Part shown: in pieces, positions 1 to 64,000 of the stretch
How the letters are laid out: the number at the start of each line of letters is the position of its first letter
Numbering within the stretch: the first letter of the stretch is position 1
Assembly (NCBI GenBank): GCA_945786985.1
Contig: CALZGC010000160.1
Location: forward strand, 1,031 to 65,030
Reading direction: 5' to 3'
Source of the DNA: an uncultured Nitrospirota bacterium
GTDB lineage: Bacteria > CG2-30-53-67
DNA: 64,000 nt
Position numbers and translations under genes: made by a program
Notes under the pieces: model-generated
Seen by the model: only the letters and a program-made list of their open reading frames with translations
The model's database searches: none
What the model was told of the DNA's origin: nothing

Positions 1-1
1 C

Positions 2-1090
2 TACGTCTTCGCGCGACTGGGCCGCATCGTGGAATCCTCCGGCCACCGGACCGTTCCCTTCTGCCGGTATGTCGGGAACTGCGGCGGCTGCCAGTTTCAA
101 CATATCCACTACCCCGAGCAGCTTCGGATCAAAGAGGAGATCTTCCTCGACCAGATGGCGAGGATTGGCAAACTGCGCGATCTGCCGGCGCCGGAAATGA
201 TCGGTTCGCAGGCCAAACGGATCCGGATGCGCTTTCAGGTGCGGCACGGTGAGATCGGTCTCTTCCAGCGCCGGTCCCATCGGGTCTGCGCCATCCACGC
301 CTGTGCCGTTGCAGCCGATGGGGTCAACCAAGGCCTGAGGAAATTGCGGGAGGCCCTCTCCGGGCTTGCCGGGCGCGAGGCGCTCAATGGAACCATCACC
401 GTCCTCGCTCCGCCGGACGAAGTGCATGTGGCCGCGGATCTATCGCTGCGGCCCGCCCGGCAGCTCGGCGACCGGCTTCAGGACACGATCGGAGGATACT
501 CCGTGCTGGATCGGGGACGGTGGTACAGCTCTGGCCATCGGTATCTGATCCTGCCGGTACAGGGGATAGGGCTTCACGTGTCGGCCGATCTCTTTGTGCA
601 GGCCAATCCTGAAATCAACGAAGCCATGGTGCAAAGGACGGCGGCTTTCATGGGCGGCAGGGCGCGGGTCGCGGATCTGTATGCCGGCTGCGGAAACGTC
701 ACGCTTCCGCTGGCGAAAAGCTGCGGGGAGGTCGTGGGGATCGAGAGGAACCCGCGGGCCGTCGCGGCGGCTCGAAGAACCGCTGAGCTCGAGGGGATCG
801 CCAACGTTTCATTTCGATGCGCCGATGCCGCCGATTCCAACCTGAAGGGTGTTCAGGGGGTGGTGGTCGATCCCCCCCGCTCGGGCCTAGCCGCCGGGGT
901 GCTCCGCCGCATCGTCCGGGCCGCGCCCCGGCGCATCGCCTATATCTCGTGCAATCCCTCCACCCTGGCCCGCGACCTACGCTCGCTGACGGCGGCGGAC
1001 TATCGGATTCATGCCATGAGCCTCTTTGACATGTTTCCCCAGACCCACCACATCGAATCGGTTACTCTGCTGGCCCATCAAAGATCCTGA
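2..1090 (+). CDS. rlmD: 23S rRNA (uracil-5-)-methyltransferase RlmD/RumA family, 5' partial (window starts inside the gene; TRAM domain missing)
   Basis: Fe-S motif CRYVGNCGGCQFQH; SAM-methyltransferase motifs (LYAGCGN, DPPRSG); the frame is open from the window edge. Confidence 0.8.
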   Translation, partial: YVFARLGRIVESSGHRTVPFCRYVGNCGGCQFQHIHYPEQLRIKEEIFLDQMARIGKLRDLPAPEMIGSQAKRIRMRFQVRHGEIGLFQRRSHRVCAIHACAVAADGVNQGLRKLREALSGLAGREALNGTITVLAPPDEVHVAADLSLRPARQLGDRLQDTIGGYSVLDRGRWYSSGHRYLILPVQGIGLHVSADLFVQANPEINEAMVQRTAAFMGGRARVADLYAGCGNVTLPLAKSCGEVVGIERNPRAVAAARRTAELEGIANVSFRCADAADSNLKGVQGVVVDPPRSGLAAGVLRRIVRAAPRRIAYISCNPSTLARDLRSLTAADYRIHAMSLFDMFPQTHHIESVTLLAHQRS

Positions 1091-2315
1091 CCGAGCCGTA
1101 GACGCCGTCGTAGCCGGGGGAGATGTGAAGCTGCCCTTGCCGCACCCGCCGGATTGCCTCGGCGAGCCGCGGTGACTGGGTGGCTTCAATGGCTTCCAGA
1201 GGTGCTTCGGTCAGCACCGTGAATTCATCGCCAAGCACGGAGAGGACGCGCAGGTATGCCTGCTGCACCCGTTTGCTGGAAACACCGACCCCCAGGACTT
1301 CCGAAAGGACTTCCTGCAGCGGGACGAGGTGCAGCGTGCGTTTGCCGAAGGAGGGAGCATCGATCGCAGCGCGGTCCGCCAGTGCCTCGAGCCGGTGCAG
1401 GACACCCACGACGATCTTCTTTCCGCAGGTAGGGCAGCGCCCGTTGTGCTTGCGGGTCTCCGCCGGGGTGGTTCGAATGCCGCACGCGCGGTGGCCGTCG
1501 CAATGGTATTTGCCCTCCTCCGGGAAATACTCGATGGTGCCGAGAAAGCCCTTGTTCTTTCGATCCGCCCGCAGTGCTTCGCGCAGCGCCGGGTATGACA
1601 GTTCCATGTTCAGCAGATTGGCCTCCCGCATGAGCCGGGCCGGGGAATGGGCGTCGGAGTTTGAAACCAGGGTCAAACGGTCAAGGTGCGAGAGACGTCG
1701 GTTCATGGGGGGATCGGAGGAGAGCCCCGTCTCCACAGCCACGATTTCCGAGGCCAGAGGGCCGAAGCACGCCTCCACGGTGTCAAAGGCGGAGAATGCT
1801 CCAAAGAGGGAGTAGTGGGGCGTCCAGACATGGGCTGGGATCAGTATGTTTTCGTCCGACGCGTCGAGCACGATCTGCAGAAGGTCCCGGCTGTCCAGCT
1901 TGAGAATGGGCCGGCCATCGGAGCCGAGGTTCGCGATGCTGGACAGGGCCCTGTGGATCCGCCGAACGGCCCCCAGATCCCGCGCGAGAATGAGATGATG
2001 GACCCTGCGGGTTTTTCCCGCGCGGGTATAAATACAGGAGACCTCGCCCGAAAGCACGAAGCGAACCGATTTTCTGCAGGCCTCGGGGACAGCTTCCGCG
2101 GTGCGATGGCACCGTTTCAGCCGGTACAATCCCGCCTCCGCCGGGACGAGTTTTCTCCGGAGCTCAGCCAGCCACGCGGGATGGATGAAATCACCCGTTC
2201 CGATGAGCGTGATCCCCTTGAGCTGCGCCCATCGGAACAGGTTTTCCAGGGTCATGGCCGGACTGGTGGATAGGGAGAAGGGAGAGTGGAGATGGAGGTC
2301 GGCCACCAGTGTCAT
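1062..2315 (-). CDS. PHP-domain protein, endonuclease Q-like (TIGR00375-type)
   Basis: N-terminal DLHLHSPFS PHP metal motif; C-terminal zinc-finger-like CDGHRACG...CPTCGKK; about 417 aa as in EndoQ; 28-nt convergent overlap with rlmD. Confidence 0.5.
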   Translation of the reverse strand: MTLVADLHLHSPFSLSTSPAMTLENLFRWAQLKGITLIGTGDFIHPAWLAELRRKLVPAEAGLYRLKRCHRTAEAVPEACRKSVRFVLSGEVSCIYTRAGKTRRVHHLILARDLGAVRRIHRALSSIANLGSDGRPILKLDSRDLLQIVLDASDENILIPAHVWTPHYSLFGAFSAFDTVEACFGPLASEIVAVETGLSSDPPMNRRLSHLDRLTLVSNSDAHSPARLMREANLLNMELSYPALREALRADRKNKGFLGTIEYFPEEGKYHCDGHRACGIRTTPAETRKHNGRCPTCGKKIVVGVLHRLEALADRAAIDAPSFGKRTLHLVPLQEVLSEVLGVGVSSKRVQQAYLRVLSVLGDEFTVLTEAPLEAIEATQSPRLAEAIRRVRQGQLHISPGYDGVYGSVRIFDGPAE

Positions 2316-2382
2316 GGATCGGACGCTCTGCAGGTCGATGGGCCGCCTGCTTGTAATCGGTCAGGTTTTGCGGCCGCAGGCA

Positions 2383-3495
2383 TCAGGGGTTTGCGGCAGC
2401 TTGCAGCGGACTCACAATGCGGCGGTAATAGGCCAGCAGAAGACAGGTCATGGGAAGTGCGATGATCAGCCCCAGGACGCCCAGTAACTTTCCCCAGATC
2501 GACAGGGAGAGCAGGATCATGGCCGGGCTGAGTCCCGTGACCTGCCCCATGATCCGAGGCACCAGCAGGCCGTCCTGAATCAGCTGCGCCACCACGAAGA
2601 CCAGCCCCGTCAATCCGAGCACCATCCAGAAGCTGTTCCCCGTTTCGACGGCATGCACACCGGCCACCAGGACTGCCGGGATAAGGCCGAGGAGCTGGAG
2701 ATAGGGCACCATGTTTAGAAGCCCGATGAAAAGACCCAGTAGAATGCCGAGGGGGAGCCCGATGAGGAAGAACCCGACGGCAAAGATCACACCCACGATG
2801 GAGGCCACCGCCGCCTGGGCCCGAAAGTAGCGATTCATGGCCGCATCGAACTCGGTGACGAAGTCGACGACCGCCTCCCGGTAGGGCGGGGGGATGAGTT
2901 CTTTCCAACCCTGGCGGATTCGATGGTAGTCGAGCAACAGAAAGACGAGGTAGAGAATGATGATAACCACCCCGACCAGGCCCAGCACAAAACTCGCGGT
3001 CCCGGTGATGAGCCCCCAGACACCGGGCAGTACCTTTCGTGCAATGACCTCCAGGACCTTCCAGATATTGTCTGCATTAAACAGCTCCTGCACCTCCCGC
3101 CGGCCCGCAATCTCCTTGACTGCCTGCCAGAGATCCGGGGGCAGGCGCTTGGCCGCCTGTGCCGCCATATCGGAGTTGTTCACCAGATTTGAGAGCACCT
3201 TGCCCGTGTGAGAGACTTCCTCCACGATCAGGGGCGCTACCAGCCAGCCCACCAGCGTGGCGGCAGTGAGTACGTTCAGGAGGCTGATGAACACAGCGGC
3301 CACCCGGTTTCTGATTTTCTTCTGGACGACGACCACCAGGGGATTGATCAGATAGGCCAGCAGCAGCGCGACGGCAAAGGGAATGAGGACGTCGCTCAGA
3401 TACTTCATCAACCAGACGAGCGCCCAGATGACGCCCACCAGGAAGCCGATGCGCACGACCCGATCGAGAGTGAACGGTTTGGAATATAGATCCAT
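2383..3495 (-). CDS. AI-2E family transporter (PerM/UPF0118)
   Basis: about 8 TM helices, typical AI-2E hydrophobic architecture and length (370 aa). Confidence 0.75.
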   Translation of the reverse strand: MDLYSKPFTLDRVVRIGFLVGVIWALVWLMKYLSDVLIPFAVALLLAYLINPLVVVVQKKIRNRVAAVFISLLNVLTAATLVGWLVAPLIVEEVSHTGKVLSNLVNNSDMAAQAAKRLPPDLWQAVKEIAGRREVQELFNADNIWKVLEVIARKVLPGVWGLITGTASFVLGLVGVVIIILYLVFLLLDYHRIRQGWKELIPPPYREAVVDFVTEFDAAMNRYFRAQAAVASIVGVIFAVGFFLIGLPLGILLGLFIGLLNMVPYLQLLGLIPAVLVAGVHAVETGNSFWMVLGLTGLVFVVAQLIQDGLLVPRIMGQVTGLSPAMILLSLSIWGKLLGVLGLIIALPMTCLLLAYYRRIVSPLQAAANP

Positions 3496-3801
3496 CCGGT
3501 TATCGTTCCGTATGTAGACACGCGCCTACGCGGTCTGCGATGATGTCCGTGAATGGGGGCATCGCGGTGATCCCGCACTACGTATATGCCGAATCCCCAT
3601 ATTTGTCAATACGATAGTCGTCCGGTTGACCATCGCGGCGCGCAGGTCCGGGTCTCTGTAGCGGGACGGGATGGTCGTGTTTTGGCGCCCAGGGGCCGCC
3701 GCAAATGACAGAAATGGGGGAGTCAAGTATAGTGTAACGACAGGCTGTGAGGCGTGATCGCGTCGCCAGCCTCGGAAGGCCAGCTAGATCCTGTCAATGG
3801 A

Positions 3802-4731
3802 ATGAGCAGCCAGAAAGGGGGATCGCCCGTGTCTCAGCAACTCCTACGCCGCGTGGGTTACCGCGTGGTCGCCGTTATTCTTCTGGGGCTCAGCCTTTAT
3901 GCCTTTACCTCGCGCTCGTCTCTGCAGTTGCCGGCGGCCCACAGGGAAGGCCGCATTCTGCGCGTCGCTGACGGATCGCTGGTCACCCTGCCGGCCATTG
4001 TGGAAGACCTCAAGAGCGTGTCCCTGGTTTTCGTCGGCGAGCTGCACGACCAGGCGTCGCATCACTGGGCCCAACTGGAAGTCATCCGGGCGCTGGCGGA
4101 TTCGGGGAAGCAGGTGGCCGTTGGCATCGAGATGTTCGAGGCTGAGAACCAGCACGATCTGGACCGCTGGGTTCGGGGGGAAATCCCGTCGGAGAAGTTC
4201 CGATGGGTCTACCTGGAGAACTGGAATCAGCCCTGGCGGCTCTACAGGGACATTTTTCTCTTCTCCCGGGAGTCGGGGATGCCGATCGTGGGGCTGAACA
4301 TCTCCCCATCCATTGTAAGGCAGGTGGCCCGCAGGGGGTTTGCCTCGCTGACCCCGGAGCAGATGCAACATCTTCCCCCGTTGAGCTGCAATGTGGATGA
4401 GGTCTATCAGGAGTTCATCCGGCGTGCCCTGGGGATTCCGGAGAAGAAGGGGCTCGTCTTTCAGTATTTTTGTGAAGCCCAGCTGCTCTGGGACAGCGCT
4501 ATGGCCTGGCACGCGCTGGGGTTCCTCAAGGCGAATCCGGATTTCACGCTGGTGGTGCTCGCCGGGAGCGGGCACTCCTGGAAGCGGGCTATTCCGGAGC
4601 AGGTCCGGCGCCACTCTGATCTTAAATACCGGGTCATCCTCCCTGAAATGCCCCGCCTGGAGCGAGCCACGGTGACCACGGGCGACACCGACTATCTCTG
4701 GCTCGACCTGCCGCTGGAGTCTTCATCCTAG
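3802..4731 (+). CDS. ChaN-family (heme-binding / Tiki-like, PF04187) lipoprotein
   Basis: signal/TM segment then ChaN-like core (GELHDQASHHW, GIEMFEAENQ); the longer ORF begins at 3754. Confidence 0.6.
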   Translation: MSSQKGGSPVSQQLLRRVGYRVVAVILLGLSLYAFTSRSSLQLPAAHREGRILRVADGSLVTLPAIVEDLKSVSLVFVGELHDQASHHWAQLEVIRALADSGKQVAVGIEMFEAENQHDLDRWVRGEIPSEKFRWVYLENWNQPWRLYRDIFLFSRESGMPIVGLNISPSIVRQVARRGFASLTPEQMQHLPPLSCNVDEVYQEFIRRALGIPEKKGLVFQYFCEAQLLWDSAMAWHALGFLKANPDFTLVVLAGSGHSWKRAIPEQVRRHSDLKYRVILPEMPRLERATVTTGDTDYLWLDLPLESSS

Positions 4732-4953
4732 CCCGAATATTGCATGAGTCAATCTATTACGAGGCCGGACTTGTCACGGCGTAGCATTCTGCGAAGACGG
4801 ATAGTCTGCCACATGCGGCGTTGCACAAGATTTTCTGACTTCGAAATATTTCATTTCAATATGTCTTCAGCCAGAGAATCTTATGCGCCTTGCCTGTGGC
4901 GCCTCTAGGAGCTGAGGGGCCTCTCATGACGATCACTCATGCAATATCCGGGC
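4732..4953 (+). mobile_element. MITE-like element, copy A (full length, about 222 bp) with about 18-bp terminal inverted repeats CCCGAATATTGCATGAGT ... ACTCATGCAATATCCGGGC
   Basis: TIRs are read directly; the internal module is shared with copies C, F and E2; intergenic between the ChaN gene and the zinc-ribbon ORF. Confidence 0.85.
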
Positions 4954-5040
4954 TTGCCAAAATTCGCGGGAAGGTTCCGGTAACTGCCCTTGTCTCCGGG
5001 CCCCGGTGCTGGCGGGCAGGCCCGCTCCGGACGCACCCGC

Positions 5041-5523
5041 CTATCTTTCCCAATATACCCGCAGGTTCTTCTCCCCATCGCCGTACTGAAAGCGATAGTC
5101 CCCTTTGTACGAACGAGAGAGGGCTTCGCCGATTCTACGGGCAATATGAATTCCCGTGGTGGTCACGAGGGTGTGGTTGTCTTCATCGCTGATCGCCATG
5201 ATCCTCTCCAAAGGGTGGTCGGTCTTTTCCATCTCTTCCACGTTGCGGATCAGGTTTTCAATCTCCTCGCGGTGGGCGCTGAAGAACTCGCCGGCCAGCT
5301 GAATTGTGGCCGCGGGATAGCGGTCGGCCGTGCGGCGGCAGGCCGGGCAGATCGCCTTGTGTGCGTTTTTCTCGGGTGGGTTCCACGACCAACGGCCGTT
5401 CGCAAACACGGCACTGCATTCGGTGCAGCGTGTCGGCTGCGGCGGTTTTTCCCTTTCCCGGTAAGTGTCGTGCCGTCTTTCCAGTATCAGCCTGTCTTTG
5501 CGGCCATGCGTGCTTCTGTCCAT
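5041..5523 (-). CDS. conserved hypothetical zinc-ribbon protein
   Basis: CTEC...CPAC four-cysteine ribbon near the N-terminus; C-terminal YGDGEKNLRVYWER; family not recognised. Confidence 0.45.
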   Translation of the reverse strand: MDRSTHGRKDRLILERRHDTYREREKPPQPTRCTECSAVFANGRWSWNPPEKNAHKAICPACRRTADRYPAATIQLAGEFFSAHREEIENLIRNVEEMEKTDHPLERIMAISDEDNHTLVTTTGIHIARRIGEALSRSYKGDYRFQYGDGEKNLRVYWER

Positions 5524-5808
5524 CTCGCTCCTCCTGAACCCTCTCGCTGCCGCCTCCAGCCTCGCAACGGCTCACAGCATCCGGCTTTCCTGATGACCAA
5601 CAGAGTGCTCGCCGGGAATTGTAGATCCATCCAGTCATAATCATACCCGAGAAATGTCATCTTTGCATCTACCTCGGGAATCGACGAAAGGGCCCGGCCG
5701 CACGGGGGAAGAGCCGCAGCCGGCTTTTCGGTTGCCATGCCCGGACAAATTCGATATGCTCACAAAATTTCTTTTTTGTTTGTGCGAACGAGGTGAAACG
5801 AGGCAGAG

Positions 5809-6912
5809 ATGATTCTGGGGATCGTGGGGCTTCCCAATTGCGGCAAAACAGCGCTATTTAACGCATTGACCGGCGGTAGTGCCGACGTGGCTTCCTATGC
5901 GCAGAGCGGTGCCGAGCCGAATGTGGGGACGGTGAAGGTCCCCGATTTTCGGGTGGACCGCTTGAGCGAAATCTTCAAGCCGAAAAAGACCATTCACGCA
6001 ACCGTGGAGGTCATTGATCTTCCCGGACTTCCCCGGGGCAGTGTTGCCGACGGCGCCCGGGTCACCGATTTTCTGAAGCGGGTCCGGGAGGTGGATGCCC
6101 TGGTCCATGTGGTGCGGGCCTTTACCGACGAGAGCGTTCCCCATCCCTCCGGTTCGGTGGATCCGGTGCGGGATCTTCAGGATCTCGAAACGGAGCTGAT
6201 GCTCAGCGATCTGGGGATTATTGAAAAGCGTCTTGAGCGACTCGACGCGGCGCTCAAAAAAGGGGTGGAGCGTGCCAGGCATGAGGCGGAACAGAAGACG
6301 CTGTTTCGTTTCCGGGAGGCTCTGGAGGATGAGCAGCCGCTCCGTGCGCTGTCCATCTCGGCGGACGAGGAAAAGATGATTCGGGGCTACCGGTTTCTGA
6401 CCCTCCTGCCCGTCATTGTGGTGCTCAATATCCACGAGGGTGCCTTCGGATCTGCAGAGACGGAAGCACTGCTCGGCAAGTTTCGGGAGCTCTGCAGTGT
6501 TGCGACCCGTACCCGTGCCGTCGTGCTCTCGGCCAAGATCGAAATGGAAATGGCCCAACTCCCTCGGGAGGAGGCGAAACTCTTCCTCGAGGATCTCGGG
6601 ATTGGAGTATCGGCCATGGAGCTTCTGGTCCGGACGTGCTATGACCTGCTCGGTTTGATCGCCTTTCTCACCGTGGGGGAGGACGAAGTGCGGGCCTGGA
6701 CCCTCCGCGGCGAAACTCCGGCTCTGCGGGCCGCCGGGGTGATCCACTCCGATATTGAGCGGGGCTTTATCAAGGCCGAGGTCATCGGCTATGATGCTTT
6801 CATCGAGGCCGGTTCCCTTACAGGCGGGCGCGAAAAGGGCACCCTCCGGCTGGAGGGCAAAGAGTACACCGTGGCGGACGGAGACATCATCAACTTCAAG
6901 TTCAACGTCTGA
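5809..6912 (+). CDS. ychF: ribosome-binding ATPase YchF (Obg-like GTPase family)
   Basis: GIVGLPNCGKTALFNALT P-loop; TGS-like C-terminus ...GDIINFKFNV. Confidence 0.95.
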   Translation: MILGIVGLPNCGKTALFNALTGGSADVASYAQSGAEPNVGTVKVPDFRVDRLSEIFKPKKTIHATVEVIDLPGLPRGSVADGARVTDFLKRVREVDALVHVVRAFTDESVPHPSGSVDPVRDLQDLETELMLSDLGIIEKRLERLDAALKKGVERARHEAEQKTLFRFREALEDEQPLRALSISADEEKMIRGYRFLTLLPVIVVLNIHEGAFGSAETEALLGKFRELCSVATRTRAVVLSAKIEMEMAQLPREEAKLFLEDLGIGVSAMELLVRTCYDLLGLIAFLTVGEDEVRAWTLRGETPALRAAGVIHSDIERGFIKAEVIGYDAFIEAGSLTGGREKGTLRLEGKEYTVADGDIINFKFNV

Positions 6913-6952
6913 CCGCCCGGCGGATCGGGCACAACCGAAGAGAGGAGATGGA

Positions 6953-8770
6953 ATGCGTGAAAACCTGGAAACGGTCAACTGGGATTTAAGCCGTCTCTAC
7001 AAGGCGCCGTCGGATCCGGCCATCGACAAGGACCTGCATGACGCCCGGGAGCAGGTTCGCGAATTTCGCGAGCGCTATTACGACAAGCTCATCGCCGAAG
7101 AGCTAACCGCCGCCGAACTGCACCACGCGGTGGCGGCGCTCGAAGACCTCCAGGACAGAGTGCTCAAGACGTACTGGTACGCGCAGCTTCTATTCTCTGC
7201 GGACACCGAGAGGGACGCCCACAAGGCCCTCCTGCAGAGAATCCGGGAGTTCTTCACGGCGCTGCGTCATGAGATTCTCTTTTTTGACCTGGAGGTCATC
7301 GCCATCCCGGATGAACGTTTTGAGAAGCTCCTGGCGGACCCGCTCCTCTCAGGGTATCGGCACTATCTGCAGCATGTGCGGGTGTTCAAACCCCACACCC
7401 TTTCAGAGCAAGAGGAGCAGCTCGTCAATCTCAAGGACCTGACCGGGAAGAACGCGTTCGTCCAACTCTTCGAGGAGCTCACGGCCTCGTTCCGCTACCG
7501 GCTTGATCTGGAAGGTGAGGAACGGGACTACACAGGCGAAGAACTCCTGGCCATGCTGCACCGGCCCGAGGCCGACATCCGGGAGCGGGCCTTTTCGGCC
7601 TTTCTGGAGAGACACGGAGAGCACGCCCTGGTGCTCTCGTCCGTTTTCAACAATATTCTGCTCGACCATGGCGGGGAATGCCGGCTGCGGGGCTATGAGC
7701 AGCCCATTGCCGCCACCCATCTGACCAACGAGCTCACCCATGAGGCCATTGAAGGGATGATGCAGGTCAGCGAGGAGAACTACGGCCTCGCCCAGGAGTA
7801 CTTCCGGCTCAAGGCGCAGCTGCTGGACCTTCCGAAACTCAAGAACTCCGATGTCTACGCGCCGGTGGCCCAGGAGACGCGGGTGGTGCCCTTCCCGGAA
7901 GCCAGGGATCTCGTTTTGCGGGCCTACCGGTCCTTCAGTCCGGTGCTCGGAGAGATGGCGGAGGCCTTTTTTACGGAGTCCCGCATCGATGCCTCGGTGC
8001 GGCCCGGAAAGACGGGCGGAGCCTTCTGTGCGGGACTGACGCCCACTCTGCCACCCTATGTGCTGATGAACTACACAGGGACCCTGCGCGATGTGGCCAC
8101 CCTGGCCCATGAACTGGGCCACGGCATTCATTTTACCCTTTCCGGAAAGCAGCGCCTCGTCAACTATAATGCCGTGCTCCCCATGGCGGAGACGGCCTCC
8201 GTCTTCGGGGAGATGCTGCTCACGACCCAGCTGCTTTCGGAAGAGCAGGATCCCCGGGTACGCATGGCCTTTCTCTGTGCGAAGATCGAGGACGTCATTG
8301 CGACCACCTTCCGCCAGAATGTGCTGACGCGCTTCGAGCTCAAGGCACACGATGCCCGTGGGAAAGCGCTGCTGACGCCCGAAACTTTCTGTGATCTGTG
8401 GTGGGAGGAGAACGCCAGGCTCTATGGCGATGCCGTCACCATGATTCCCCCTTACCGCTGGGGTTGGAGCTATATCAGCCACTTCATCCATTCCCGTTTT
8501 TACTGCTACAGTTATGTTTTCGGGGAGCTGTTGGTCCTGGCCCTCTTTCAGCAATATCGGCAGGATCGGGAGGCCTTTGTGCCGCGCTACCTGGAGCTGC
8601 TCTCCGCGGGGGGGGGCGACAGCCCGCCCAACCTCCTGGCCCGCATGGGGATCGATGTGAACGACCGTGACTTCTGGCAGAAGGGGTACAGTTTTGTGCG
8701 GGACCTCGTGGGCCAGCTGAGCTCTTTGATCACCGAAGTAGACGGAGCAAACCATGGCGGAACTCGATGA
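6953..8770 (+). CDS. pepF: oligoendopeptidase F (M3B family)
   Basis: HELGHGIH zinc motif; M3 architecture; the start is chosen at ATG 6953 behind AGAGGAG (the longer ORF from 6755 overlaps the ychF end). Confidence 0.85.
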   Translation: MRENLETVNWDLSRLYKAPSDPAIDKDLHDAREQVREFRERYYDKLIAEELTAAELHHAVAALEDLQDRVLKTYWYAQLLFSADTERDAHKALLQRIREFFTALRHEILFFDLEVIAIPDERFEKLLADPLLSGYRHYLQHVRVFKPHTLSEQEEQLVNLKDLTGKNAFVQLFEELTASFRYRLDLEGEERDYTGEELLAMLHRPEADIRERAFSAFLERHGEHALVLSSVFNNILLDHGGECRLRGYEQPIAATHLTNELTHEAIEGMMQVSEENYGLAQEYFRLKAQLLDLPKLKNSDVYAPVAQETRVVPFPEARDLVLRAYRSFSPVLGEMAEAFFTESRIDASVRPGKTGGAFCAGLTPTLPPYVLMNYTGTLRDVATLAHELGHGIHFTLSGKQRLVNYNAVLPMAETASVFGEMLLTTQLLSEEQDPRVRMAFLCAKIEDVIATTFRQNVLTRFELKAHDARGKALLTPETFCDLWWEENARLYGDAVTMIPPYRWGWSYISHFIHSRFYCYSYVFGELLVLALFQQYRQDREAFVPRYLELLSAGGGDSPPNLLARMGIDVNDRDFWQKGYSFVRDLVGQLSSLITEVDGANHGGTR

Positions 8771-10130
8771 GAAGCGTCTGAACAGCTATGTACGGCGCGC
8801 GCGCAAACCCTTTGAGACGATGCTACGACGTCTCGTGGAAATCCCATCGGTCAGTGCGGACGCGGCCCACAAGAAGGATGTCGAAGCGGCCGCGATACTG
8901 GCCTCGGGCATGCTGAAGGAGGCGGGCGCGAATGTCAAGCGACTGGAAACACCGGGACACCCGCTGGTGATCGGACGCCTCGGCGAGGACCCCGCCCATC
9001 CCACCGTTCTGCTTTACAACCACCTCGATGTGCAGCCCGCGGAGAAGGAGGGCTGGGAGTCGGACCCCTTTGAGCTGGCCGTCAAGAAGGGACGGTATAT
9101 GGGGAGGGGGACCACCGACGATAAGGGGCCCGCGCTCACCGCGTTCCTCGCTGCACAGCATGCCCGGGCGGTCGGTATTCCGTTGAATTTCTGTTTTGTC
9201 TGGGAATTTGAAGAAGAGATGGGCAGCCCCCACTTCGACAAGGCCCTCCGCGCTGAAAAGGAGTTTCTGCAAACCGATTCGATCCTGGTTTCTGACACGG
9301 TCTGGATCTCCCGGAGCAAACCGGCCATCCCCTTCGGGATCCGGGGACTTCTGACGGCCACCCTCTCTATCGAAACGGGATCGCGCGACGCCCACTCGGG
9401 ACTCGTCGGCGGCGCCGCACGCAATCCGCTGGGGGAACTCTGCAGACTGATCTCCCAGTGTTACGATGCCGCCACGGGAGAGGTGAAGATCCCCGGATTC
9501 TATGACGGCATCCTGATCCCCGGTCAGGAAGAGATCGACGGGTTTCTGGAGTCGGGTTTCACCATTACGGGATTCAAGAAAGCCCACGGGTTGAAGCGGC
9601 TGCGCTTTTCAGAAACGGACGCCGTTCTAAAGGCCATCTGGTCCCGACCGACCTTTGAGGTCCATGGATTGAGCGGGGGCTACACCGGTGAGGGGGTGAA
9701 AACCATCGTGCCGCCGCAGGCGGAGGCCAAAGTCAGTATGCGGCTCGTGCCGCGCCAGGAGCCCAAGCAAATCTTTGCCCGGCTCCGGGATTTTTGCAAA
9801 GCACAAAACGGGGATGTCAAGGTGACACTGGAGGCAATGCTAGACCCGTACCTGGCGTCTGCCAAGGGGGAGCATATGGAGGCGGCCGTGGAGGCGATGG
9901 TCTTCGGGTTCCAGACGAAGCCGGCCCTCGTTCGGGAGGGCGGGTCCATCGGGGCGGTGGTCAGCCTGAACCGTTTGCTCAATGCCCCTGTGGTTTTCCT
10001 GGGGCTCTCGCTTCCTGAACACGGATACCATGCGCCCAATGAATATTTTGAGTGGCGGCAGGTTCAGGGCGGTATCCGAACATTCGTGTTCTACTTCGAT
10101 CGCATCAGCCGAATCCGTCCCCTCGGATGA
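8754..10130 (+). CDS. M20 family metallopeptidase (ArgE/DapE/CPG2-like dipeptidase)
   Basis: M20 catalytic and dimerisation domain motifs (HLDVQP, GRGTTDDKGP, EEEMGS). Confidence 0.8.
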   Translation: MAELDEKRLNSYVRRARKPFETMLRRLVEIPSVSADAAHKKDVEAAAILASGMLKEAGANVKRLETPGHPLVIGRLGEDPAHPTVLLYNHLDVQPAEKEGWESDPFELAVKKGRYMGRGTTDDKGPALTAFLAAQHARAVGIPLNFCFVWEFEEEMGSPHFDKALRAEKEFLQTDSILVSDTVWISRSKPAIPFGIRGLLTATLSIETGSRDAHSGLVGGAARNPLGELCRLISQCYDAATGEVKIPGFYDGILIPGQEEIDGFLESGFTITGFKKAHGLKRLRFSETDAVLKAIWSRPTFEVHGLSGGYTGEGVKTIVPPQAEAKVSMRLVPRQEPKQIFARLRDFCKAQNGDVKVTLEAMLDPYLASAKGEHMEAAVEAMVFGFQTKPALVREGGSIGAVVSLNRLLNAPVVFLGLSLPEHGYHAPNEYFEWRQVQGGIRTFVFYFDRISRIRPLG

Positions 10131-10145
10131 GGTGTCTGGCCCGGG

Positions 10146-10283
10146 CTAGCGCTGGACGATGAGAGGAGCTTGATCCGCATCCCTGCGCCGGGAGGCGAGG
10201 GTGACCACGTCGGACTTCTTGCCCTGAAGTTTTTTCCGTTTGCGTTCCCGACGGGCCTTGCGTTTTTTCGTATTCGATGCCAT
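10146..10283 (-). CDS. small highly basic protein (45 aa, MASNTKKRKARRERKRKKLQGKKSDVVTLASRRRDADQAPLIVQR)
   Basis: strong RBS GAAGGAG 7 nt upstream of the ATG; sits 45 nt downstream of acyP in the same orientation; below the 60-aa cutoff of the ORF track. Confidence 0.4.
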   Translation of the reverse strand: MASNTKKRKARRERKRKKLQGKKSDVVTLASRRRDADQAPLIVQR

Positions 10284-10328
10284 GATGGACTCCTTCTTCA
10301 TTTTCTCTCTGTTGGTGGGCCGAAGAAT

Positions 10329-10622
10329 TCAGTAGCGCACGTCGAAGGTGCGAAACTCTGCTGCGTGGGGCTCCTCCGTGACTTTCACCTGCGTCACGCG
10401 CGCGCCCGCCGGTCCCTGATGACACCAGGCAATCAGCTCCTGAACGGATCGCCGGTCCCCTTCAGCCACGATCTCCACTCCCCCGTCGACAAGGTTTCGG
10501 ATCCAGCCGCAGACCTGATAACGACGGGCCTGCTCGCAGGTGCTGGCCCTGAAAAAGACTCCCTGCACTCTACCGCGAACGATCAGCCGGACGCGCGTAT
10601 TGTCTTTGGCTGCCGTTGCCAT
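10329..10622 (-). CDS. acyP: acylphosphatase
   Basis: VRGRVQGVFFR and GWIRN/GGVEIVAEG acylphosphatase signatures, 97 aa. Confidence 0.9.
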   Translation of the reverse strand: MATAAKDNTRVRLIVRGRVQGVFFRASTCEQARRYQVCGWIRNLVDGGVEIVAEGDRRSVQELIAWCHQGPAGARVTQVKVTEEPHAAEFRTFDVRY

Positions 10623-10625
10623 GGC

Positions 10626-10823
10626 CTAATCCTCTTGGCTTTCATCGATCTTCTTGTCGTTTTCGGGGGTGACATCGATCTCATCGTCGCCCTTGGTTGC
10701 CCGCTTGAAATTGCGGATCCCCTTTCCGACACCCGATCCGATCTCGGGAAGTTTCCCGGCGCCGAAGATGACCAGGACGATGACCAGGATAATGACGAGC
10801 TCCAGCCATCCTAAACCAAACAT
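10626..10823 (-). CDS. tatA: twin-arginine translocase subunit TatA/E
   Basis: [29 protein letters not shown]... single TM plus amphipathic helix. Confidence 0.9.
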
Positions 10824-10867
10824 CCCATGCTCCTTTCAAAGACGAGAGACGGTCTGCCTCTGTACCA

Positions 10868-11467
10868 TCAGGCCGTGCTCTTGTGAAGGGCCCTGAAGTC
10901 CCGGGGCGTATTGATATTGTACAACGACGTCATTCCCCCATCGAATCCTGACAACTCCCGTTCCGGTATGTACCGGACGTTGAGGGAGCGGATAATCTGC
11001 TGCAGACTTCGGCCTCCCCCCAGGAGGTATCGCTTCAGGGCGGGCAGCGATCTTCTGTCGTAGACGGCATGCAGCGGCTCCAGCATCGGACCGCCTGGAC
11101 GAGAGCGCCTCTGAAGCACCGGAACGGCGCCCTCCCAGCCTTGGGCAGCCTGCATCATGTGCTGCACCAGGCCCGTGCGGACGAAAGGCATGTCACAGGC
11201 TACGCAGAAATTGTAGCGGTCGCCTGAGGCGCAAAGTCCGCTGATGATGCCGGTGAGCGGACCTCGAATCGAGTAGAGGTCTCGAACCGGACGGACCGGA
11301 AATCCCGCATACCGCTGCGGTTCCCGGGTCACGACGATCATGTCAGGAAAAACCGGGTTGAGCGCTGCAATGAGGGACCAGAGGAACAGCCGCCCCCGGT
11401 GTTCCAGGAAGGCTTTGTTTGTACCCATGCGGCGGTTTTCACCGCCGGCAAGGATAATTGCTGCCAT
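10868..11467 (-). CDS. mobA: molybdenum cofactor guanylyltransferase
   Basis: ILAGGENRRMGTNKA nucleotidyltransferase motif, 199 aa. Confidence 0.85.
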   Translation of the reverse strand: MAAIILAGGENRRMGTNKAFLEHRGRLFLWSLIAALNPVFPDMIVVTREPQRYAGFPVRPVRDLYSIRGPLTGIISGLCASGDRYNFCVACDMPFVRTGLVQHMMQAAQGWEGAVPVLQRRSRPGGPMLEPLHAVYDRRSLPALKRYLLGGGRSLQQIIRSLNVRYIPERELSGFDGGMTSLYNINTPRDFRALHKSTA

Positions 11468-11499
11468 GATGGCCCGCCTCCCCGTTTCCCCTTGGCCAG

Positions 11500-11596
11500 C
11501 CCGAATATTGCACGAGTCAATCTATTACGAGGCCGCATGGGGCGCCTCTCGGGCTTCCGGGGCCTCTCATGACGACCACGCGTGCAATATGCGGGC
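11500..11596 (+). mobile_element. MITE-like element, copy B (short, about 97 bp; two termini only)
   Basis: CCCGAATATTGCACGAGTCAATCTATTACGAGGCC ... GGCCTCTCATGACGACCACGCGTGCAATATGCGGGC; fills the spacer between the BON-domain gene and mobA. Confidence 0.8.
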
Positions 11597-11952
11597 TAGT
11601 CGACGCGTACTTTCAGAAAGGGAGTTACCCGTCGCACGCCCTGCACGCCTTTGGCGATGATAACGGCCCTGTCGATTTCGGCCTGACTGCGGACATAGCC
11701 GCTCAGGGTCACCTCGCCAAGATTCGTGTCCACGTCGATGTTCAGTGCGCGCACCTGAGCGTCTTGAATCAGGCGGGTCTTCACGGAAGCTGTGATCGCC
11801 GAATCATCGACGACTTCCGAGACGCTCTTCTCGTCGGTACCCATTTTGTAGCCCGTGACGGCAGCTCCACCGAGGAGCAGCACTTCGCAACCCGAGGCCA
11901 TTAGAAGTGCAGCCAGGAGGGAAGCGACGAGCACACCGTTGGATAAGCGCAT
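11596..11952 (-). CDS. BON-domain (OsmY-like) lipoprotein
   Basis: lipobox-like LLMASGC; BON-type core; the start is taken at MRLSNG with RBS AGGAGA. Confidence 0.6.
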   Translation of the reverse strand: MRLSNGVLVASLLAALLMASGCEVLLLGGAAVTGYKMGTDEKSVSEVVDDSAITASVKTRLIQDAQVRALNIDVDTNLGEVTLSGYVRSQAEIDRAVIIAKGVQGVRRVTPFLKVRVD

Positions 11953-12129
11953 TGTCCCGTCTCCTTTCTCCAAAATCCACGCCAGTCCTGCCATCCTTTC
12001 GCTGAACATACATATCAATTCCGCCCTTTATTGTCAATGGGATATTCGCCGTTTCCTTGACACCCGTGGACCGCTCTGCTATTCTGTGCTGGCTTCATGC
12101 TGTCACCTTATGTCCCGGAGTTCACCTCA

Positions 12130-12597
12130 ATGAGCCGCATCACAGCTGTTCTGTTCTTCACCGCCGCTTTGCTTGCAGCGCTGCCCGCCGGACTGGCTGC
12201 GGAGTGGGGGCCCTGGTCTGTGAGTCCCGGCGCGCCCGGCGGGGAGTCGCAGCGGCCGCCTGACGAGGAGGCCTCCCGCGCCGGTCCGGCAGGCCGCCTG
12301 TTGACGGGCGCCGTCCGATTCTTCCAGAAATACATCTCCCCCGTCGACGGGGAGCGGTGCACCATGGTCCCGACCTGCTCCCACTACGGGTTGCAGGCTA
12401 TCCGAAAGCACGGTGCGCTGCTCGGCTTCATCATGACGGCGGACCGGATCGTCCACGAATACGAGGAGCAGCGCTTTGTTCCCTCCGTGTGGGATGGAAG
12501 AACCCACCGGTTTCTCGATCCCGTGGAGAACAACGACTTCTGGTTTTCCCCGGCCGCCCTGTCCGGCACTCCGGTGCAGCCACAGGCAAAGGAATAG
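12130..12597 (+). CDS. yidD: membrane protein insertion efficiency factor YidD-like with an extended N-terminus
   Basis: FFQKYISPVDGERCTMVPTCSHYGLQAI haemolytic-domain signature; signal peptide plus a low-complexity N-terminal extension. Confidence 0.75.
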   Translation: MSRITAVLFFTAALLAALPAGLAAEWGPWSVSPGAPGGESQRPPDEEASRAGPAGRLLTGAVRFFQKYISPVDGERCTMVPTCSHYGLQAIRKHGALLGFIMTADRIVHEYEEQRFVPSVWDGRTHRFLDPVENNDFWFSPAALSGTPVQPQAKE

Positions 12598-12603
12598 CTG
12601 CCC

Positions 12604-13497
12604 ATGTGCGGGAGAGTTACAAGCGTAGCACTCTGTTTTGTGCTTCTCACCCTTCACCCGGTTTTGCTCCAATCCGCCCCGGCGCTTCCCTCGGAAGGGG
12701 AGGCCGCGCGGCTCTTTGCCTTTGCCGGTGCGCTGATGGAAGAGGCCGACTATTACCGGGCCATCACCGAATATAAGCGATTTCTTTCTTATTTTCCCGT
12801 GGACGATCGCGTGCCGCTCTGTCGGCTGAACATTGCCGTGGCCTATCGGAAGGGGGGGAAGTCCGACCTTGCGGTGGGGGCCTTTCGGGACGTTGTGCAG
12901 AGATACCCCGGGGCAGATGTGGCGGAGAGGGCCGCCTATGAAATCGGCATGACCCAATTTCAGTCGGGTCTGTACCAAAGCGCGGCCGACACCTTTGCCG
13001 CGTTTCTGGCGGCCTACGGCGGTTCGGTCCGGAGGGATGGGGCCCGTCTGCATCAGGGATGGTCTCTCGTCCACCTCTGGCAATTGGAACAGGCTGCGGA
13101 CGCCTTCGAGGCCGTCAGTGCCGGGAGTCTGCACCGCCCCTTCGCACAGGCTCTGGCCGGGGAACTCCGTGCCAACGTAAAGATTCCAAGGAAGTCGCCC
13201 TTTCTTGCGGGGGCCCTGTCGGCCGTGATTCCCGGGACGGGACAGATCTACACGCAGCGCTTCACCGAAGGGGTGACCTCGTTCATTCTAAACGGTACTT
13301 TCATCTGGGCCATTGTCGAGCTGTTCGGACATGGGAACGAAGTGGCGGGAGTGCTGCTCGGTTTCTTTGAAAGCGGATGGTATTCGGGGGGCATATACGG
13401 CGCCGTGAACGATGCCCACAAATTCAATCGCCGGGCGCAAAGGGCGTATATCCTGAGCCTGGAGAACCGTTATCCCCTCCCGACCGGCGGCTTCTGA
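12604..13497 (+). CDS. TPR-repeat protein with a C-terminal membrane segment
   Basis: signal peptide, TPR-like helical repeats (YYRAITEYKRFL, AAYEIGMTQFQSGLYQSAADTF), hydrophobic C-terminus. Confidence 0.55.
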   Translation: MCGRVTSVALCFVLLTLHPVLLQSAPALPSEGEAARLFAFAGALMEEADYYRAITEYKRFLSYFPVDDRVPLCRLNIAVAYRKGGKSDLAVGAFRDVVQRYPGADVAERAAYEIGMTQFQSGLYQSAADTFAAFLAAYGGSVRRDGARLHQGWSLVHLWQLEQAADAFEAVSAGSLHRPFAQALAGELRANVKIPRKSPFLAGALSAVIPGTGQIYTQRFTEGVTSFILNGTFIWAIVELFGHGNEVAGVLLGFFESGWYSGGIYGAVNDAHKFNRRAQRAYILSLENRYPLPTGGF

Positions 13498-13524
13498 TCG
13501 CGCTCCGACCGGGCGAAAATGGGT

Positions 13525-13559
13525 AAAAAAAAGGCCCGAACCGCAGCAGGGGTCGGGCC
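13525..13559 (-). terminator. rho-independent terminator downstream of lpxC
   Basis: minus-strand reading GGCCCGA-loop-TCGGGCC followed by T8. Confidence 0.6.
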
Positions 13560-13584
13560 GTTGCGGAACATTTTTTTCGCCGGG

Positions 13585-14511
13585 CTAGGCGGATGCCCTG
13601 GCAAAACGCCGAACCGCCGCCGGTTCTTCCGACGGGGCTCCAGCGGGGCGTTCGTCCGAGCCTGTTACATACGACCATTTTTCCGGGCTCTCCAGTATCC
13701 GGTTGACGAGCCTGGCGTTGAGTGCATGGCCCGATTTCGTTGCCTGAAAATGCCCGATGATGGGGCATCCGACGAGGCTAAGGTCTCCAATGGCATCCAG
13801 GATCTTGTGGCGGACGAACTCATCGGGGAAGCGCAATCCCTCAGGATTCAGGATGCGGTAGTCCCCAATCACGATGGCATTGTCCAGGGACCCCCCCCGG
13901 GCATAGCCGCGGGCCTGAAGCTGCTCAACTTCCTTCAGGAATCCAAAGGTACGGGCCCGCGCGATATCGCGCACAAAAGCGTCTTCGCTGTAACGATAGT
14001 GCAGACGTTGTACTTTCAACATGGGATGGTTGAAATCGATTTCGTAGGTAATCTCCGGGACATCGGAGGGGTAGACCGCCGCAAACCGGCCGTTCTCTTT
14101 GATCTCGATCGGCTCGTGGATTTTAATGAAACGCTGCAGCTTGTTCTGTCGGCGAATCCCCGCCGAGGTCAGAAGGTAGATGTGCGATGCGGCGCTGCCG
14201 TCCATGATCGGCACTTCCGGTGCATCCAGTTCGATGACGGCATTGTCGATGCCGAGACCGGCGAGGGCCGCCAGCAGATGCTCGGCCGTTTTGACCAGGA
14301 CCCGATTCCTCCCGAGGGTGGTGTTGAGACTGGTGTCGACCACGTGCTCGGCGGTTGCCTGAATTTCGAAACTGTTCTTCAGATCGACTCTTCGGAAAAC
14401 GATTCCCGTATCAACAGCGGCCGGCAGGATCCTGAGGTTGATTTTGTGACCGGAGTGGAGTCCGATCCCGGCGCATGCAATGGAAGACGCGAGGGTGCGC
14501 TGATATTTCAA
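13585..14511 (-). CDS. lpxC: UDP-3-O-acyl-N-acetylglucosamine deacetylase
   Basis: KYQRTL...GIGLHSG..., HFQATKSGHALN; start probably TTG at 14511 behind AAGGAGG (the ORF track extends to 14538). Confidence 0.9.
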   Translation of the reverse strand: MKYQRTLASSIACAGIGLHSGHKINLRILPAAVDTGIVFRRVDLKNSFEIQATAEHVVDTSLNTTLGRNRVLVKTAEHLLAALAGLGIDNAVIELDAPEVPIMDGSAASHIYLLTSAGIRRQNKLQRFIKIHEPIEIKENGRFAAVYPSDVPEITYEIDFNHPMLKVQRLHYRYSEDAFVRDIARARTFGFLKEVEQLQARGYARGGSLDNAIVIGDYRILNPEGLRFPDEFVRHKILDAIGDLSLVGCPIIGHFQATKSGHALNARLVNRILESPEKWSYVTGSDERPAGAPSEEPAAVRRFARASA

Positions 14512-14780
14512 AATTCTGCCTCCTTTCGAGTTCGGCAAAATGAACTGGTTGATTTAGATAAGCAAGAACGGTACCAATATTCTAAACACGGCCCCCTGAT
14601 AGAATATACATAGAAAAATCAATTTGTTGCGCCGATAGCGGCCCCGCGGCCCTCGGGCGCTGGGCGATCAAGGTGTTGCAGAAAAGACTCATCCGCAGTC
14701 CATCAGTGTATCTTTTTTGCACAGAAAACCGCAGAGAATTCAGCTGCCTCCGGCCATTTCTTAAGACAGATTGAGAGGAC

Positions 14781-15911
14781 ATGTCCGCGTCGGTCTCCAT
14801 CATCTCCTGTCGGGATTACGAGGACGCAGCGGTTGAAGCGGCCTTCGGGCGGCTGCTGGCCCCCCTCGGGGGGATGGGCCGATTCGTGAAACCCGGCGAA
14901 TCGGTGCTCATCAAGCCGAATCTGCTTGCCACCAAGCCGCGGGACAAGGCGGTGAACACCGATCCGAGCGTCATCCGAGTGATCGTGAAGCGCGTGCTCG
15001 ACGCCGGAGGGAGACCGTTCATCGGGGACAGCCCGGGGATCGGCACGGCCAGAAAGAATGCCGATCGCTGCGGTATCGGCGCGGTGGCCGATGCGCTCGG
15101 TGTTCCCATCGTCGAGTTCGCGACATCCCTTTCGATCGGCAAAACCCGGCAGGACGGCTTCCCGCTGGAGGTGGCGGAAGAGGCCAGAATCGCGGACGCC
15201 GTGATCAATGTGGCCAAGCTCAAGACCCATGGGCAGGTGCTGATGACCCTCGGTGTCAAGAACATGTTCGGCTGTGTCGTGGGGCGCCGCAAGGTTCAGT
15301 GGCACCTGAAAGCCGGCGTCAAGCGGGACGCGTTCGCCCGCATGCTGGTCCAGATCTACGAGGCGCTGAACCCCCGACTCACCGTCATGGACGGCATCGT
15401 CGGTATGGAGGGGAACGGACCGGGCAGCGGCGTCCCGAGACCCTTCGGCATTCTGGGTGCCTCGCCCGATGCCGTCGCCCTGGACACCGTCATCATGTCT
15501 CTCATGGGCTTGGTACCATCCCGGCTTCCCACCCTGCGGGCGGCAGCAGAGTTGGGCGTGGGGGAGACCCGCCTGGACCGGATCGCCCTTCTGGGGGAGG
15601 ATCCGGAGACCCTGCGGATTGGCGATCTGCGGCTTCCGGAATCGGCGGATCTCGAGTGGATCCGTCCCGATTTCTTGTTGGGACCGCTCAAGAGATCACT
15701 GACGGCCTATCCTGAGCCGGAGCGGACACAGTGCAATCTCTGCCGGGTCTGTGTGGAGGCGTGCCCGGAACAGGTCATAGATGTGGCAGCGGATCGCCTA
15801 AACATCGATACCCGCAACTGCATCCGGTGCTTCTGCTGCCAGGAGCTTTGCCCCCAAGGGGCAATGAAAACCCGTCAGGGTTGGCTGCTCAAGCGGCTTC
15901 AGGGGCGCTGA
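14781..15911 (+). CDS. DUF362-domain protein with a C-terminal 4Fe-4S ferredoxin domain
   Basis: DUF362-type core; C-terminal CNLCRVCVEACP ... CIRCFCCQELCP two-cluster ferredoxin motifs. Confidence 0.7.
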   Translation: MSASVSIISCRDYEDAAVEAAFGRLLAPLGGMGRFVKPGESVLIKPNLLATKPRDKAVNTDPSVIRVIVKRVLDAGGRPFIGDSPGIGTARKNADRCGIGAVADALGVPIVEFATSLSIGKTRQDGFPLEVAEEARIADAVINVAKLKTHGQVLMTLGVKNMFGCVVGRRKVQWHLKAGVKRDAFARMLVQIYEALNPRLTVMDGIVGMEGNGPGSGVPRPFGILGASPDAVALDTVIMSLMGLVPSRLPTLRAAAELGVGETRLDRIALLGEDPETLRIGDLRLPESADLEWIRPDFLLGPLKRSLTAYPEPERTQCNLCRVCVEACPEQVIDVAADRLNIDTRNCIRCFCCQELCPQGAMKTRQGWLLKRLQGR

Positions 15912-15983
15912 CGCTCTCCAGGGGACGGAATGACCGATCTGCCGGGGGTGATCGGCCTCGCCCGCTGCGGTCTAACATTTTAT

Positions 15984-16012
15984 TTGACTTTATTCAGATT
16001 TGTGAATATGAT
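15984..16012 (+). promoter_or_regulatory. sigma-70-type promoter upstream of tusA (TTGACT-17-TATGAT)
   Basis: -35 at 15984-15989, -10 at 16007-16012, about 60 nt before the tusA start. Confidence 0.55.
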
Positions 16013-16072
16013 TGCAAACTTGGAAATGGGGGGATACTTTCAAACATTTTCAACTCTAAGGAGGTTGTAAAG

Positions 16073-16303
16073 ATGCAGACTGCCGATCAAACCCTCGATT
16101 GCAAAGGATTGAACTGCCCGCTCCCGGTGCTTCAGACGAAGAAGGCCATGGACAAGCTGGGTTCCGGGCAGGTTCTCGAAATGCTGTCCACGGACCCGGG
16201 CTCCAAGAATGACATCGCCGCCTGGGCCAAGCGAACGGGCAACGAACTGATGGAAACGGTCGAGGACGGCGGGATCTTCAAGTTCTACCTCAAGAAGGGT
16301 TAA
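16073..16303 (+). CDS. tusA: sulfur carrier protein TusA family
   Basis: CKGLNCPLP (CPxP) motif, 76 aa; RBS TAAGGAGG. Confidence 0.85.
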   Translation: MQTADQTLDCKGLNCPLPVLQTKKAMDKLGSGQVLEMLSTDPGSKNDIAAWAKRTGNELMETVEDGGIFKFYLKKG

Positions 16304-16433
16304 TTCCTCTCTTCGGTCTCGGGGCGACAGGTGACGATTCGATCACCCGCTGCCCACCGGTGGGAATGTCTGTCTTGCGCGTCAAGGGGACGTGAAACAA
16401 GGCTTGCCGGAACCGTGGTTGGGGGGCGGTCTT

Positions 16434-16808
16434 ATGGCCAAGCGCAGCAAACTCCTGATTATCCAGACAAGCGGTAGTCAAACGCCCGATCGAGTCTCCC
16501 CGCCCTTTTTCATTGCGGCGACGGCCGCAGCCATGGACATGGATGCGACCATCGTATTCACCGTCAATGGTGCCAGCATCGTTGAAAGACGGGCAGCGGA
16601 ACGGATTTCTGTGCAGGGAGGGAAAAGCACCCTGAAGTCCTTCCTGGATGAGGCCGTTTCGGCAGGGGTAAAACGGATGGTTTGTCACCAGAGCCTCGAT
16701 CTGAACGACTTGGCGTCGGACAACCTGATTGACGAGGTGGAGGAGGTCGTCGGTGCTGCGGCGCTGCTTGACATGACCCGGGACGCCGACCACGTTCTGA
16801 CTTTCTGA
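16434..16808 (+). CDS. DsrE/DsrF-like sulfur relay family protein (DsrE2-like)
   Basis: LLIIQTSGSQTPD..., ATIVFTVNGASIV, conserved Cys in MVCHQSL; paired with tusA. Confidence 0.65.
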   Translation: MAKRSKLLIIQTSGSQTPDRVSPPFFIAATAAAMDMDATIVFTVNGASIVERRAAERISVQGGKSTLKSFLDEAVSAGVKRMVCHQSLDLNDLASDNLIDEVEEVVGAAALLDMTRDADHVLTF

Positions 16809-16834
16809 GACCGCATGACCAGCCGACCCCAACC

Positions 16835-16869
16835 CCCGGAGAGGTGATTCACTTCTCTGGGTTTTTTTT
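16835..16869 (+). terminator. hairpin plus T8, candidate terminator of the tusA-dsrE transcript (overlaps the maeB 3' end)
   Basis: CCCGGAGAG-loop-CTTCTCTGGG then TTTTTTTT. Confidence 0.4.
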
Positions 16870-19131
16870 GCCTGCGCCCTTTTGCTGTGCGTCCAGCACA
16901 GCAATCGCTGTCATGTGCACAATCTCACTGACGCCGCATCCTGCCTGAAGCACATGGATCGGCCGGTTCAAGCCCATCAGAATCGGACCCACCGCCTCGG
17001 CGCCGCCAAGTTGCTGAAACAATTTGTAGGCAATGTTTCCCGATGAGAGTTGGGGAAAGATCAGGATGTTTGCGTCTCCCTGAATCCGGCTGAAGGGATA
17101 GAGTGAGCCCGCCAATTCGGCATTGACGGCCGTGTCGGCCATGATGTCGCCGTCGATCACCAACTCCGGCATCTGCTCCCGGACCTTTTCCACTGCTTCC
17201 CGGACCTTGCGGGTGTTGGCATCCCGGGTGGTGCCGAAATTGGAGTAAGAAAGCATGGCGATTCTCGGTTGGAGATTGAAGCGCCGTACCAGGCGGGCGC
17301 TCAACCGGGCGATCTCCGCCAGTTCCTCAGCCGAAGGTGCGACGTTCACCGTCGTGTCGGCAAAGAAGAGGGTTCTGTCCCTCAACACCATCATGAATAG
17401 CCCTGAGACCCGGCGGATTCCCTCTTCCGTTCGGACGATCTGCAACGCGGGCCGAAGCGTTTCCTGGTATCGCTTTAGGACACCCGAAATCAAACCGTCG
17501 GCATGTCCCGTTTCTACCATCATGGTTCCGAAGTAGTTGGGGTTGGCCATGAGTTTCCGGGCGTCGAAACGATTGATCCCCTTGCGTTTCCGCAGCGCAT
17601 AGAATCGCTCGCTGAACTCGGTGTAGCGGGCGTCGAGAACGGGGTCGATCACCTCCACGCTCCGGAGATCGAGATCGAGAGCCTGACAGGTCCCCCGGAT
17701 CGTCTGTTCCTCTCCAAGCAGGATGGGTTTCGCAATCCCTTCATCCATAAGGGTCTGGCACGCTTTGAGAACTTTGGGATGATACCCTTCGGGAAAGACG
17801 ATCCGCTTCGGATCTTTGCGCGCCCGATGAATGACGGCCCGCATGATGACATGGGCTCTTCCCAGAAACGACTCGAGCGACTCCCGGTAAGCTTCGATGC
17901 TCTCAAGGGATTTACGGGCCACGCCGCTGGCGATGGCGGCCCGGGCCACGGCCGGGGCCACCCAGAGGAGTACCCTTGGATCGAAGGGTTTGGGGATAAG
18001 GTAGTCGGGCCCGAAGTGGAACTCCCGCCCGCCGTATGCTTTGGAGACGGAATCGGGGACACCGAGTTTGGCCAGAGCCGCCAAGGCCTGCACGGCTGCC
18101 AGTTTCATCTCGTCATTGATGGCGCGGGCGCGCACATCAAGCGCACCTCGGAAAATAAAGGGAAACCCGAGCACGTTGTTGACCTGATTGGGGAAATCGG
18201 AACGGCCGGTGGCGACGATGGCATCGCTCCGCGCTTCCTTGGCATCGTTGTAGCCGATCTCGGGTACCGGGTTGGCGAGTGCAAAGATAATGGGCTGATC
18301 CGCCATGGATCGAACCATCTCAGGACTGACGAGCCCCCCCGCCGAGAGTCCCACGAAGACGTCGGCTCCTTTCAGAGCGTCCGCCAGGGTACGCAAGGGG
18401 GTCTCCCGGGCAAAGGTCTCCTTGTAGGGGTTCATTTTCTGGGACCGTCCCTTGTATATGACGCCGGCACTGTCGCAGAGGAGCATCTTCTCGGGATCTG
18501 CGCCGAGCAGCAGGTAGAGTTTGGCCGTCGCAATGGCTGCGGCGCCGCTTCCGCTGAAGACGATCCGGCAGTCCGCCAGCGACTTGCCGTTAACCTCAAG
18601 AGCGTTGAGGAGAGCTGCGCCCGAGATGATCGCCGTGCCGTGCTGGTCATCATGAAAGACCGGGATGTCCATTTTCGCCACGAGCTGTTCTTCGATATAA
18701 AAGCACTCGGGCGCCTTGATATCCTCCAGGTTTACGCCTCCCAGGGTCGGCTCCAGGGCCCGGACGATCCTAACAATCTCGTCGGGGTCCCGCGCATCGA
18801 GTTCCAGATCGAATACATCGATGTCGGCGAAACGTTTGAAGAGGACGGCCTTGCCCTCCATCACCGGTTTGCTCGCCCGCGGGCCAATATCACCCAACCC
18901 CAGCACGGCCGTTCCGTTGGTAACGACGGCGACCAGGTTTGCCCGGGCCGTATATCGGAAGGAGTTGTTCGGGTCCTCCACGATCGCCCGGCAAGGTTCC
19001 GCCACGCCCGGCGTATAAGCCAGGGCGAGATCGAGTTCGGTGGCACAAGGCTTGCACGGAACGACTTCGATCTTCCCCTTTCTCATTCGCGCATGATACT
19101 CCAGTGCTTCTTCTTTTCGTATCTGTCGCAT
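16849..19131 (-). CDS. maeB: NADP-dependent malic enzyme (malic enzyme plus phosphotransacetylase-like domain)
   Basis: EEALEYH start, malic enzyme NAD-binding motifs, C-terminal PTA-like domain; the longer ORF runs to 19212. Confidence 0.9.
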
Positions 19132-19234
19132 GGCTGGGCCCTCTTTGTGGCATGGTCGCTTCATTGACGCCGGTGTGTCCGTATTGTAGACTAGAATTAT
19201 AGATTTGGCCATTTGCTATGAAGGAATTCCTCCC

Positions 19235-19897
19235 ATGGCGCTCTACGGTGATATCCGGACTATGCCGGTTACCGATCTCTTCCAATGGATCGAGACGACG
19301 GTAAAGACGGGCATTTTTGAACTCCGCCGCGAAGGGGCGTGGCGGAAGGTCTTCTTCCAGGGTGGCCAGATCCTCTTTGCGTCGTCGTCGAGCGAGCATG
19401 AGAAACTCGGCTGCTTTCTGATTCGCCGGGGCAAGCTCAATGAGCAGGCCCTGACGGCCTGTCTCGACGAAAGTGAGCGGACCGGTGAGAAACTTACCGC
19501 CATCCTGGAAGCTCGCAAACTCCTCAGCCATGCGGAGCTTTATGACGAAGTGGTGCTGCTGGTGAAGGAGATCCTCTTTGATCTTTTTCTGTGGGAGGAT
19601 GGGGAGTTCCGATTTACGGACCGTGAGCTGCCGCAAGCGTTGGAGGGTCCGCTGGCCCTGAAGACAGGTCAGGTTCTCTTTCAGGTTCTGACGCGCATTG
19701 ATGAGAAGCGGCGAGATGGGGATAAGCTTCCCGCGGCCGAGCCCGAGGAACACCGCAGCAAGCCACACAGGAAGCGGCGAGGCCGGATCGTATTTAAAGT
19801 GGACAACCGGAAGTTCACGCTGCCGGGAGAATACGAACAGCCGCAGCTTTGCGGATTAGAGCAGCAAGGGGATCCGCAAGACGACGAGTCCGACTAG
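19235..19897 (+). CDS. DUF4388 (PATAN-like) domain protein
   Basis: N-terminal GDIRTMPVTDLFQWIETTVKTGIFEL DUF4388 signature. Confidence 0.6.
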   Translation: MALYGDIRTMPVTDLFQWIETTVKTGIFELRREGAWRKVFFQGGQILFASSSSEHEKLGCFLIRRGKLNEQALTACLDESERTGEKLTAILEARKLLSHAELYDEVVLLVKEILFDLFLWEDGEFRFTDRELPQALEGPLALKTGQVLFQVLTRIDEKRRDGDKLPAAEPEEHRSKPHRKRRGRIVFKVDNRKFTLPGEYEQPQLCGLEQQGDPQDDESD

Positions 19898-20316
19898 CCT
19901 CCGTCGCTTGGCGGCAAAGCGCCGATCTTCAGACTTTTCTCCACAAGCGTCATGACCTGATTGGGATCGTAAGGTTTCAGGAGAAAAGCGTCAGCCCCGG
20001 CGCCGAAACTCTTTTCCTCGAATTCGCTCTGACCTTTGGCCGTCAGCATGATCACCACGATGTCCTGCGTATCCGGATTCCCCTTGATCTCCCGACAGAC
20101 CTCGTAGCCGTTCTTGTTCGGCATGTTGATGTCGAGGAAGATGAGATCGGGCTTTTCCTGGGCCAATAGCTGCAGAGCCTCTTCGCCGTCGTTGGCGGTG
20201 CAGCAGTCATAACCTTCCTTTTCGAGAAGGAAGGCCAGGGACCTCGAGATGAAAAACTCGTCATCGACGATCATGATTCTAATGTTTCTCTCGTGATGTC
20301 TGCCGTTGTTTGTCAT
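19894..20316 (-). CDS. response regulator, receiver domain only (CheY-like)
   Basis: IMIVDDE..., DLIFLDINMP, LTAKGQ receiver motifs; start MTNNG... chosen (alternatives at 20274 or 20397). Confidence 0.8.
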   Translation of the reverse strand: MTNNGRHHERNIRIMIVDDEFFISRSLAFLLEKEGYDCCTANDGEEALQLLAQEKPDLIFLDINMPNKNGYEVCREIKGNPDTQDIVVIMLTAKGQSEFEEKSFGAGADAFLLKPYDPNQVMTLVEKSLKIGALPPSDGG

Positions 20317-20455
20317 GAATTGTTCCGGGGGGAGGCCCCGGTTCCCTGCGATGTGAAGCGTGACGATGCCGTTTGCGTCTTTACGAGACGCCCACACTCG
20401 GCCGTCTGTCGATGTCAGTGTGTTAAGGCTAATTTATTATACTGCCTCTTTCCTG

Positions 20456-22510
20456 TCAAACATTTATTTCTGTCTCGATGCTGCCGTCCACGGCGCTGCG
20501 GTCTGCGGAGAAGGGGCGGCCTTGGCAGATGGAGGACTTCAAGAAAGCTTCCACCACCTCGGGGGCGAACTGAGTGCCGCTACAGCGCTGAATCTCATCG
20601 CTCGCAAATGCGTGCCCCGGTCCTTTGCGATAGGGCCGGTCTGAAGTGATGGCATCGTAGGTATCGGCCACCGCCAGGATGCGCGCCATGCGTGGGATTT
20701 CTTCACCCCGGAGTCCTTCGGGGTAGCCTTTTCCGTCATGACGCTCATGGTGGTACTGGATGCCCTGGATGATGGGCCCCATTTCTTTGATGTTCTCCAG
20801 AATTCGGACGCCGCAGACGGGATGGGTTTTCATGATTGCAAACTCCTCCCGCGTCAGGCGATCCGGTTTGTTCAGAATAGCCTCCGGAATGGCGATCTTC
20901 CCGATGTCATGAAGGATGGCGGACCGTTCCAGAATGTCCATCTCCGCATCGGGCAGTTCCAGTTCTTCCGCGATGGCCCGGGCAAAGATCGAAACCTTGC
21001 GGGAATGGTTGTGGGTATAGGCATCCTTGGCGTCCACGGCCGCGGCCAATGCCATGATGGTGTCCATGAGCATGGCCTTCTGATCGGCAACGAGTTTGGC
21101 GTTTTCAACGGCGTTGGCTGCCTGATGTCCGAGGGCTTTGAGAAGATCGGCGTCTTCTTCCACGAAATCCCCGGCCGCGGCCTTGTTCATGACGGCAAGA
21201 CCGCCGATCCCGTTTCCCTTGCTGGAAAAGGGCACGGCCAGAAGATTGCGCCATGGCCCCGGCTTCTGTCCGTTTGGCGTCGGGGGGCCGGCGCCGTTTG
21301 TCTCCAATCCGGGCAGAAAGAGAGCTTCGGCGGCACCCTCAAAGAGCCGCGTCACAAACGGCAGGTGGTCGCGGCGCAGCTCCCGGGAAGTCCTTTCCGA
21401 TGAGCCGTGGAGTAGGGGTTCTTCCGGTGGTCCCTCTCTCTTGAGATAGACCAGGGCCTCTTCGGCGGATGTCAGGCTTTTCGCGTAAAGACAGATCTTC
21501 TCGACCAGCTTATTGAGGTCCAGGGTGGCATTGATGGAGAGCGCTATCTTGTTGATCTGCTCGATGATGACGCTACGCTTCTCAAGGTTTTCATAGGTAC
21601 TGACCAATTCGTCCAGCATGCGGTTCAGCTCGTGCTTCGACTGTTTCAGTTCTTCGAGCATTTGGGCGTTGGCGATGGCGATGGCGGCCTGTGAGGTGAG
21701 GGCCGTGAGCAGTTTGAGGTCATTGGACTTGAACGTCGTCTCACTGACTTTGTCGGAAAGGTTCAGCACGCCCAGAAGCTGTCTTTCTCCATGATCGCCC
21801 AACGTCTGAAGGGGGAATGAAATGAAGGAGCCCGTCCGGTATTCTCCTTTGGAGAAAGCCGCCAGATCGGGCCGCTGCCGAATATCCTCCACGAGAAGGG
21901 GCTCGCCCGCGCGGAGCACCTCCGTGCAAAGAGTGTCGGACAGCTCCAGTGAAACCGAATGGAATGCGTCTGTGGAGACCCCGTGGGCCGCTACAATGTG
22001 GAGCCGTTTCCTTTGACGGTCGAACAGCAAAACCGAGCCCCTTTCGGCTCGCGTGACGATGGCTGCCTGGCGTAGAATGATGGCCGAGACTCGCTGAACA
22101 TCCTGTATGTTTCCCAAGGCGTCGGCGACTCGGTAGAGCATGTTGATGACTTCATAGTTCGCGATGACTTCCCGGGAGAAGCTTTCAATCTCAGCGCGGT
22201 TTCGAAGGTATTCCGCCAGAACACGGTGCGCCAGACGAACTGCCTTTTGCACAACGGAGATGTCACAGCCGTCCCGGCCGATCCCCCCGATCTCGGCGAG
22301 GGGCACGCTCCCGATGCGGATCTCCTCAGTTGCCGCACAATGTTCTGCAGGGTTGTGCGCCCCCGCCACCGTGTTGGACACGGCCGTATGGGTGGCAAGG
22401 TGACGCGCATGGAGGGCCACGCCGGACACGTCGCCGATCTGGTCCAGCACGGTTTTCACGTGGGCCCTGCTCTTAGCGTCCCAGGGAATCCAGGACTCTT
22501 GCTCCGCCAT
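20456..22510 (-). CDS. GAF-GAF-HD-GYP cyclic-di-GMP phosphodiesterase
   Basis: HDIGK..., HHERHDGKGYP HD-GYP motif at the C-terminus; two GAF-like regions; start at MAEQES with GGAGG RBS. Confidence 0.8.
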   Translation of the reverse strand: MAEQESWIPWDAKSRAHVKTVLDQIGDVSGVALHARHLATHTAVSNTVAGAHNPAEHCAATEEIRIGSVPLAEIGGIGRDGCDISVVQKAVRLAHRVLAEYLRNRAEIESFSREVIANYEVINMLYRVADALGNIQDVQRVSAIILRQAAIVTRAERGSVLLFDRQRKRLHIVAAHGVSTDAFHSVSLELSDTLCTEVLRAGEPLLVEDIRQRPDLAAFSKGEYRTGSFISFPLQTLGDHGERQLLGVLNLSDKVSETTFKSNDLKLLTALTSQAAIAIANAQMLEELKQSKHELNRMLDELVSTYENLEKRSVIIEQINKIALSINATLDLNKLVEKICLYAKSLTSAEEALVYLKREGPPEEPLLHGSSERTSRELRRDHLPFVTRLFEGAAEALFLPGLETNGAGPPTPNGQKPGPWRNLLAVPFSSKGNGIGGLAVMNKAAAGDFVEEDADLLKALGHQAANAVENAKLVADQKAMLMDTIMALAAAVDAKDAYTHNHSRKVSIFARAIAEELELPDAEMDILERSAILHDIGKIAIPEAILNKPDRLTREEFAIMKTHPVCGVRILENIKEMGPIIQGIQYHHERHDGKGYPEGLRGEEIPRMARILAVADTYDAITSDRPYRKGPGHAFASDEIQRCSGTQFAPEVVEAFLKSSICQGRPFSADRSAVDGSIETEINV

Positions 22511-22646
22511 GGTGACCTCCCCTTCCAGATGTTGCTGCGGCTGAATGGTCCTTAACATGAAATGAAACGGCAGGTCGGATCGCTCCAACCCCCCCAATGG
22601 TGCCGCGGTCACCCCATCTATCGGCTGAAAGGCACGATTTCTTTAA

Positions 22647-22823
22647 CCCGGATATTTTGCATGCGTGATCGTCATGAGAGGGCCCAGCGGTAATGGAGGC
22701 TTCAGAGGGAAGGCGCAGAAGATTTGCTGGCTGAAGACATATTGAAATGTTTCAAAGTCAGCAAATCTTCTGTAACGCCGCATGTGGCAGACTATCCGGC
22801 CTCGTAATAGATAATATCCGGGT
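22647..22823 (-). mobile_element. MITE-like element, copy C (about 177 bp, inverted relative to copy A)
   Basis: reverse complement of the copy A termini and internal module; contains the 14-bp inverted repeat CAGAAGATTTGCTG...CAGCAAATCTTCTG. Confidence 0.85.
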
Positions 22824-22933
22824 CAATCAAAACGACCGCTCGGGCCCCCATGGGAGCTTCGTTCAGGCCTCTGGGTACCCCGCGTCGGCCGGAGACGGCT
22901 TGGATCGTGTAACTCCTTAAAAAATAAAGTCTC

Positions 22934-22963
22934 TTGACAAAGAGAGGGGCGAGCCCCTATAAT
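22934..22963 (+). promoter_or_regulatory. consensus sigma-70 promoter (TTGACA-18-TATAAT) upstream of the LysM gene
   Basis: -35 at 22934-22939, -10 at 22958-22963, read directly. Confidence 0.6.
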
Positions 22964-23060
22964 TTTCGTAAGAAGGAAGAAGCTTCCACGACAGTCACGG
23001 CAGGGACTCAGGTATGTCTCTCATCATGGCAGTTCCCCAACTCTAAACAAAGGAGTCAAC

Positions 23061-24143
23061 ATGAAACGAGAACTTCTGATGTGCTCCCTGAGCCTTTTCA
23101 TGGGATCCCTCTTTTTTCTCTATGGGATGACCGGATTGGCTGACACCGCAGCCGGATCGGACGGGCGGCTGCACAACGTGATCCGAGGGGACACCTTGTG
23201 GGATGTTTCCCAGCAATATCTGGAGAACCCCTACTTCTGGCCTAAAGTCTGGCAGTATAATTCGCATATCCAGAATCCGCACCTCATCTACCCGGGTGAA
23301 AAGGTGCGCATTCCGACGCGCGAAGAGCTCGCACAAATGGGTGTCGCCGCACCGACCCGACCCGCATCAAACGGCGCGGTGGGCGCCGTTCAGACCGTGC
23401 AGGGTTATCTGGTGGAGCGGGATCTTCTCGAATCGTCGGGATACATCCTGGGCCAGGACGAAGCGGCCGGTGAAGGGGCCATCGTCTCGAGCTGGGAAGA
23501 AAAAATGATGCTGGTGGAGCGGGATCCGGTGCACGTGAGTCTCGGTTCTGTGGACGGTGTCAAGGTCAATGACCTTTTCGAGGTTATTCGCCCCGGAGAC
23601 CCTGTGGTGCATCCTGTGACCCGCGCGAAACTCGGCCGGCAATCGATGGTGCTGGGCATTCTCAAGATCACCCGCGTCGAGGAGAAGATTTCCAATGCCA
23701 AGATTGTGAAGGCCTACGACCCCATCGAGGTGGGCGACAAAGTTCGGCGGTACCGTCCGCAGCCCCTGGTCGGTGTCAACGACCTGAGCACCGAAGACAA
23801 AACGATCTACGGGATGATCTTGAAGAACACACGCAGCAAGGAAAATCTGGCCGTTCGGGACACGGTCTTCATCGATGTCGGCTCGGACGACACCGTCAGG
23901 GCCGGGGACCGTTTTCTCATTTACCGCGGGGGTGAACCGTTTCAGGTCAGCCGCCCGGATGCACTCGCGTCAGGAATCACCGAGTATCCCCCCGATGTTA
24001 TGGGGGAGCTGGTCGTGCTCAAGACAGCCAAGAATACCGCGACGGCTGTCATCGTTGAGGAACTCTATGAAATCACCCCTGGGGATCGTGTGAAATACGT
24101 CCCCCGCTCGGTTCCTCCGATCAAGAAGTACGATTTGAATTAG
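23061..24143 (+). CDS. LysM-domain protein (secreted)
   Basis: signal peptide; LysM motif HNVIRGDTLWDVSQQY...IYPGEKVRIP. Confidence 0.75.
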   Translation: MKRELLMCSLSLFMGSLFFLYGMTGLADTAAGSDGRLHNVIRGDTLWDVSQQYLENPYFWPKVWQYNSHIQNPHLIYPGEKVRIPTREELAQMGVAAPTRPASNGAVGAVQTVQGYLVERDLLESSGYILGQDEAAGEGAIVSSWEEKMMLVERDPVHVSLGSVDGVKVNDLFEVIRPGDPVVHPVTRAKLGRQSMVLGILKITRVEEKISNAKIVKAYDPIEVGDKVRRYRPQPLVGVNDLSTEDKTIYGMILKNTRSKENLAVRDTVFIDVGSDDTVRAGDRFLIYRGGEPFQVSRPDALASGITEYPPDVMGELVVLKTAKNTATAVIVEELYEITPGDRVKYVPRSVPPIKKYDLN

Positions 24144-24184
24144 CCCGTAAGACGGCAATCATTATATCACTTTTGCAACGCAGA

Positions 24185-24214
24185 CGCCCGCCGCATATGG
24201 CGGGCGTTTTTTAT
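24185..24214 (+). terminator. rho-independent terminator after the LysM gene
   Basis: ACGCCCGCC-GCATAT-GGCGGGCGT followed by TTTTTT. Confidence 0.75.
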
Positions 24215-24975
24215 ACGCTCACATAGGTCGCCGCCAAGGTAACCAGGCCCACCTGTTCTGCCCCTGCCTGTTTCAGGACGCGGGCGCACTCGTTCGCCGT
24301 GGCGCCCGTGGTGAGCACATCGTCTACCAGCAGCACCCGCGAAGAGACAAGCCGCACGTCACCGCGCACCGCGAAACAACCGCGCACGTTCCGATGCCGC
24401 GCCGCCCCCTTCAAACCGACCTGGGGTTGCGCTGCGCGGGTCCGCATCAGCCTATCCAACACCAGGGGGAGACCGAGGAGCGACGCTACTTCCCGACCGA
24501 TGACAGCGGATTGATTAAAGCCGCGCATCCGAAGCCGCCGAGGGTCCAGCGGTACGGGGACGACCAGATCGTACGTTCCCTGCAGGGAGGCGAGACGGGG
24601 TCGGCACCACTGGACGAACGCACGGCCCAGTTGCCAGTAACCCTGGTATTTGAATAGATGGATCGCTTCCCGCGCAGCGCCCTGGAAGTAGAAGAGTCCG
24701 AGGGCGTGATCCAAGTCGGGGGGCGTTAGCCGACACGGGCCACAGCGAAAGCCGGGCACCATCTCGTCAAGGTCCGGGGCGGCCAGGGGTCGTCCACAGG
24801 TGGGACAGCGGGGCGCTGCAATCGGGTGAATGCCCTGCCGGCAGGTCTTGCAGAGCGAAAGAGACCGAGCAGGTCCCAGTAGTTCTGCGCAAAGCGCACA
24901 TCGGCTGGGGAGCAGGACCTCCAGGATTATCCCGGATATTGCATGCGTAAATCTATTACGAGTCATGACGATCAC
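24211..24975 (-). CDS. comF: ComF family protein (phosphoribosyltransferase with an N-terminal double zinc ribbon); 5' end lies inside a MITE
   Basis: CALC...CKTC...CPTCG...CGPC ribbons; C-terminal PRTase motif VLLVDDVLTTGAT; no canonical start exists downstream of the MITE boundary. Confidence 0.75.
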   Translation of the reverse strand: MIVMTRNRFTHAISGIILEVLLPSRCALCAELLGPARSLSLCKTCRQGIHPIAAPRCPTCGRPLAAPDLDEMVPGFRCGPCRLTPPDLDHALGLFYFQGAAREAIHLFKYQGYWQLGRAFVQWCRPRLASLQGTYDLVVPVPLDPRRLRMRGFNQSAVIGREVASLLGLPLVLDRLMRTRAAQPQVGLKGAARHRNVRGCFAVRGDVRLVSSRVLLVDDVLTTGATANECARVLKQAGAEQVGLVTLAATYVSV

Positions 24976-24993
24976 TCATGCAATATCCGGGCT
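24930..24993 (+). mobile_element. MITE-like element, copy D (minimal about 64 bp, termini only)
   Basis: CCCGGATATTGCATGCGTAAATCTATTACGAG + TCATGACGATCACTCATGCAATATCCGGGC; overlaps the first about 15 codons of the comF ORF. Confidence 0.8.
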
Positions 24994-25052
24994 AGCCGCA
25001 AGGCCGAATTCCAGAGCATCTTCATGATCCGGGGAGCAGGCCCGACGGGCCT

Positions 25053-26606
25053 TCAGGTCAGGAGCGATTTGCCGGTCATGGCCGCGGGCGGCGGAATATT
25101 CAGCAGGTGCAGGAGCGTCGGCGCCACGTCCGCCAGAATGCCGTCTTCCCGCAGGCGGACCCCCTCTCGGGTCACGATCAGCGGAACCGGATTTGTGGTG
25201 TGCGCTGTGTACGGCTCCCGGCCTCCCGGTTCGCACACCGTTTCACAGTTGCCGTGATCGGCGGTAATGACCAGGGTTCCTCCCTTGCGCCCGATGGCCT
25301 CGTGAATGCGCCCGATGCAGCCATCGACGGTTTTGACGGCGCGAATAGCTGCCTCGAGCACGCCCGTATGACCCACCATATCGCCGTTGGCAAAATTGAG
25401 TATGATGACGTCGAAGTAGTCTCGCTCAATCTGTCGGATAACCTCGTCGGTCACAGCCACGGCACTCATCTCGGGTTTCTGGTCGTAGGTGGTCACGTTC
25501 CGGGGCGACGGAATCAGAATCCGTTCTTCTCCGGGATATTTGTGTTCCTCCCCCCCGTTGAAGAAGAAGGTTACGTGGGCGTATTTCTCCGTTTCCGCAA
25601 TGCGAAGCTGTTTCAGACCGGCCCGAGCGATCACTTCCGGGAAGATGTCGGTCAGCGTCAGCGGCGGAAAGGCAATGGGAAGTGAGAACGTTTCATCGTA
25701 TTCCGTCATGCAGATGAACGGCGAAATGTCGAGCTTCTCGCGCGTGAAGCCGGAGAAGCCCTCCTGGGTAAACGCCCGAGTGATCTGGCGCGCCCGGTCG
25801 GCCCGAAAGTTGTAAAAGATGATCCCATCGCCGGGACGGACCGTTGCCGGCTGCGTTCCATTGGGCGCAATACTCACCGGCCGTACGAACTCATCGGTTA
25901 CATCCTTTCGATACGAGGCCAGCACGGCCTCTCGTGCAGAGGGTTGGGTGGCCCCCCCCCGAACCATGGTTTGGTAGGCTGCCTGCACCCGCTCCCAGCG
26001 GTTGTCGCGATCCATGGCGTAGAAGCGTCCCATGATGGTAGCAATCTTCCCGGTCCGAATTTTCTCCTGATAGGCCTGAAGCTGCTCCACATACGTGACC
26101 CCGCTCAAGGGCGGTGTGTCCCGTCCGTCCAGGATGGCATGCACCCAGACATCGCGGATGCTTTTCCGCTTGGCCAGTTCAAGAAGCGCCGTCAGATGAT
26201 CCATATGACTGTGGACGCCGCCGTCGGAAAGGAGCCCCATCAGGTGCAGGGCACTGCCGCGCGCACGGACGGTATCACAGGCTTCGGTCAAAGTCGCGTT
26301 CTCAAAGAACTCGCCCTTTTCAATCGAGCGGCTGATGCGGGTGAAATCCTGATAGACCACCCGGCCGGCCCCCAGATTCTCGTGGCCCACCTCGGAGTTT
26401 CCCATCTGTCCAGGAGGCAGGCCCACGGCGTGGCCCGAGGTTTCAATCAGTGTGTGCGGGTAGCGCTCGGTCAGGTGGTACAGGACGGGCGTGTTGGCCG
26501 GGACGGCCGCATTGCACTCGGGATCCTTCCGGTAGCCCCAGCCATCGAGAACCATCAGCATGAGCAGTCTGTTCTTCTTCGAATGCAACGGCTCAGGCAT
26601 TTTCAC
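25053..26606 (-). CDS. gpmI: 2,3-bisphosphoglycerate-independent phosphoglycerate mutase
   Basis: LMVLDGWG, metalloenzyme/iPGM motifs, 517 aa. Confidence 0.9.
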
Positions 26607-27939
26607 TAACGGCGGCGGGGAGACCCGACGGCATCGCCTCTTTCGGCGATGTCTGATTGAGGTTGATGGAAAGGGTGTTCGGGCGGTGGCAGTTGGTGCA
26701 CAGGCTCATCCATTCGCTCTGTTCATGCCCGCATTCGCCGCAGGCGTAAGGAGTGAAGATGGGCCGTTTGAAATCTACGGACTTCTTGAACTCCTCCATG
26801 GCATCTTCCGTGCGCCCCCGTTTGTAATAGAGATCACCCAGAATCTGGCGCATGATCGGAAACTGGACCCCCTGATGAACCAGACTCTCAAGAATCTCCT
26901 GGGCGTCATCGATCATCTCGAGCCGGTAGTAAAGCTTTCCCAGCAGGAAATTGTAAGCGGGGTTTTCCGGAAAACGTGCCACTGCCTCCTTGTGAATCTT
27001 GATAATGCTCGCCGGGTCTTCCTGATTGAGGTAATGCTTGTCCAGCAGCTCCAGGAAAACCATGGCGCCTGTCTCCTTGAAGCCTCTGTTCCAGATCTTC
27101 AGGGCCTCCTTGTCCTGCCCCTGACTCTTGTAGATCTTGCCCAACTCCACGTAGGGCGCCACCATGGACTTGTCCGTTTTCAGCAGGTCCGAGTAGAGCT
27201 TCACCGCCTTGTCCCGGTCCTGTTCCGAATCCAGGTGCGTTGCACTCATGAGCTGATAATAGTGCAGCCGCTCCTTCTCCTTAGGATCTTTCTTGAAATT
27301 CCAGAAGTCTTTCTGCAACTCAAGCAGCTTCTCCCAGGCCCCTTCCTGCTCGTGAAGTTCCCGCAGCTTCAGGAAGGCGCTGACATTTCGCTCGTCGATC
27401 TTGAGGACACTCTGGTAAACGTCCACCGCCTCTGCCTGGAGCCCGGCGCGCCGGAAGTCCTTGCCGAGGGCAAACAGCACTGACAGATTGCCGAAGTCGA
27501 GGGCCCGGGCCTGGTTGTGGTAGCGGATGGCCTCGGGGTAGTTGCCCTGGTAACGGTAGACGTCCCCCATTCGTACGAGAGCATCCATGTGCTTGGGGTC
27601 TTTGTCCAGAATCTTCTGAAAGGATTTCAGAGCTTCGTCCCGGTTCTTGCTCAGCAGGTGGTTCACCCCCTCACGGTAAAGCTCCATGATCTTTTCTTTT
27701 TTCTTTGCGCGGGCCTTTTCACGCATGTCGACGATGCCCCGTTTGGTATCCCGCAGGGCTACCAGCCCCATCATCAGGAATGCGCCGGCCACCACTGCGC
27801 TCAAAACCAGGAGGCTGACGGACACGGGCCAGGATTTGCCCGGGAGCAGGGAAAGATCAATGGTCCCCTGGTTCAGGTGGGTCAGATAAAAGATGGCCGC
27901 AATGAAAATCAGAATGCCGAGGAAGACGCGTATAATCAT
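26593..27939 (-). CDS. lapB: lipopolysaccharide assembly protein LapB (YciM): TPR plus a C-terminal rubredoxin-like finger
   Basis: N-terminal TM, TPR repeats, C-terminal [19 protein letters not shown]; lies next to rlmH as in other bacteria. Confidence 0.75.
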
Positions 27940-27956
27940 CCCTTCTCCTTTCCGCT

Positions 27957-28427
27957 TTACCGGTGATACCGCTTGCCGTTGAGGATGGTGAACCCCCGAT
28001 AAAGCTGCTCCAGCAGCATCAGACGGGACAGTTCGTGCGGGAAGGTCATGCGGGAGAGAGACAGAACCTCATCCGCTCGCGCACGAACCGTCTCGGCCAC
28101 CCCGTTGGCCCCACCGATTACAAAAGTAAGGCTCCGTGCCGGCTGCACCAGCCGCTTCCTGAGAAACGCCGCAAGCCGCTCGGACGTCATCTGAGTGCCC
28201 TGCCGGTCCATGAGGACGACCCGATCCCGGGGATCGAGTTTCTTGAGAATTTTCTCTCCATCCCGACGCAGCCCTTTGTCCGTTTCCGTCTGTTTCCCAC
28301 TGCGGGTCTCCTTGATCCGTATCTCCTCCACCGGGTGGTAGAGCCGAGCCTGTTTCAGAAAACGCTCCGTGCCCCGGCGGATGTAGTCGTCCTCGGTCCT
28401 CCCCATCGAAATGATCCGGATTTTCAT
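27957..28427 (-). CDS. rlmH: 23S rRNA (pseudouridine1915-N3)-methyltransferase RlmH
   Basis: SPOUT fold motifs, 156 aa, nadD-rsfS-rlmH synteny. Confidence 0.85.
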   Translation of the reverse strand: MKIRIISMGRTEDDYIRRGTERFLKQARLYHPVEEIRIKETRSGKQTETDKGLRRDGEKILKKLDPRDRVVLMDRQGTQMTSERLAAFLRKRLVQPARSLTFVIGGANGVAETVRARADEVLSLSRMTFPHELSRLMLLEQLYRGFTILNGKRYHR

Positions 28428-28439
28428 ACGATCCAGTCA

Positions 28440-28775
28440 TCAGTCGAGATCGCTCGGCTTCAGGCGGGGGGCATCGCCCCAGAGTCTTTCAAGATTGTAA
28501 TAGGCCCGGGTCTCCTCCAGGAAAACGTGCACCACAGTGTCGCCGTAATCCAGCAGAATCCACTTCCCCTCGGCGGCCCCTTCTATGTGATCCGGTTCTA
28601 CACGGCGGCGGGACAGGCTCTCTTCGATCTCCTCTGCGATGGCCTTCACCTGCCGGGTGGAAGTGCCGCTGCAGATCACGAAATAGTCAGCGAAGATGGT
28701 CAGCCCGGACAAATCCAGGATTTCAAGGTCGAGCGCTTTCTTGTCCAGACCCGCCTTCACACAGTGGCTTGTCAA
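28440..28775 (-). CDS. rsfS: ribosome silencing factor RsfS (Iojap)
   Basis: FADYFVICSGTSTRQVKAIAEEI Iojap signature. Confidence 0.85.
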   Translation of the reverse strand: MTSHCVKAGLDKKALDLEILDLSGLTIFADYFVICSGTSTRQVKAIAEEIEESLSRRRVEPDHIEGAAEGKWILLDYGDTVVHVFLEETRAYYNLERLWGDAPRLKPSDLD

Positions 28776-28959
28776 CCCCTTGCTATCTATCGCGCTACCT
28801 CACGGCCGTAAAATCCTCTTCCGACAACATCACCAAGCCTCCCGCGCCGCCCGTTGACCCGTTTGTGGCTGGCAGGCGGCAACGTTCGCTGCCTGAACCC
28901 GGCCACCGAATCACGGCTCCACCATATCGTCCAGGTAGGTTTTTTGCAACCGAAGCGGC

Positions 28960-29616
28960 TTACGATCGGTTTTCTTTGTCGGAGTATAAATGATGCGAAA
29001 GTATATATGATTCAACGGAACCCGGCAAGAGGTATTTCACCGAACGCCCCCGGTTGAGCCGATCCCGGATGAGGGTCGATGAGATCCCGATGGGGAAAAC
29101 ATCGTGGAACCACAGGGTCCGCCCATGGGGTAGGGCGATGCTCTGGGCGTCGGTGGGCGGCGCGATCCCCAGAATGTCCGAGAGCACCTGATGGGCCTGA
29201 TCAAAGGGGAACCCGGGCCTCGAGTTGATCACAAAATTGCAAAGAGCAAACAGTTTTTTCGGCTCCCGCCAGGTGGCGATTTCGAGGAAGGCATCGATGC
29301 CCAGCACGAAGTAAAGGGCTGCCTCGCGGCCCCACTCCCGGCGGAAGGCCTCGGCAGTCTCCACGGAGTAGGAGCGTCCGCTGCGTTCATGTTCTATGGC
29401 GGAGACGTCAAATCGGGGATTGTCCGAGACCGCCAGCCGAGCCATTTCGAGGCGGTGCGCACCATCGATGAGATCGGGCGAAGGCTTGTGCGGCGGACGT
29501 GCGGACGGCACAAAGAGCATCCGGTCAAGATCAAAGGCTTCCCGGACTTGCTCCGCCGTGATCAGATGCCCCATATGAATGGGGTTGAAGGTCCCGCCGA
29601 AAATGCCGAGCCGCAT
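28960..29616 (-). CDS. nadD: nicotinate-nucleotide adenylyltransferase
   Basis: GIFGGTFNPIHMGHL (H/T-x-G-H) nucleotidyltransferase motif. Confidence 0.9.
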   Translation of the reverse strand: MRLGIFGGTFNPIHMGHLITAEQVREAFDLDRMLFVPSARPPHKPSPDLIDGAHRLEMARLAVSDNPRFDVSAIEHERSGRSYSVETAEAFRREWGREAALYFVLGIDAFLEIATWREPKKLFALCNFVINSRPGFPFDQAHQVLSDILGIAPPTDAQSIALPHGRTLWFHDVFPIGISSTLIRDRLNRGRSVKYLLPGSVESYILSHHLYSDKENRS

Positions 29617-29657
29617 CAGACGCCGCCTCCCCCGGCCAACCTCCCCCGCAGGGTCCG

Positions 29658-30917
29658 CTATTCGCGTATCTGGCCGTCGCCGAAAATGATAAATTTGTAA
29701 CTGGTGAGTTCTTCCAGGCCCATGGGGCCGCGAGCGTGCAGGCGGTTTGTGCTGATACCGATTTCGGCGCCGAAGCCGAACTCGTAGCCGTCGGTGAAGC
29801 GGGTCGATGCATTCACATAAACCGCCGATGCGTCCACTTCTTCCAGAAATCGCCGGGCCCTTTCGTAGTCCCGGGTCACGATGGCTTCGGAGTGCTGCGA
29901 GCCGTATTGGTTGATATGGTCCATGGCCTCCGACAGAGACGCGACCACGCGCACGGAGAGAATGAGGTCATTGTATTCCGTGTGCCAGTCGGTTTCGGTG
30001 GCGTTGACACTCCCCGGAACCAACTCGCAGGTTCTCGGGCAGCCCCGGATTTCCACCCCCGCCTCGGTGAGGCGCCTGCCCAACTCGGCCAGGAGGGTCT
30101 CGGCGGTCGCTTCGTGGATCAACAGGGTCTCCATGGCGTTGCAGACCCCGGGGCGCTGGCACTTGGCGTTCATGACGATCCGAATGGCCATCTCCCCATC
30201 GGCATCGCTGTCTATGTAGGTGTGGCAGACGCCTTTGTCATGTTTGATGACGGGAATGGTGGCGTTCTCGCAAACCGTTCGGATCAGCCCCTCCCCCCCT
30301 CGGGGAATGATGAGATCCACGTAGCGGTCCATCTTCAGCAGGTGCATCACCGCCTCCCGGTCGGTCCGGTCGATGAATTGCAGGGCGCCGTCGGGCACCC
30401 CCGCTTCCCGGGCGGCATCGGCGAGGATCTTTACAATGGCTTCGTTCGAATGGATGGCCTCCGAGCCGCCCCGGAGCACCACGGCGTTGCCGGCCTTCAG
30501 GCAGAGGCTTGCCGCGTCGGCCGTGACATTGGGCCGCGATTCGTAGATGATCCCGATCACTCCGATGGGCACGCGGACCTTTCCGATTCGAAGGTTGTTG
30601 GGACGCTTCCACATGCGCATCACTTCGCCCACCGGATCGGGCAGTTCGGCCACCTCCCGCAGCCCTGTCGCCATGGCAGCGATCCGAGCGTCGTCCAGGC
30701 GCAAACGGTCGATCATAGCGTCCGAGAGACCCTTGTCCCGGGCGGCTGCCAGGTCCTTGAGGTTGGCCTCCTGAAGGGATTCCTTCCCTGCCTCCAGGCG
30801 GTCCGCCATGCGCAGCAGGGCCCTGTTCTTCACGCCCGAGCCGAGGCGGGCAAGGGCGCGTGCCGCGGTTTTGGCCTCTTTCACTTTGTTTTCCACCAGA
30901 GCTTGCAGCGTCATCAT
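29658..30917 (-). CDS. proA: gamma-glutamyl phosphate reductase
   Basis: ALDH-superfamily ProA motifs, 419 aa, adjacent to proB. Confidence 0.9.
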   Translation of the reverse strand: MMTLQALVENKVKEAKTAARALARLGSGVKNRALLRMADRLEAGKESLQEANLKDLAAARDKGLSDAMIDRLRLDDARIAAMATGLREVAELPDPVGEVMRMWKRPNNLRIGKVRVPIGVIGIIYESRPNVTADAASLCLKAGNAVVLRGGSEAIHSNEAIVKILADAAREAGVPDGALQFIDRTDREAVMHLLKMDRYVDLIIPRGGEGLIRTVCENATIPVIKHDKGVCHTYIDSDADGEMAIRIVMNAKCQRPGVCNAMETLLIHEATAETLLAELGRRLTEAGVEIRGCPRTCELVPGSVNATETDWHTEYNDLILSVRVVASLSEAMDHINQYGSQHSEAIVTRDYERARRFLEEVDASAVYVNASTRFTDGYEFGFGAEIGISTNRLHARGPMGLEELTSYKFIIFGDGQIRE

Positions 30918-30923
30918 CGACTC

Positions 30924-32057
30924 CTATGAGAGAATCACCAGGTCATCCCGGTGGATCACTTCGTCATAATACTTGTATCCGAGGATCTTTTCAATCTCCG
31001 TTGTCTTGCGCCCCTTGATCTTGTCAATTTCCCAGGCGTGGTAGTTGACCAGTCCCCGGGCCAGTTCACGCCCCTGGGGGTCGAGACAGCTCACGGGGTC
31101 TCCCACCTCGAACCGTCCCGCAACGTCGGTGATACCGGAAGGCAGCAGACTCTTGCCCCGTTTCAAAAGCGCTTCCGAGGCGCCGGCATCGAGTGTCAGG
31201 CTCCCCTTGGAGCTGAGGCTGTAGGCGATCCAGTGTTTCCGGCTCGTGAGACGATCCTGGTTGGCCATAAAAAGTGTGCCGATCTCACCACCGAGCAGAG
31301 CTGCCGCGACGGCTCCCGGGCGATGGCCGTTGATGATCAGCGTCGGTGTGCCGTAATCGGCCGCTGTTTTGGCGGTGAGGACTTTGGACCGCATGCCGCC
31401 GGTGCCGACGCCCGCCGCGCTTTCGCCGGCCATGGCGAGGATCTTCGGTGTGACTTTTTCGACCGCCGGGATGAAGCCCGCCTCTTGATCGATGCGGGGG
31501 TCCGCCGTGTGGAGACCGTCCACATCGGATAGGATCAGCAACAGGTCGGCCCCCACGAGATTGGTGACCAGCGCCGAGAGGTGGTCGTTGTCGCCGAACT
31601 TGATCTCCTCCACCACGACCGTATCGTTCTCATTGATGATGGGGATGACCTTGTAGCGGCAGAGGGTCAGCAGTGCATTCCGGGCGTTGAGAAAACGACG
31701 GCGGTGTTTGAGGTCGTCCGCCGTGAGCAGAATCTGGGCCACGCGCTTGCGGTGCTTGCCGAAGGCTTCCTCGTACGACCACATCAGGCGGCCCTGGCCG
31801 ACGGCCGCGGCAGCCTGTTTCAATGGAATCTCCCTGCGCCCCCTTGGGATGCCCAGGCGCGCCATGCCAGCGGCCACCGCGCCCGAGGAGACGATGGTGA
31901 TCTCGAGCTTCTTCCGGCGCATGACGCCGACCATCTCATCCACCAGTTCGTGAATCCGGTCTGTGTTCAGGCCGGCGTCGCCCTCGGTCAGAATACTGCT
32001 TCCGATCTTGATGACGACCCGTCGGCAGGCGTCCAGTATCTCAGTTCGGCTTTTCAT
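30924..32057 (-). CDS. proB: glutamate 5-kinase
   Basis: amino-acid kinase domain plus C-terminal PUA, 377 aa. Confidence 0.9.
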   Translation of the reverse strand: MKSRTEILDACRRVVIKIGSSILTEGDAGLNTDRIHELVDEMVGVMRRKKLEITIVSSGAVAAGMARLGIPRGRREIPLKQAAAAVGQGRLMWSYEEAFGKHRKRVAQILLTADDLKHRRRFLNARNALLTLCRYKVIPIINENDTVVVEEIKFGDNDHLSALVTNLVGADLLLILSDVDGLHTADPRIDQEAGFIPAVEKVTPKILAMAGESAAGVGTGGMRSKVLTAKTAADYGTPTLIINGHRPGAVAAALLGGEIGTLFMANQDRLTSRKHWIAYSLSSKGSLTLDAGASEALLKRGKSLLPSGITDVAGRFEVGDPVSCLDPQGRELARGLVNYHAWEIDKIKGRKTTEIEKILGYKYYDEVIHRDDLVILS

Positions 32058-32102
32058 CGTAACACAACGTCCCAGAGGCCCCGCAAGTGCGGGCCTCTCT
32101 TT

Positions 32103-33499
<1,397 letters not shown>

Positions 33500-33626
33500 T
33501 TTACTCCAGCAATATCTGGCTAGAAAAAAAAAGGGGATCCGGCGATCCCTCACCTGGGACACCCTATCCCCTTACTTCCGACTCACAGCGTGTACAAACG
33601 CGCCTAGAACAGAGAGAACCGCCTCG

Positions 33627-33884
33627 TCACTCGGTCGCGTAGACGCTGACCTTCTTTTTGTCCCGTCCGATGCGCTCGAAGGTCACGATGCCGTCGGCCA
33701 TGGCAAAAAGGGTATCATCCTTGCCTTTGCCCACGTTGTACCCCGGGTGAATTTTCGTCCCGCGCTGACGCACCAGAATGTTTCCCGCCCTCACCCGCTG
33801 CCCCCCGGAGCGCTTGACGCCGAGCCTCTTCGAGTGGCTTTCTCTTCCATTCCGGGAACTGCCTCCCGCTTTCTTATGTGCCAT
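33627..33884 (-). CDS. rpmA: 50S ribosomal protein L27
   Basis: [24 protein letters not shown]... Confidence 0.95.
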
Positions 33885-33896
33885 CGCAAACTCCCA

Positions 33897-34211
33897 TCAG
33901 GATGCAATTTCGACGATCTTCAGCCCGGTCCGCTCCTGCCGGTGACCCTGTTTCTTCCGATAGCCTTTGCGCCGCTTCTTCTTGAAAACGACGATTTTTT
34001 TCCCCCGGTCCATGGAGACCACCTGGGCCCTGACACAGGCGTTGGCCACATAAGGTGTGCCCGTCATCAGAGAATCCTCACCGCCGATCAGCAGCACCCG
34101 GTCGAGTTCAAGCGTGTCGCCCACCTGGGCATTCAGGCGCTCCGTTTGTACCACATCCCCTTCGGAGACCTTGTACTGTTTGCCGCCGGTTTCAATGATT
34201 GCATACTTCAT
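33897..34211 (-). CDS. rplU: 50S ribosomal protein L21
   Basis: MKYAIIETGGKQYKVSEGD... Confidence 0.95.
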   Translation of the reverse strand: MKYAIIETGGKQYKVSEGDVVQTERLNAQVGDTLELDRVLLIGGEDSLMTGTPYVANACVRAQVVSMDRGKKIVVFKKKRRKGYRKKQGHRQERTGLKIVEIAS

Positions 34212-34326
34212 GGGGTTCCCTTCCAGGTCAGATCCGGTTTTGTCGAAACCAAAAAATTACCAGAATTCAGCCAGGCCTGTCAAGGATTTTATCATACAAC
34301 TTCAAGGGCGAAAACGGGTTTCGGGA

Positions 34327-34355
34327 TTGACCCCGTCCGACGCACCGTCTATGAT
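34327..34355 (+). promoter_or_regulatory. candidate sigma-70 promoter (TTGACC-17-TATGAT) for the DMT transporter gene
   Basis: sequence match only. Confidence 0.3.
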
Positions 34356-34421
34356 GCCGACGTGCCGGCTGCGGAGCAGTCGAAGCGGGCGCAGCGGCTT
34401 CGGTAAGATCGGAGAGCGACG

Positions 34422-35276
34422 ATGGGTGTTCTTTTCATGCTGCTGGCGTCCGCCAGCCTTGCCACCATGTCCGCGCTGATCCAAGCGGTGGGGCCCGGGA
34501 TCCCGCCGCTGGAACGGGTCTTTCTCCGGTGTTTTCTGGCGCTGCCTCTGCTTTATCTGTTCGTCCGGCTCCGGAGGCACCCTTTGTGGGTCCGGGCCAG
34601 AAGAGTCCTGATTATTCGGACACTTTTCGGTCTGACAGCCATGACCGGATTCTTCTATGCGCTGATTCACATGCCCCTGGCGGAGTGCATCTTCATTGGG
34701 CAATCCCAGCCGCTGATTCTCTCGCTGCTGGCGCCTTTTGTCATCGGCGAGCGCACGCCGCGCTCGGCCTGGTTCGCGACCCTCACGGGACTGGCCGGCG
34801 TGGCTCTGATCATGAAGCCCGCCATGGCCTGGCCCCTGGCGGCCTGGGTGGTCCTGGGAGCGGCGTCGGCGTCGGCGGTGGCCCATCTCTTGGTGCGGCG
34901 CCTCAACGCCACCGATTTTCCTCTCGTGATTGTATTCAATTTCACCGGACTGGCCGCCCTGATTACCGCGCTCTGGGTGCTTCCGACTTTTGTGCCTCCC
35001 TCGGGCCGTCAATGGGTTCTGATTCTGGGTGTGGCGGTTTTCGCCAGCCTCGGGCAGTTCCTGATGACCCTGGCCTACCAGAAGGATCGGGCACCGGTGG
35101 TCGCTGCGGCCAGTTATACCTCGGTTATTCTATCCGTGGTCTACGGCTATTTCTTCTGGGGCGAAACACCCCATGGGCTCGCATGGGCCGGCGGGGCCCT
35201 CATCGTGACAGGCGGACTCTTGCTGTTGAAGGCCAGGTTGCATGTGTCGAAGCCCCCCTCTCCGGCTGCGACGTGA
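34422..35276 (+). CDS. DMT-superfamily (EamA-like) transporter
   Basis: 10 TM helices, duplicated EamA-like halves. Confidence 0.7.
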   Translation: MGVLFMLLASASLATMSALIQAVGPGIPPLERVFLRCFLALPLLYLFVRLRRHPLWVRARRVLIIRTLFGLTAMTGFFYALIHMPLAECIFIGQSQPLILSLLAPFVIGERTPRSAWFATLTGLAGVALIMKPAMAWPLAAWVVLGAASASAVAHLLVRRLNATDFPLVIVFNFTGLAALITALWVLPTFVPPSGRQWVLILGVAVFASLGQFLMTLAYQKDRAPVVAAASYTSVILSVVYGYFFWGETPHGLAWAGGALIVTGGLLLLKARLHVSKPPSPAAT

Positions 35277-35527
35277 GGCTTCGGCTACGGGGGGCCTCTA
35301 AGCTCAACACTGCATGCGAATATCTATAACGTACGTCGTCGCTTTTCGGAGTGCAAATCCAGCCGGAAAGGTGGAAATGTTTACCCAATATGCAAAAACT
35401 TTTTCACCTATTCTCAGAATGGAATGTGATAGCACCATCCGGTTCGTTCCATCCACCCCCCCGATTACCGGTTCTTAATTAAAGATTTACAGAGTTGCCA
35501 AACGTTTCTGCTGTACAGATTCTAATT

Positions 35528-35541
35528 GGCACAGTTTCTGC
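35528..35541 (+). promoter_or_regulatory. sigma-54-type promoter (TGGCAC-N5-cTGC; GG-N10-GC) upstream of PEP-CTERM gene 1
   Basis: tTGGCACagtttcTGCg at 35527-35542. Confidence 0.45.
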
Positions 35542-35605
35542 GGTGTTGCACAACAGGGGAAAGTAATACCGTTTAACGCTATCTGGATTGAAAGGGGAGA
35601 TCTTT

Positions 35606-36411
35606 ATGACCCAAAGGGGGATGACTGCCTTCAGTTTCTTTTTATTGCCGATCCTGTTAATGCTCGGATCGCCTTCCGCCCATGCGACCATCGTCAATGT
35701 CGATTTTGGACCCACCGATATCGGCAGGGGTATAACCGGCCAGGCAACGGCGACGGTTGAGAGCGGGACGGCGGGCGGCAACGGTTACCTGGATATCTAT
35801 CTCACCAACACATCACCGCTGGGTCCCGAGGTGGATCCCGGCATGTACGCGAATCCGTTCATTACCCAGTTGGATATCGCCATAGAAAACGGCTGGGTTC
35901 TGAATGAAGGGGCCAGCCATGCCAAGGCGGTATCGGGCACCTATGTATCCGACGATGGAAACCCGGTGCTTACCCTTGCCTCGGGAACGATATTACACTA
36001 CAAGTTTTTTGAGTCCAACGTGCCCGGTATGAGCAAATGTCTTATCGGGGCGGAAGCGGACAATATCAAGAATGATAATGCCATCGGGAGTTTCAATATT
36101 CTGACGAACGGAAGCCTCGGCGGTACCCCGTAGGAACATTATGCCCAGGGGTTTCTGGAGCCCAAACCCGATCCCGACAGTGGGGTGGTATTCAATACGA
36201 TCCTGTTTCATTTCGAGTACATTGGATTGGGTCCGGATGCCAGTCTTTTTGCCAATGCCGAGGAGGCGACCATGGTCGTCAAGTTTGTCGGTGGTGGCGA
36301 TTACAGCTCCAAGCTCGTCGGAAATGGGGCGATCATCCCGAACCCGCGTCCCTCATTCTCCTCGGCTCCGGTCTGGCAGGCCTCATGGGACTGCGGAGGA
36401 GCACCCGGTAG
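35606..36411 (+). pseudogene. PEP-CTERM sorting-domain protein, disrupted by an in-frame TAG at 36131-36133 and a 1-nt frameshift near 36346
   Basis: signal peptide; one frame continues through the TAG; after a +1 shift in the run ATCATCCCGAA the reading gives ...GAIIPEPASLILLGSGLAGLMGLRRSTR* (classic PEP-CTERM). Confidence 0.6.
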
Positions 36412-36546
36412 CTCTGCGCAAAACAGGAGTCACAAAACCCCTATCCACGATCCGGGTAGGGGTTTTTTGTTGTCAAGAGGAATGATAAGATTGTAAGATT
36501 CCTTTCTACCCGAACCGTTCCAATCGAAGATTAATGCGAGGGCGTC

Positions 36547-37968
36547 TTGGAGACCCCCTGGAGTGTCACAATCTCCTTTGTGGTTTACACAGCGGGGATT
36601 GTGCTCGTCGGTCTCTATTCGGCCCGGTTCGCTTCACGGTCCACGTCCGACTATCTTCTGGCCGGAAAAGGCCTTGGCTCCTGGGTGACAGCCGTTTCCG
36701 CGTCGGCCTCCTCCGAGTCAGGCTGGGTGACCCTTGGCCTGGTGGGCACCGCCTTCTCGGAAGGGATGGCCGCCTTCTGGGTGGTGCCGGGGTGCCTGGC
36801 CGGTTATGCCTTTAACTGGTGGATCATGGCGCGGCCGGTGAACCGCTTTACCTCGTCGCATCAGGTCTATACCGTGCCGGACCTGATGGCATCGATCTTT
36901 CAGAAGAAGGCACTGGCCGTGCGCGTGATATCCGTGGGGGTTATCTTCTTCATGATGACCGCGTACGTGGCGGCCCAGTTCAATGCCGCGGGAAAGGCGT
37001 TTCAGGCAGTCTTCCATGTTCCGTACAAGACGGGCGTGCTGATTGGTGTGGGAATCGTCGTTCTCTACACCATGTCCGGAGGATTCAGGGCCGTGGCGTG
37101 GACCGATTTTTTCCAGGGAGGGCTCATGTGGCTTGCCCTGATCTTTCTCCCCTTGGTTACCGTCCATGAGGCAGGCGGATGGCATCAAATGATGGCCACT
37201 CTTGCCGGCCAGAATCCGGACCTGGTGAGTTTCTACGGCGGAAAATCGGGCTATATGATCGTTGGCCTTGTCATCGGCTGGCTTGGGATCGGTCTGGGGT
37301 ATCCGGGGCAGCCTCATGTGATCATCCGCTTCATGGCGGCCCGGGATGAGCAGGCAGTGATACGGGGACGAATCATCGCCATGGTGTGGGGTTTCTTCGT
37401 CTTTTCCGGGGCCGTGGTTCTGGGGCTCGCTTGCCGGGCCCTCTTCGGCTCTCTGCCCGATGCGGAGCAGGCCCTGCCGATCGTGGCCATACAGCTTCTC
37501 CCAGGTGTCATGGCCGGGCTCATGCTGGCGGCCATCCTGGCGGCCATCTGCTCCACGGCGGACAGCCAACTGCTGGTGGCCTCTGCTTCTCTGTCCCATG
37601 ATCTCTATGCCCGTCTGACCGGAAAAGACCTCGATTCCAGGCACGTGATCACCATGGATCGTGCAGCCGTGGGCGTGTTGGGTCTCCTGGCAATGCTTCT
37701 GGCGTTGTCCGAAAACCGTATGATTTTCTCTTTCGTGCTCTATGCGTGGGCTGGACTGGGTGCCGCGTTCGGGCCGCCCCTGATCCTAGGGCTGTTGTGG
37801 AGAAGGACCTCATCCATGGGTGCCATCGCCGGTTCGGTCGTTGGATTTGCCACCGTGGTCATCTGGAAGAATGTGCCCGGGCTGTCGGGGGCGCTCTATG
37901 AACTGGTGCCCGGTTTTTTCCTGAGTCTGCTGGTGGTGTGGGGGGTCAGCCTGCGGCGGCCGGCTTGA
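36547..37968 (+). CDS. sodium:solute symporter family protein (PutP/PanF-like)
   Basis: 13 TM SSS architecture, 473 aa. Confidence 0.75.
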   Translation: METPWSVTISFVVYTAGIVLVGLYSARFASRSTSDYLLAGKGLGSWVTAVSASASSESGWVTLGLVGTAFSEGMAAFWVVPGCLAGYAFNWWIMARPVNRFTSSHQVYTVPDLMASIFQKKALAVRVISVGVIFFMMTAYVAAQFNAAGKAFQAVFHVPYKTGVLIGVGIVVLYTMSGGFRAVAWTDFFQGGLMWLALIFLPLVTVHEAGGWHQMMATLAGQNPDLVSFYGGKSGYMIVGLVIGWLGIGLGYPGQPHVIIRFMAARDEQAVIRGRIIAMVWGFFVFSGAVVLGLACRALFGSLPDAEQALPIVAIQLLPGVMAGLMLAAILAAICSTADSQLLVASASLSHDLYARLTGKDLDSRHVITMDRAAVGVLGLLAMLLALSENRMIFSFVLYAWAGLGAAFGPPLILGLLWRRTSSMGAIAGSVVGFATVVIWKNVPGLSGALYELVPGFFLSLLVVWGVSLRRPA

Positions 37969-38053
37969 CACCCCTTTCGGTTCTTGGGTAAGTTCTGGGC
38001 AAGTGCCTGTTTTTCCAAGACGAACAGCGGCTTCTGTGTATGGGGGTGAGTCC

Positions 38054-39010
38054 ATGGATAATCTCTTCGAAGAACGAATTGCTGAAATCACCGGCAGCGG
38101 CCTCTTTTCGGACGATATAGAAGTGATTCAGCTGAATCTCGGACTGCGGTGCAATCAAGTGTGCGCGCACTGCCATGTCGATGCCTCCCCTGAGCGCCCG
38201 GAAGTGATGCCATGGGCCATCATGGAGCGGGCGTGTCAGATCATCGATGAGATGCGGCCGGCAACCGTCGACTTGACCGGTGGAGCGCCGGAACTCAATC
38301 CGAATTTCAATCGGCTGGTCTCCCGACTCTGCGGGAAGGGCCATCCCGTTCAGATTCGGACGAACCTGACGGTGCTGCTGGAGGCCGGAATGACAGGACT
38401 GCCTGAGTTTCTCCACGAACACGGGGTGGAGCTGGTGGCGTCCCTTCCCTGCTACCTGGAGGAGAACGTCCGATCGCAGCGTGGACCGGGCAGCTACGAA
38501 AAGAGCATGGAGGCCCTCCGACGTCTCAATGCACTGGGTTACGGCTCCGAAGCGGGACCGGCCCTGAATCTCGTCTACAACCCGGGGGGGGCTTTTCTCC
38601 CGCCGGACCAGGCCAAACTGGAACCCGATTATCGCCGGGAGCTGCATGAGCGCTTCGGGATCCGATTCACCCGCCTTCTGACCATTGCCAACATGCCCCT
38701 CGGCCGCTTCTGGGAGGAGCTGCGCCGCAGCCGGGAAGACCGCAAATACATGGCCCTGCTCCGGGACGCCTTCAACCCGAATACGCTGCAGGGTCTGATG
38801 TGCCGCCATCAGATCAGCATCGGTTGGGACGGCCGTGTCTACGACTGTGACTTCAACCTGGCCCTGGGTATTCCGGTGGATCACGGCGCCCCCAATCATA
38901 TCAGGCAATTTGCCGGGGACGCCGTGGCGAAGCGGCGGATTGTGACGGGCAATCACTGCTTCGGCTGCACCGCGGGTTTCGGGTCTTCCTGCCGGGGCGC
39001 CTTGGTCTGA
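38054..39010 (+). CDS. ArsS-like radical SAM / Cys-rich domain protein (TIGR04167-like)
   Basis: CNQVCAHC radical-SAM motif close to the N-terminus; Cys-rich C-terminus CDFN...CFGCTAGFGSSC; no in-frame TGA (non-seleno form). Confidence 0.6.
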   Translation: MDNLFEERIAEITGSGLFSDDIEVIQLNLGLRCNQVCAHCHVDASPERPEVMPWAIMERACQIIDEMRPATVDLTGGAPELNPNFNRLVSRLCGKGHPVQIRTNLTVLLEAGMTGLPEFLHEHGVELVASLPCYLEENVRSQRGPGSYEKSMEALRRLNALGYGSEAGPALNLVYNPGGAFLPPDQAKLEPDYRRELHERFGIRFTRLLTIANMPLGRFWEELRRSREDRKYMALLRDAFNPNTLQGLMCRHQISIGWDGRVYDCDFNLALGIPVDHGAPNHIRQFAGDAVAKRRIVTGNHCFGCTAGFGSSCRGALV

Positions 39011-39081
39011 TAGAAAACGTGCTGCGCTCCCTGACGGCAGCCGACGCACGCCAACCGGCAGGTATACAGGAGAGGCAATCC

Positions 39082-40605
<1,524 letters not shown>

Positions 40606-40631
40606 GTCCGCGTCGCACGCCCTCAGCGCGA

Positions 40632-41852
40632 TCAGAAAACCAGTGAGGCATAGCTGACGGCCGACGCGGTGGGCGGCTCGAAGTACTGGTCGTAGCGGAG
40701 CAGATGCCCTTCCAGACCCTCCAGGATCCTCAGGAACGTATAGAGATTGGGCACACCGCAAACATTGTTGCGATCCTGCTCGCGCTGTATCTCCCGGAAG
40801 AAGGTCTCGGGGTTTCCTGCCACCACATGCCGGAGCAGGGCGTGGTCATATTCGCGAAGATCGGCCAGGTCGGTCTTGTCCAACGGATTCGGGTGTCCGA
40901 ACTTGGGACCGATGTGACTGAGATCAGCTCCGGCGATGACGAGCACTTCCCCCGGACGGGCGGTGACGTATTTTGAGACGGCTTCCACAAAGCGGGCAAT
41001 CGATGCGTCCTGCCGGGGACCCGCCGCCTCATCGAGAAGGTCCACAAAAGAATTGCACAGGACCGGCAGGATGCGGATCTCGCGATCGGGAAAGAGATAC
41101 TTGAGAAAGACCGCTTGAAACTCGACGGAGTGCTCATTTCGATGACCGAATTGTCCCGCCGTCCAGTCGATGCCCGTATCGGCCTCGATGGCCTGGAGGG
41201 CCTCCGTGTCACACGGGAGCGTCCCCAAGGGTGTTTCGAAGTCCTTGGGGCAGATCGCATAACGATGTCCACCGATGGGCCCGTGGGCGGTCCCCAGCAC
41301 AATCGCCGAGCGTGCGCGGCTCTTGGCGATTTGCCGATAGGCCTCGGCATAACAGAGGCCGCCCTGCCGGATATCGATGTGCGGGGCGACGATACCGGAG
41401 ACTGTCCCGTCTTCCGGGACGGGTGTCGTTGACCCCGCGAAATAGCTGCCCAGAAAGGCCGCAAGCTCCTGCGGCGCCTCGGGGTAAGCGTTACCGCTCA
41501 GTGCGGCCGGCCGGGTGCCGGAGCGATAAAAGGATTCCTCCACGCGCCCTTGCAGCGCACGGAAGACGTCGTCGTCGAGGAAACAGATGCGGCTCAGGTT
41601 TGCAATGAGCTCTCGGATCTGTTCCTCCGGAGGATGCACGCCGGTGCGCCGGTGAAACGCCTCCCGAAGCTCGGGCACGTCCCGGGTTCCGTTCATGAGG
41701 GTGATCAGCAGATAGGTGGGATGCTCCATCTCAATGGCGGCATCCGAGTAGCCTTCGGGGTCCCGCAGGTGTATTCTTTCCTGCGTGCCGTTGCGGACGG
41801 GGAATGCCAGCAGAGGCCGGACTTTCGGCTTGTCGATGGCGAGCGGTTTCAC
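40632..41852 (-). CDS. MEMO1-family (AmmeMemoRadiSam system protein B-like) with a roughly 110-aa N-terminal extension
   Basis: GIVAPHIDIRQGG, NEHSVEFQ, AGADLSHIGPKFG Memo motifs. Confidence 0.65.
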   Translation of the reverse strand: MKPLAIDKPKVRPLLAFPVRNGTQERIHLRDPEGYSDAAIEMEHPTYLLITLMNGTRDVPELREAFHRRTGVHPPEEQIRELIANLSRICFLDDDVFRALQGRVEESFYRSGTRPAALSGNAYPEAPQELAAFLGSYFAGSTTPVPEDGTVSGIVAPHIDIRQGGLCYAEAYRQIAKSRARSAIVLGTAHGPIGGHRYAICPKDFETPLGTLPCDTEALQAIEADTGIDWTAGQFGHRNEHSVEFQAVFLKYLFPDREIRILPVLCNSFVDLLDEAAGPRQDASIARFVEAVSKYVTARPGEVLVIAGADLSHIGPKFGHPNPLDKTDLADLREYDHALLRHVVAGNPETFFREIQREQDRNNVCGVPNLYTFLRILEGLEGHLLRYDQYFEPPTASAVSYASLVF

Positions 41853-42038
41853 AGCTGCCTTTCAGGAAAAGGAGGCCGACAATTCGGCAAGATAGCCGCC
41901 CTGCGTTAAAAAGTCAAGATTCGCGACTGTCCGGGACGGGGCGCGGCGCTCGGCGTGCCTGATCCTTTTCCCTTGAGAAGCCCTGGTCGCTATGTTAGAT
42001 TTTCTCCGGATCGCCACGGCCGACAGGAGGAAAAGCTG

Positions 42039-43205
42039 TTGAAGATCGGATACTTGGACTGTTTTTCAGGTATCAGCGGAAACATGATGCTCGGGGCGTT
42101 GCTCGACGCCGGTCTGCCGGAAGTGCAGCTTGGCAGAGAACTGGGCAAACTCCCGCTCCCCGGTTACCGTCTGGAGGTGCAGAAGGCAAAGCGGGGGGGG
42201 CTCTCGGGAACCCTCGTCCATGTATCTGTGGCGCCGGGTCAGCCGATGCGAAATCTGAAGGACATCGTCGACATCATTGAGAGCAGCTCGCTGTCTGCCT
42301 CCATCCGGAAGAAAAGCAAGGCCATTTTTGAGAGCCTGGGGGAGGTCGAGGCGGCAATCCACGGAACCGATCTATCATCAGTACACTTCCACGAGGTCGG
42401 GGCGGTCGATTCGATCGTGGACATCGTGGGCGCTGTCATCGGGGTCGAACACCTTGGCATTGAGCGCATGAGCGCCTCACCGGTCAATCTGGGAAGCGGT
42501 TCCGTCAGCAGTGCGCACGGAACCCTGCCTGTTCCAGCACCCGCAACGGCGGCGCTGCTGAAAGGTCGGCCCGTCTACAGCGCCGGGGCGCCTCTGGAAC
42601 TCACCACGCCGACCGGCGCGGCCCTGCTGGTCGGCTTCGACTGTGACTTCGGGGTACTTCCCCCCATGCGTCTGGACCGGATCGGCTACGGCCTGGGCAG
42701 CCAGGATCCGTCCGGGTGGTCGAACGTGCTTCGCCTCTTCATTGGAGAGCAGGCCCCCGATCGTCGCGAAACCTGCTGGCTGATCGAAACCAATATCGAC
42801 GACATGAATCCCGAGTTCTACGGGCATCTGATGGAACGCCTTCTGGGCGAGGGCGCCCTGGATGTTTTCTTCACCCCCATCGTCATGAAAAAGGGCCGAC
42901 CCGGCACGCGGGTCGGGGTCCTTTCCCCCGAGGGCCGTGAGGAGGCCCTGAGCCGGGTTCTTTTTCTGGAGACCACGGCCATTGGGCTAAGACGCCACCG
43001 GGTGGAGCGGGACACGCTGGAGCGGAAGATCATCCAGGTTCAGACGCCCTATGGAGAAGTGCCCGTGAAACTCGGTCTTCTCGACGGGAAGGTGGTCAAC
43101 CATGCCCCCGAATATGAGGCGTGCCGCCGCCTGGCGGCTGAAAAGGGCGTGGCCCTCAAAACGGTATACATGGAGGCCCTCCGGGCTTCCGGGGGAGAGA
43201 GATGA
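42039..43205 (+). CDS. larC: nickel-pincer cofactor biosynthesis protein LarC (DUF111)
   Basis: MKIGYLDCFSGISGNMMLGALLDAG N-terminus; TTG start behind AGGAGG; ORF track start 41955. Confidence 0.75.
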   Translation: MKIGYLDCFSGISGNMMLGALLDAGLPEVQLGRELGKLPLPGYRLEVQKAKRGGLSGTLVHVSVAPGQPMRNLKDIVDIIESSSLSASIRKKSKAIFESLGEVEAAIHGTDLSSVHFHEVGAVDSIVDIVGAVIGVEHLGIERMSASPVNLGSGSVSSAHGTLPVPAPATAALLKGRPVYSAGAPLELTTPTGAALLVGFDCDFGVLPPMRLDRIGYGLGSQDPSGWSNVLRLFIGEQAPDRRETCWLIETNIDDMNPEFYGHLMERLLGEGALDVFFTPIVMKKGRPGTRVGVLSPEGREEALSRVLFLETTAIGLRRHRVERDTLERKIIQVQTPYGEVPVKLGLLDGKVVNHAPEYEACRRLAAEKGVALKTVYMEALRASGGER

Positions 43206-43522
43206 CCGAATTTGTCACGATTCTGGTGACGGCCGCGTCCGAGGCCGAAGCAGAAGTCATTGCCGATCAGTTGCTCTCTGCGAAACTGATCGCCTGTGCC
43301 AACATCGTCGGTGGAGTCCGATCCGTTTTTTCCTGGGCAGGGGCTGTTCAGAGGGAATCGGAAGTATTGATCATCATGAAGAGTCGCCAGGCCCTATTCC
43401 AGGAGATCGAACAAAAAGTGCGGCAACTTCACAGCTACGACGTTCCAGAAATCCTTGCCATCCCCATCCTGACCGGGTCCGAGCCCTATCTGCAGTGGCT
43501 CGGGGACGAAACAGCCCGCTGA
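43202..43522 (+). CDS. cutA: divalent-cation tolerance protein CutA
   Basis: 106 aa CutA1 signature; 4-nt overlap with larC. Confidence 0.8.
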   Translation: MTEFVTILVTAASEAEAEVIADQLLSAKLIACANIVGGVRSVFSWAGAVQRESEVLIIMKSRQALFQEIEQKVRQLHSYDVPEILAIPILTGSEPYLQWLGDETAR

Positions 43523-43734
43523 GCCCGGATGTTTTATCAGTGTTGTCTCCGGAGCTTCCTGAAGGCAAAAAACCGCTTCCAGAGCATCCTGAGTAGTATC
43601 CCGGAGCAAATCAAATTTTCCGTTGCTGAAATGGAACAGATCGTACTAAAATAGACGAAACAGGCATCCAAGCTATTATCCTGAAACGCCAACCCCGTGC
43701 ACCTCGCAAGAGCTCCGGATGAGGAGTTGCTGTC

Positions 43735-44844
43735 ATGAATGAACTTGAACAGCTTAAGAAAATCGTGCGGGACCAGACCCGGATGATCATTGAAAAGAAC
43801 CGCATGCTGGCTGAGATGGAGTACCGGCTGAAGAACTCCGTCATTACGGGAAGCCGCAGGGAGCAGCTCTCGCAAATGGAGTCCCGCTACGACAAAGACC
43901 TCATCGAGGAACAGGCGAGCATGCTGAAGAGCATCCTTGGATCGGTTCCCTGCGGTCTATTGCTGGTTAACGGACAGCGCAAGATCATATTGCATAACGA
44001 CGAGGCGCTTGAAATCATGGGACTCTCGGGCCAGGACGTACTCGGCAGGAGTTGTGAAGCCGTGATGGGAGAGACCTGCCGGGAGAGCTGTCTGCTGGAA
44101 AGTGCTGTGGAACTGGGCGAGGAGTTGTGCTGCCGTAAGATGGCCGCCCGTACCCGGGACGGCCGCGAATTGTCGCTTTCGCTGAAGGTGACGCCCATTC
44201 GCAACAGCCAAGGGCGCATCGTTGGCGGCGTTGAGGTCTTCTCCCGACGCACGGACTCGGTAGATCAGACGCAGGCCCTCCGGGAGCAGCAAGACGGAAT
44301 TTTTCGGGTCTTTTCACGTCTCATGGGGCAGAAGGACGGCTACCTGGTGGCCCACTCGCACCGGGTGAATGACATTGCCCTCCAGTTGGCGGACGCCCTG
44401 GGCATGGGGCACTCCAACGGTGAAAAAGACCTATCCCTGGCCTGCCTCGTTCACGATGTAGGTCTTCTGACGGTTCCCGGGGAGATTCTGAGTGCCAAGA
44501 GAACACGTCCGGCCCAAGAGCATGAAGCTATCCGATCTCACCCGGCCTCAGGGGAATGGATCCTTGACTCGCTCGAGGGGTTCGACCACATCAAGAAGAT
44601 CGTTCGTTCTCACCATGAGAGATTTGATGGTGGCGGCTATCCTGACGGACTCGTTGGAGAGGAGATCCCCAAGGAGTCCCGTATTCTCGCTCTGGCGGAG
44701 GCTTACGACGCTATGTGCCATGATGCCGCCGCCCCGAAGCGCTCCCCAGAGGAGATCATCCGGGAAATTCAGGAAAACAGCGGTACTCAGTTCGATCCTG
44801 AGATGGTAAGTGTTTTTCTGAAACAGGTGGTTTCGAAGCGATGA
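43735..44844 (+). CDS. PAS-sensor HD-GYP phosphodiesterase
   Basis: PAS-like region (LLLVNGQRKIILHNDEALEIMG), HD motif plus HHERFDGGGYP. Confidence 0.75.
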   Translation: MNELEQLKKIVRDQTRMIIEKNRMLAEMEYRLKNSVITGSRREQLSQMESRYDKDLIEEQASMLKSILGSVPCGLLLVNGQRKIILHNDEALEIMGLSGQDVLGRSCEAVMGETCRESCLLESAVELGEELCCRKMAARTRDGRELSLSLKVTPIRNSQGRIVGGVEVFSRRTDSVDQTQALREQQDGIFRVFSRLMGQKDGYLVAHSHRVNDIALQLADALGMGHSNGEKDLSLACLVHDVGLLTVPGEILSAKRTRPAQEHEAIRSHPASGEWILDSLEGFDHIKKIVRSHHERFDGGGYPDGLVGEEIPKESRILALAEAYDAMCHDAAAPKRSPEEIIREIQENSGTQFDPEMVSVFLKQVVSKR

Positions 44845-44932
44845 ATCTCAGCGAACGTATCGCCTTTGAGCTTCATCTAACGCTTGGGCGCGGGAGAGCA
44901 TCGGGCGCAATTTTAGTGAGAGATTTTGTCTA

Positions 44933-44962
44933 TTGACAGATATTTTTTTGGCTTGTTATACT
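44933..44962 (+). promoter_or_regulatory. sigma-70 promoter P1 (TTGACA-18-TATACT) upstream of the M23-secA operon
   Basis: sequence match. Confidence 0.45.
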
Positions 44963-45030
44963 AATAGCAATGTATGGCGAAGGCCGAACCGGGCAAGCTG
45001 GTAAGAAAATATCAGGGGCCCAGAAAAGAA

Positions 45031-45060
45031 TTGACAAATAGGGGTTTCATGTGTTATAAA
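45031..45060 (+). promoter_or_regulatory. sigma-70 promoter P2 (TTGACA-18-TATAAA)
   Basis: sequence match, 45 nt before the M23 gene start. Confidence 0.45.
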
Positions 45061-45104
45061 AAGCATTTACAATCCTCGACATACTACATTCCAGAGGAAC
45101 GCCC

Positions 45105-46004
45105 ATGAAAAAATATACGGTCATGATCATGTCCGATCCGACTGCAAAGGTTCGGAAGATCAAAGTCCCGGCTCTTGCACCCGTACAGCTCATCAGCGCC
45201 GCGATCGCCGTCGTCCTGATCACTGCCTGTCTGCTGGTGTATTTCGGCTCCGACTACATCGAGATGAAAGAGAATCTCAAAGAGCTTAATGCTCTCCGGC
45301 AAGAGAACACGGCACAGCGTTTCCAACTGCAGAGTTTTACCAGAAATCTCGACCAGATTCGGACTGCTCTGGACACCCTCAAGAATTTTGACCACAAGCT
45401 TCGCGTCATGGCCGACCTCAATGACACCTCTGAAAACAATTTTCTGCTCGGCATCGGCGGCCCCTCTGAGGTGGAACTGCCGGCGGAGTACAAGACGGAC
45501 CTATCGGAGAAAATTACCAGCGACCTCAATGACCTGAGTCTTCATTCCGCACGGCAGGAGATCAGCTTCCAGGAGTTGATCGACTTCTTTTCGGAGCAGA
45601 AACTGGTTCTCAACTCTACGCCTTCCATTTGGCCTGTTCGGGGATGGATCACCTCCGGATTCGGTGTGCGCAGAGATCCCTTCACCGGCTACAAGAAGAT
45701 GCATGACGGGCTGGATGTTGCAACACGAGCGGGAACACCGATCATTGCTCCGTGCGATGGCATTGTGACGCGCGTTACGACTGATTACGGATACGGCAAG
45801 ATGCTCGAAATCAACAACGGGCACGGCATCGTGACGCGCTTTGGACACAACTCCAAGAACATGGTGCAGGTGGGTGATCGGGTGAAGCGGGGAGACCTCA
45901 TTGCCTACGTCGGCAACACCGGTCGAAGCACAGGGCCTCATCTGCACTATGAGATTATCGTAAACGGAACCCATGTGAATCCCATGAAATATATCCTCAA
46001 TTAG
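45105..46004 (+). CDS. M23 family metallopeptidase (EnvC/NlpD-like murein hydrolase activator)
   Basis: coiled-coil N-terminus; HDGLD...GHNS...HLHYE LytM motifs. Confidence 0.85.
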   Translation: MKKYTVMIMSDPTAKVRKIKVPALAPVQLISAAIAVVLITACLLVYFGSDYIEMKENLKELNALRQENTAQRFQLQSFTRNLDQIRTALDTLKNFDHKLRVMADLNDTSENNFLLGIGGPSEVELPAEYKTDLSEKITSDLNDLSLHSARQEISFQELIDFFSEQKLVLNSTPSIWPVRGWITSGFGVRRDPFTGYKKMHDGLDVATRAGTPIIAPCDGIVTRVTTDYGYGKMLEINNGHGIVTRFGHNSKNMVQVGDRVKRGDLIAYVGNTGRSTGPHLHYEIIVNGTHVNPMKYILN

Positions 46005-46146
46005 GTGGGTAAGGGATAGCGCCGTGAGCCGAGTTTTTGATTGAAAAAGCTGATTATCTAAGATAACATGCCCCCGAGGGTTGGAATACTCGGGGGTTTT
46101 TCTTTGGCTTGAATTCAACCCCTCCCCTTTCGGAGATGTTGCCACC

Positions 46147-48774
46147 ATGTTTGCTTACGTCATGCAGAAGATATTCGGCACCCACAACGAACGGGAGCTG
46201 AAAAAAATCCACCCTCTGGTCGAGCGGATCAACGGGCTCGAATCTGAGATCCAACCCCTCACGGACGCCGAGCTGGCCGGTAAAACTGTGGAGTTCCGGG
46301 AGCGTCTGCAGCAGGGGGAGACCCTGGACGATTTGCTCTACGAGGCCTTTGCCGTCGTCCGGGAGGCCTCGGTGCGCGCCGTGGGGATGCGCCATTTTGA
46401 TACGCAGCTCATCGGTGGGATTGTTCTCCATCGCGGCAGGATCGCCGAGATGAAGACTGGTGAAGGCAAGACACTGGTCGCCACGCTGCCCGTTTACCTC
46501 AACGCGCTGCAGGGCCGAGGAGTGCATGTCATCACCGTCAATGACTATCTGGCAAGGCGAGACAGCCAGTGGATGGGCAAGATCTACCGCTTCCTTGGGA
46601 TGAGTGTGGGATGCATTGTGCACGGGCTTTCCGATGAGGAGCGCAAGGCCGCGTACGGGGCCGACATCACCTATGGCACCAACAATGAGTTCGGCTTCGA
46701 TTATCTGAGAGACAACATGAAGTTCCGTCTCGAAGATTACGCCCAACGTGATTTTCACTATGCCATCGTGGACGAAGTCGACAGTATTCTTATCGATGAG
46801 GCCCGGACGCCGCTGATTATCTCGGGCCCCACCGAAGACTCGACGGACAAGTACTACCGCATCAACAAGATCATTCCCAAGCTGAAACAGGACGTCCACT
46901 ATAGCCTCGACGAGAAATCGAATACCGCTGCGTTGACGGAAGAAGGCAACGAGCAGGTCGAAAAGGACCTGAACGTCGCCAACCTCTACGATCCTTCCAA
47001 CATCGAACTGGTCCATCATGTGAATCAGGCCCTCAAGGCCCACACCCTGTTCAAACGGGACATCGACTACGTTGTGAAAGACAACGAGGTCCTCATCGTC
47101 GATGAGTTTACGGGGCGCCTCATGCCCGGCCGCCGTTACAGTGACGGGTTGCACCAGGCCCTGGAGGCCAAGGAGGGGGTCAAGATCGAAAAGGAAAACC
47201 AGACCCTCGCAACCGTCACTTTTCAGAACTACTTCCGCATGTACGAAAAGCTCGCCGGCATGACCGGGACCGCGGACACGGAGGCCGCAGAGTTCTCGAA
47301 AATTTACAGTCTGGAAGTCAACGTCATCCCCACCAACCGACCGATGATCCGCGACGACGCCTCGGATGTCATCTACAAGACTGAAAAAGAGAAGTTCAAG
47401 GCCATCGTGGAGGAGATCGAAGCCTGTCATCAGCGGGGGCAGCCCGTTCTGGTCGGCACCATCTCCATTGAAAACTCGGAGAAGATCTCGGCCCGTCTAA
47501 AAAAAAGAGCCATTCCCCACCACGTGTTGAACGCTAAGCATCACGAGCGGGAGGCCGAGATCGTTTCGCAGGCGGGCCGGTTCGGCGCGCTGACCATTGC
47601 CACCAACATGGCGGGCCGGGGCACGGACATCGTGCTCGGAGGCAACCCGGAGTTTCTCGCGCAGGCGAAGGCGCAGGAGGGGAGTGAAAAATACGAATCC
47701 CTCATCGAGCATTTTACCCAGCAGTGTGCCGAGGAGCGCGAGCGGGTGCTCGAACAGGGGGGACTCCACATCCTGGGCACGGAACGTCATGAAAGCCGGC
47801 GCATCGACAACCAGCTGCGTGGCCGCTGCGGGCGGCAGGGCGATCCAGGAAGTTCACGCTTTTATCTCTGCCTGGAAGACGACCTGCTCAGGATCTTCGG
47901 CTCGGACAGGATCTCCAACATCATGAACCGATTGGGCATCGAAGAAGATGTTCCCATCGAGAACCGGATGGTCAGCCGGGCCATCGAGAACGCTCAGAAG
48001 AAGGTCGAGGCCCAGAATTTCAATATCCGGAAACAGCTCCTCGAGTACGACAATGTCATGAACCAGCAGCGGGAAGCCATCTACGGGCTTCGGCGGGAGA
48101 TCCTCGGGGGCGAGGATATCAAGGCGATGGTTCTGGAAATCAGCCACGACCTTCTGGAGCGTTACCTCAGCATCTACCGTGAAGAGGAGAAGGCGCAGGA
48201 GAAATGGGACGCCGACGGGCTGAAGGACTTCTACTATCGGGTGTTCAACCAGGAGCTCCCCTTTGAGCGCGGTGAGATCCAGGCCATGGAATTCACTCAA
48301 CTCCAGGAGAAGCTTCAGGCCCACATAGAGAACACCTATTACCATCGGGAAGTGGAGTTGAGTGAGCCCTTCCTGCGTCACATTGAACAGATGATTCTGC
48401 TGCAAAGTCTCGACGTGCAGTGGAAGGACCACCTTCTCGGCATGGACCACCTCAAGGAGGGGATCGGTCTTCGGGGTTACGGGCAGAAGGATCCGCTGCT
48501 CGAATACAAGCGGGAAGGGCTCGAGATGTTTCAGGAGTCCATGGAACGCATTGACGAGAAGGCCGTCACCACTCTCTTTCATCTGCAGATAGAGAAACCG
48601 GAAGAGGCGGTGATGGAGCGCTCCCAACGCCCACAGGAAGTCAACTACAGCCACGGCAGCGGCGGTCAAGGGGCCACCCGGGTCAAGACCGTCGTCAAGG
48701 GACAGAAGATCGGGAGAAACGAACCCTGCCCCTGCGGCAGTGGGAAGAAATACAAGAAGTGCTGCGGCCGGTAG
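46147..48774 (+). CDS. secA: preprotein translocase ATPase SecA
   Basis: [11 protein letters not shown]..., Walker motifs, C-terminal zinc finger [14 protein letters not shown]. Confidence 0.95.
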
Positions 48775-48786
48775 CCAGCCATCCCC

Positions 48787-49650
48787 ATGGCAGCCGAGGC
48801 GTCAGCAGGGAGAGGCCCCATCAAAGTCGCCGGTATCCAGATTTCGCCTTCCGAAAGCATCGAGCAGAATCTCGACAAAGCCACTCGCTTCATTGAGCAT
48901 GCCGTCACCAGCGGCGCCGGCATTGTCTGTTTTCCCCAGCTCTTCTTTCTGCCCTGGTTCCTGGGAGAGGAAACTTCTGAGGCCCGGGCCCATGCCATTG
49001 CCGCAGACCATGAAATCATGCGGCGCTTTTCGGAAGCGGCCCGCAAGTACGAAGCCGTGCTGGTCTGTCCCTTCTACGAAGAGAGTGACGGGAAAGCGTA
49101 CAGCGCTGCAGCTGTCTACGATGCCGACGGCTCCCTGGCGGGCCTCTATCGCAAGGTCCACATTCCGGACATTCCCGGCTGGCGGGAGAAGCACTACTTC
49201 GCTCCGGGAGATCGCGGGCTGCCGGTTTTTGACACCGCCCGGGGACGGCTTGGTGTGCAGCTCTGCTGGGATAATTTCTTTCCGGAGGGCTCCCGGTCCC
49301 TCGCCCTGGCCGGCGCCGAGATCATTCTGGCACCGACGGCGGCCGCCTATGCTTCCCAGGAGCGCTGGTTTCACGTCATTTCTGCCAACGCCTTCGTGAA
49401 CAATGTCTTCGTTTTTCGCGTCAATCGCGTCGGACACGATCACGGACTTGACTTCTACGGGCACAGCTTCTGTGTCGATCCTTACGGCGAGCTGATTGCC
49501 GAGCCCGTCGGCCTGCAAGAGAGTATCCTCATGGCCGAGGTGGACCTTGCCTGTGTCGCCGAAGCCCGGGAGCAGAGCGGCTTCTTCCGGGACCGTCGCG
49601 AACATCTCTACCATGAACCCCTGCCGACCCGGGGTGAGGATGCTTCATGA
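48787..49650 (+). CDS. carbon-nitrogen hydrolase (nitrilase superfamily) family protein
   Basis: E-K-C triad context (VQLCWDNFFPE), 287 aa. Confidence 0.75.
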   Translation: MAAEASAGRGPIKVAGIQISPSESIEQNLDKATRFIEHAVTSGAGIVCFPQLFFLPWFLGEETSEARAHAIAADHEIMRRFSEAARKYEAVLVCPFYEESDGKAYSAAAVYDADGSLAGLYRKVHIPDIPGWREKHYFAPGDRGLPVFDTARGRLGVQLCWDNFFPEGSRSLALAGAEIILAPTAAAYASQERWFHVISANAFVNNVFVFRVNRVGHDHGLDFYGHSFCVDPYGELIAEPVGLQESILMAEVDLACVAEAREQSGFFRDRREHLYHEPLPTRGEDAS

Positions 49651-50762
49651 TCATCGGCATCCCTCGGGAGATCAAAGACCATGAGTATCGAGTCTCCTCG
49701 ACGCCCGCCTGTGTGGAGCAACTCACCGAAGGGGGCCACGCCGTCCTGATCCAGGAGGGGGCCGGGGTGGGCACCGGTATTTCCGACCATGAATTCGAAG
49801 AGGCCGGGGCCACGATTGTGCGGGACGCCAAGTCCGTCTTCGACCGGGCCGAGCTGATCGTCAAAGTCAAGGAGCCTCTTCCGGCCGAGTATGGGCTGTT
49901 TCGCGAGGGACAGGCCCTCTTCACTTTTCTGCACCTCGCGGCCGATCGCGCTCTGACGGAATTCCTTCTGAAGAAAAAGATCTGGGCCATCGGCTATGAG
50001 ACCCTTGAGGCCGACGACGGCAGCCTCCCCATTTTGGTTCCCATGAGCGAAATCGCCGGGCGCATGGCTGTTCAGATCGGGGCCTATTACCTGGAAAGCC
50101 AAAATGCCGGCAAGGGAATCCTCCTGTCGGGCGTGCCAGGAGTGCGTCATGGGGAGGTGGTGATCATCGGTGGCGGCATCGTGGGGGCGAACGCGGCGCG
50201 CATCGCCCGGGCCATGGGTGCGCGGGTCACCCTGATCGACAAGAACGCGAATCGGCTCAAGGAACTGGACGATCGTTTCGGCGGAGACGTGACCACGCTG
50301 ACGCCCCTCAAAAAGAATATTGCTACTTCCGTTGCCAAAGCAGATCTGCTGATCGGAGCCGTCCTCGTCGCCGGCGGCCGCGCGCCCAAGGTCGTGAGCG
50401 GCGAGATGATCCGATCCATGGAAGGCGGCTCGGTGGTGGTGGATGTGGCCGTCGACCAGGGGGGATGTTTTGAAACGACGCGGCCCACCACCCATTCGGA
50501 GCCGGTCTACGAAGTGGATGAAGTGATTCATTATGCCGTCACCAACATCCCCGGCGCCGTGGCCCGCACATCGACCTTCGCCCTCACCAACGCAACGCTG
50601 CCCTACCTCTCGGAGATTGCCGACAGCGGCTTTGGCCCAGCCGTTCTGCAATCGGAAGCCCTGCAAAAAGGGGTCAACACGCTCAAGGGGCACCTGACCC
50701 ATCCGCTCGTGGCCGAAGCCTTCGGCTTGAACCATCGCGCCGTAAAAACACTTCTTGCCTGA
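49647..50762 (+). CDS. ald: alanine dehydrogenase
   Basis: MIIGIPREIKDHEYRV..., NAD motif IIGGGIVG. Confidence 0.9.
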   Translation: MIIGIPREIKDHEYRVSSTPACVEQLTEGGHAVLIQEGAGVGTGISDHEFEEAGATIVRDAKSVFDRAELIVKVKEPLPAEYGLFREGQALFTFLHLAADRALTEFLLKKKIWAIGYETLEADDGSLPILVPMSEIAGRMAVQIGAYYLESQNAGKGILLSGVPGVRHGEVVIIGGGIVGANAARIARAMGARVTLIDKNANRLKELDDRFGGDVTTLTPLKKNIATSVAKADLLIGAVLVAGGRAPKVVSGEMIRSMEGGSVVVDVAVDQGGCFETTRPTTHSEPVYEVDEVIHYAVTNIPGAVARTSTFALTNATLPYLSEIADSGFGPAVLQSEALQKGVNTLKGHLTHPLVAEAFGLNHRAVKTLLA

Positions 50763-50861
50763 AATTAAGATCCGAACTGTTTCTCAACGGCATGGCTGTG
50801 AGATGGCCGGCGGGTCATGCGGGAGGGCACAGCTTCTGTGAAGTTGGGCTGCACAAAAAAA

Positions 50862-50936
50862 TGGTGGGCGATGCCAGATTCGAACTGGCGACTTCCACCG
50901 TGTGAGGATGGCACTCTCCCGCTGAGTTAATCGCCC
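50862..50936 (-). tRNA. tRNA-Val (anticodon CAC)
   Basis: GGGCGAT acceptor stem pairs with ATCGCCC; D, anticodon (loop CTCACAC) and T (GTTCGAATC) arms folded by hand; CCA is encoded. Confidence 0.8.
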
Positions 50937-50949
50937 ACTGCATTTTCGA

Positions 50950-50978
50950 ATATTACCAGAGACCGGTCAAATGTCAAC
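50950..50978 (-). promoter_or_regulatory. sigma-70 promoter for tRNA-Val (TTGACA-17-TAATAT)
   Basis: minus-strand -35 at 50973-50978 and -10 at 50950-50955, about 12 nt before the tRNA 5' end. Confidence 0.55.
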
Positions 50979-51044
50979 GTCTATTCAGCGCAGGATCCGT
51001 GCGCTCACTGCATGACGATTCCCCCAAGGTAATGCGCTTTAGCT

Positions 51045-51204
51045 CGGACATTGCATAAGTGTTCGTCGTGAGAGGCCCCCAGAGGTCCCAGAGATCCTGG
51101 AAGCGTCACAGGCAAGGCGCAGAAGATTTTCTGGCTGAAGACATATTGCAATATTTCGAAGTCAGAAAATTTTCTGTAACGCCAAATGTGGCAGGCTATA
51201 CGGC
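51045..51204 (-). mobile_element. MITE-like element, copy F (inverted; degenerate or truncated termini)
   Basis: internal module GCGCAGAAGATTTTCTGGCTGAAGACATATTG...GTGGCAGGCTATACGGCC shared with copies A and C; abuts the fmdB stop codon. Confidence 0.7.
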
Positions 51205-51702
51205 CTAGAGCTCGTAGAGCGTATCGTCCACCGTAGGAGGCAGAAACCGCTTGCGCAGACCCGCGACCCCGCCGGAGGACTTGGCGGCAAAAGGATCTTC
51301 CGTTTCGAGGATATCCCCCATCTCCTGATCGATCTGCTCCGGGTCCTCTCCCGATTCCATGCGCCGGATGGCCTCTTCCATGCCCGAACCGAGCTGCAGT
51401 CCCGTGGCATCAAAGAGCCGCCGCATTAACCGGGCGGCCTGACGGGGGTCTTCCTCGTTCATTCCCTCTGCTTCCCGGGCCAGAACCTGCATGGCCTGCT
51501 CCAGTTTGGCTTCGTCCATGTCGGGCATGGCGTCGTCGTCCCCCTCCTTGCGCCCTTTGGAGATTGCAAAGAGCGATACTTCACGTTCCAGCTCGGCCCG
51601 GCCGCACTGGGGGCAGTTGGGTCGGCGCTTGGTGTTGACGGATCTGGACAGAAAGTTGAAGATCCTGTGACAGTCGCTGCAGTAGAATTCGTAGATCGGC
51701 AA
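51205..51702 (-). CDS. FmdB-family zinc-ribbon protein
   Basis: PIYEFYCSDCH...CPQCG; TTG start behind GGAGGTGA. Confidence 0.6.
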   Translation of the reverse strand: MPIYEFYCSDCHRIFNFLSRSVNTKRRPNCPQCGRAELEREVSLFAISKGRKEGDDDAMPDMDEAKLEQAMQVLAREAEGMNEEDPRQAARLMRRLFDATGLQLGSGMEEAIRRMESGEDPEQIDQEMGDILETEDPFAAKSSGGVAGLRKRFLPPTVDDTLYEL

Positions 51703-52146
51703 GGGCTCACCTCCGGATGTAGGGAAAACGGGATCACCAAGGGAAAAATAGCACAAAGCGCCTTCGCCATCAAAGAAAAATGACCTGTTTCCGGCAAATC
51801 CTGAACCCTTGCGGTCCTGCGTGCCCGCTGCCCCAAGCCATAACGGATCGTGCGCGCTCAGCCTCTGCGGGTCTGTTGGCGTCTCTGCAATACCGCACCA
51901 CAGCCAGCTTAAGATCGATTTTCTTCCTCTAACCTTGGCTTCACTCTCGGACGCTTTGACGAAGCTTCTATTCTCATGGTTTTACGACACGAACCCCCTT
52001 TGCTACCTACCCCTTTTCTATGATATACAGAAGTGTCTAGATTCCGGGTACCCCATTTTTCTTTGTCGGCTTTTGCACGTGTCGGTCATCCCGCAGTTCA
52101 GGACGAACAATGAACCGGATTCGTGCACCTCAGGAAGAGGTGACCA

Positions 52147-54627
52147 TTGGCCCTCGCGCTTCAACGACCGCTGTTCGAGGACGAAAGCAGCGGCATACTG
52201 GATCGGGGTCAGATCCGAGCCATCCTTGGGTATATCAGAAACCGGATGATTCCGGTCCGCGTCTCGGTCAGTCAGGACCCTCGCCTCTATCATGGGTACG
52301 TGGGAAGCTTCCGTCGACGTGCGGGCGAAATCAATCTGCGCGTCGCACCGGGGGAGGGCAACAACCTGGCGCCTTCCGTGCGTCCCGGCGCGCACATCAC
52401 CGTGTCCTTTGTCTGCAAAGACCGGGCCTTCTTCCTTGACACCGGGATCTCAAGCATATTCGAATCCGACGTGCGGATATGGTTTCCCGACGCGCTCTCT
52501 TTTTACCCATCCCGGGCTGCCCATCGGATGACATACCCGTTTTCCGTACCGATGACCGTGGAGTTTGTCGACCCCCGGACGCAGAAAGGGTGGCGGGTCC
52601 ATGAACTCGAAGACCTCAGCTACCATGGCCTGAGCTTCCGCTGTGAGGCCGTTGAGCCGGCCTTGGTCCCGGGGATTTGGATTCCCCGTCTGAACCTGTA
52701 CAATTTTGAGCGGCGCTGTTACGGGACACCGGCGAAAGTACGGCATGTCAGAGAGTGTTGGGATTCGGCCGGACGATGCTTTCACCGCGTCGGTGTCCTC
52801 CTTTCTCCTTCCAATAGAATGGAGGCCCGCCAATCAGCCGCTCGGGTCGCCATGGGAACCGGCCGGGACGAGCTGAATCACCCGCCGGCCATTCAAAGCC
52901 TGCTGAATCAGTGGATGCACGAGAACATACCCGTCGAATTCAACGATCGGGTAAAGAGACATAGCCCGGTCCGGGTGCTTCCGAGTAAGCCCTTTGTCGA
53001 CGAAGGGGCTCTGGTGTTTCGCCTCGTGCCCCAGCGTTTGAAGGCCTTCCCCTTTCGGGTTGGGGAGGAGATCCAAGGAGAGTGTGTTTATCACGACACC
53101 CTCTTCCGATTCGCGACGATTCTGGGTTACAGCGGCGGTGGACGCATGCGGGTCGGGATGCCGGTCCGTATCACCCGACTGCGCAGAAGGCGCTCGCAGC
53201 GGTGTTCGTCCGTTGGCCCCTGGCGTATACGCATTGTCTTCAAAAACCCAATTTCCAACAACGTCATTTCCAAGCCAATTTCCGATCTCTCCGAGGATGG
53301 CTTTTCGATGGCCCTCGATTACAAACGGGCCATGCTCTTTCCCGGCATGACCATTGAGGGGACGCAGCTCGATCTTCCCGACGGCCGGCACAGCGTGCCG
53401 GCACTGCGGGTGCTCTACGCCAAAACGCTTCCGTCCGCACGCGGCCGTCCGCGTTGTCGCGTCGGGTTTGCGTGGAAGCACCTGTCCGGAGAGACCCGCC
53501 GGGGCATCGGCGACGTTTTGCGGAAGGTTCGGCATCCGGGGCTCTTCCGGCCGGATTCCGCCAGGGTCGGTGAAATCTGGGATCTCTATGACCGGGCGGG
53601 ATTCCTCTATCCGGCAAAGAAAGCAGCCATTTCAAAGATGCAAAAGGAAATCGATGACACCTGGGAGAAACTCTACGCCCCGGAGACCCCCTTCTTCCGG
53701 AACCTCACCTTTACCGTGGACGGGGAGATCGTCGGGTCGGGGGCCATCCTTCAGGTCTATGACAGTACCTGGCTGCTGCAGCATCTCTCCGCCCTGCCAT
53801 ATCATCCGGCCACGGTCAGCAAGGAGATCAACCTGGGGCTGGTGGAAGAGCTGATGCGCGACAGAAACATCTGGTATATCAAGACCTATTTCCGGCCGAA
53901 CAACCCTTGGCCCAACAAGACATTTCGGGCCTTTGCGGAAAAACAACTCAAGCCGGGGGCCTACGATCTGACGCGGTATCACTTTTTTGAGAAAGACCCG
54001 TTGCCCCTGCCTGTCACCGGCCGGCTGCCCGCCGGGGTCGCAGTGGGTGCCCTCAGGCGCGGCGACGGAGAAATGATACGGAATTATTTCGTCCGTGCCG
54101 GGAAGGTCTTCTTCGCTCGCTCCGAGTCGCTCCTCACGACGGAATGCAGTCTCCGAGAAACGTCGGAGCGCTATCGCAGACGGGGGCTACTCAGAGAGCG
54201 TCGAATCTTCGTGGCGAAAAAGGCCGGGGCCCTTCTGGCTTTCGTGCTGGCAGAAGATGCATCCTTCGGCTTGAATCTCTCCGGTCTTCTCAACACCTGT
54301 CGGCTCTATTTGCTCAGGCACGAACCGGCCGTCATGGCGGCTGTGCTTCCCCATCTTCTGAATAGGGTCCTTGCGTTTTACCGGTCCCGGGGATACGGGA
54401 AAATTCTGCTGGTCGCGTCCGACGAGGCCGGGGCCCCTTTGGGTGAGCTAGGTTTTGAGGCCATGCGGGACTACTACTGCCTCACCTTTCACCGGGAATC
54501 GCTGCTGGAGTACCTGCATTTCATTCACGACAAGTACGCCAGGCTCGAGCGCAGAATGCGAAAAGAGGGCCCGGGCTCGCAAGAACGGAAAGGTCCAGAC
54601 AATCGAAATAACGAGATGGTGCCATGA
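52147..54627 (+). CDS. large multidomain protein: about three PilZ-like (c-di-GMP-binding) repeats followed by a roughly 350-aa GNAT/FemAB-like C-terminal region of unknown function
   Basis: repeated R-x-x-R ... D-L-S-x-x-G-(L/F)-S motifs (ELEDLSYHGLSF, ISDLSEDGFSM); C-terminal RSRGYGKIL GNAT-like motif; TTG start behind AGGAAGAGG. Confidence 0.4.
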   Translation: MALALQRPLFEDESSGILDRGQIRAILGYIRNRMIPVRVSVSQDPRLYHGYVGSFRRRAGEINLRVAPGEGNNLAPSVRPGAHITVSFVCKDRAFFLDTGISSIFESDVRIWFPDALSFYPSRAAHRMTYPFSVPMTVEFVDPRTQKGWRVHELEDLSYHGLSFRCEAVEPALVPGIWIPRLNLYNFERRCYGTPAKVRHVRECWDSAGRCFHRVGVLLSPSNRMEARQSAARVAMGTGRDELNHPPAIQSLLNQWMHENIPVEFNDRVKRHSPVRVLPSKPFVDEGALVFRLVPQRLKAFPFRVGEEIQGECVYHDTLFRFATILGYSGGGRMRVGMPVRITRLRRRRSQRCSSVGPWRIRIVFKNPISNNVISKPISDLSEDGFSMALDYKRAMLFPGMTIEGTQLDLPDGRHSVPALRVLYAKTLPSARGRPRCRVGFAWKHLSGETRRGIGDVLRKVRHPGLFRPDSARVGEIWDLYDRAGFLYPAKKAAISKMQKEIDDTWEKLYAPETPFFRNLTFTVDGEIVGSGAILQVYDSTWLLQHLSALPYHPATVSKEINLGLVEELMRDRNIWYIKTYFRPNNPWPNKTFRAFAEKQLKPGAYDLTRYHFFEKDPLPLPVTGRLPAGVAVGALRRGDGEMIRNYFVRAGKVFFARSESLLTTECSLRETSERYRRRGLLRERRIFVAKKAGALLAFVLAEDASFGLNLSGLLNTCRLYLLRHEPAVMAAVLPHLLNRVLAFYRSRGYGKILLVASDEAGAPLGELGFEAMRDYYCLTFHRESLLEYLHFIHDKYARLERRMRKEGPGSQERKGPDNRNNEMVP

Positions 54628-56141
54628 AGATACTGCTGATCAAACCGCCGCTGAACAAGACCTCCATCATTGGGGACTCGCTCATCGAACCGCTGGAGTT
54701 GGAAATCCTGGCCGCCACCGTGTCGCAGTATCCCTGCAGGATTCTGGACATGCGGATCGATGCCGATCTGAAGAGCACGCTCGAGGAGTTTCTTCCCGAC
54801 CTGGTCGGCATCACGGCCTACACCACCGAGGTGCCGATGGTGCGCGGTCTTATCCGTCGTGTGAAGGTGCTGGCGCCGTCGGCTTTCGTAGTGGTCGGTG
54901 GATGCCACGCGTCGGTTGTGCCCCGAGATTTCTTTGCCACCGGCGTGGACGCCGTGGCCGTGGGTAACGGCGAGGCCCTCTTCCCGGGTCTGGTCAACGC
55001 GATCGCCCGGCGCGGGGATCTCTCCCAGGTGTCTGGGCTTTGGCACCGCTCGAAGGACCGATACGCGTACACGGGCGATCCGCCGTTCCTGAAAGACCTC
55101 AATACGCTGCCGCCGCCGGCCCGCTGGCTGACGCAGTCCTACCGGCACCGGTATTTCTTTGGGCGTAACCGCCCGGCCGCCGCCATCATGACGTCCCGGG
55201 GGTGTCCCTTCCGGTGCAGTTTCTGTTCCATCTGGAAGATGATGAACGGGAAATACTTGGTCCGAAACGCCGAGAAAGTGGTGGAGGAGCTGTCTGACAT
55301 CCAAGAACGGCACGTCTTCATTGCCGACGACAACACCCTCTCTCACGCCCGCCATGCCGGGGGTCTGGCTGCTGCCATTGGGCGGGCCGGTCTTCGCAAG
55401 TGCTATAAAATGTACGGACGGGCGGATGCCATTGTCTCCCGACCGGATATCGTTGAGCAGTGGCGTTCGGTCGGTCTTCAGACCGTCATCATGGGGCTCG
55501 AGTCGTTTCAGGACCGGAGACTCACCCAATTCAACAAGGGCAGCACGGTCGATCTTCAGAACCGTGCCATCGAAATCCTGAAGGCCAACGGTATCCGGGT
55601 GCGGGCCTATTTTATCGTCGATCCCGATTTCACGCGGGGCGACTTCCGGGCGCTGCTGGACTACGTCGAGCGGGAAGAAATCACGGAACCGATGTTTTCG
55701 ATTCTGACGCCCCTGCCAGGTACCGACTTGTTTGAGCAATCGCGAGAGCGGCTCCTGCTGGACCGCCATGAACTGTTCGACCTGGTGCACGCCGTGCTGC
55801 CGACACGACTCCCGCGCCGGGAGTTTTACGCGGAGTTCAGCAAGCTTTACCGAAAGAGCTACCCCCTGAAGAAGATCCTCGGGGTCAATGGGGCCCCGCT
55901 GCGGGCCGGGCGCCTCGTAGGCGGCGGACTGGCCTATCTCAAGATGCGGGCCATCACCCGGAGGATGGAACACGCCTATCGCATTGAGGAGAAGATCCAT
56001 GCCGAGACTCGTACTGATCAACCCGGTATCCAACACGAAGCGGGGCATCCAGCGGCGAAAAATCACGCGCTTCCCGCCCCTGGGGCTGGCGTCTCTCGCC
56101 GCCATGACTCCGCCGAACTGGACGGTGACCCTGGTGGATGA
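54624..56141 (+). CDS. B12-binding (class B) radical SAM protein 1
   Basis: N-terminal cobalamin-binding Rossmann-like domain (MKILLIKPP...); radical SAM CPFRCSFC; 4-nt overlap with the upstream gene. Confidence 0.75.
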   Translation: MKILLIKPPLNKTSIIGDSLIEPLELEILAATVSQYPCRILDMRIDADLKSTLEEFLPDLVGITAYTTEVPMVRGLIRRVKVLAPSAFVVVGGCHASVVPRDFFATGVDAVAVGNGEALFPGLVNAIARRGDLSQVSGLWHRSKDRYAYTGDPPFLKDLNTLPPPARWLTQSYRHRYFFGRNRPAAAIMTSRGCPFRCSFCSIWKMMNGKYLVRNAEKVVEELSDIQERHVFIADDNTLSHARHAGGLAAAIGRAGLRKCYKMYGRADAIVSRPDIVEQWRSVGLQTVIMGLESFQDRRLTQFNKGSTVDLQNRAIEILKANGIRVRAYFIVDPDFTRGDFRALLDYVEREEITEPMFSILTPLPGTDLFEQSRERLLLDRHELFDLVHAVLPTRLPRREFYAEFSKLYRKSYPLKKILGVNGAPLRAGRLVGGGLAYLKMRAITRRMEHAYRIEEKIHAETRTDQPGIQHEAGHPAAKNHALPAPGAGVSRRHDSAELDGDPGG

Positions 56142-57444
56142 GAACATCGCCCCGGCCGTTCTGCCCGAGGCCGATCTGGTGGGGATTACCTCCTTTACCT
56201 CCACCATCAACCGGGCGTATGAACTCGCGAGCGCCTATCGAGACAGGGAGGTTCCGGTGGTGATGGGCGGCATTCATCCCACCATGGTCCCTGAAGAGGC
56301 CCGGCAGTTCGCGGACAGCGTCGTCCGGGGCGAGGCGGAGGCTCTCTGGCCTCAGGTGCTGCAGGATGCCGAACGCGGTTGTTTGAAGCCGATCTACGAG
56401 GGTCGTCCGGAGCGACTGTGCGACCTGCCCCATCCTCGGCGGGACCTTTTCGACCCCGGCTATGCCTGGGGCACCTTGCAGACGTCTCGCGGCTGCCCCA
56501 TGGACTGTCATTTCTGCTCCGTGACGGCCTTCAATGGGCGCCGATTCCGGCAGCGGCCCGTCGCAGACGTGCTCGATGAACTCGCGACCATCCCGCAGCA
56601 GAATATCTTCTTTGTGGACGACAACCTGCTGGGTTACGGCCGGCAGGCCGAGGCGCGGGCCATCGAGCTCTTTCGGGGGATGGTCGAGCGGGGGCTTCGC
56701 AAACGGTTCGCCTGCCAGACATCGCTCAATTTTGCCGACAACCCGCAGGTGCTCGAATGGGCGCAAAAAGCCGGTTGTAAAATGGTTTTTGTTGGACTAG
56801 AATCCGTTTCAGAGGGCTCTTTGGAGTCTATGGGGAAATCCTACAACCTGAAGAAAGGGACCGACCAGTATGCCGCATGCATCCGCCGCTGCCATGCACA
56901 CGGAATCGGCGTCATCGGGGCGCTCATCTTCGGCAGCGACGAGGACGATCCCGGGATCTTCAAGAGGACCCTCCGTTTTATTCGGACGTCCGGACTGGAC
57001 GTGATTCAGATCACCTTCGCCACCCCGCTGCCGGGGACCCGCTTTTTTGAGCGGCTACAGCGGGAAGGGAGGCTGACCCACACCGACTTTCCGGAAGATT
57101 GGAAGGCCTACAGCTTTTCCCGGATTCTCTTTCGGACCCGGGGAGTGTCGGTGGAGGATCTCTACCGCGGGATGGTGTATGTGAAGGACCACCTTTACAC
57201 TCCCATTCCCTTTGTCCGGCGGGCGCTTCGAACCCTACTGGAGACCCGAGACCTGGCCACCGCGGCGATGGCCTACAAACTGAACAAAGGGTATCGTAGA
57301 GGCTACCGTGAAACGACCTACTTCCAACCGTACTCCTCCATGCACCGCAAAGCTTCCGTCAGACAGCCCGCCCAGTCCCTCCAGCGTTGCGCCGCACCCG
57401 AGGGCGCCCAAGGCAGCCCGGGCGAGTGCGCCGTTGACGATTGA
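55999..57444 (+). CDS. B12-binding (class B) radical SAM protein 2 (DUF4070-like C-terminus)
   Basis: MPRLVLINPV...PPLGLASLAA B12-domain N-terminus; CPMDCHFC; start behind GAGGAG; overlaps the gene 1 ORF by 143 nt. Confidence 0.75.
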   Translation: MPRLVLINPVSNTKRGIQRRKITRFPPLGLASLAAMTPPNWTVTLVDENIAPAVLPEADLVGITSFTSTINRAYELASAYRDREVPVVMGGIHPTMVPEEARQFADSVVRGEAEALWPQVLQDAERGCLKPIYEGRPERLCDLPHPRRDLFDPGYAWGTLQTSRGCPMDCHFCSVTAFNGRRFRQRPVADVLDELATIPQQNIFFVDDNLLGYGRQAEARAIELFRGMVERGLRKRFACQTSLNFADNPQVLEWAQKAGCKMVFVGLESVSEGSLESMGKSYNLKKGTDQYAACIRRCHAHGIGVIGALIFGSDEDDPGIFKRTLRFIRTSGLDVIQITFATPLPGTRFFERLQREGRLTHTDFPEDWKAYSFSRILFRTRGVSVEDLYRGMVYVKDHLYTPIPFVRRALRTLLETRDLATAAMAYKLNKGYRRGYRETTYFQPYSSMHRKASVRQPAQSLQRCAAPEGAQGSPGECAVDD

Positions 57445-59689
57445 TCCATCCAAGATCAGGAATGAAGTCAACTGCCGCGCTTTCAACAATATTCTGATCT
57501 ACCTCGAGGAGAACTTCGGTGAGGAGGGGCTTCGGGAGTTGATTGGGAAGACCGGTATGACCGTCGCCTATCTGCGGGATCAGAACAACTGGGTCTCCTG
57601 GTCCTTCTACTGCGACCTGCTCGAGGAGCTGGTGACCTGGACGGGCGACCCCGGCGCCCCGTTCAAGGCCGGGACCTATTCGGGCCACAAACGGGCGTGG
57701 GGCTATCTCCACTACGTCTTCTATGCCTTCGGCAACGTGGGGCGGGTTCTGAAGAAAGCCTCCGAGATCGTTCCCCATTTCAACCGGGGGGCTGAGTGGA
57801 CCCTGCTCGATCTTCAGAAGAACCGGGCGACCATTCGGATCCGGATGAAGGAGGGCTATCCCGCCCGACGGGTCTGCTGCGAAAGCCGGATGGGGCAGGC
57901 CGTCGGTATCCCCAAGGCTTTCGGGATGCCTCCGGGCCGTGCGCGGGAGACCCAGTGCCAGGCCCGGGGGGGCGACGCCTGTGTCATGGAGGTTGCGTGG
58001 CTGAACCGCCCGCAGAAACTCTATGGCATCGCCGGGGCTCTTCTGGGGGCGCTGGCCGGCATGCTCTTTCACGTTGTGACCCCGGATCACCCGTGGAACG
58101 TCTTTGCCGCCGGACTCATCGCAGTGACGGGCTACCTGGCCGGGCGGCATCTCGATTACCGGCGGAGCGAAGCCGGCAATGCCCAGATCAACGCGGAGCA
58201 GACGGCGGCCTTGGAGGAGTCGGTCAAAATCATCGAGAACAAGTACGATGAGCTGAAGCGGGCCAACGATGGGCTCTTTGCTCTCCAAGAGATCAGCCGG
58301 GCCATTACCTCCACCCTGCAGCTTGATGAGGTTCTGCAGAAAGTACTGCAGATGGCCGTAGAACGCCTTAGTTTCGATCGGGCCGTGGTCATGCTCGTCG
58401 ACGAGAAGGAGGGCGTGCTTCGGGAGGGGCGCATCTACGGGGATGAGGCCCTCGTAGACTATGTCCGGAAGCTTCAGATCTGCATCAGCCCCCGATCACC
58501 GGTCGCTGAGGCAGTGCTTTACCGAAAGCGGGGCCAGATTGTCACGCAGGAATACATCGCCTCCGACAGCGCGACGCCTCTGGAAAAGCAGATTTTCCGG
58601 ATCACCCAGACGCCGGAGTATGTGGTCGCGCCGCTCGTAAGCCGGGACCGGCTTCTCGGAATCCTGGCGGCAGACCGCGCGCGCTCAGGCCTCCCAATTA
58701 AAGAGCAGGACAGGGATCTGATGGTCAGTCTGGCAAATCAGGTGGCCGTGGCCATTGAGAATGCCCGCTCTTTTCTGACCATAGAGGATCTCAACCTCAA
58801 CCTGGAAAGGAAAATCACGGAGCGGACCCGGGCCCTCGAGACCTCCCTGTTGGAGCTTACGGAGGCGCAGGAGCAGCTGATCCATACCGAGAAGATGTCG
58901 TCCCTGGGGCTCCTCATGTCCGGGCTCGCGCACGAAATCAACAATCCCATCAATTTCGCCCACAACGGTCTTCAGGCGATGCACCAAACACTCCGCAGGA
59001 TTCAAGACCTCTCCCGAAGCACCGTCAAACTATCCGACGGGGAAACCCGGGACCGGGCGGGAAAAGGGGAGCTTGAGGAGGCGCTCAGCGATTCGGAGCG
59101 CATCATGGAAATCATACAGACCGGGCTGAACCGCACGCGCGATCTTGTGGCGAGCCTCAAACACTTCTCCCGCCGCGAGGGGCGGGATCGAGAATACTTT
59201 ACCCTGGAGTCGTCTCTGCAGTCGGCCCTCACCATCCTGAGCCATCAAATGGCCGATCGCATTGCCGTGCAGATGGTTATCGGCGTTTCCGCAACGATCC
59301 TCGGCCATCCGGATCAGCTCAGCCAGGCCTTCCTCAACCTGATCCACAATGCCATCCAGGCGATCCCGGAGAAGGGCCATATCCGGATCATGGTGGATCC
59401 GACCGATTCGGGCCGCGTTCGGGTACTTATCCGAGACAATGGCCGGGGGATCGCGCCGGCCGATCTGCCCCGGATCTTCGAGCCCTTTTTCACCACCAAG
59501 AAATCAGGTGAGGGCACCGGTTTGGGAATGAGCATCTGCCGCCGGATCATAGAAAACCACGGGGGAACCATCCAGGTGTCGAGCCGGCCCGGACAAGGGA
59601 CGGATGTCACCGTCCAGCTTCCGGTGTGCCGGGAGCGGCAGGCGCGAGGCGAGGGCGTGCAGCGGGAGAAGTCGATTGGAGCCGATTGA
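57308..59689 (+). CDS. sensor histidine kinase: V4R-like / Cys-containing N-terminal sensor, TM segment, GAF, HisKA, HATPase_c
   Basis: CCESRMGQAVG...ETQCQARGGDACVMEV (V4R-like), GAF region, H-box LAHEINNPINF, N/G-box NAIQA...GTGLGMSICRRI; true start uncertain (low-complexity N-terminal 50 aa overlaps the upstream gene). Confidence 0.7.
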   Translation: MKRPTSNRTPPCTAKLPSDSPPSPSSVAPHPRAPKAARASAPLTIDPSKIRNEVNCRAFNNILIYLEENFGEEGLRELIGKTGMTVAYLRDQNNWVSWSFYCDLLEELVTWTGDPGAPFKAGTYSGHKRAWGYLHYVFYAFGNVGRVLKKASEIVPHFNRGAEWTLLDLQKNRATIRIRMKEGYPARRVCCESRMGQAVGIPKAFGMPPGRARETQCQARGGDACVMEVAWLNRPQKLYGIAGALLGALAGMLFHVVTPDHPWNVFAAGLIAVTGYLAGRHLDYRRSEAGNAQINAEQTAALEESVKIIENKYDELKRANDGLFALQEISRAITSTLQLDEVLQKVLQMAVERLSFDRAVVMLVDEKEGVLREGRIYGDEALVDYVRKLQICISPRSPVAEAVLYRKRGQIVTQEYIASDSATPLEKQIFRITQTPEYVVAPLVSRDRLLGILAADRARSGLPIKEQDRDLMVSLANQVAVAIENARSFLTIEDLNLNLERKITERTRALETSLLELTEAQEQLIHTEKMSSLGLLMSGLAHEINNPINFAHNGLQAMHQTLRRIQDLSRSTVKLSDGETRDRAGKGELEEALSDSERIMEIIQTGLNRTRDLVASLKHFSRREGRDREYFTLESSLQSALTILSHQMADRIAVQMVIGVSATILGHPDQLSQAFLNLIHNAIQAIPEKGHIRIMVDPTDSGRVRVLIRDNGRGIAPADLPRIFEPFFTTKKSGEGTGLGMSICRRIIENHGGTIQVSSRPGQGTDVTVQLPVCRERQARGEGVQREKSIGAD

Positions 59690-60410
59690 TTACAAGGCGT
59701 ATCCCATTCTCTTTGTCGATGACGAGTCGGAGAATCTGGACATCTTCTCGATTAACTTCCGGGATACCTTCACCATCCGTACGGCGCTGAGCGGTCCCGA
59801 AGGCCTGACCCTGCTGGCCCGCGAGCCGGTGGCGCTCGTTCTCTCGGACCAGCGGATGCCCGAAATGTCCGGCATCGAATTCCTCCGGGAGGTTCACCGG
59901 CGCTATCCGGATATTGTCCGGGTCCTCGTGACGGCCTACTCCGATCTGGATTTCGCCTCCGAGGAGACCGCCGGTTCCTTGCTCTACTCCTACGTTCTCA
60001 AACCCTGGGAGGGGAAGCTGCTGCGGATGCTCCTGATGCGGGGGGTCGAACAATTCCATCTCGTGTCGGCGCTCAAGCGGCTGGAGGCCGCACCGGCCAC
60101 ACAACGCATACCTTCTGCAAGAGGGTCCGAGATTGTTCGGGAGATTGATGCGTCCCTGGCATCCCTCCGGACCTATCTGGAGAGGATCCCGAAAAAGATC
60201 GCGGCCCTTCCTCTCTCCGATCCGGGCCGCCTGGACCGCGAATTCTGGGCAGAGTCCGAGACCCTGAGCCGGGACGAACTGACCCGGATCCGATCCCTCA
60301 TCGCCGAGTTGTCCGAAACGGGGGATGTCCGCAGTGGTGATCGAAGAGGTCACCATTCCCGCGGACAAGCCCCGGGGGAGGACCACGGAAACAAGAAGGG
60401 CAGCCGATGA
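59676..60410 (+). CDS. response regulator (receiver domain plus an uncharacterised roughly 120-aa C-terminal domain)
   Basis: ILFVDDE, LVLSDQRMPEMSG, LVTAYSD receiver motifs; TTG start overlaps the kinase stop by 14 nt. Confidence 0.7.
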   Translation: MEPIDYKAYPILFVDDESENLDIFSINFRDTFTIRTALSGPEGLTLLAREPVALVLSDQRMPEMSGIEFLREVHRRYPDIVRVLVTAYSDLDFASEETAGSLLYSYVLKPWEGKLLRMLLMRGVEQFHLVSALKRLEAAPATQRIPSARGSEIVREIDASLASLRTYLERIPKKIAALPLSDPGRLDREFWAESETLSRDELTRIRSLIAELSETGDVRSGDRRGHHSRGQAPGEDHGNKKGSR

Positions 60411-60501
60411 GGTCTGCGGGGCGGCCCGCGAGGGCCGCTCTTTGAATGAATTTTCGGGTGATCACGGCGTCCAAAGTGTCAGAAGTAACGCCCGAAAGAA
60501 C

Positions 60502-60530
60502 TTGACGCCCATGGGGGCGAGCGGTATACT
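60502..60530 (+). promoter_or_regulatory. sigma-70 promoter (TTGACG-17-TATACT) for the OmpA-family gene
   Basis: sequence match, about 40 nt before the RBS AAGGGAGG. Confidence 0.5.
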
Positions 60531-60569
60531 TCGATTTATTTTCAAATGGACCCCAAAGGGAGGATAAAC

Positions 60570-61274
60570 ATGAAGAGAAACAGACAGTTAGTAATCTTGG
60601 CGATGGCTGTGGCTTTCGTCTTTTCGCTGACCGGGTGTGCCCAGTGGCAGCAATCATCGAAGACAACCAAGGGAGCCGTGACCGGCGCTGCGGTGGGGGC
60701 CGCCACGGGCTATCTGCTCAAGCAGGGTGATTCCTCCAAGCGGGCCAAAGCGACCGTCCTTGGGGCCGCGGTGGGCGCCACGGCGGGCGGCCTTGTCGGG
60801 CGCTACATGGAGAACCAGGCGCGGGAACTCCAGGCGATTCAGGATGCACAGGTCCGGCTTGAGCAGGACAAGGTTTTTCTCACCTTTGACAGTGGCATTC
60901 TCTTCGACGTCAACTCGACTTCCCTAAAGGCCGGCGCCATGCAGAATCTGAACAAGGTGGCCGATGTGATGACCCGCTATCCGGAGACGAATATACTCGT
61001 CGCGGGGCATACCGACAGCAGCGGAACGGATCAACACAACCAGGGGCTCTCTGAGGACCGGGCGCGCTCCGTGTCCAACTATCTGGGCTCCCACGGGGTC
61101 AGCTCCTACCGCATCAGCACGGTGGGTTACGGTGAGTCCATGCCGATCGCCAGCAACAACACAGCGGCGGGGCGACAGGCCAACCGCCGGGTGGAAATCG
61201 AGATCAAGGCGAACCAGGCCCTGTACGAGCAGCAACAGCAGCAGGCGCCCGCCGGAGGCTATCCGGGGCAGTAG
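60570..61274 (+). CDS. OmpA-family lipoprotein (glycine-zipper plus OmpA C-terminal peptidoglycan-binding domain)
   Basis: lipobox LTGC; Gly-zipper GAAVGAATG; OmpA_C motifs (GHTDSSG, NQGLSEDRA, NRRVEI). Confidence 0.85.
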   Translation: MKRNRQLVILAMAVAFVFSLTGCAQWQQSSKTTKGAVTGAAVGAATGYLLKQGDSSKRAKATVLGAAVGATAGGLVGRYMENQARELQAIQDAQVRLEQDKVFLTFDSGILFDVNSTSLKAGAMQNLNKVADVMTRYPETNILVAGHTDSSGTDQHNQGLSEDRARSVSNYLGSHGVSSYRISTVGYGESMPIASNNTAAGRQANRRVEIEIKANQALYEQQQQQAPAGGYPGQ

Positions 61275-61316
61275 AGGGCCGCAGTAGACCGCTTCAGAAA
61301 GAACCATGATTTGACA

Positions 61317-61351
61317 GGCGGCCCTGATGGTAAAGTCGGGGCCGCTTTTTT
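61317..61351 (+). terminator. rho-independent terminator after the OmpA-family gene
   Basis: GGCGGCCC-loop-GGGGCCGC followed by TTTTTT. Confidence 0.7.
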
Positions 61352-61463
61352 CACGCCATGGCTGTGAAATGGCATCTTTCCCCAGAGCGACGGGCAAACT
61401 CGAAAACCCGTTAAGAATTGAGCCTATATCCTTCTCCCGAATCTTGCCTGGGGCTCCGAAACG

Positions 61464-61500
61464 GTGGAAACGCTTTTCCTAAAAGTGGAAAAAGTTTTCA
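61464..61500 (+). promoter_or_regulatory. paired palindromic motifs (tGGAAAcgcTTTTCC / GTGGAAAAAGTTTTCAC), candidate enhancer (UAS) about 150 bp upstream of a sigma-54 promoter
   Basis: read directly; a related GTGGAAA...TTTTCAC pair is at 35371-35408 upstream of the other PEP-CTERM gene. Confidence 0.35.
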
Positions 61501-61642
61501 CATCTGCACGATACTTTGAAGCCGATTCGTGCACCACAGACAGCGCCCGTTCAATCTCTCCTTTTCCGGGACAAAGAAAAACCTCATAATCACAATGTGA
61601 TAGAAATCCGTTTCTCCATTTTTCGTAATTAGGGTCCTATTT

Positions 61643-61656
61643 GGCAGGTGATTTGC
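61643..61656 (+). promoter_or_regulatory. sigma-54-type promoter (TGGCAG-N5-TTGCG; GG-N10-GC) upstream of PEP-CTERM gene 2
   Basis: tTGGCAGgtgatTTGCGa. Confidence 0.5.
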
Positions 61657-61769
61657 GATGCCCTATGATCTAGCGAGGTATGACTTCGAAGCAGTGCTAC
61701 CCTGCCACGGAGTCAAATTTGGACTAAAGACGATCCTTGGGGGGATTTTTCGCACGGGGGATGATAGGA

Positions 61770-62477
61770 ATGCGAGTTTCACGGGGGAAGTATCTGTTCT
61801 TGCCTTTTCTGTTGTGTTTTTTACTTCTGTTACAGGTCACGCCTGCCTCTAGCTCACCCATCATATTCGGCGGACGGGAAACGTCTTCCAACCATGCCGA
61901 TATTGATCCACTGCTCGCCGATTTTGTGATCCCCTTGGACGTGACCAACGACGACGCGGCTTATGGCGGCAAAGATGTGCTCCGTGTAACACTTGAGAAC
62001 AACAGTGCGGCGGAAAATCCCGGTTTCGACGGATACGAGATATCGTCCTTCACCTTCAACACCAGAGCCGGCATAGCATTTGAAAAAAAGGATGACGACA
62101 AGAACGGACTGCCCGACGGGCTGCTCTTCACAAGCATTTCGGGATTTGACACCCTCGATTCCGATTCCAATGTAAACGGTTTCGGGAGGTTCTCTTTGAG
62201 AATAAAGGACGGAGGCAACGTGACGATCGATCCGGGTGATACGGGGGAGTGGCACCTCTCAATTCAAGGAGGGCAAGAGCCTTACACATGGGAAATTTTT
62301 TGTCTTGTCAATAGTGACGGCTATCTAACCGGTGCCCACGTAAAACGCGTCGACGGGATAGGACAAACTGGTTTCGTCGGCGTTATGCCGACCGTGATCC
62401 CCGAACCCACGTCTCTCCTGCTGCTCGGGACCGGCGTCGTGGGACTCATCGGTCTTCGCCGGAAAGTGAAGAAATAA
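61770..62477 (+). CDS. PEP-CTERM sorting-domain protein
   Basis: signal peptide; C-terminus VIPEPTSLLLLGTGVVGLIGLRRKVKK*; alternative starts at 61737 (TTG) or 61761. Confidence 0.8.
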   Translation: MRVSRGKYLFLPFLLCFLLLLQVTPASSSPIIFGGRETSSNHADIDPLLADFVIPLDVTNDDAAYGGKDVLRVTLENNSAAENPGFDGYEISSFTFNTRAGIAFEKKDDDKNGLPDGLLFTSISGFDTLDSDSNVNGFGRFSLRIKDGGNVTIDPGDTGEWHLSIQGGQEPYTWEIFCLVNSDGYLTGAHVKRVDGIGQTGFVGVMPTVIPEPTSLLLLGTGVVGLIGLRRKVKK

Positions 62478-62526
62478 CAACGACGTTGCAATCGAAAAAT
62501 CTCCATCCCACAAGTGGGGATCATCC

Positions 62527-62560
62527 AGGCGGCATCTTGAATAAGATGCCGCCTTTTTTG
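62527..62560 (+). terminator. rho-independent terminator after PEP-CTERM gene 2
   Basis: AGGCGGCATCTT-GAAT-AAGATGCCGCC followed by TTTTTT. Confidence 0.75.
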
Positions 62561-62645
62561 TATCTCTTCAGATACGATAATCGGTTGACAAGGCCTCACG
62601 AATCATCATAAGATCAGCCTCGATCTCGCCCACCGGTGCCCGGAA

Positions 62646-64000
62646 TGATGAAACTGACCCTGACCAGAAAGGTGTTCCTCGGCTACTTCCTGATGATTTG
62701 TCTGGTGGTGGTGGAGGGGGCCTATGCCATCTTTGAGCTCAACCGGCTGAACCAGCTCTCCCGCTCATTGGTGCAAGGCGAGGTGGCGTCTCTTGATCTG
62801 GAGAAGAAGCTCATCGATCTCTTTCTCTCCGAGGTCAGCCACGAGAAGAAATATCTGGTTGTGCAGGACCCCGATTTCCTGGAGCTGGCTATTGCGAAGA
62901 GCGGGGAATTCGAGGAGACGCTCCTGCGGTTGACGGCGGGTGCGGCGGGCGGCGCAGCAATGTCCGAACTGGAGGCCGTCCGGGATCTTCACGACCGTCA
63001 CGTTCAGAGTTTCTACGCCGCTCTGGAAGAGGCAAAGAGCGCCTCCGGGGAAAAATTCGAGGACTCTTCCGGCTGGACAGAGACCAGTGAGTCGGGGGTC
63101 CGGGGGGTGACCCGCAAGATCGAGGCACTGATCCGGACGGAAGAGATGGAGATGGCCCGCAAGATGGGGCAGGCCCAGCTCATCAGCTGGCGGGCCTACA
63201 AGATCACCATCGGGATCCTGATCTCCATGGGGGCCTTCGGCCTGATCACGGCCTGGCTGCTCACCCGCAGCATCCGGGTGCCGATCCAGAAGCTCACCCG
63301 CGGCACGCGGGACATTGCGCAGGGGGTTTTTGAGAACCGCATCGAGGTGGCGTCGCGAGACGAATTCGCTGATCTCGCCGGTGCGTTCAATACGATGACG
63401 GGGAAGCTGGCGGAACTCGAAAAGGTAAAACGGGAGATCATCTCCAACATCTCCCACGAGCTGCGCACCCCCCTGACCTCCATGAAGGAGGCCACCGAAC
63501 TTCTCTACGACCAAGTGCCCGGGCCCGTGAACAACACCCAGAAGCGGCTTCTTGGGATCGTTCAGGAAGGGATCGGCAAGCTGGTGCGGATGATCAATAA
63601 TTTACTCGATCTGTCCAAGATAAGGGCGGGGATGATGCAGTATCATTTTGAAAAGGGCGAGATATCCCATGTGATCTCGCTTGCCAAAGCGAACGTTCGC
63701 TTTCTGGCGGAGCTGCGGTGGTTGGTCCTGGACGTCGATATCGAACCGGGGCTGCCCCCCCTGTTCATCGATTCGGACAAAATTGAACAGGTGCTGAACA
63801 ACCTCCTCAGCAACGCAATCAAATTCACCCCCGAGGGAGGCCGCATCCGGATTCGGGCGTCTCGCGCTGAGGCCGCCTCCGGGAAGGGGGCCCCGCCCGA
63901 CGAGGTGGTGCGGGTCTGCGTGGAGGACAACGGCACGGGGATTGATTCCGAGCAGCTCGCGGGGATCTTCGACCGCTACCAGCAGGCCGATCCGGCCCTC
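62646..64000 (+). CDS. HAMP-domain sensor histidine kinase, 3' partial (runs off the window)
   Basis: two TM segments flanking a sensor region, HAMP (RDEFADLAGAFNTM), H-box ISHELRTPLT, N-box NLLSNAIKFT, DNGTGI. Confidence 0.8.

Follow-up and report, generated by a model that had tools for sequence, protein, structure and literature searches.

A family of miniature inverted-repeat elements in an uncultured Nitrospirota bacterium shares its terminus with IS1380-family insertion sequences

The Correia/NEMIS elements of Neisseria and the RUP elements of Streptococcus pneumoniae are miniature elements of 100-200 bp with terminal inverted repeats. They form a hairpin over the whole element, are located in intergenic regions near gene ends, occur in internally deleted forms and rely on a transposase acting in trans. 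The miniature inverted-repeat elements (MITEs) described here resemble them in these features, presumably including the transposase in trans, but Correia/NEMIS and RUP use other transposases, duplicate TA and belong to one genus, whereas the terminus of the present elements recurs in several phyla. Insertion sequences of the IS1380 family have ends starting with CC and a short direct repeat of 4-5 bp. IS1247 is listed with a 5-bp repeat (PMC3281130). The IS1380 transposases serve as a prokaryotic outgroup to piggyBac, an element with CCC ends that duplicates TTAA (PMC10813416). Like the present elements, piggyBac and its miniature derivatives have CCC...GGG ends and a duplicated palindromic tetranucleotide centred on TA (TTAA in piggyBac), but the present MITEs have bacterial hosts and a looser target, YTAR, CTAG being as frequent as TTAA. 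Transposition of piggyBac involves hairpin intermediates and seamless excision; for the MITEs these would be conjecture.

The window analyzed in this study is a 64-kb stretch of DNA from an uncultured Nitrospirota bacterium, in which an initial annotation had proposed a repeat family of seven copies. This family was confirmed. The 18-nt end CCCGRATATTGCATGAGT has nine matches with up to three mismatches in the 64-kb window versus 0.05 expected; in shuffled versions of the window the 18-mer CCCGAATATTGCATGAGT gave a mean of 0.05 matches and never more than one. A repeat search of the window joined all seven loci into one family. The copies are listed in Table 1, along with an eighth piece.

Table 1. 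Elements of the repeat family in the window. Flanks of copies C and G are given on the plus strand; identities are relative to the 175-bp master consensus; folds are predictions (kcal/mol).
Feature	Position	Strand	Description	Flanks	Identity to master	Fold
MITE copy A	4732-4952	+	221 bp; full length: L-end, 32-nt extra insert, internal module, R-end	CTAG (4728-4731) and CTTG	83%	single long hairpin, -88.1, z = -5.8
MITE copy B	11500-11595	+	96 bp; short form: L-end, R-end, small GC-rich centre	CCAG and CTAG		-43.1, z = -3.9
MITE copy C	22647-22822	- (inverted)	176 bp; R-end repeat with 2-nt insertion, L-end repeat lacking 10 nt	TTAA and TCAA		
MITE copy D	24931-24991	+	61 bp; minimal form: 32 nt L-end and 29 nt R-end	TTAT and CTAG		-26.3, z = -6.4
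Element E	33171-33346	+	176 bp; 18-nt terminal repeats as in the family, 140-nt interior unrelated, strongly palindromic	TTGA and CTAA		-88.4, z = -7.6
MITE copy F	33395-33499	+	5'-truncated; right 105 nt kept (internal module and R-end); L-end missing	TTTA	84% (master positions 80-175)	no significant fold on its own, z = -0.3
Degenerate solo terminal repeat (eighth piece)	33503-33519	-	CCAGATATTGCTGGAGT on the minus strand	CTAG (33520-33523)		
MITE copy G	51043 to ~51215	- (inverted)	R-end and internal module kept; first ~27 nt of L-end deleted	TTAG (at R-end)	91% (master positions 33-137)	

The family consists of shared modules. Copies A, C, and G are derived from the 175-bp master element, and copies B and D contain both ends only, as had been noted for these minimal forms (96 and 61 bp). 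The 18-nt terminus is found at both ends of A, B, D, and E, and copy C has damaged versions of both. The proposal that all copies carry both termini of about 18 bp thus holds for A, B, D, and E but not for F, which has no L-end, nor for G, in which the first ~27 nt of the L-end are gone. Similarly, the internal module of about 150 bp ascribed to all full copies is common to A, C, and G, but the interior of element E is unrelated. Since these 140 nt have no other match in the window or in any fetched locus, element E is a second element type that shares only the terminal repeats. A 7-nt terminal fragment (33164-33170) lies just left of element E and is preceded by TTAG (33160-33170 together). 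The subterminal sequence of the MITEs is AAATCTATTACGAGGCC / GATCGTCATGAGAGGCC. By eye, the MITE interior CTTCGAAATATTTCA resembles the left end CTTCGATATAATTCA of some of the full-length, transposase-bearing copies discussed below, a likeness that is probably a coincidence.

Element sizes range from 61 to 221 bp in the window and from 36 to 359 bp elsewhere. The window copies are non-coding, in agreement with the initial view of a small non-coding MITE family with terminal inverted repeats; open reading frames with their start in a copy are translations of the repeat. This includes the frames translating to MTITHAISG, rightly regarded as artefacts, which come from the R-end ATGACGATCACTCATGCAATATCCGGGC. 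Long hairpins are the predicted folds of A, B, D, and E. Rfam covariance models at gathering score matched nothing in the window except one tRNA.

The intergenic placement of the copies is likewise supported, and three of them touch the end of a neighboring gene. The CTAG flanking copy A contains the TAG stop of the open reading frame at 3754-4731, the CTAG flanking copy B contains the stop codon of a minus-strand gene for a BON-domain protein, and the stop codon of the minus-strand frame at 51205-51756 falls within the remnant of copy G. Copy C is located between divergent GAF/HD-GYP and LysM genes, and copy D in the gap from the stop of iPGM to the start of the comF-like gene.

The possibility that the copies are limited to this window did not hold. 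Ten loci of two other Nitrospirota metagenome-assembled genomes (MAGs) carry the family, a metagenome scan with a 24-nt pattern of the R-end revealed 92 MITE-bearing stretches, and the 87-88-bp class to which copy B belongs was found at eight independent sites outside the window, some of them flanked by CTAG on both sides. A syntenic contig of a related MAG (L103), 80-84% identical to the window in nucleotide sequence, allowed the suggested comparison with a relative, which did reveal insertion polymorphism. The sites orthologous to copy D are empty in L103, L104, and L106, with a net insertion of 65 nt (61 + 4), and elements E and F are absent from L103, which has an empty site there. Copy C is present at the orthologous place in L103 with the same GGG/TTAA junction. 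Its insertion is thus ancient; between the two lineages the copy is only ~70% identical, and in L103 it has lost the L-end. L118 and L145 form another empty/filled pair. Because the D and E/F sites are empty in the related genome but C is shared, the family is both mobile and old.

The flanks in the window are tetranucleotides centred on TA (CTAG, TTAA, CTAA, TTAG), which is more than a bare TA, and the two flanks of a window copy agree at just two to three of the four positions. Of 97 unique MITE sites, 44 carry the same tetranucleotide on both sides (TTAA 18, CTAG 17, CTAA 9) and thus a target-site duplication, and 68 have the central TA in both flanks. Mismatched flanks account for 50%, not far from the ~39% expected from the 6% divergence of the elements. 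Short forms are found at independent sites with perfect CTAG/CTAG flanks. The genome scan with a 17-nt pattern gave at least 104 matches, about half of them due to chance; among the 104 listed, 49 are preceded by YTAR followed by C, where ~0.4 would be expected by chance. The non-palindromic repeat CTAA/CTAA occurs at nine independent sites, and the inverted combination TTAG/CTAA, which would be permitted if TA were duplicated beside G...C termini, at none of the 97. In the L-to-R orientation the repeat reads CTAA/CTAA all nine times and never TTAG/TTAG, a bias for which we have no explanation.

The simplest fit to these flanks is a duplication of 4 bp (YTAR) with decay, a length that we infer. 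The 2-bp TA duplication of the initial annotation is not supported, since the outer positions are repeated too; a few cases fit TA alone. TTAG...CTAA flanks are found around the full-length element of L024 and the MITE of L082 and were also read for element E in the window, and one filled/empty pair opposes ATAG[MITE]CTAG to a single ATAG. For these flanks, a clean 4-bp repeat is a poorer fit than a 2-bp TA duplication or a hybrid flank. Duplications of 2 and 3 bp and a piggyBac-type donor-flap model were also weighed; the flank data do not cleanly separate them from the 4-bp duplication.

By sequence, the termini match those of IS1380-family insertion sequences and not those of the IS630/Tc1 type. 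Locus L055 (3709-5094) encodes a protein of 461 aa that matches PF13701 at 3e-167 and the model NF033539 ‘IS1380 family transposase’ with 417.8 bits (cut-off 180). This transposase was found in 18 loci by tblastn. Elements of 1.58-1.63 kb in L055, L029, L031, L066, L095, L024, and L067 are bounded by the 18-nt terminus directly after CTAG, TTAG or CTAA; the element in L205 is bounded likewise, and L203 and L204 show the terminus at the single end that was found. The full-length elements, of ~1.6 kb and from several phyla, thus share the 18-nt terminus of the MITEs and encode IS1380-family transposases of 437-461 aa. The CCC...GGG ends and the flanking repeats agree with the family description of CC ends and a repeat of 4-5 bp, although a 2-bp reading of the repeat keeps some probability. 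Two termini 2.7 kb apart in L053 were considered as a composite element and rejected; they are solo ends of separate elements.

Among the named members of the family, ISPa33 and ISMaq4 have the ends CTAG followed by CCCGGATTTCTCATGAG, and ISPosp7 has CTAG followed by CCTGAATATT and CTAG followed by CCCGCATATT (names as assigned by PGAP). Their termini start with CCCGGAT or CCTGAAT directly after CTAG on both sides, and those of ISPa33 and ISMaq4 share a further likeness, CATGAG, more inward. Their transposases are 49-56% identical to those bounded by the terminus of the window. They differ from the MITEs at 4-6 of the 18 terminal positions and in being autonomous elements of ~1.55-1.6 kb with a transposase gene, whereas the window elements are non-coding and 61-221 bp long. 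Further, unnamed IS1380-family elements encode a protein of 437 aa and come from records with the labels Arenicellales, Nitrosomonas, Tectomicrobia, and Paracoccaceae. Their terminus is identical or nearly identical to CCCGGATATTGCATGAGT and their flank is YTAR, but they have no sequence in common with the MITEs past the terminus and none was found in a Nitrospirota record. Elements of this kind are the likeliest candidates for the trans-acting partner of the MITEs.

The absence of a transposase from the window, as initially noted, was borne out for the IS1380 type: tblastn with an IS1380 transposase at E <= 1e-3 gave no match in the 64 kb. Nor was an IS1380-type transposase found in ten 8-kb loci of the two related Nitrospirota MAGs, or such a transposase or an autonomous element in 533 kb of MITE-rich metagenome loci. 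More than 8000 homologues were retrieved with a profile of four transposases, and the best 120 included none with a Nitrospirota label. A megablast comparison of 20 kb of the window with plasmids gave nothing useful. Because the MITE shares nothing beyond the 18-nt terminus with any full-length element seen, it is not a simple deletion derivative of a known copy.

Our preferred reading, to which we assign a probability of roughly 80%, is that the elements are non-autonomous MITEs moved in trans by a DDE transposase of the IS1380 family. A transposase from one large clade of this family (437-461 aa; named relatives ISPa33, ISMaq4, and ISPosp7) would recognize the 18-nt terminal inverted repeat 5'-CCCGGATATTGCATGAGT and integrate the element into a tetranucleotide with TA at its centre (CTAG, TTAA or CTAA; YTAR), which would be duplicated. 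About 30 nt per end would suffice for transposition, since ends-only forms of 61-64 bp and 87-88 bp are found at independent sites, each flanked by a duplication of its own. The target words hold TAG or TAA on both strands and are rare within the genes of a genome with 60% G+C, which would explain the copies at or just past stop codons. The master form is a 175-bp imperfect palindrome from which the variants may have arisen by internal deletion and by the gain of small palindromic inserts. Given their 83-91% identity to the master, their imperfect duplications and the truncation of three of them, the window copies are old and decayed; they look like fossils and are probably immobile now.

The initial annotation had favored MITEs of the IS630/Tc1-mariner type, which duplicate TA and would depend for mobility on an IS630-family transposase encoded in another part of the genome, with an ISL3-like transposase as a further candidate. 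The conserved central TA would agree with this, as would CTAG, the target of IS630 itself, which was counted as the commonest flank. The TTAG...CTAA flanks and the ATAG/CTAG site with its single ATAG in the empty allele also fit a TA duplication beside G...C termini. Under a TA model, however, the adjacent and outer bases should vary independently, whereas TTAA and CTAG dominate as whole words, and the CTAA/CTAA repeats point the same way. Moreover, all full-length elements with the terminus CCCGGATATTGCATGAGT encode IS1380-family proteins (PF13701/NF033539), and no IS630-family transposase with matching termini was found among them. An IS630/Tc1 or ISL3 parentage is thus unsupported, and we regard the IS630/Tc1 version as very improbable. 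REP, BIME or REPIN elements are palindromic units of ~20-40 nt without target duplication and are associated with RAYT, an IS200/IS605-like tyrosine transposase. The intergenic location, strong hairpins, mosaic structure, and clustered and solo termini of the window repeats would suit such elements, or structural repeats maintained by the host without a transposase of their own. Yet the elements have discrete ends and tetranucleotide repeats as flanks, a relative shows clean empty sites, and the terminus is identical to that of DDE insertion sequences, all of which argues against such an origin. Moreover, a size of 61-221 bp (master 175 bp) with 18-nt inverted ends is MITE-like and not REP-like, so that this origin is scarcely credible.

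A further proposal is compatible with mobilization by an IS1380-family transposase: the MITEs may have been co-opted, with the hairpin at gene ends kept by selection as a structure that stabilizes or attenuates transcripts, or as a small RNA. Copy C has held its position in two lineages with ~16-20% nucleotide divergence, copy D lies within what is a 28-nt iPGM-comF gap in the relative, and the folds are very stable. Against this, the shared copy C is decaying, copies F, G, and C are truncated or damaged, no Rfam family was matched in the window besides the tRNA, and no terminator-like or promoter-like site is predicted around copy D. We therefore consider co-option unlikely.

The window repeats are a real, decayed, and new family of an ordinary kind of element, belonging to an ordinary class of selfish DNA. 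With seven copies and a solo end in 64 kb, the family accounts for a set of spurious open reading frames in genome annotation, for the altered ends of the genes whose stop codons three copies supply or overlap, and for extra hairpins in operon spacers such as that between iPGM and comF. Our literature search found no earlier name for this family, no named repeat family for the lineage and no described IS1380-derived MITE; a link between MITEs and the IS1380 family is thus not described in the literature searched. Both the 18-nt terminus and a target of the TTAA/CTAG type are found in records from Nitrospirota, Nitrospinota, Gammaproteobacteria, Verrucomicrobiota, Planctomycetota, and elsewhere. 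With its defined end and target, a bacterial substrate as small as 61-175 bp would be a convenient tool for asking whether target choice and seamless excision in the style of piggyBac are older than eukaryotes. More tentatively, the window may represent a local branch of a very widespread system for which the literature searched gave no description: a clade of IS1380-family transposases in which the 18-nt end and the YTAR target stay nearly constant across at least eight phylum-level labels although the proteins are 55-70% identical, and each lineage has built its own unrelated MITEs on a universal end. The chemistry could also resemble that of piggyBac, in that the stagger is 4 nt, excision is seamless and the 4-nt flank of the donor is carried over; such carry-over would explain the hybrid flanks with a target word on one side and canonical CTAG or TTAA on the other. 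This wider picture is possible but doubtful. If it is true, the arrival of any such IS1380 copy could mobilize MITEs already present in an unrelated host.

The repeat family described in the initial annotation is real: the 18-mer CCCGAATATTGCATGAGT occurs nine times in the window with at most three mismatches, compared with a mean of 0.05 in dinucleotide-preserving shuffles, and an unbiased repeat search of the window linked all seven loci (A to G) through direct and inverted repeat families. The anatomy was derived from direct reading and alignment of the copies. The conserved left end (L-end) is CCCGRATATTGCATGAGT-AAATCTATTACGAGGCC and the conserved right end (R-end) is GGCCTCTCATGACGATC-ACTCATGCAATATCCGGG; the long copies have an internal module of about 105 nt between these ends. 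The alignment also reproduced the earlier description of B and D as termini-only copies. The interior of E had no match elsewhere in the window or among the loci retrieved. Complete copies are predicted to fold into a single long hairpin, with -88 kcal/mol for both A (z = -5.8) and E (z = -7.6); the values are -43 kcal/mol for B (z = -3.9) and -26 kcal/mol for D (z = -6.4). An Rfam search of the window returned no family besides one tRNA, encoded about 100 bp from copy G.

Coordinates of repeat copies and associated features (window positions unless a locus from another genome or metagenome is named)
Feature	Position	Orientation or strand	Description
A	4732-4952		Complete; additional 32-nt insert
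Insert in A	4767-4798		GGACTTGTCACGGCGTAGCATTCTGCGAAGA
B	11500-11595		L-end joined to R-end
C	22647-22822	inverted	Both terminal repeats damaged
D	24931-24991		L-end joined to R-end
Terminus beside complete copy	33160-33170		Solo/tandem
E	33171-33346		Family termini; different interior
F	33395-33499		Right 105 nt only
Terminus beside complete copy	33503-33519		Solo, degenerate
Hairpin and nine T's	33524-33560	minus	GGGGATCGCCGGATCCCC-T9
tRNA gene	50865-50936	minus	Sole Rfam match
G	51043 to ~51215	inverted	L-end without first ~27 nt
36-bp element	L002:1844-1879
39-bp element	L199:536-574
Palindrome carrier	L033:3595-3640		GGTGCCAGGCAGGCCTGCCTGGCACC
Terminus beside complete copy	L091:5330-5400		Solo/tandem
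Filled allele	L145:608-782
Empty allele	L118:1221-1380

Species-representative genomes were scanned with the pattern CCGRATATTGCAYGMGT, giving at least 104 matches; among the matches listed, homology extends past the terminus in two Nitrospirota MAGs only. In 49 of the 104 matches listed, the pattern is directly preceded by a YTAR word (CTAG, TTAG, TTAA or CTAA) and a C, where about 0.4 are expected by chance. These carry the labels Nitrospinota, Arenicellales, Pseudomonadales, Azotimanducaceae, Verrucomicrobiota, Planctomycetota, Desulfoluna and Lentisphaerota, among others. Part of them are local MITEs (200-450 bp) whose interiors are unrelated, and further ones are elements of 1.58-1.63 kb. 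At locus L055, the 461-aa product of the element matches PF13701 at 3e-167 and scores 418 bits with the NCBIfam equivalog ‘IS1380 family transposase’, for which the cut-off is 180. The mobilizing partner most probably belongs to IS1380; the IS630/Tc1 parentage suggested earlier is not supported, since every transposase-bearing element seen with this terminus encodes an IS1380-family protein. Homologues of this transposase were found by tblastn in 18 of the listed loci and none in the window, which agrees with the earlier statement that the window holds no cognate transposase. The complete IS1380 copy at L055 and four Arenicellales copies share the same terminus and have CTAG/CTAG flanks, the copy at L024 has the terminus with TTAG/CTAA flanks, and that at L067 has CTAA/CTAA flanks if its left end is shifted by one base. 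The transposase clade is very large: a profile search returned more than 8000 proteins at E <= 1e-50, mostly on contigs of 1.6-2 kb, and the same terminus occurs on additional copies labelled Tectomicrobia, Paracoccaceae and Nitrosomonas. The terminus is almost invariant while the transposases share 55-70% identity. Among the best 120 homologues of a 437-aa transposase (P0158-P0277), the majority lie on contigs of 1.5-2.5 kb, as is usual when a multi-copy element breaks metagenome assemblies.

Scanning metagenomes with 24 nt of the R-end as the pattern yielded 92 stretches (533 kb, mean G+C 51%), about half of them contigs of ENA assembly CAJICE01 and the remainder from JGI metagenomes. Pooling them with the Nitrospirota loci and the window gives 97 unique complete sites, which represent independent insertions because the surrounding sequences are unrelated. 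The 175-bp class comprises 40 copies with a median identity of 94% to their own consensus; other length classes are 194-196, 207, 217, 87-88, 64, 39 and 36 bp. With all elements oriented from L-end to R-end, the flank pairs are TTAA/TTAA (18 sites), CTAG/CTAG (17), CTAA/CTAA (9), TTAG/CTAG (7), CTAG/CTAA (5) and rarer pairs (41). The non-palindromic CTAA/CTAA class, together with TTAG/CTAA at none of the 97 sites, favors a 4-bp direct repeat over a TA duplication beside G...C termini. Duplication of TA only, as initially proposed, is thus not upheld, even if some flanks still fit it. Mismatched flank pairs amount to 50%, close to the figure of about 39% predicted from 6% divergence across eight positions, and the mismatches are split roughly equally between central and outer positions.

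Three observations are not a clean fit to a 4-bp repeat. TTAG...CTAA flanks occur at L024, L082 and window element E. L145 (filled) and L118 (empty) are alleles of one site with 94% identity; the former reads ATAG-MITE-CTAG and the latter a single ATAG, a hybrid of target word and canonical CTAG that may represent decay or a piggyBac-like carry-over of donor flank. Finally, the mirror image of the nine independent CTAA/CTAA sites, TTAG/TTAG, is found at none of the 97 oriented sites, and insertion orientation seems biased relative to the asymmetric target. For these reasons, we consider duplication of YTAR as 4 bp most likely but not proven.

An exact protein match assigned the window to contig CAMYNS010000009.1 of assembly GCA_947259695.1. 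Among the relatives reached via the phosphoglycerate mutase gene adjoining D, the closest is contig 19 of CAMYMF01, which is syntenic with 14.7-37 kb of the window at 80-84% nucleotide identity. At the D site, this relative and two more MAG contigs have 4 nt, compared with 4 + 61 + 4 in the window, and the entire 33.16-33.52 kb cluster with E and F is absent from the relative. Element C is present in both genomes with an identical junction of ...CCGGG to TTAA; in the relative, however degraded, the copy lacks its L-end and shares only ~70% identity with that of the window. The empty D and E/F sites and the shared C indicate that the family inserted both before and after the lineages split. The hairpin with nine T's separates the MITE cluster from the gene that precedes obg and that is rpmA (L27) in the syntenic relative; it is also conserved in the relative's locus and looks like the terminator of that gene.

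Several size variants were observed. A near-perfect GC-rich palindrome of ~26-30 nt (GGTGCCAGGCAGGCCTGCCTGGCACC) occurs once or twice inside otherwise normal MITEs (L114, L127, L116 and L120, which are 194-217 bp variants, and L033) and looks like a second, still smaller insert producing the longer length classes. The 32-nt insert of copy A is shared with L033 from a different MAG (CAYUBU01); either the sub-variant was propagated in this form or it was transferred from one lineage to another. The 36- and 39-bp elements consist of barely more than two abutting terminal repeats, yet have perfect flanks (CTAG/CTAG and TTAA/TTAA, respectively). Solo or tandem termini beside complete copies (for example, CTAG-CCCGAATATTGCATGAGTAAGTCTA-CTAG-CCCGAAT... 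in L091) suggest that the ends of existing elements underwent nested insertion or abortive events.

An IS1380-clade transposase would bind the 18-nt ends in trans and carry the element to YTAR sites, and ~30 nt of each end would suffice for mobilization, since 61-64-bp and 87-88-bp forms occur at independent sites with perfect flanks. The weakness of this model is that, within the window, the related MAG loci, the 533 kb of metagenome sequence and the best 120 of the more than 8000 homologues, no autonomous copy was found in Nitrospirota or CAJICE01 sequence; the terminus is the sole sequence common to the MITE and the autonomous copies seen. YTAR words contain stop codons on both strands: the CTAG flanking A and B is, or overlaps, the neighbor's stop codon, and at G the neighbor's stop codon lies within the remnant. 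Copies in the window share 83-91% identity with the 175-bp master consensus; all have imperfect flank pairs, and truncation or damage affects three. No transposase lies nearby, and the best reading of these copies is as fossils.

The family showed every MITE feature tested and did not conform to IS630 elements or REP sequences. The original MITE label is correct. It is a new, unnamed member of the bacterial MITE class and works like any bacterial MITE; the limited literature searched contained no description of IS1380-derived MITEs and no repeat family named from this lineage. The closest named elements among annotated plasmids are ISPosp7, ISPa33 and ISMaq4 (49-56% identity), with ends reading CTAG followed by CCCGGATTTCTCATGAG... 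or CCTGAATATT.... IS1380 has been described as the prokaryotic outgroup of piggyBac (PMC10813416). The latter has CCC ends and duplicates TTAA, and the present family closely resembles it. What deserves follow-up is the constancy of the terminus across phyla, along with the piggyBac-like target.

Follow-up and report, generated by a model that had tools for sequence, protein, structure and literature searches.

Gene organization of the locus

Within the window, which is the whole 64,000-nucleotide stretch of DNA analyzed here, five co-directional open reading frames (genes A–E) are present at positions 52147-60410 of the forward strand (Table 1), in agreement with the initial annotation. The junctions it had proposed were also borne out: genes A and B overlap by 4 nt (ATGA at 54624-54627), B and C by 143 nt (taking ATG 55999 as the start of C), and D and E by 14 nt (taking TTG 59676 as the start of E). 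An 11-nt overlap between C and D, the latter starting at TTG 57434, was missing from the earlier list. ATG 55999 has a Shine-Dalgarno sequence (GAGGAG) 7 nt upstream, and the N-terminus of C from this start is kept in relatives; TTG 59676 has the Shine-Dalgarno sequence GGGAGAAG, and gene A starts with TTG or GTG in relatives. Within the B/C overlap, C is read in a different frame and the tail of B is non-conserved here. The overlap varies in length among related loci, whose gene calls give 8-62 nt, and therefore does not represent a conserved frameshift site. The five overlapping co-directional genes form a real operon.

Table 1. Features of the operon and its immediate surroundings
Feature	Position	Strand	Basis or remark
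Conserved promoter-like block CTACCCCTTTTCTATGATATACA	52006..52029	+	Within the divergent intergenic region (390 nt) preceding gene A
Gene A, 826 aa, c-di-GMP receptor-like with tandem-GNAT domain	52147..54627	+	TTG start, AGGAAGAGG Shine-Dalgarno
A aa 20-112, first YcgR-N (PilZN)-like helix and beta-barrel	52204..52482	+	Model confidence low
A aa 123-235, PilZ domain 1, R123xxxR127 and D156-L-S158-Y-H-G161	52513..52851	+	Pfam PilZ stretch; pLDDT >90
A aa 246-337, second PilZN-like helix and barrel	52882..53157	+	
A aa 342-462, PilZ domain 2, R348xxxR352 and D380-L-S382-E-D-G385	53170..53532	+	
A aa 471-806, tandem-GNAT fold	53557..54564	+	Confident model
Gene B, 505 aa, B12-binding radical SAM (CPFRCSFC), distantly HpnR/BchE-like	54624..56141	+	Pfam, NCBIfam
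Gene C, 481 aa, second B12-binding radical SAM (CPMDCHFC), DUF4070 tail	55999..57444	+	Pfam, NCBIfam
Gene D, 751 aa, membrane-anchored histidine kinase	57434..59689	+	Pfam GAF, HATPase_c; hydropathy
D aa 1-195, DmpR/V4R-like sensor	57434-58018	+	Sub-threshold V4R
D aa ~197-237, hydrophobic hairpin		+	Hydropathy; coiled coil next
D GAF	58322-58762	+	Pfam
D DHp/HATPase	58904-59626	+	Pfam HATPase_c
Gene E, 244 aa, receiver and vestigial DHp helix pair	59676..60410	+	Pfam Response_reg
Gly-zipper/OmpA-family lipoprotein gene	60546..61274	+	Pfam; directly 3' of operon

The promoter-like block upstream of gene A is near-invariant, with one substitution among the window and two related loci (L001 and L002), and the intergenic DNA on either side of it diverges. 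A scan with the sigma-70 consensus made no call at the block, and no Rfam family matches the 390-nt region. Downstream of the operon, the lipoprotein gene occupies the same position in L001 (88% identity) and L004 (69%); it is kept within the Nitrospirota-like clade and absent from distant loci. Given the sigma-70-like site before it (60502-60530), this gene probably has its own promoter, and its membership in the module is uncertain. A PEP-CTERM protein gene also lies downstream. The scanned flanking genes encode SecA, a nitrilase-family hydrolase, alanine dehydrogenase and a zinc-ribbon protein, and a PAS-HD-GYP gene is located 7 kb upstream of the operon. The window contains no evident gene for a substrate, a precursor or a transporter.

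Protein A joins two PilZ units to a tandem-GNAT fold

Protein A belongs to a family of 1094 clusters at 50% identity, and its full-length AF2 model has a pLDDT of 87 and a pTM of 0.80. The predicted presence of PilZ was confirmed by Pfam (25.3 bits versus a cut-off of 22.5). Rather than about three repeats, as initially proposed, A contains two canonical PilZ domains, with only two RxxxR...DxSxxG pairs. Both pairs are intact and conserved across the family, those of domain 1 being kept in 84-107 and 79-93 of 121 members. Each PilZ domain is preceded by a YcgR-N-like barrel, yielding two YcgR-like units. Thermodesulfobacteriota homologs possess a third, N-terminal PilZ domain, which A of the window lacks. 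These features suggest that protein A binds c-di-GMP.

In the C-terminal half, the model supports the suspected GNAT-type fold, and neither Pfam nor NCBIfam has a GNAT model that matches A at threshold. Against tandem-GNAT structures, this region shows 10-17% identity and TM-scores of ~0.45-0.5. RSRGYGK, which had been noted as a GNAT-like motif, is not the CoA-binding loop, and that loop is not conserved. In both GNAT halves, the beta4-alpha3 loop varies across the family and has no Q/R-x-x-G-x-G/A pyrophosphate motif. The family-invariant residues are H546, R683, R685, G708 and N710, and an E-x-S-S-x-G-L-N-L-S motif is located in the beta3-beta4 loop of the second half. As a CoA-binding loop of the canonical type is missing, acyl transfer by A is tentative, and the domain could be a binding module or use another donor, which may differ from acetyl-CoA. 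The top structural matches include protein acyltransferases (VipF, Eis-like proteins and N-myristoyltransferase) as well as enzymes acting on small molecules (clavulanate ORF14 and the N-acetyltransferases of histidine and glucosamine). The domain most likely handles an acyl or aminoacyl group on a small substrate, by transfer or at a minimum by binding.

Sensor kinase D and receiver protein E

For protein D, the GAF and HATPase_c domains were confirmed, and the anticipated V4R likeness of the N-terminal sensor was recovered at 17-19 bits, below the 31-bit cut-off. This sub-threshold match recurs at the same place in 8 of 10 D orthologs, and Arabinose_bd is matched below threshold in 5 of 10. 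Residues C149, E172, C175 and C183 are kept across three clades, and the Cys/Glu/Cys/Cys set is near-invariant in 12 of the 13 sensor sequences from these clades. The spacing is Cys-x22-Glu-x2-Cys-x7-Cys; the zinc ligands of the phenol regulator DmpR are C151/E172/C177/C185 (PMC7264223). A PDB sequence search with the sensor domain returned no match. Judged from sequence, the sensor does look V4R/DmpR-like, with a residue spacing similar to that of the DmpR zinc site. Hydropathy analysis revealed no membrane segments in A, B, C or E.

Protein E has the expected receiver domain, as confirmed by Pfam, with D82 (numbering of the 268-aa open reading frame) as the conserved acceptor. Its receiver is most similar to those of HD-GYP-type regulators (115 bits, NosR-family model). 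Alignment with the REC-HisKA-HATPase orthologs of L004, L006 and L011-L013 assigned the output domain, previously listed as unrecognized, to a degenerate DHp. Relative to these orthologs, E has a 10-aa deletion in the H-box, a His-to-Arg substitution and a truncation, leaving a DHp remnant without the His and no HATPase domain. In this lineage, the receiver protein has lost its kinase half.

Conservation of the cassette among relatives

The gene set had been proposed to be a conserved module, and a synteny check found it kept well beyond close relatives. The order A-B-C-D-E is present in L001, L002, L004 and L006, with 42-77% identity for A and different genes upstream. Five Thermodesulfobacteriota loci (L009-L013), in which A is ~28% identical, all encode the same sensor kinase, with 28-31% identity across its sensor domain, as well as a class-I methyltransferase. 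Four of the five, L013 being the exception, contain a B12 radical SAM enzyme, and four contain a REC-HK protein, the contig of L009 stopping just past its kinase. In soil loci L025, L027, L028 and L038, the order is sensor-HK, REC-HK, A and methyltransferase; L036 shows the first three before its contig ends. Partial cassettes limited by contig ends occur in L019, L029 and L039, and A with the methyltransferase in L016, L037 and L041-L043. No soil locus contains a radical SAM enzyme. Furthermore, in the 1048-aa protein P0137, an A-type protein is fused to a class-I methyltransferase with 50% identity to the stand-alone enzyme. In distant loci this methyltransferase is UbiE/BioC/ArsM-like, with weak matches to cyclopropane-fatty-acid synthase, and two of these loci encode a 3beta-HSD/fatty-acyl-reductase-like SDR.

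Overlapping starts are common in compact GC-rich genomes, and the closest relatives share flanking genes as well, so that their synteny alone proves little and unrelated co-directional genes might simply lie side by side. However, across three clades in which the flanking genes are unrelated and the gene order differs, A is found with the same partners at 25-45% identity, and A and the methyltransferase are fused in one protein; a chance juxtaposition is effectively refuted. The recurrent core consists of protein A, the sensor kinase, the receiver(-kinase) protein and a methyltransferase, and the locus in the window is one lineage's version of a widespread, uncharacterized cassette. Neither the literature nor the curated families consulted cover it.

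The B12-binding radical SAM enzymes

Both B and C are B12 radical SAM enzymes as annotated, each with Pfam B12-binding and Radical_SAM domains above threshold (59.7 and 56.5 bits for B) and a CxxxCxxC motif. Their best curated matches are HpnR, HpnJ and the ladderane-lipid radical SAM enzyme, yet neither protein reaches any curated radical SAM equivalog, and the margins are wide. B is closest to the C-methylase HpnR, aligning end to end with the model, and scores 256 bits versus a cut-off of 650 for HpnR and 154 versus 481 for BchE; the NCBIfam scores of B/C are 87 versus 578 for HpnJ and 63-72 versus 360 for ladderane. In keeping with the earlier view that the set fits no characterized operon, it is not a known hopanoid, BchE or ladderane system, and none of the genes scanned in the window and related loci is a hopanoid, bacteriochlorophyll or phosphonate gene. 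B orthologs at 61-64% identity have the same neighbors, and the wider B family (~45% identity) stands alone behind TetR regulators in other phyla.

Cobalamin-dependent radical SAM enzymes are able to methylate unactivated carbon atoms, and B and C may do so. Class-B enzymes of the BchE type do not act as methylases, so that for B and C methylation is only the commonest precedent. Across the three clades, the radical SAM enzymes are non-orthologous: apart from that of L009, which is a partial exception, they share ~28% identity, confined to the core. Those of Thermodesulfobacteriota are closest to PhpK P-methyltransferases (235-260 bits). B and C are thus not the conserved heart of the module, being replaced in distant relatives by a non-orthologous PhpK-like radical SAM enzyme and/or the class-I methyltransferase. 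Given this and their absence from L013 and the soil loci, B and C may be an add-on with its own substrate.

The affinity of B and C to HpnR, HpnJ and the ladderane enzyme might indicate membrane-lipid tailoring, in which B and C methylate or cross-link lipid chains, A acylates the head group and the kinase monitors the membrane. The cyclopropane-fatty-acid-synthase matches and the SDR of distant loci, the membrane hairpin of D, and the downstream OmpA lipoprotein and PEP-CTERM protein would fit such a role. We consider it improbable, however, as every lipid equivalog was missed by a large margin, the scanned flanking genes include no lipid genes, A, B, C and E lack membrane segments, and the soil cassettes dispense with radical SAM enzymes. 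Highly improbable is the maturation of a RiPP-like peptide, C-methylated by B and C and acylated by A: RiPP clusters often contain class-B radical SAM C-methyltransferases, but the TIGR03975 and ApyD matches of B/C are weak and far below cut-off, and no conserved precursor-like small open reading frame was found. The sole long intergenic region holds the promoter-like block and a 5' leader without coding signal, and a RiPP recognition element, protease or transporter was not found in the scanned genes of the window and related loci.

A putative model for the cassette

These findings enable us to propose a putative model, to which we assign a probability of roughly 40%. The two PilZN-PilZ units of A would bind c-di-GMP and gate the C-terminal tandem-GNAT domain. 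Methylating enzymes would be coupled to A, here the translationally coupled B and C and elsewhere the class-I methyltransferase and/or the PhpK-like radical SAM enzyme, and may share its substrate. As a result, c-di-GMP would turn on the making of an acylated, methylated small hydrophobic molecule. This product or its precursor would be sensed by the membrane-anchored kinase D via its cytoplasmic N-domain, which resembles the zinc-containing aromatic/hydrophobic-ligand sensor of DmpR/XylR, and D would phosphorylate the adjacent receiver protein E.

The direction of signaling might be the reverse. At L018, a fusion joins the same sensor kinase to REC-GGDEF, next to A and an FHA-GAF-HD-GYP protein, so the kinase may act upstream of c-di-GMP instead of sensing a product; a linear order from kinase through c-di-GMP to protein A is equally compatible with this locus. 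In such a pathway, the kinase would sense an environmental or metabolic hydrophobic cue and, via its receiver partner, change c-di-GMP, upon which A acetylates or acylates proteins, as has been proposed for PixB. Modification of these or further proteins would fall to the methyltransferases and radical SAM enzymes, with no small-molecule product. The HD-GYP-type affinity of the E receiver, the nearby PAS-HD-GYP gene, the protein acyltransferases among the structural matches of A and the precedent of PixB (PMC8316039) are consistent with it. However, small-molecule enzymes are also among these matches, the CoA-binding loop of A is not conserved, and the tight coupling and fusion to a small-molecule-type methyltransferase and the SDR in two loci look more metabolic than regulatory; the likeness to PixB is one of domain description, not of sequence comparison. 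We regard this linear pathway as rather unlikely and prefer the c-di-GMP-gated synthesis of a hydrophobic product.

Comparison with known systems

Several parts of the cassette resemble characterized proteins. YcgR, MotI, MrkH and PP4397 share the PilZN-PilZ unit and serve as stand-alone adaptors through binding to proteins or DNA, whereas in A this unit is doubled and joined to an enzyme-like domain. Among tandem-GNAT enzymes, we compared the histidine N-acetyltransferase NAT16, bacterial and fungal glucosamine N-acetyltransferases, clavulanate ORF14, MAB_4324, VipF and N-myristoyltransferase; none of them is PilZ-regulated, and the conserved residues of A, including its beta3-beta4 loop motif, differ from the classical GNAT motifs. 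B and C share the N-terminal B12-binding domain and CxxxCxxC core with HpnR, BchE, HpnJ and PhpK. By its sub-threshold sequence match, the D sensor is like the XylR_N plus V4R region of DmpR, XylR, MopR and PoxR in its length of ~195 aa, C-terminal V4R match, Cys/Glu/Cys/Cys set and following coiled-coil linker, but it is mounted on a membrane hairpin and a histidine kinase instead of a sigma-54 AAA+ activator.

The closest precedents are PixB of Myxococcus and, by gene content only, phcBSRQ of Ralstonia. PixB (MXAN_2604) of Myxococcus xanthus has two PilZ domains and a GNAT acetyltransferase domain; it binds c-di-GMP, and its acetyltransferase domain is needed to regulate motility and development (PMC8316039). 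PixB has a GNAT-family domain according to that paper, whereas the tandem GNAT of A spans 340 aa, matches no Pfam or NCBIfam model and has no conserved CoA loop, and each PilZ of A follows a PilZN-like barrel; nor has PixB been reported with radical SAM, methyltransferase or sensor-kinase partners. The phcBSRQ operon encodes the methyltransferase PhcB, sensor kinase PhcS, receiver-kinase PhcR and receiver PhcQ (PMC8578825). It has no PilZ/GNAT protein or radical SAM enzymes, and the locus in the window differs from it in having no class-I methyltransferase and a receiver protein without the kinase half. By analogy only, phcBSRQ nevertheless parallels the wider cassette, combining a SAM methyltransferase, whose product is a hydrophobic methyl-ester signal, with a sensor kinase and a soluble receiver and kinase protein free of a DNA-binding domain.

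Gene organization and regulatory DNA

Five co-directional open reading frames occupy positions 52147-60410 on the forward strand of the window and encode an 826-aa PilZ/tandem-GNAT protein (A), two B12-binding radical SAM enzymes (B and C), a sensor kinase (D) and a receiver protein (E). The initial annotation had proposed an uncharacterised module here, and the overlaps of 4, 143 and 14 nt that it gave for these genes were confirmed. The start codon of gene A is TTG or GTG in relatives, and the TTG start of gene D at 57434 matches the start position in relatives. In related loci, the overlap between B and C is 8, 17, 41 or 62 nt by the gene calls of those loci, indicating that the overlap stems from a variable tail of B and is not a recoding site. 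Given this varying overlap and the strong Shine-Dalgarno sequence of C itself, a programmed B-C frameshift fusion was dropped.

The divergent intergenic region upstream of A is 390 nt long and contains a promoter-like block. A scan for consensus sigma-70 promoters did not call a promoter upstream of A. An Rfam scan of 51000-62800 yielded zero riboswitch or other RNA families; thus the conserved leader is without a c-di-GMP riboswitch. No terminator was found between gene E and the OmpA gene. The terminator listed after the PEP-CTERM gene is the sole strong intrinsic one in the region.

Coordinates of genes and DNA elements in the window (nt) and of segments in the predicted structure of protein A (aa)
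Feature	Position	Strand	Description
Gene A	52147-54627	+	826 aa; TTG start; AGGAAGAGG Shine-Dalgarno upstream
Gene B	54624-56141	+	505 aa; 4-nt overlap with A
Gene C	55999-57444	+	ATG start; GAGGAG Shine-Dalgarno; 143-nt overlap with B
Gene D	57434-59689	+	TTG start; 11-nt overlap with C
Gene E	59676-60410	+	TTG start; GGGAGAAG upstream; 14-nt overlap with D
Promoter-like block	52006-52029		Upstream of A; near-invariant in the window, L001 and L002
LarC-type nickel-insertion gene	41955-43205		Neighbour of the PAS-HD-GYP gene
PAS-HD-GYP (HD_5) gene	43735-44844	+	About 7.3 kb upstream of A
Zn_ribbon_8 (FmdB-type) gene	51205-51756	-	DUF1178-like tail; divergent from A
PEP-CTERM sorting-signal gene	61737-62477	+	After the OmpA-like gene
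Intrinsic terminator	62527-62554		12-bp stem and T-run; after the PEP-CTERM gene
A, helix plus barrel	aa 20-112		Lower confidence
A, PilZ 1	aa 127-235
A, helix plus barrel	aa 246-337
A, PilZ 2	aa 342-462
A, two GNAT-like halves	aa 471-806

Protein A combines two PilZ units with a tandem-GNAT fold

Against Pfam PilZ (PF07238), the whole protein A scored 25.3 bits (gathering cut-off 22.5), and the signal comes from two segments that individually reach 18.4 and 15.9 bits. Two sets of the c-di-GMP motifs RxxxR and (D/N)xSxxG are present, namely R123/R127 with D156/S158/G161 and R348/R352 with D380/S382/G385, both conserved in the family alignment of 121 homologues. Of 64 family members, 51 matched Pfam PilZ, the best of them at an E-value of 8e-21. 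An AlphaFold model of full-length A built on the 121 homologues has a pLDDT of 87 and a pTM of 0.80; the PilZ beta-barrel fold and a YcgR-N-like partner domain were both found in A. Taken together, protein A is a predicted c-di-GMP receptor of the PilZ type. The window protein carries two PilZ repeats instead of the roughly three initially annotated; a third, strongly scoring N-terminal PilZ exists in the Thermodesulfobacteriota homologues of about 950 aa.

The C-terminal domain of A, modelled separately (pLDDT 94.2, pTM 0.91), is a tandem GNAT with the alpha/beta fold of this superfamily in the predicted structure. In Foldseek, the tandem GNATs ORF14, VipF and MAB_4324 matched it with an E-value of 1e-12. 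No GNAT sequence model of Pfam or NCBIfam reached threshold for A: Acetyltransf_1 gave 12.7 bits against a cut-off of 20.7, and NCBIfam gave no GNAT match. A weak GNAT match appeared in only one of the 64 homologues, and a search of the A sequence against the PDB returned noise only. The Q/R-x-x-G-x-G/A pyrophosphate-binding loop between beta4 and alpha3 was not found in A; in the second GNAT half this loop reads R-H-E-P (residues 724-727), and across the family it varies and is frequently missing. The RSRGYGKIL segment, previously taken as a GNAT-like motif, sits where helix alpha3 of the second half ends, or after it; it is not conserved and is not the CoA loop. The family-invariant residues are H546, R683, R685, G708 and N710, together with an E-x-S-S-x-G-L-N-L-S loop. 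At the level of its predicted fold, the output domain of A is a member of the GNAT superfamily, with a putative use of acyl-CoA.

A word-indexed homology search with A found only three near-identical proteins, and it was an exhaustive profile search that revealed the family, comprising 1094 representative clusters at E <= 1e-3 and 92 at E <= 1e-30. The region conserved throughout is PilZ 2 plus the tandem GNAT; tblastn with this region against 72,556 plasmids gave zero matches. Two family members differ in architecture: P0137 (1048 aa) is an A-type PilZ/tandem-GNAT protein fused to a class-I methyltransferase (residues 784-1046), and P0134 (592 aa) has a receiver domain in place of the N-terminal PilZN-PilZ unit.

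B and C are generic class-B radical SAM enzymes

The assignment of B and C as B12-binding radical SAM enzymes was borne out. They scored 59.7 and 49.9 bits against the B12-binding model PF02310 (cut-off 32.1) and 56.5 and 54.6 bits against the radical SAM model PF04055 (cut-off 29.5), and contain the CxxxCxxC motifs CPFRCSFC and CPMDCHFC, respectively; C additionally carries DUF4070. By these domain and motif matches, both qualify as generic class-B (cobalamin-dependent) radical SAM enzymes. The initial annotation could not place them in a known hopanoid or BchE operon, and indeed the equivalog cut-offs were widely missed: B and C reached 256 and 84 bits against the hopanoid C-3 methylase HpnR (TIGR04367; cut-off 650), and B reached 154 against 481 bits for BchE and 87 against 578 bits for HpnJ, with C at or below 84 bits on all three models. 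Ladderane-lipid radical SAM enzymes (63-72 against 360 bits) and PhpK (71 against 600 bits) were likewise rejected, and no hopanoid-biosynthesis gene was present among the flanking genes scanned. Interpretations of the locus as lipid tailoring or as a RiPP system find little support. The PDB relatives of B and C are remote (CysS, TokK and OxsB). PADLOC gave weak generic radical SAM matches only, so the locus is not a known defence system.

Members of the wider family of B, from Methanoperedens, Elusimicrobia, Omnitrophota and other groups (42-45% identity), stand apart from A and all its partner genes. They lie directly behind a TetR regulator (L021, 7396-9392; L023/L024, 4676-9368), and in Methanoperedens a rifampicin-phosphotransferase-like PEP-utilising enzyme is encoded between the TetR and B-family genes. 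A substrate inference from these neighbours was dropped, since TetR and the PEP-utilising enzyme are uninformative.

The sensor kinase D and the receiver protein E

Pfam identified GAF and DHp/HATPase domains in D. Behind a conserved N-terminal domain (residues 1-195) lie two segments, one of strong and one of moderate hydrophobicity, and a coiled coil comes after them. The GAF part of the original V4R-GAF proposal was thereby confirmed, and the V4R part is recurrent yet below threshold: the match scores 17-19 bits, under the gathering cut-off of 31, and recurs in eight of ten D orthologues. An Arabinose_bd match was seen in five of the ten (best E-value 7e-6). PDB profile searches with the sensor alignments yielded nothing relevant, and a word-indexed homology search with the sensor found just one protein. 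All 13 sensor sequences compared, which represent three clades, have E172, and 12 of them conserve C149, C175 and C183. In DmpR, whose V4R-scaffold sensory domain encloses phenol, the structural zinc ligands are C151, E172, C177 and C185 (PMC7264223). Compared by sequence positions, the two Cys/Glu/Cys/Cys sets share the C-x7-C spacing, and their overall spacing is similar, not identical. Based on these near-identical positions and the common C-x7-C spacing, a putative DmpR/XylR-type sensor is the best reading of the N-terminal domain of D.

The receiver domain of E was confirmed by PF00072 (54.2 bits) and is complete, with DDE, D82, T110 and K133 invariant in the alignment. The output region initially described as unrecognised proved to be alignable: the C-terminal 100 residues of E can be aligned to the DHp domain found in REC-HisKA-HATPase orthologues. 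This DHp-like region has a 10-residue deletion in the H-box, its phospho-acceptor His is replaced by Arg, and the ATPase domain is absent; in the alignment, the tail of E is thus a decayed transmitter.

Conservation across related loci

The nearest genome, an uncultured Nitrospirae MAG, encodes a protein A with 77% identity. Close relatives also share the flanking genes, so their synteny proves little. More informative is Clade 1, consisting of L004 (Hainich groundwater) and L006, in which the A-B-C-D-E order is kept with unrelated upstream genes, at identities of 42-44% (A), 61-63% (B), 70-73% (C) and about 60% (D); E is a full REC-HK protein there. Neighbourhood conservation, which the initial annotation had set as a check, was thereby observed; chance juxtaposition of the genes is excluded.

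Clade 2 comprises five Thermodesulfobacteriota MAG contigs (L009-L013) with A about 28% identical. Each of the five carries genes for a class-I SAM methyltransferase of 265 aa and for a hybrid kinase (about 1010 aa) whose N-terminal sensor corresponds to that of D (28-31% identity). A REC-HK protein is found in four of the five, the L009 contig ending just after the kinase. Four contigs also encode a B12 radical SAM enzyme (two in L010; on the opposite strand in L009), an SDR is present in two, and a 522-aa upstream protein without Pfam match in three. These radical SAM enzymes resemble PhpK (scores of 235-260 bits) and are orthologues of neither B nor C; the one in L009 shares 30% identity with C along its whole length.

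The upstream protein of about 520 aa, encoded immediately before the A homologue in Thermodesulfobacteriota (L012, 7521-9089; L009, 7552-9120; L010, 7551-9023), has no NCBIfam match either and is absent from the window. Its remote relatives adjoin A elsewhere, with weaker matches in L018, L031 and L032.

Clade 3 stems mostly from soil metagenomes, with A about 25% identical; L025/L026 and L027/L028 are near-duplicate contigs. The order sensor-HK, REC-HK, A, methyltransferase is seen in L025, L027, L028 and L038, and L036 shows the same order up to A, where the contig ends. L019 has A, methyltransferase, sensor-HK; L029 and L039 hold partial cassettes cut by contig ends; and in L016, L037 and L041-L043, A is accompanied by the methyltransferase. 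A radical SAM enzyme is absent from all Clade 3 loci. Across the clades, the stable association is A with a methyltransferase, a sensor kinase of the DmpR-like kind and a receiver(-kinase) protein, hereafter the cassette; in the lineage of the window, two cobalamin radical SAM enzymes take the place of the class-I enzyme used elsewhere. The proposal of an uncharacterised, conserved and signal-linked modification module is partly supported, its emphasis on the radical SAM pair being lineage-specific.

Several further genes were observed around the cassette. The Zn_ribbon_8 gene adjoins A only in the closest relatives (L001 and L002); no copy was seen in L004 or L006, and the gene thus probably lies outside the cassette. 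An OmpA gene and a PEP-CTERM gene lie downstream of the cassette in L004, as in the window. The PAS-HD-GYP gene, likely encoding a c-di-GMP phosphodiesterase, sits between the LarC-type gene and a peptidase M23 gene.

Putative model and comparison with known systems

Overall, most of the initial annotation held; four points were corrected, namely how many PilZ domains A has, the GNAT motif, the strength of the V4R match and the tail of the regulator. We infer a PilZ-gated enzyme, with putative gating, that has a dedicated two-component system. In our preferred model, to which we give a probability of roughly 40%, c-di-GMP would gate acyl transfer by the tandem-GNAT protein A, methylation would act on the same small hydrophobic molecule, and the kinase would sense this molecule or its precursor. 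The main rival, in which a linear pathway would end in PixB-like acylation of proteins, appears rather unlikely. It is made plausible by the similarity of the E receiver to HD-GYP-type regulators and by L018, in which A lies between an FHA-GAF-HD-GYP protein (5531-7417, - strand) and a convergent sensor-HK-REC-GGDEF protein with a D-type sensor (10316-13279, - strand). This diguanylate-cyclase fusion points to a possible role of the kinase upstream of c-di-GMP. In a bolder reading, the cassette would encode a self-contained small-molecule signalling circuit across several phyla: c-di-GMP would switch on a tandem-GNAT synthase, the acyl product would be methylated by cobalamin radical SAM enzymes here and by a class-I methyltransferase elsewhere, and a dedicated sensor kinase with a DmpR-type zinc/V4R domain would detect the hydrophobic molecule. 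That all these steps hold jointly is improbable in our estimation.

Most known PilZ effectors work through binding to other proteins, DNA or polysaccharide synthases. To our knowledge, enzymatic outputs of c-di-GMP are rare, PixB being the one close precedent. Full-text literature searches found no paper linking PilZ with B12 radical SAM enzymes, and the cassette was not described in searches for PilZ with B12 radical SAM or GNAT. The present analysis defines a family of about 1,100 clusters (50% identity) with an output domain outside Pfam and NCBIfam coverage, conserved catalytic-looking residues and reproducible partners, namely a methyltransferase, a kinase with a DmpR-like sensor and a receiver-kinase protein. 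It offers the c-di-GMP field a concrete, testable candidate for a new output, and radical SAM enzymology two orphan class-B enzymes whose genetic surroundings are defined. If the pocket of D is truly of the DmpR type, this sensor would be unusually paired with a histidine kinase and not with a sigma-54 activator.

By published architecture alone, the nearest characterised counterpart of A is PixB, which has two PilZ domains and a GNAT domain and binds c-di-GMP, its substrate being not known (PMC8316039). The wider cassette resembles, as an analogy in gene content, Ralstonia phcBSRQ, which groups a methyltransferase that produces a methyl-ester signal with a sensor kinase and a receiver-kinase protein (PMC8578825). 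Were the circuit true, it would couple an intracellular second messenger to an autoinducer-like or membrane-borne signal, comparable to the Ralstonia phc system.
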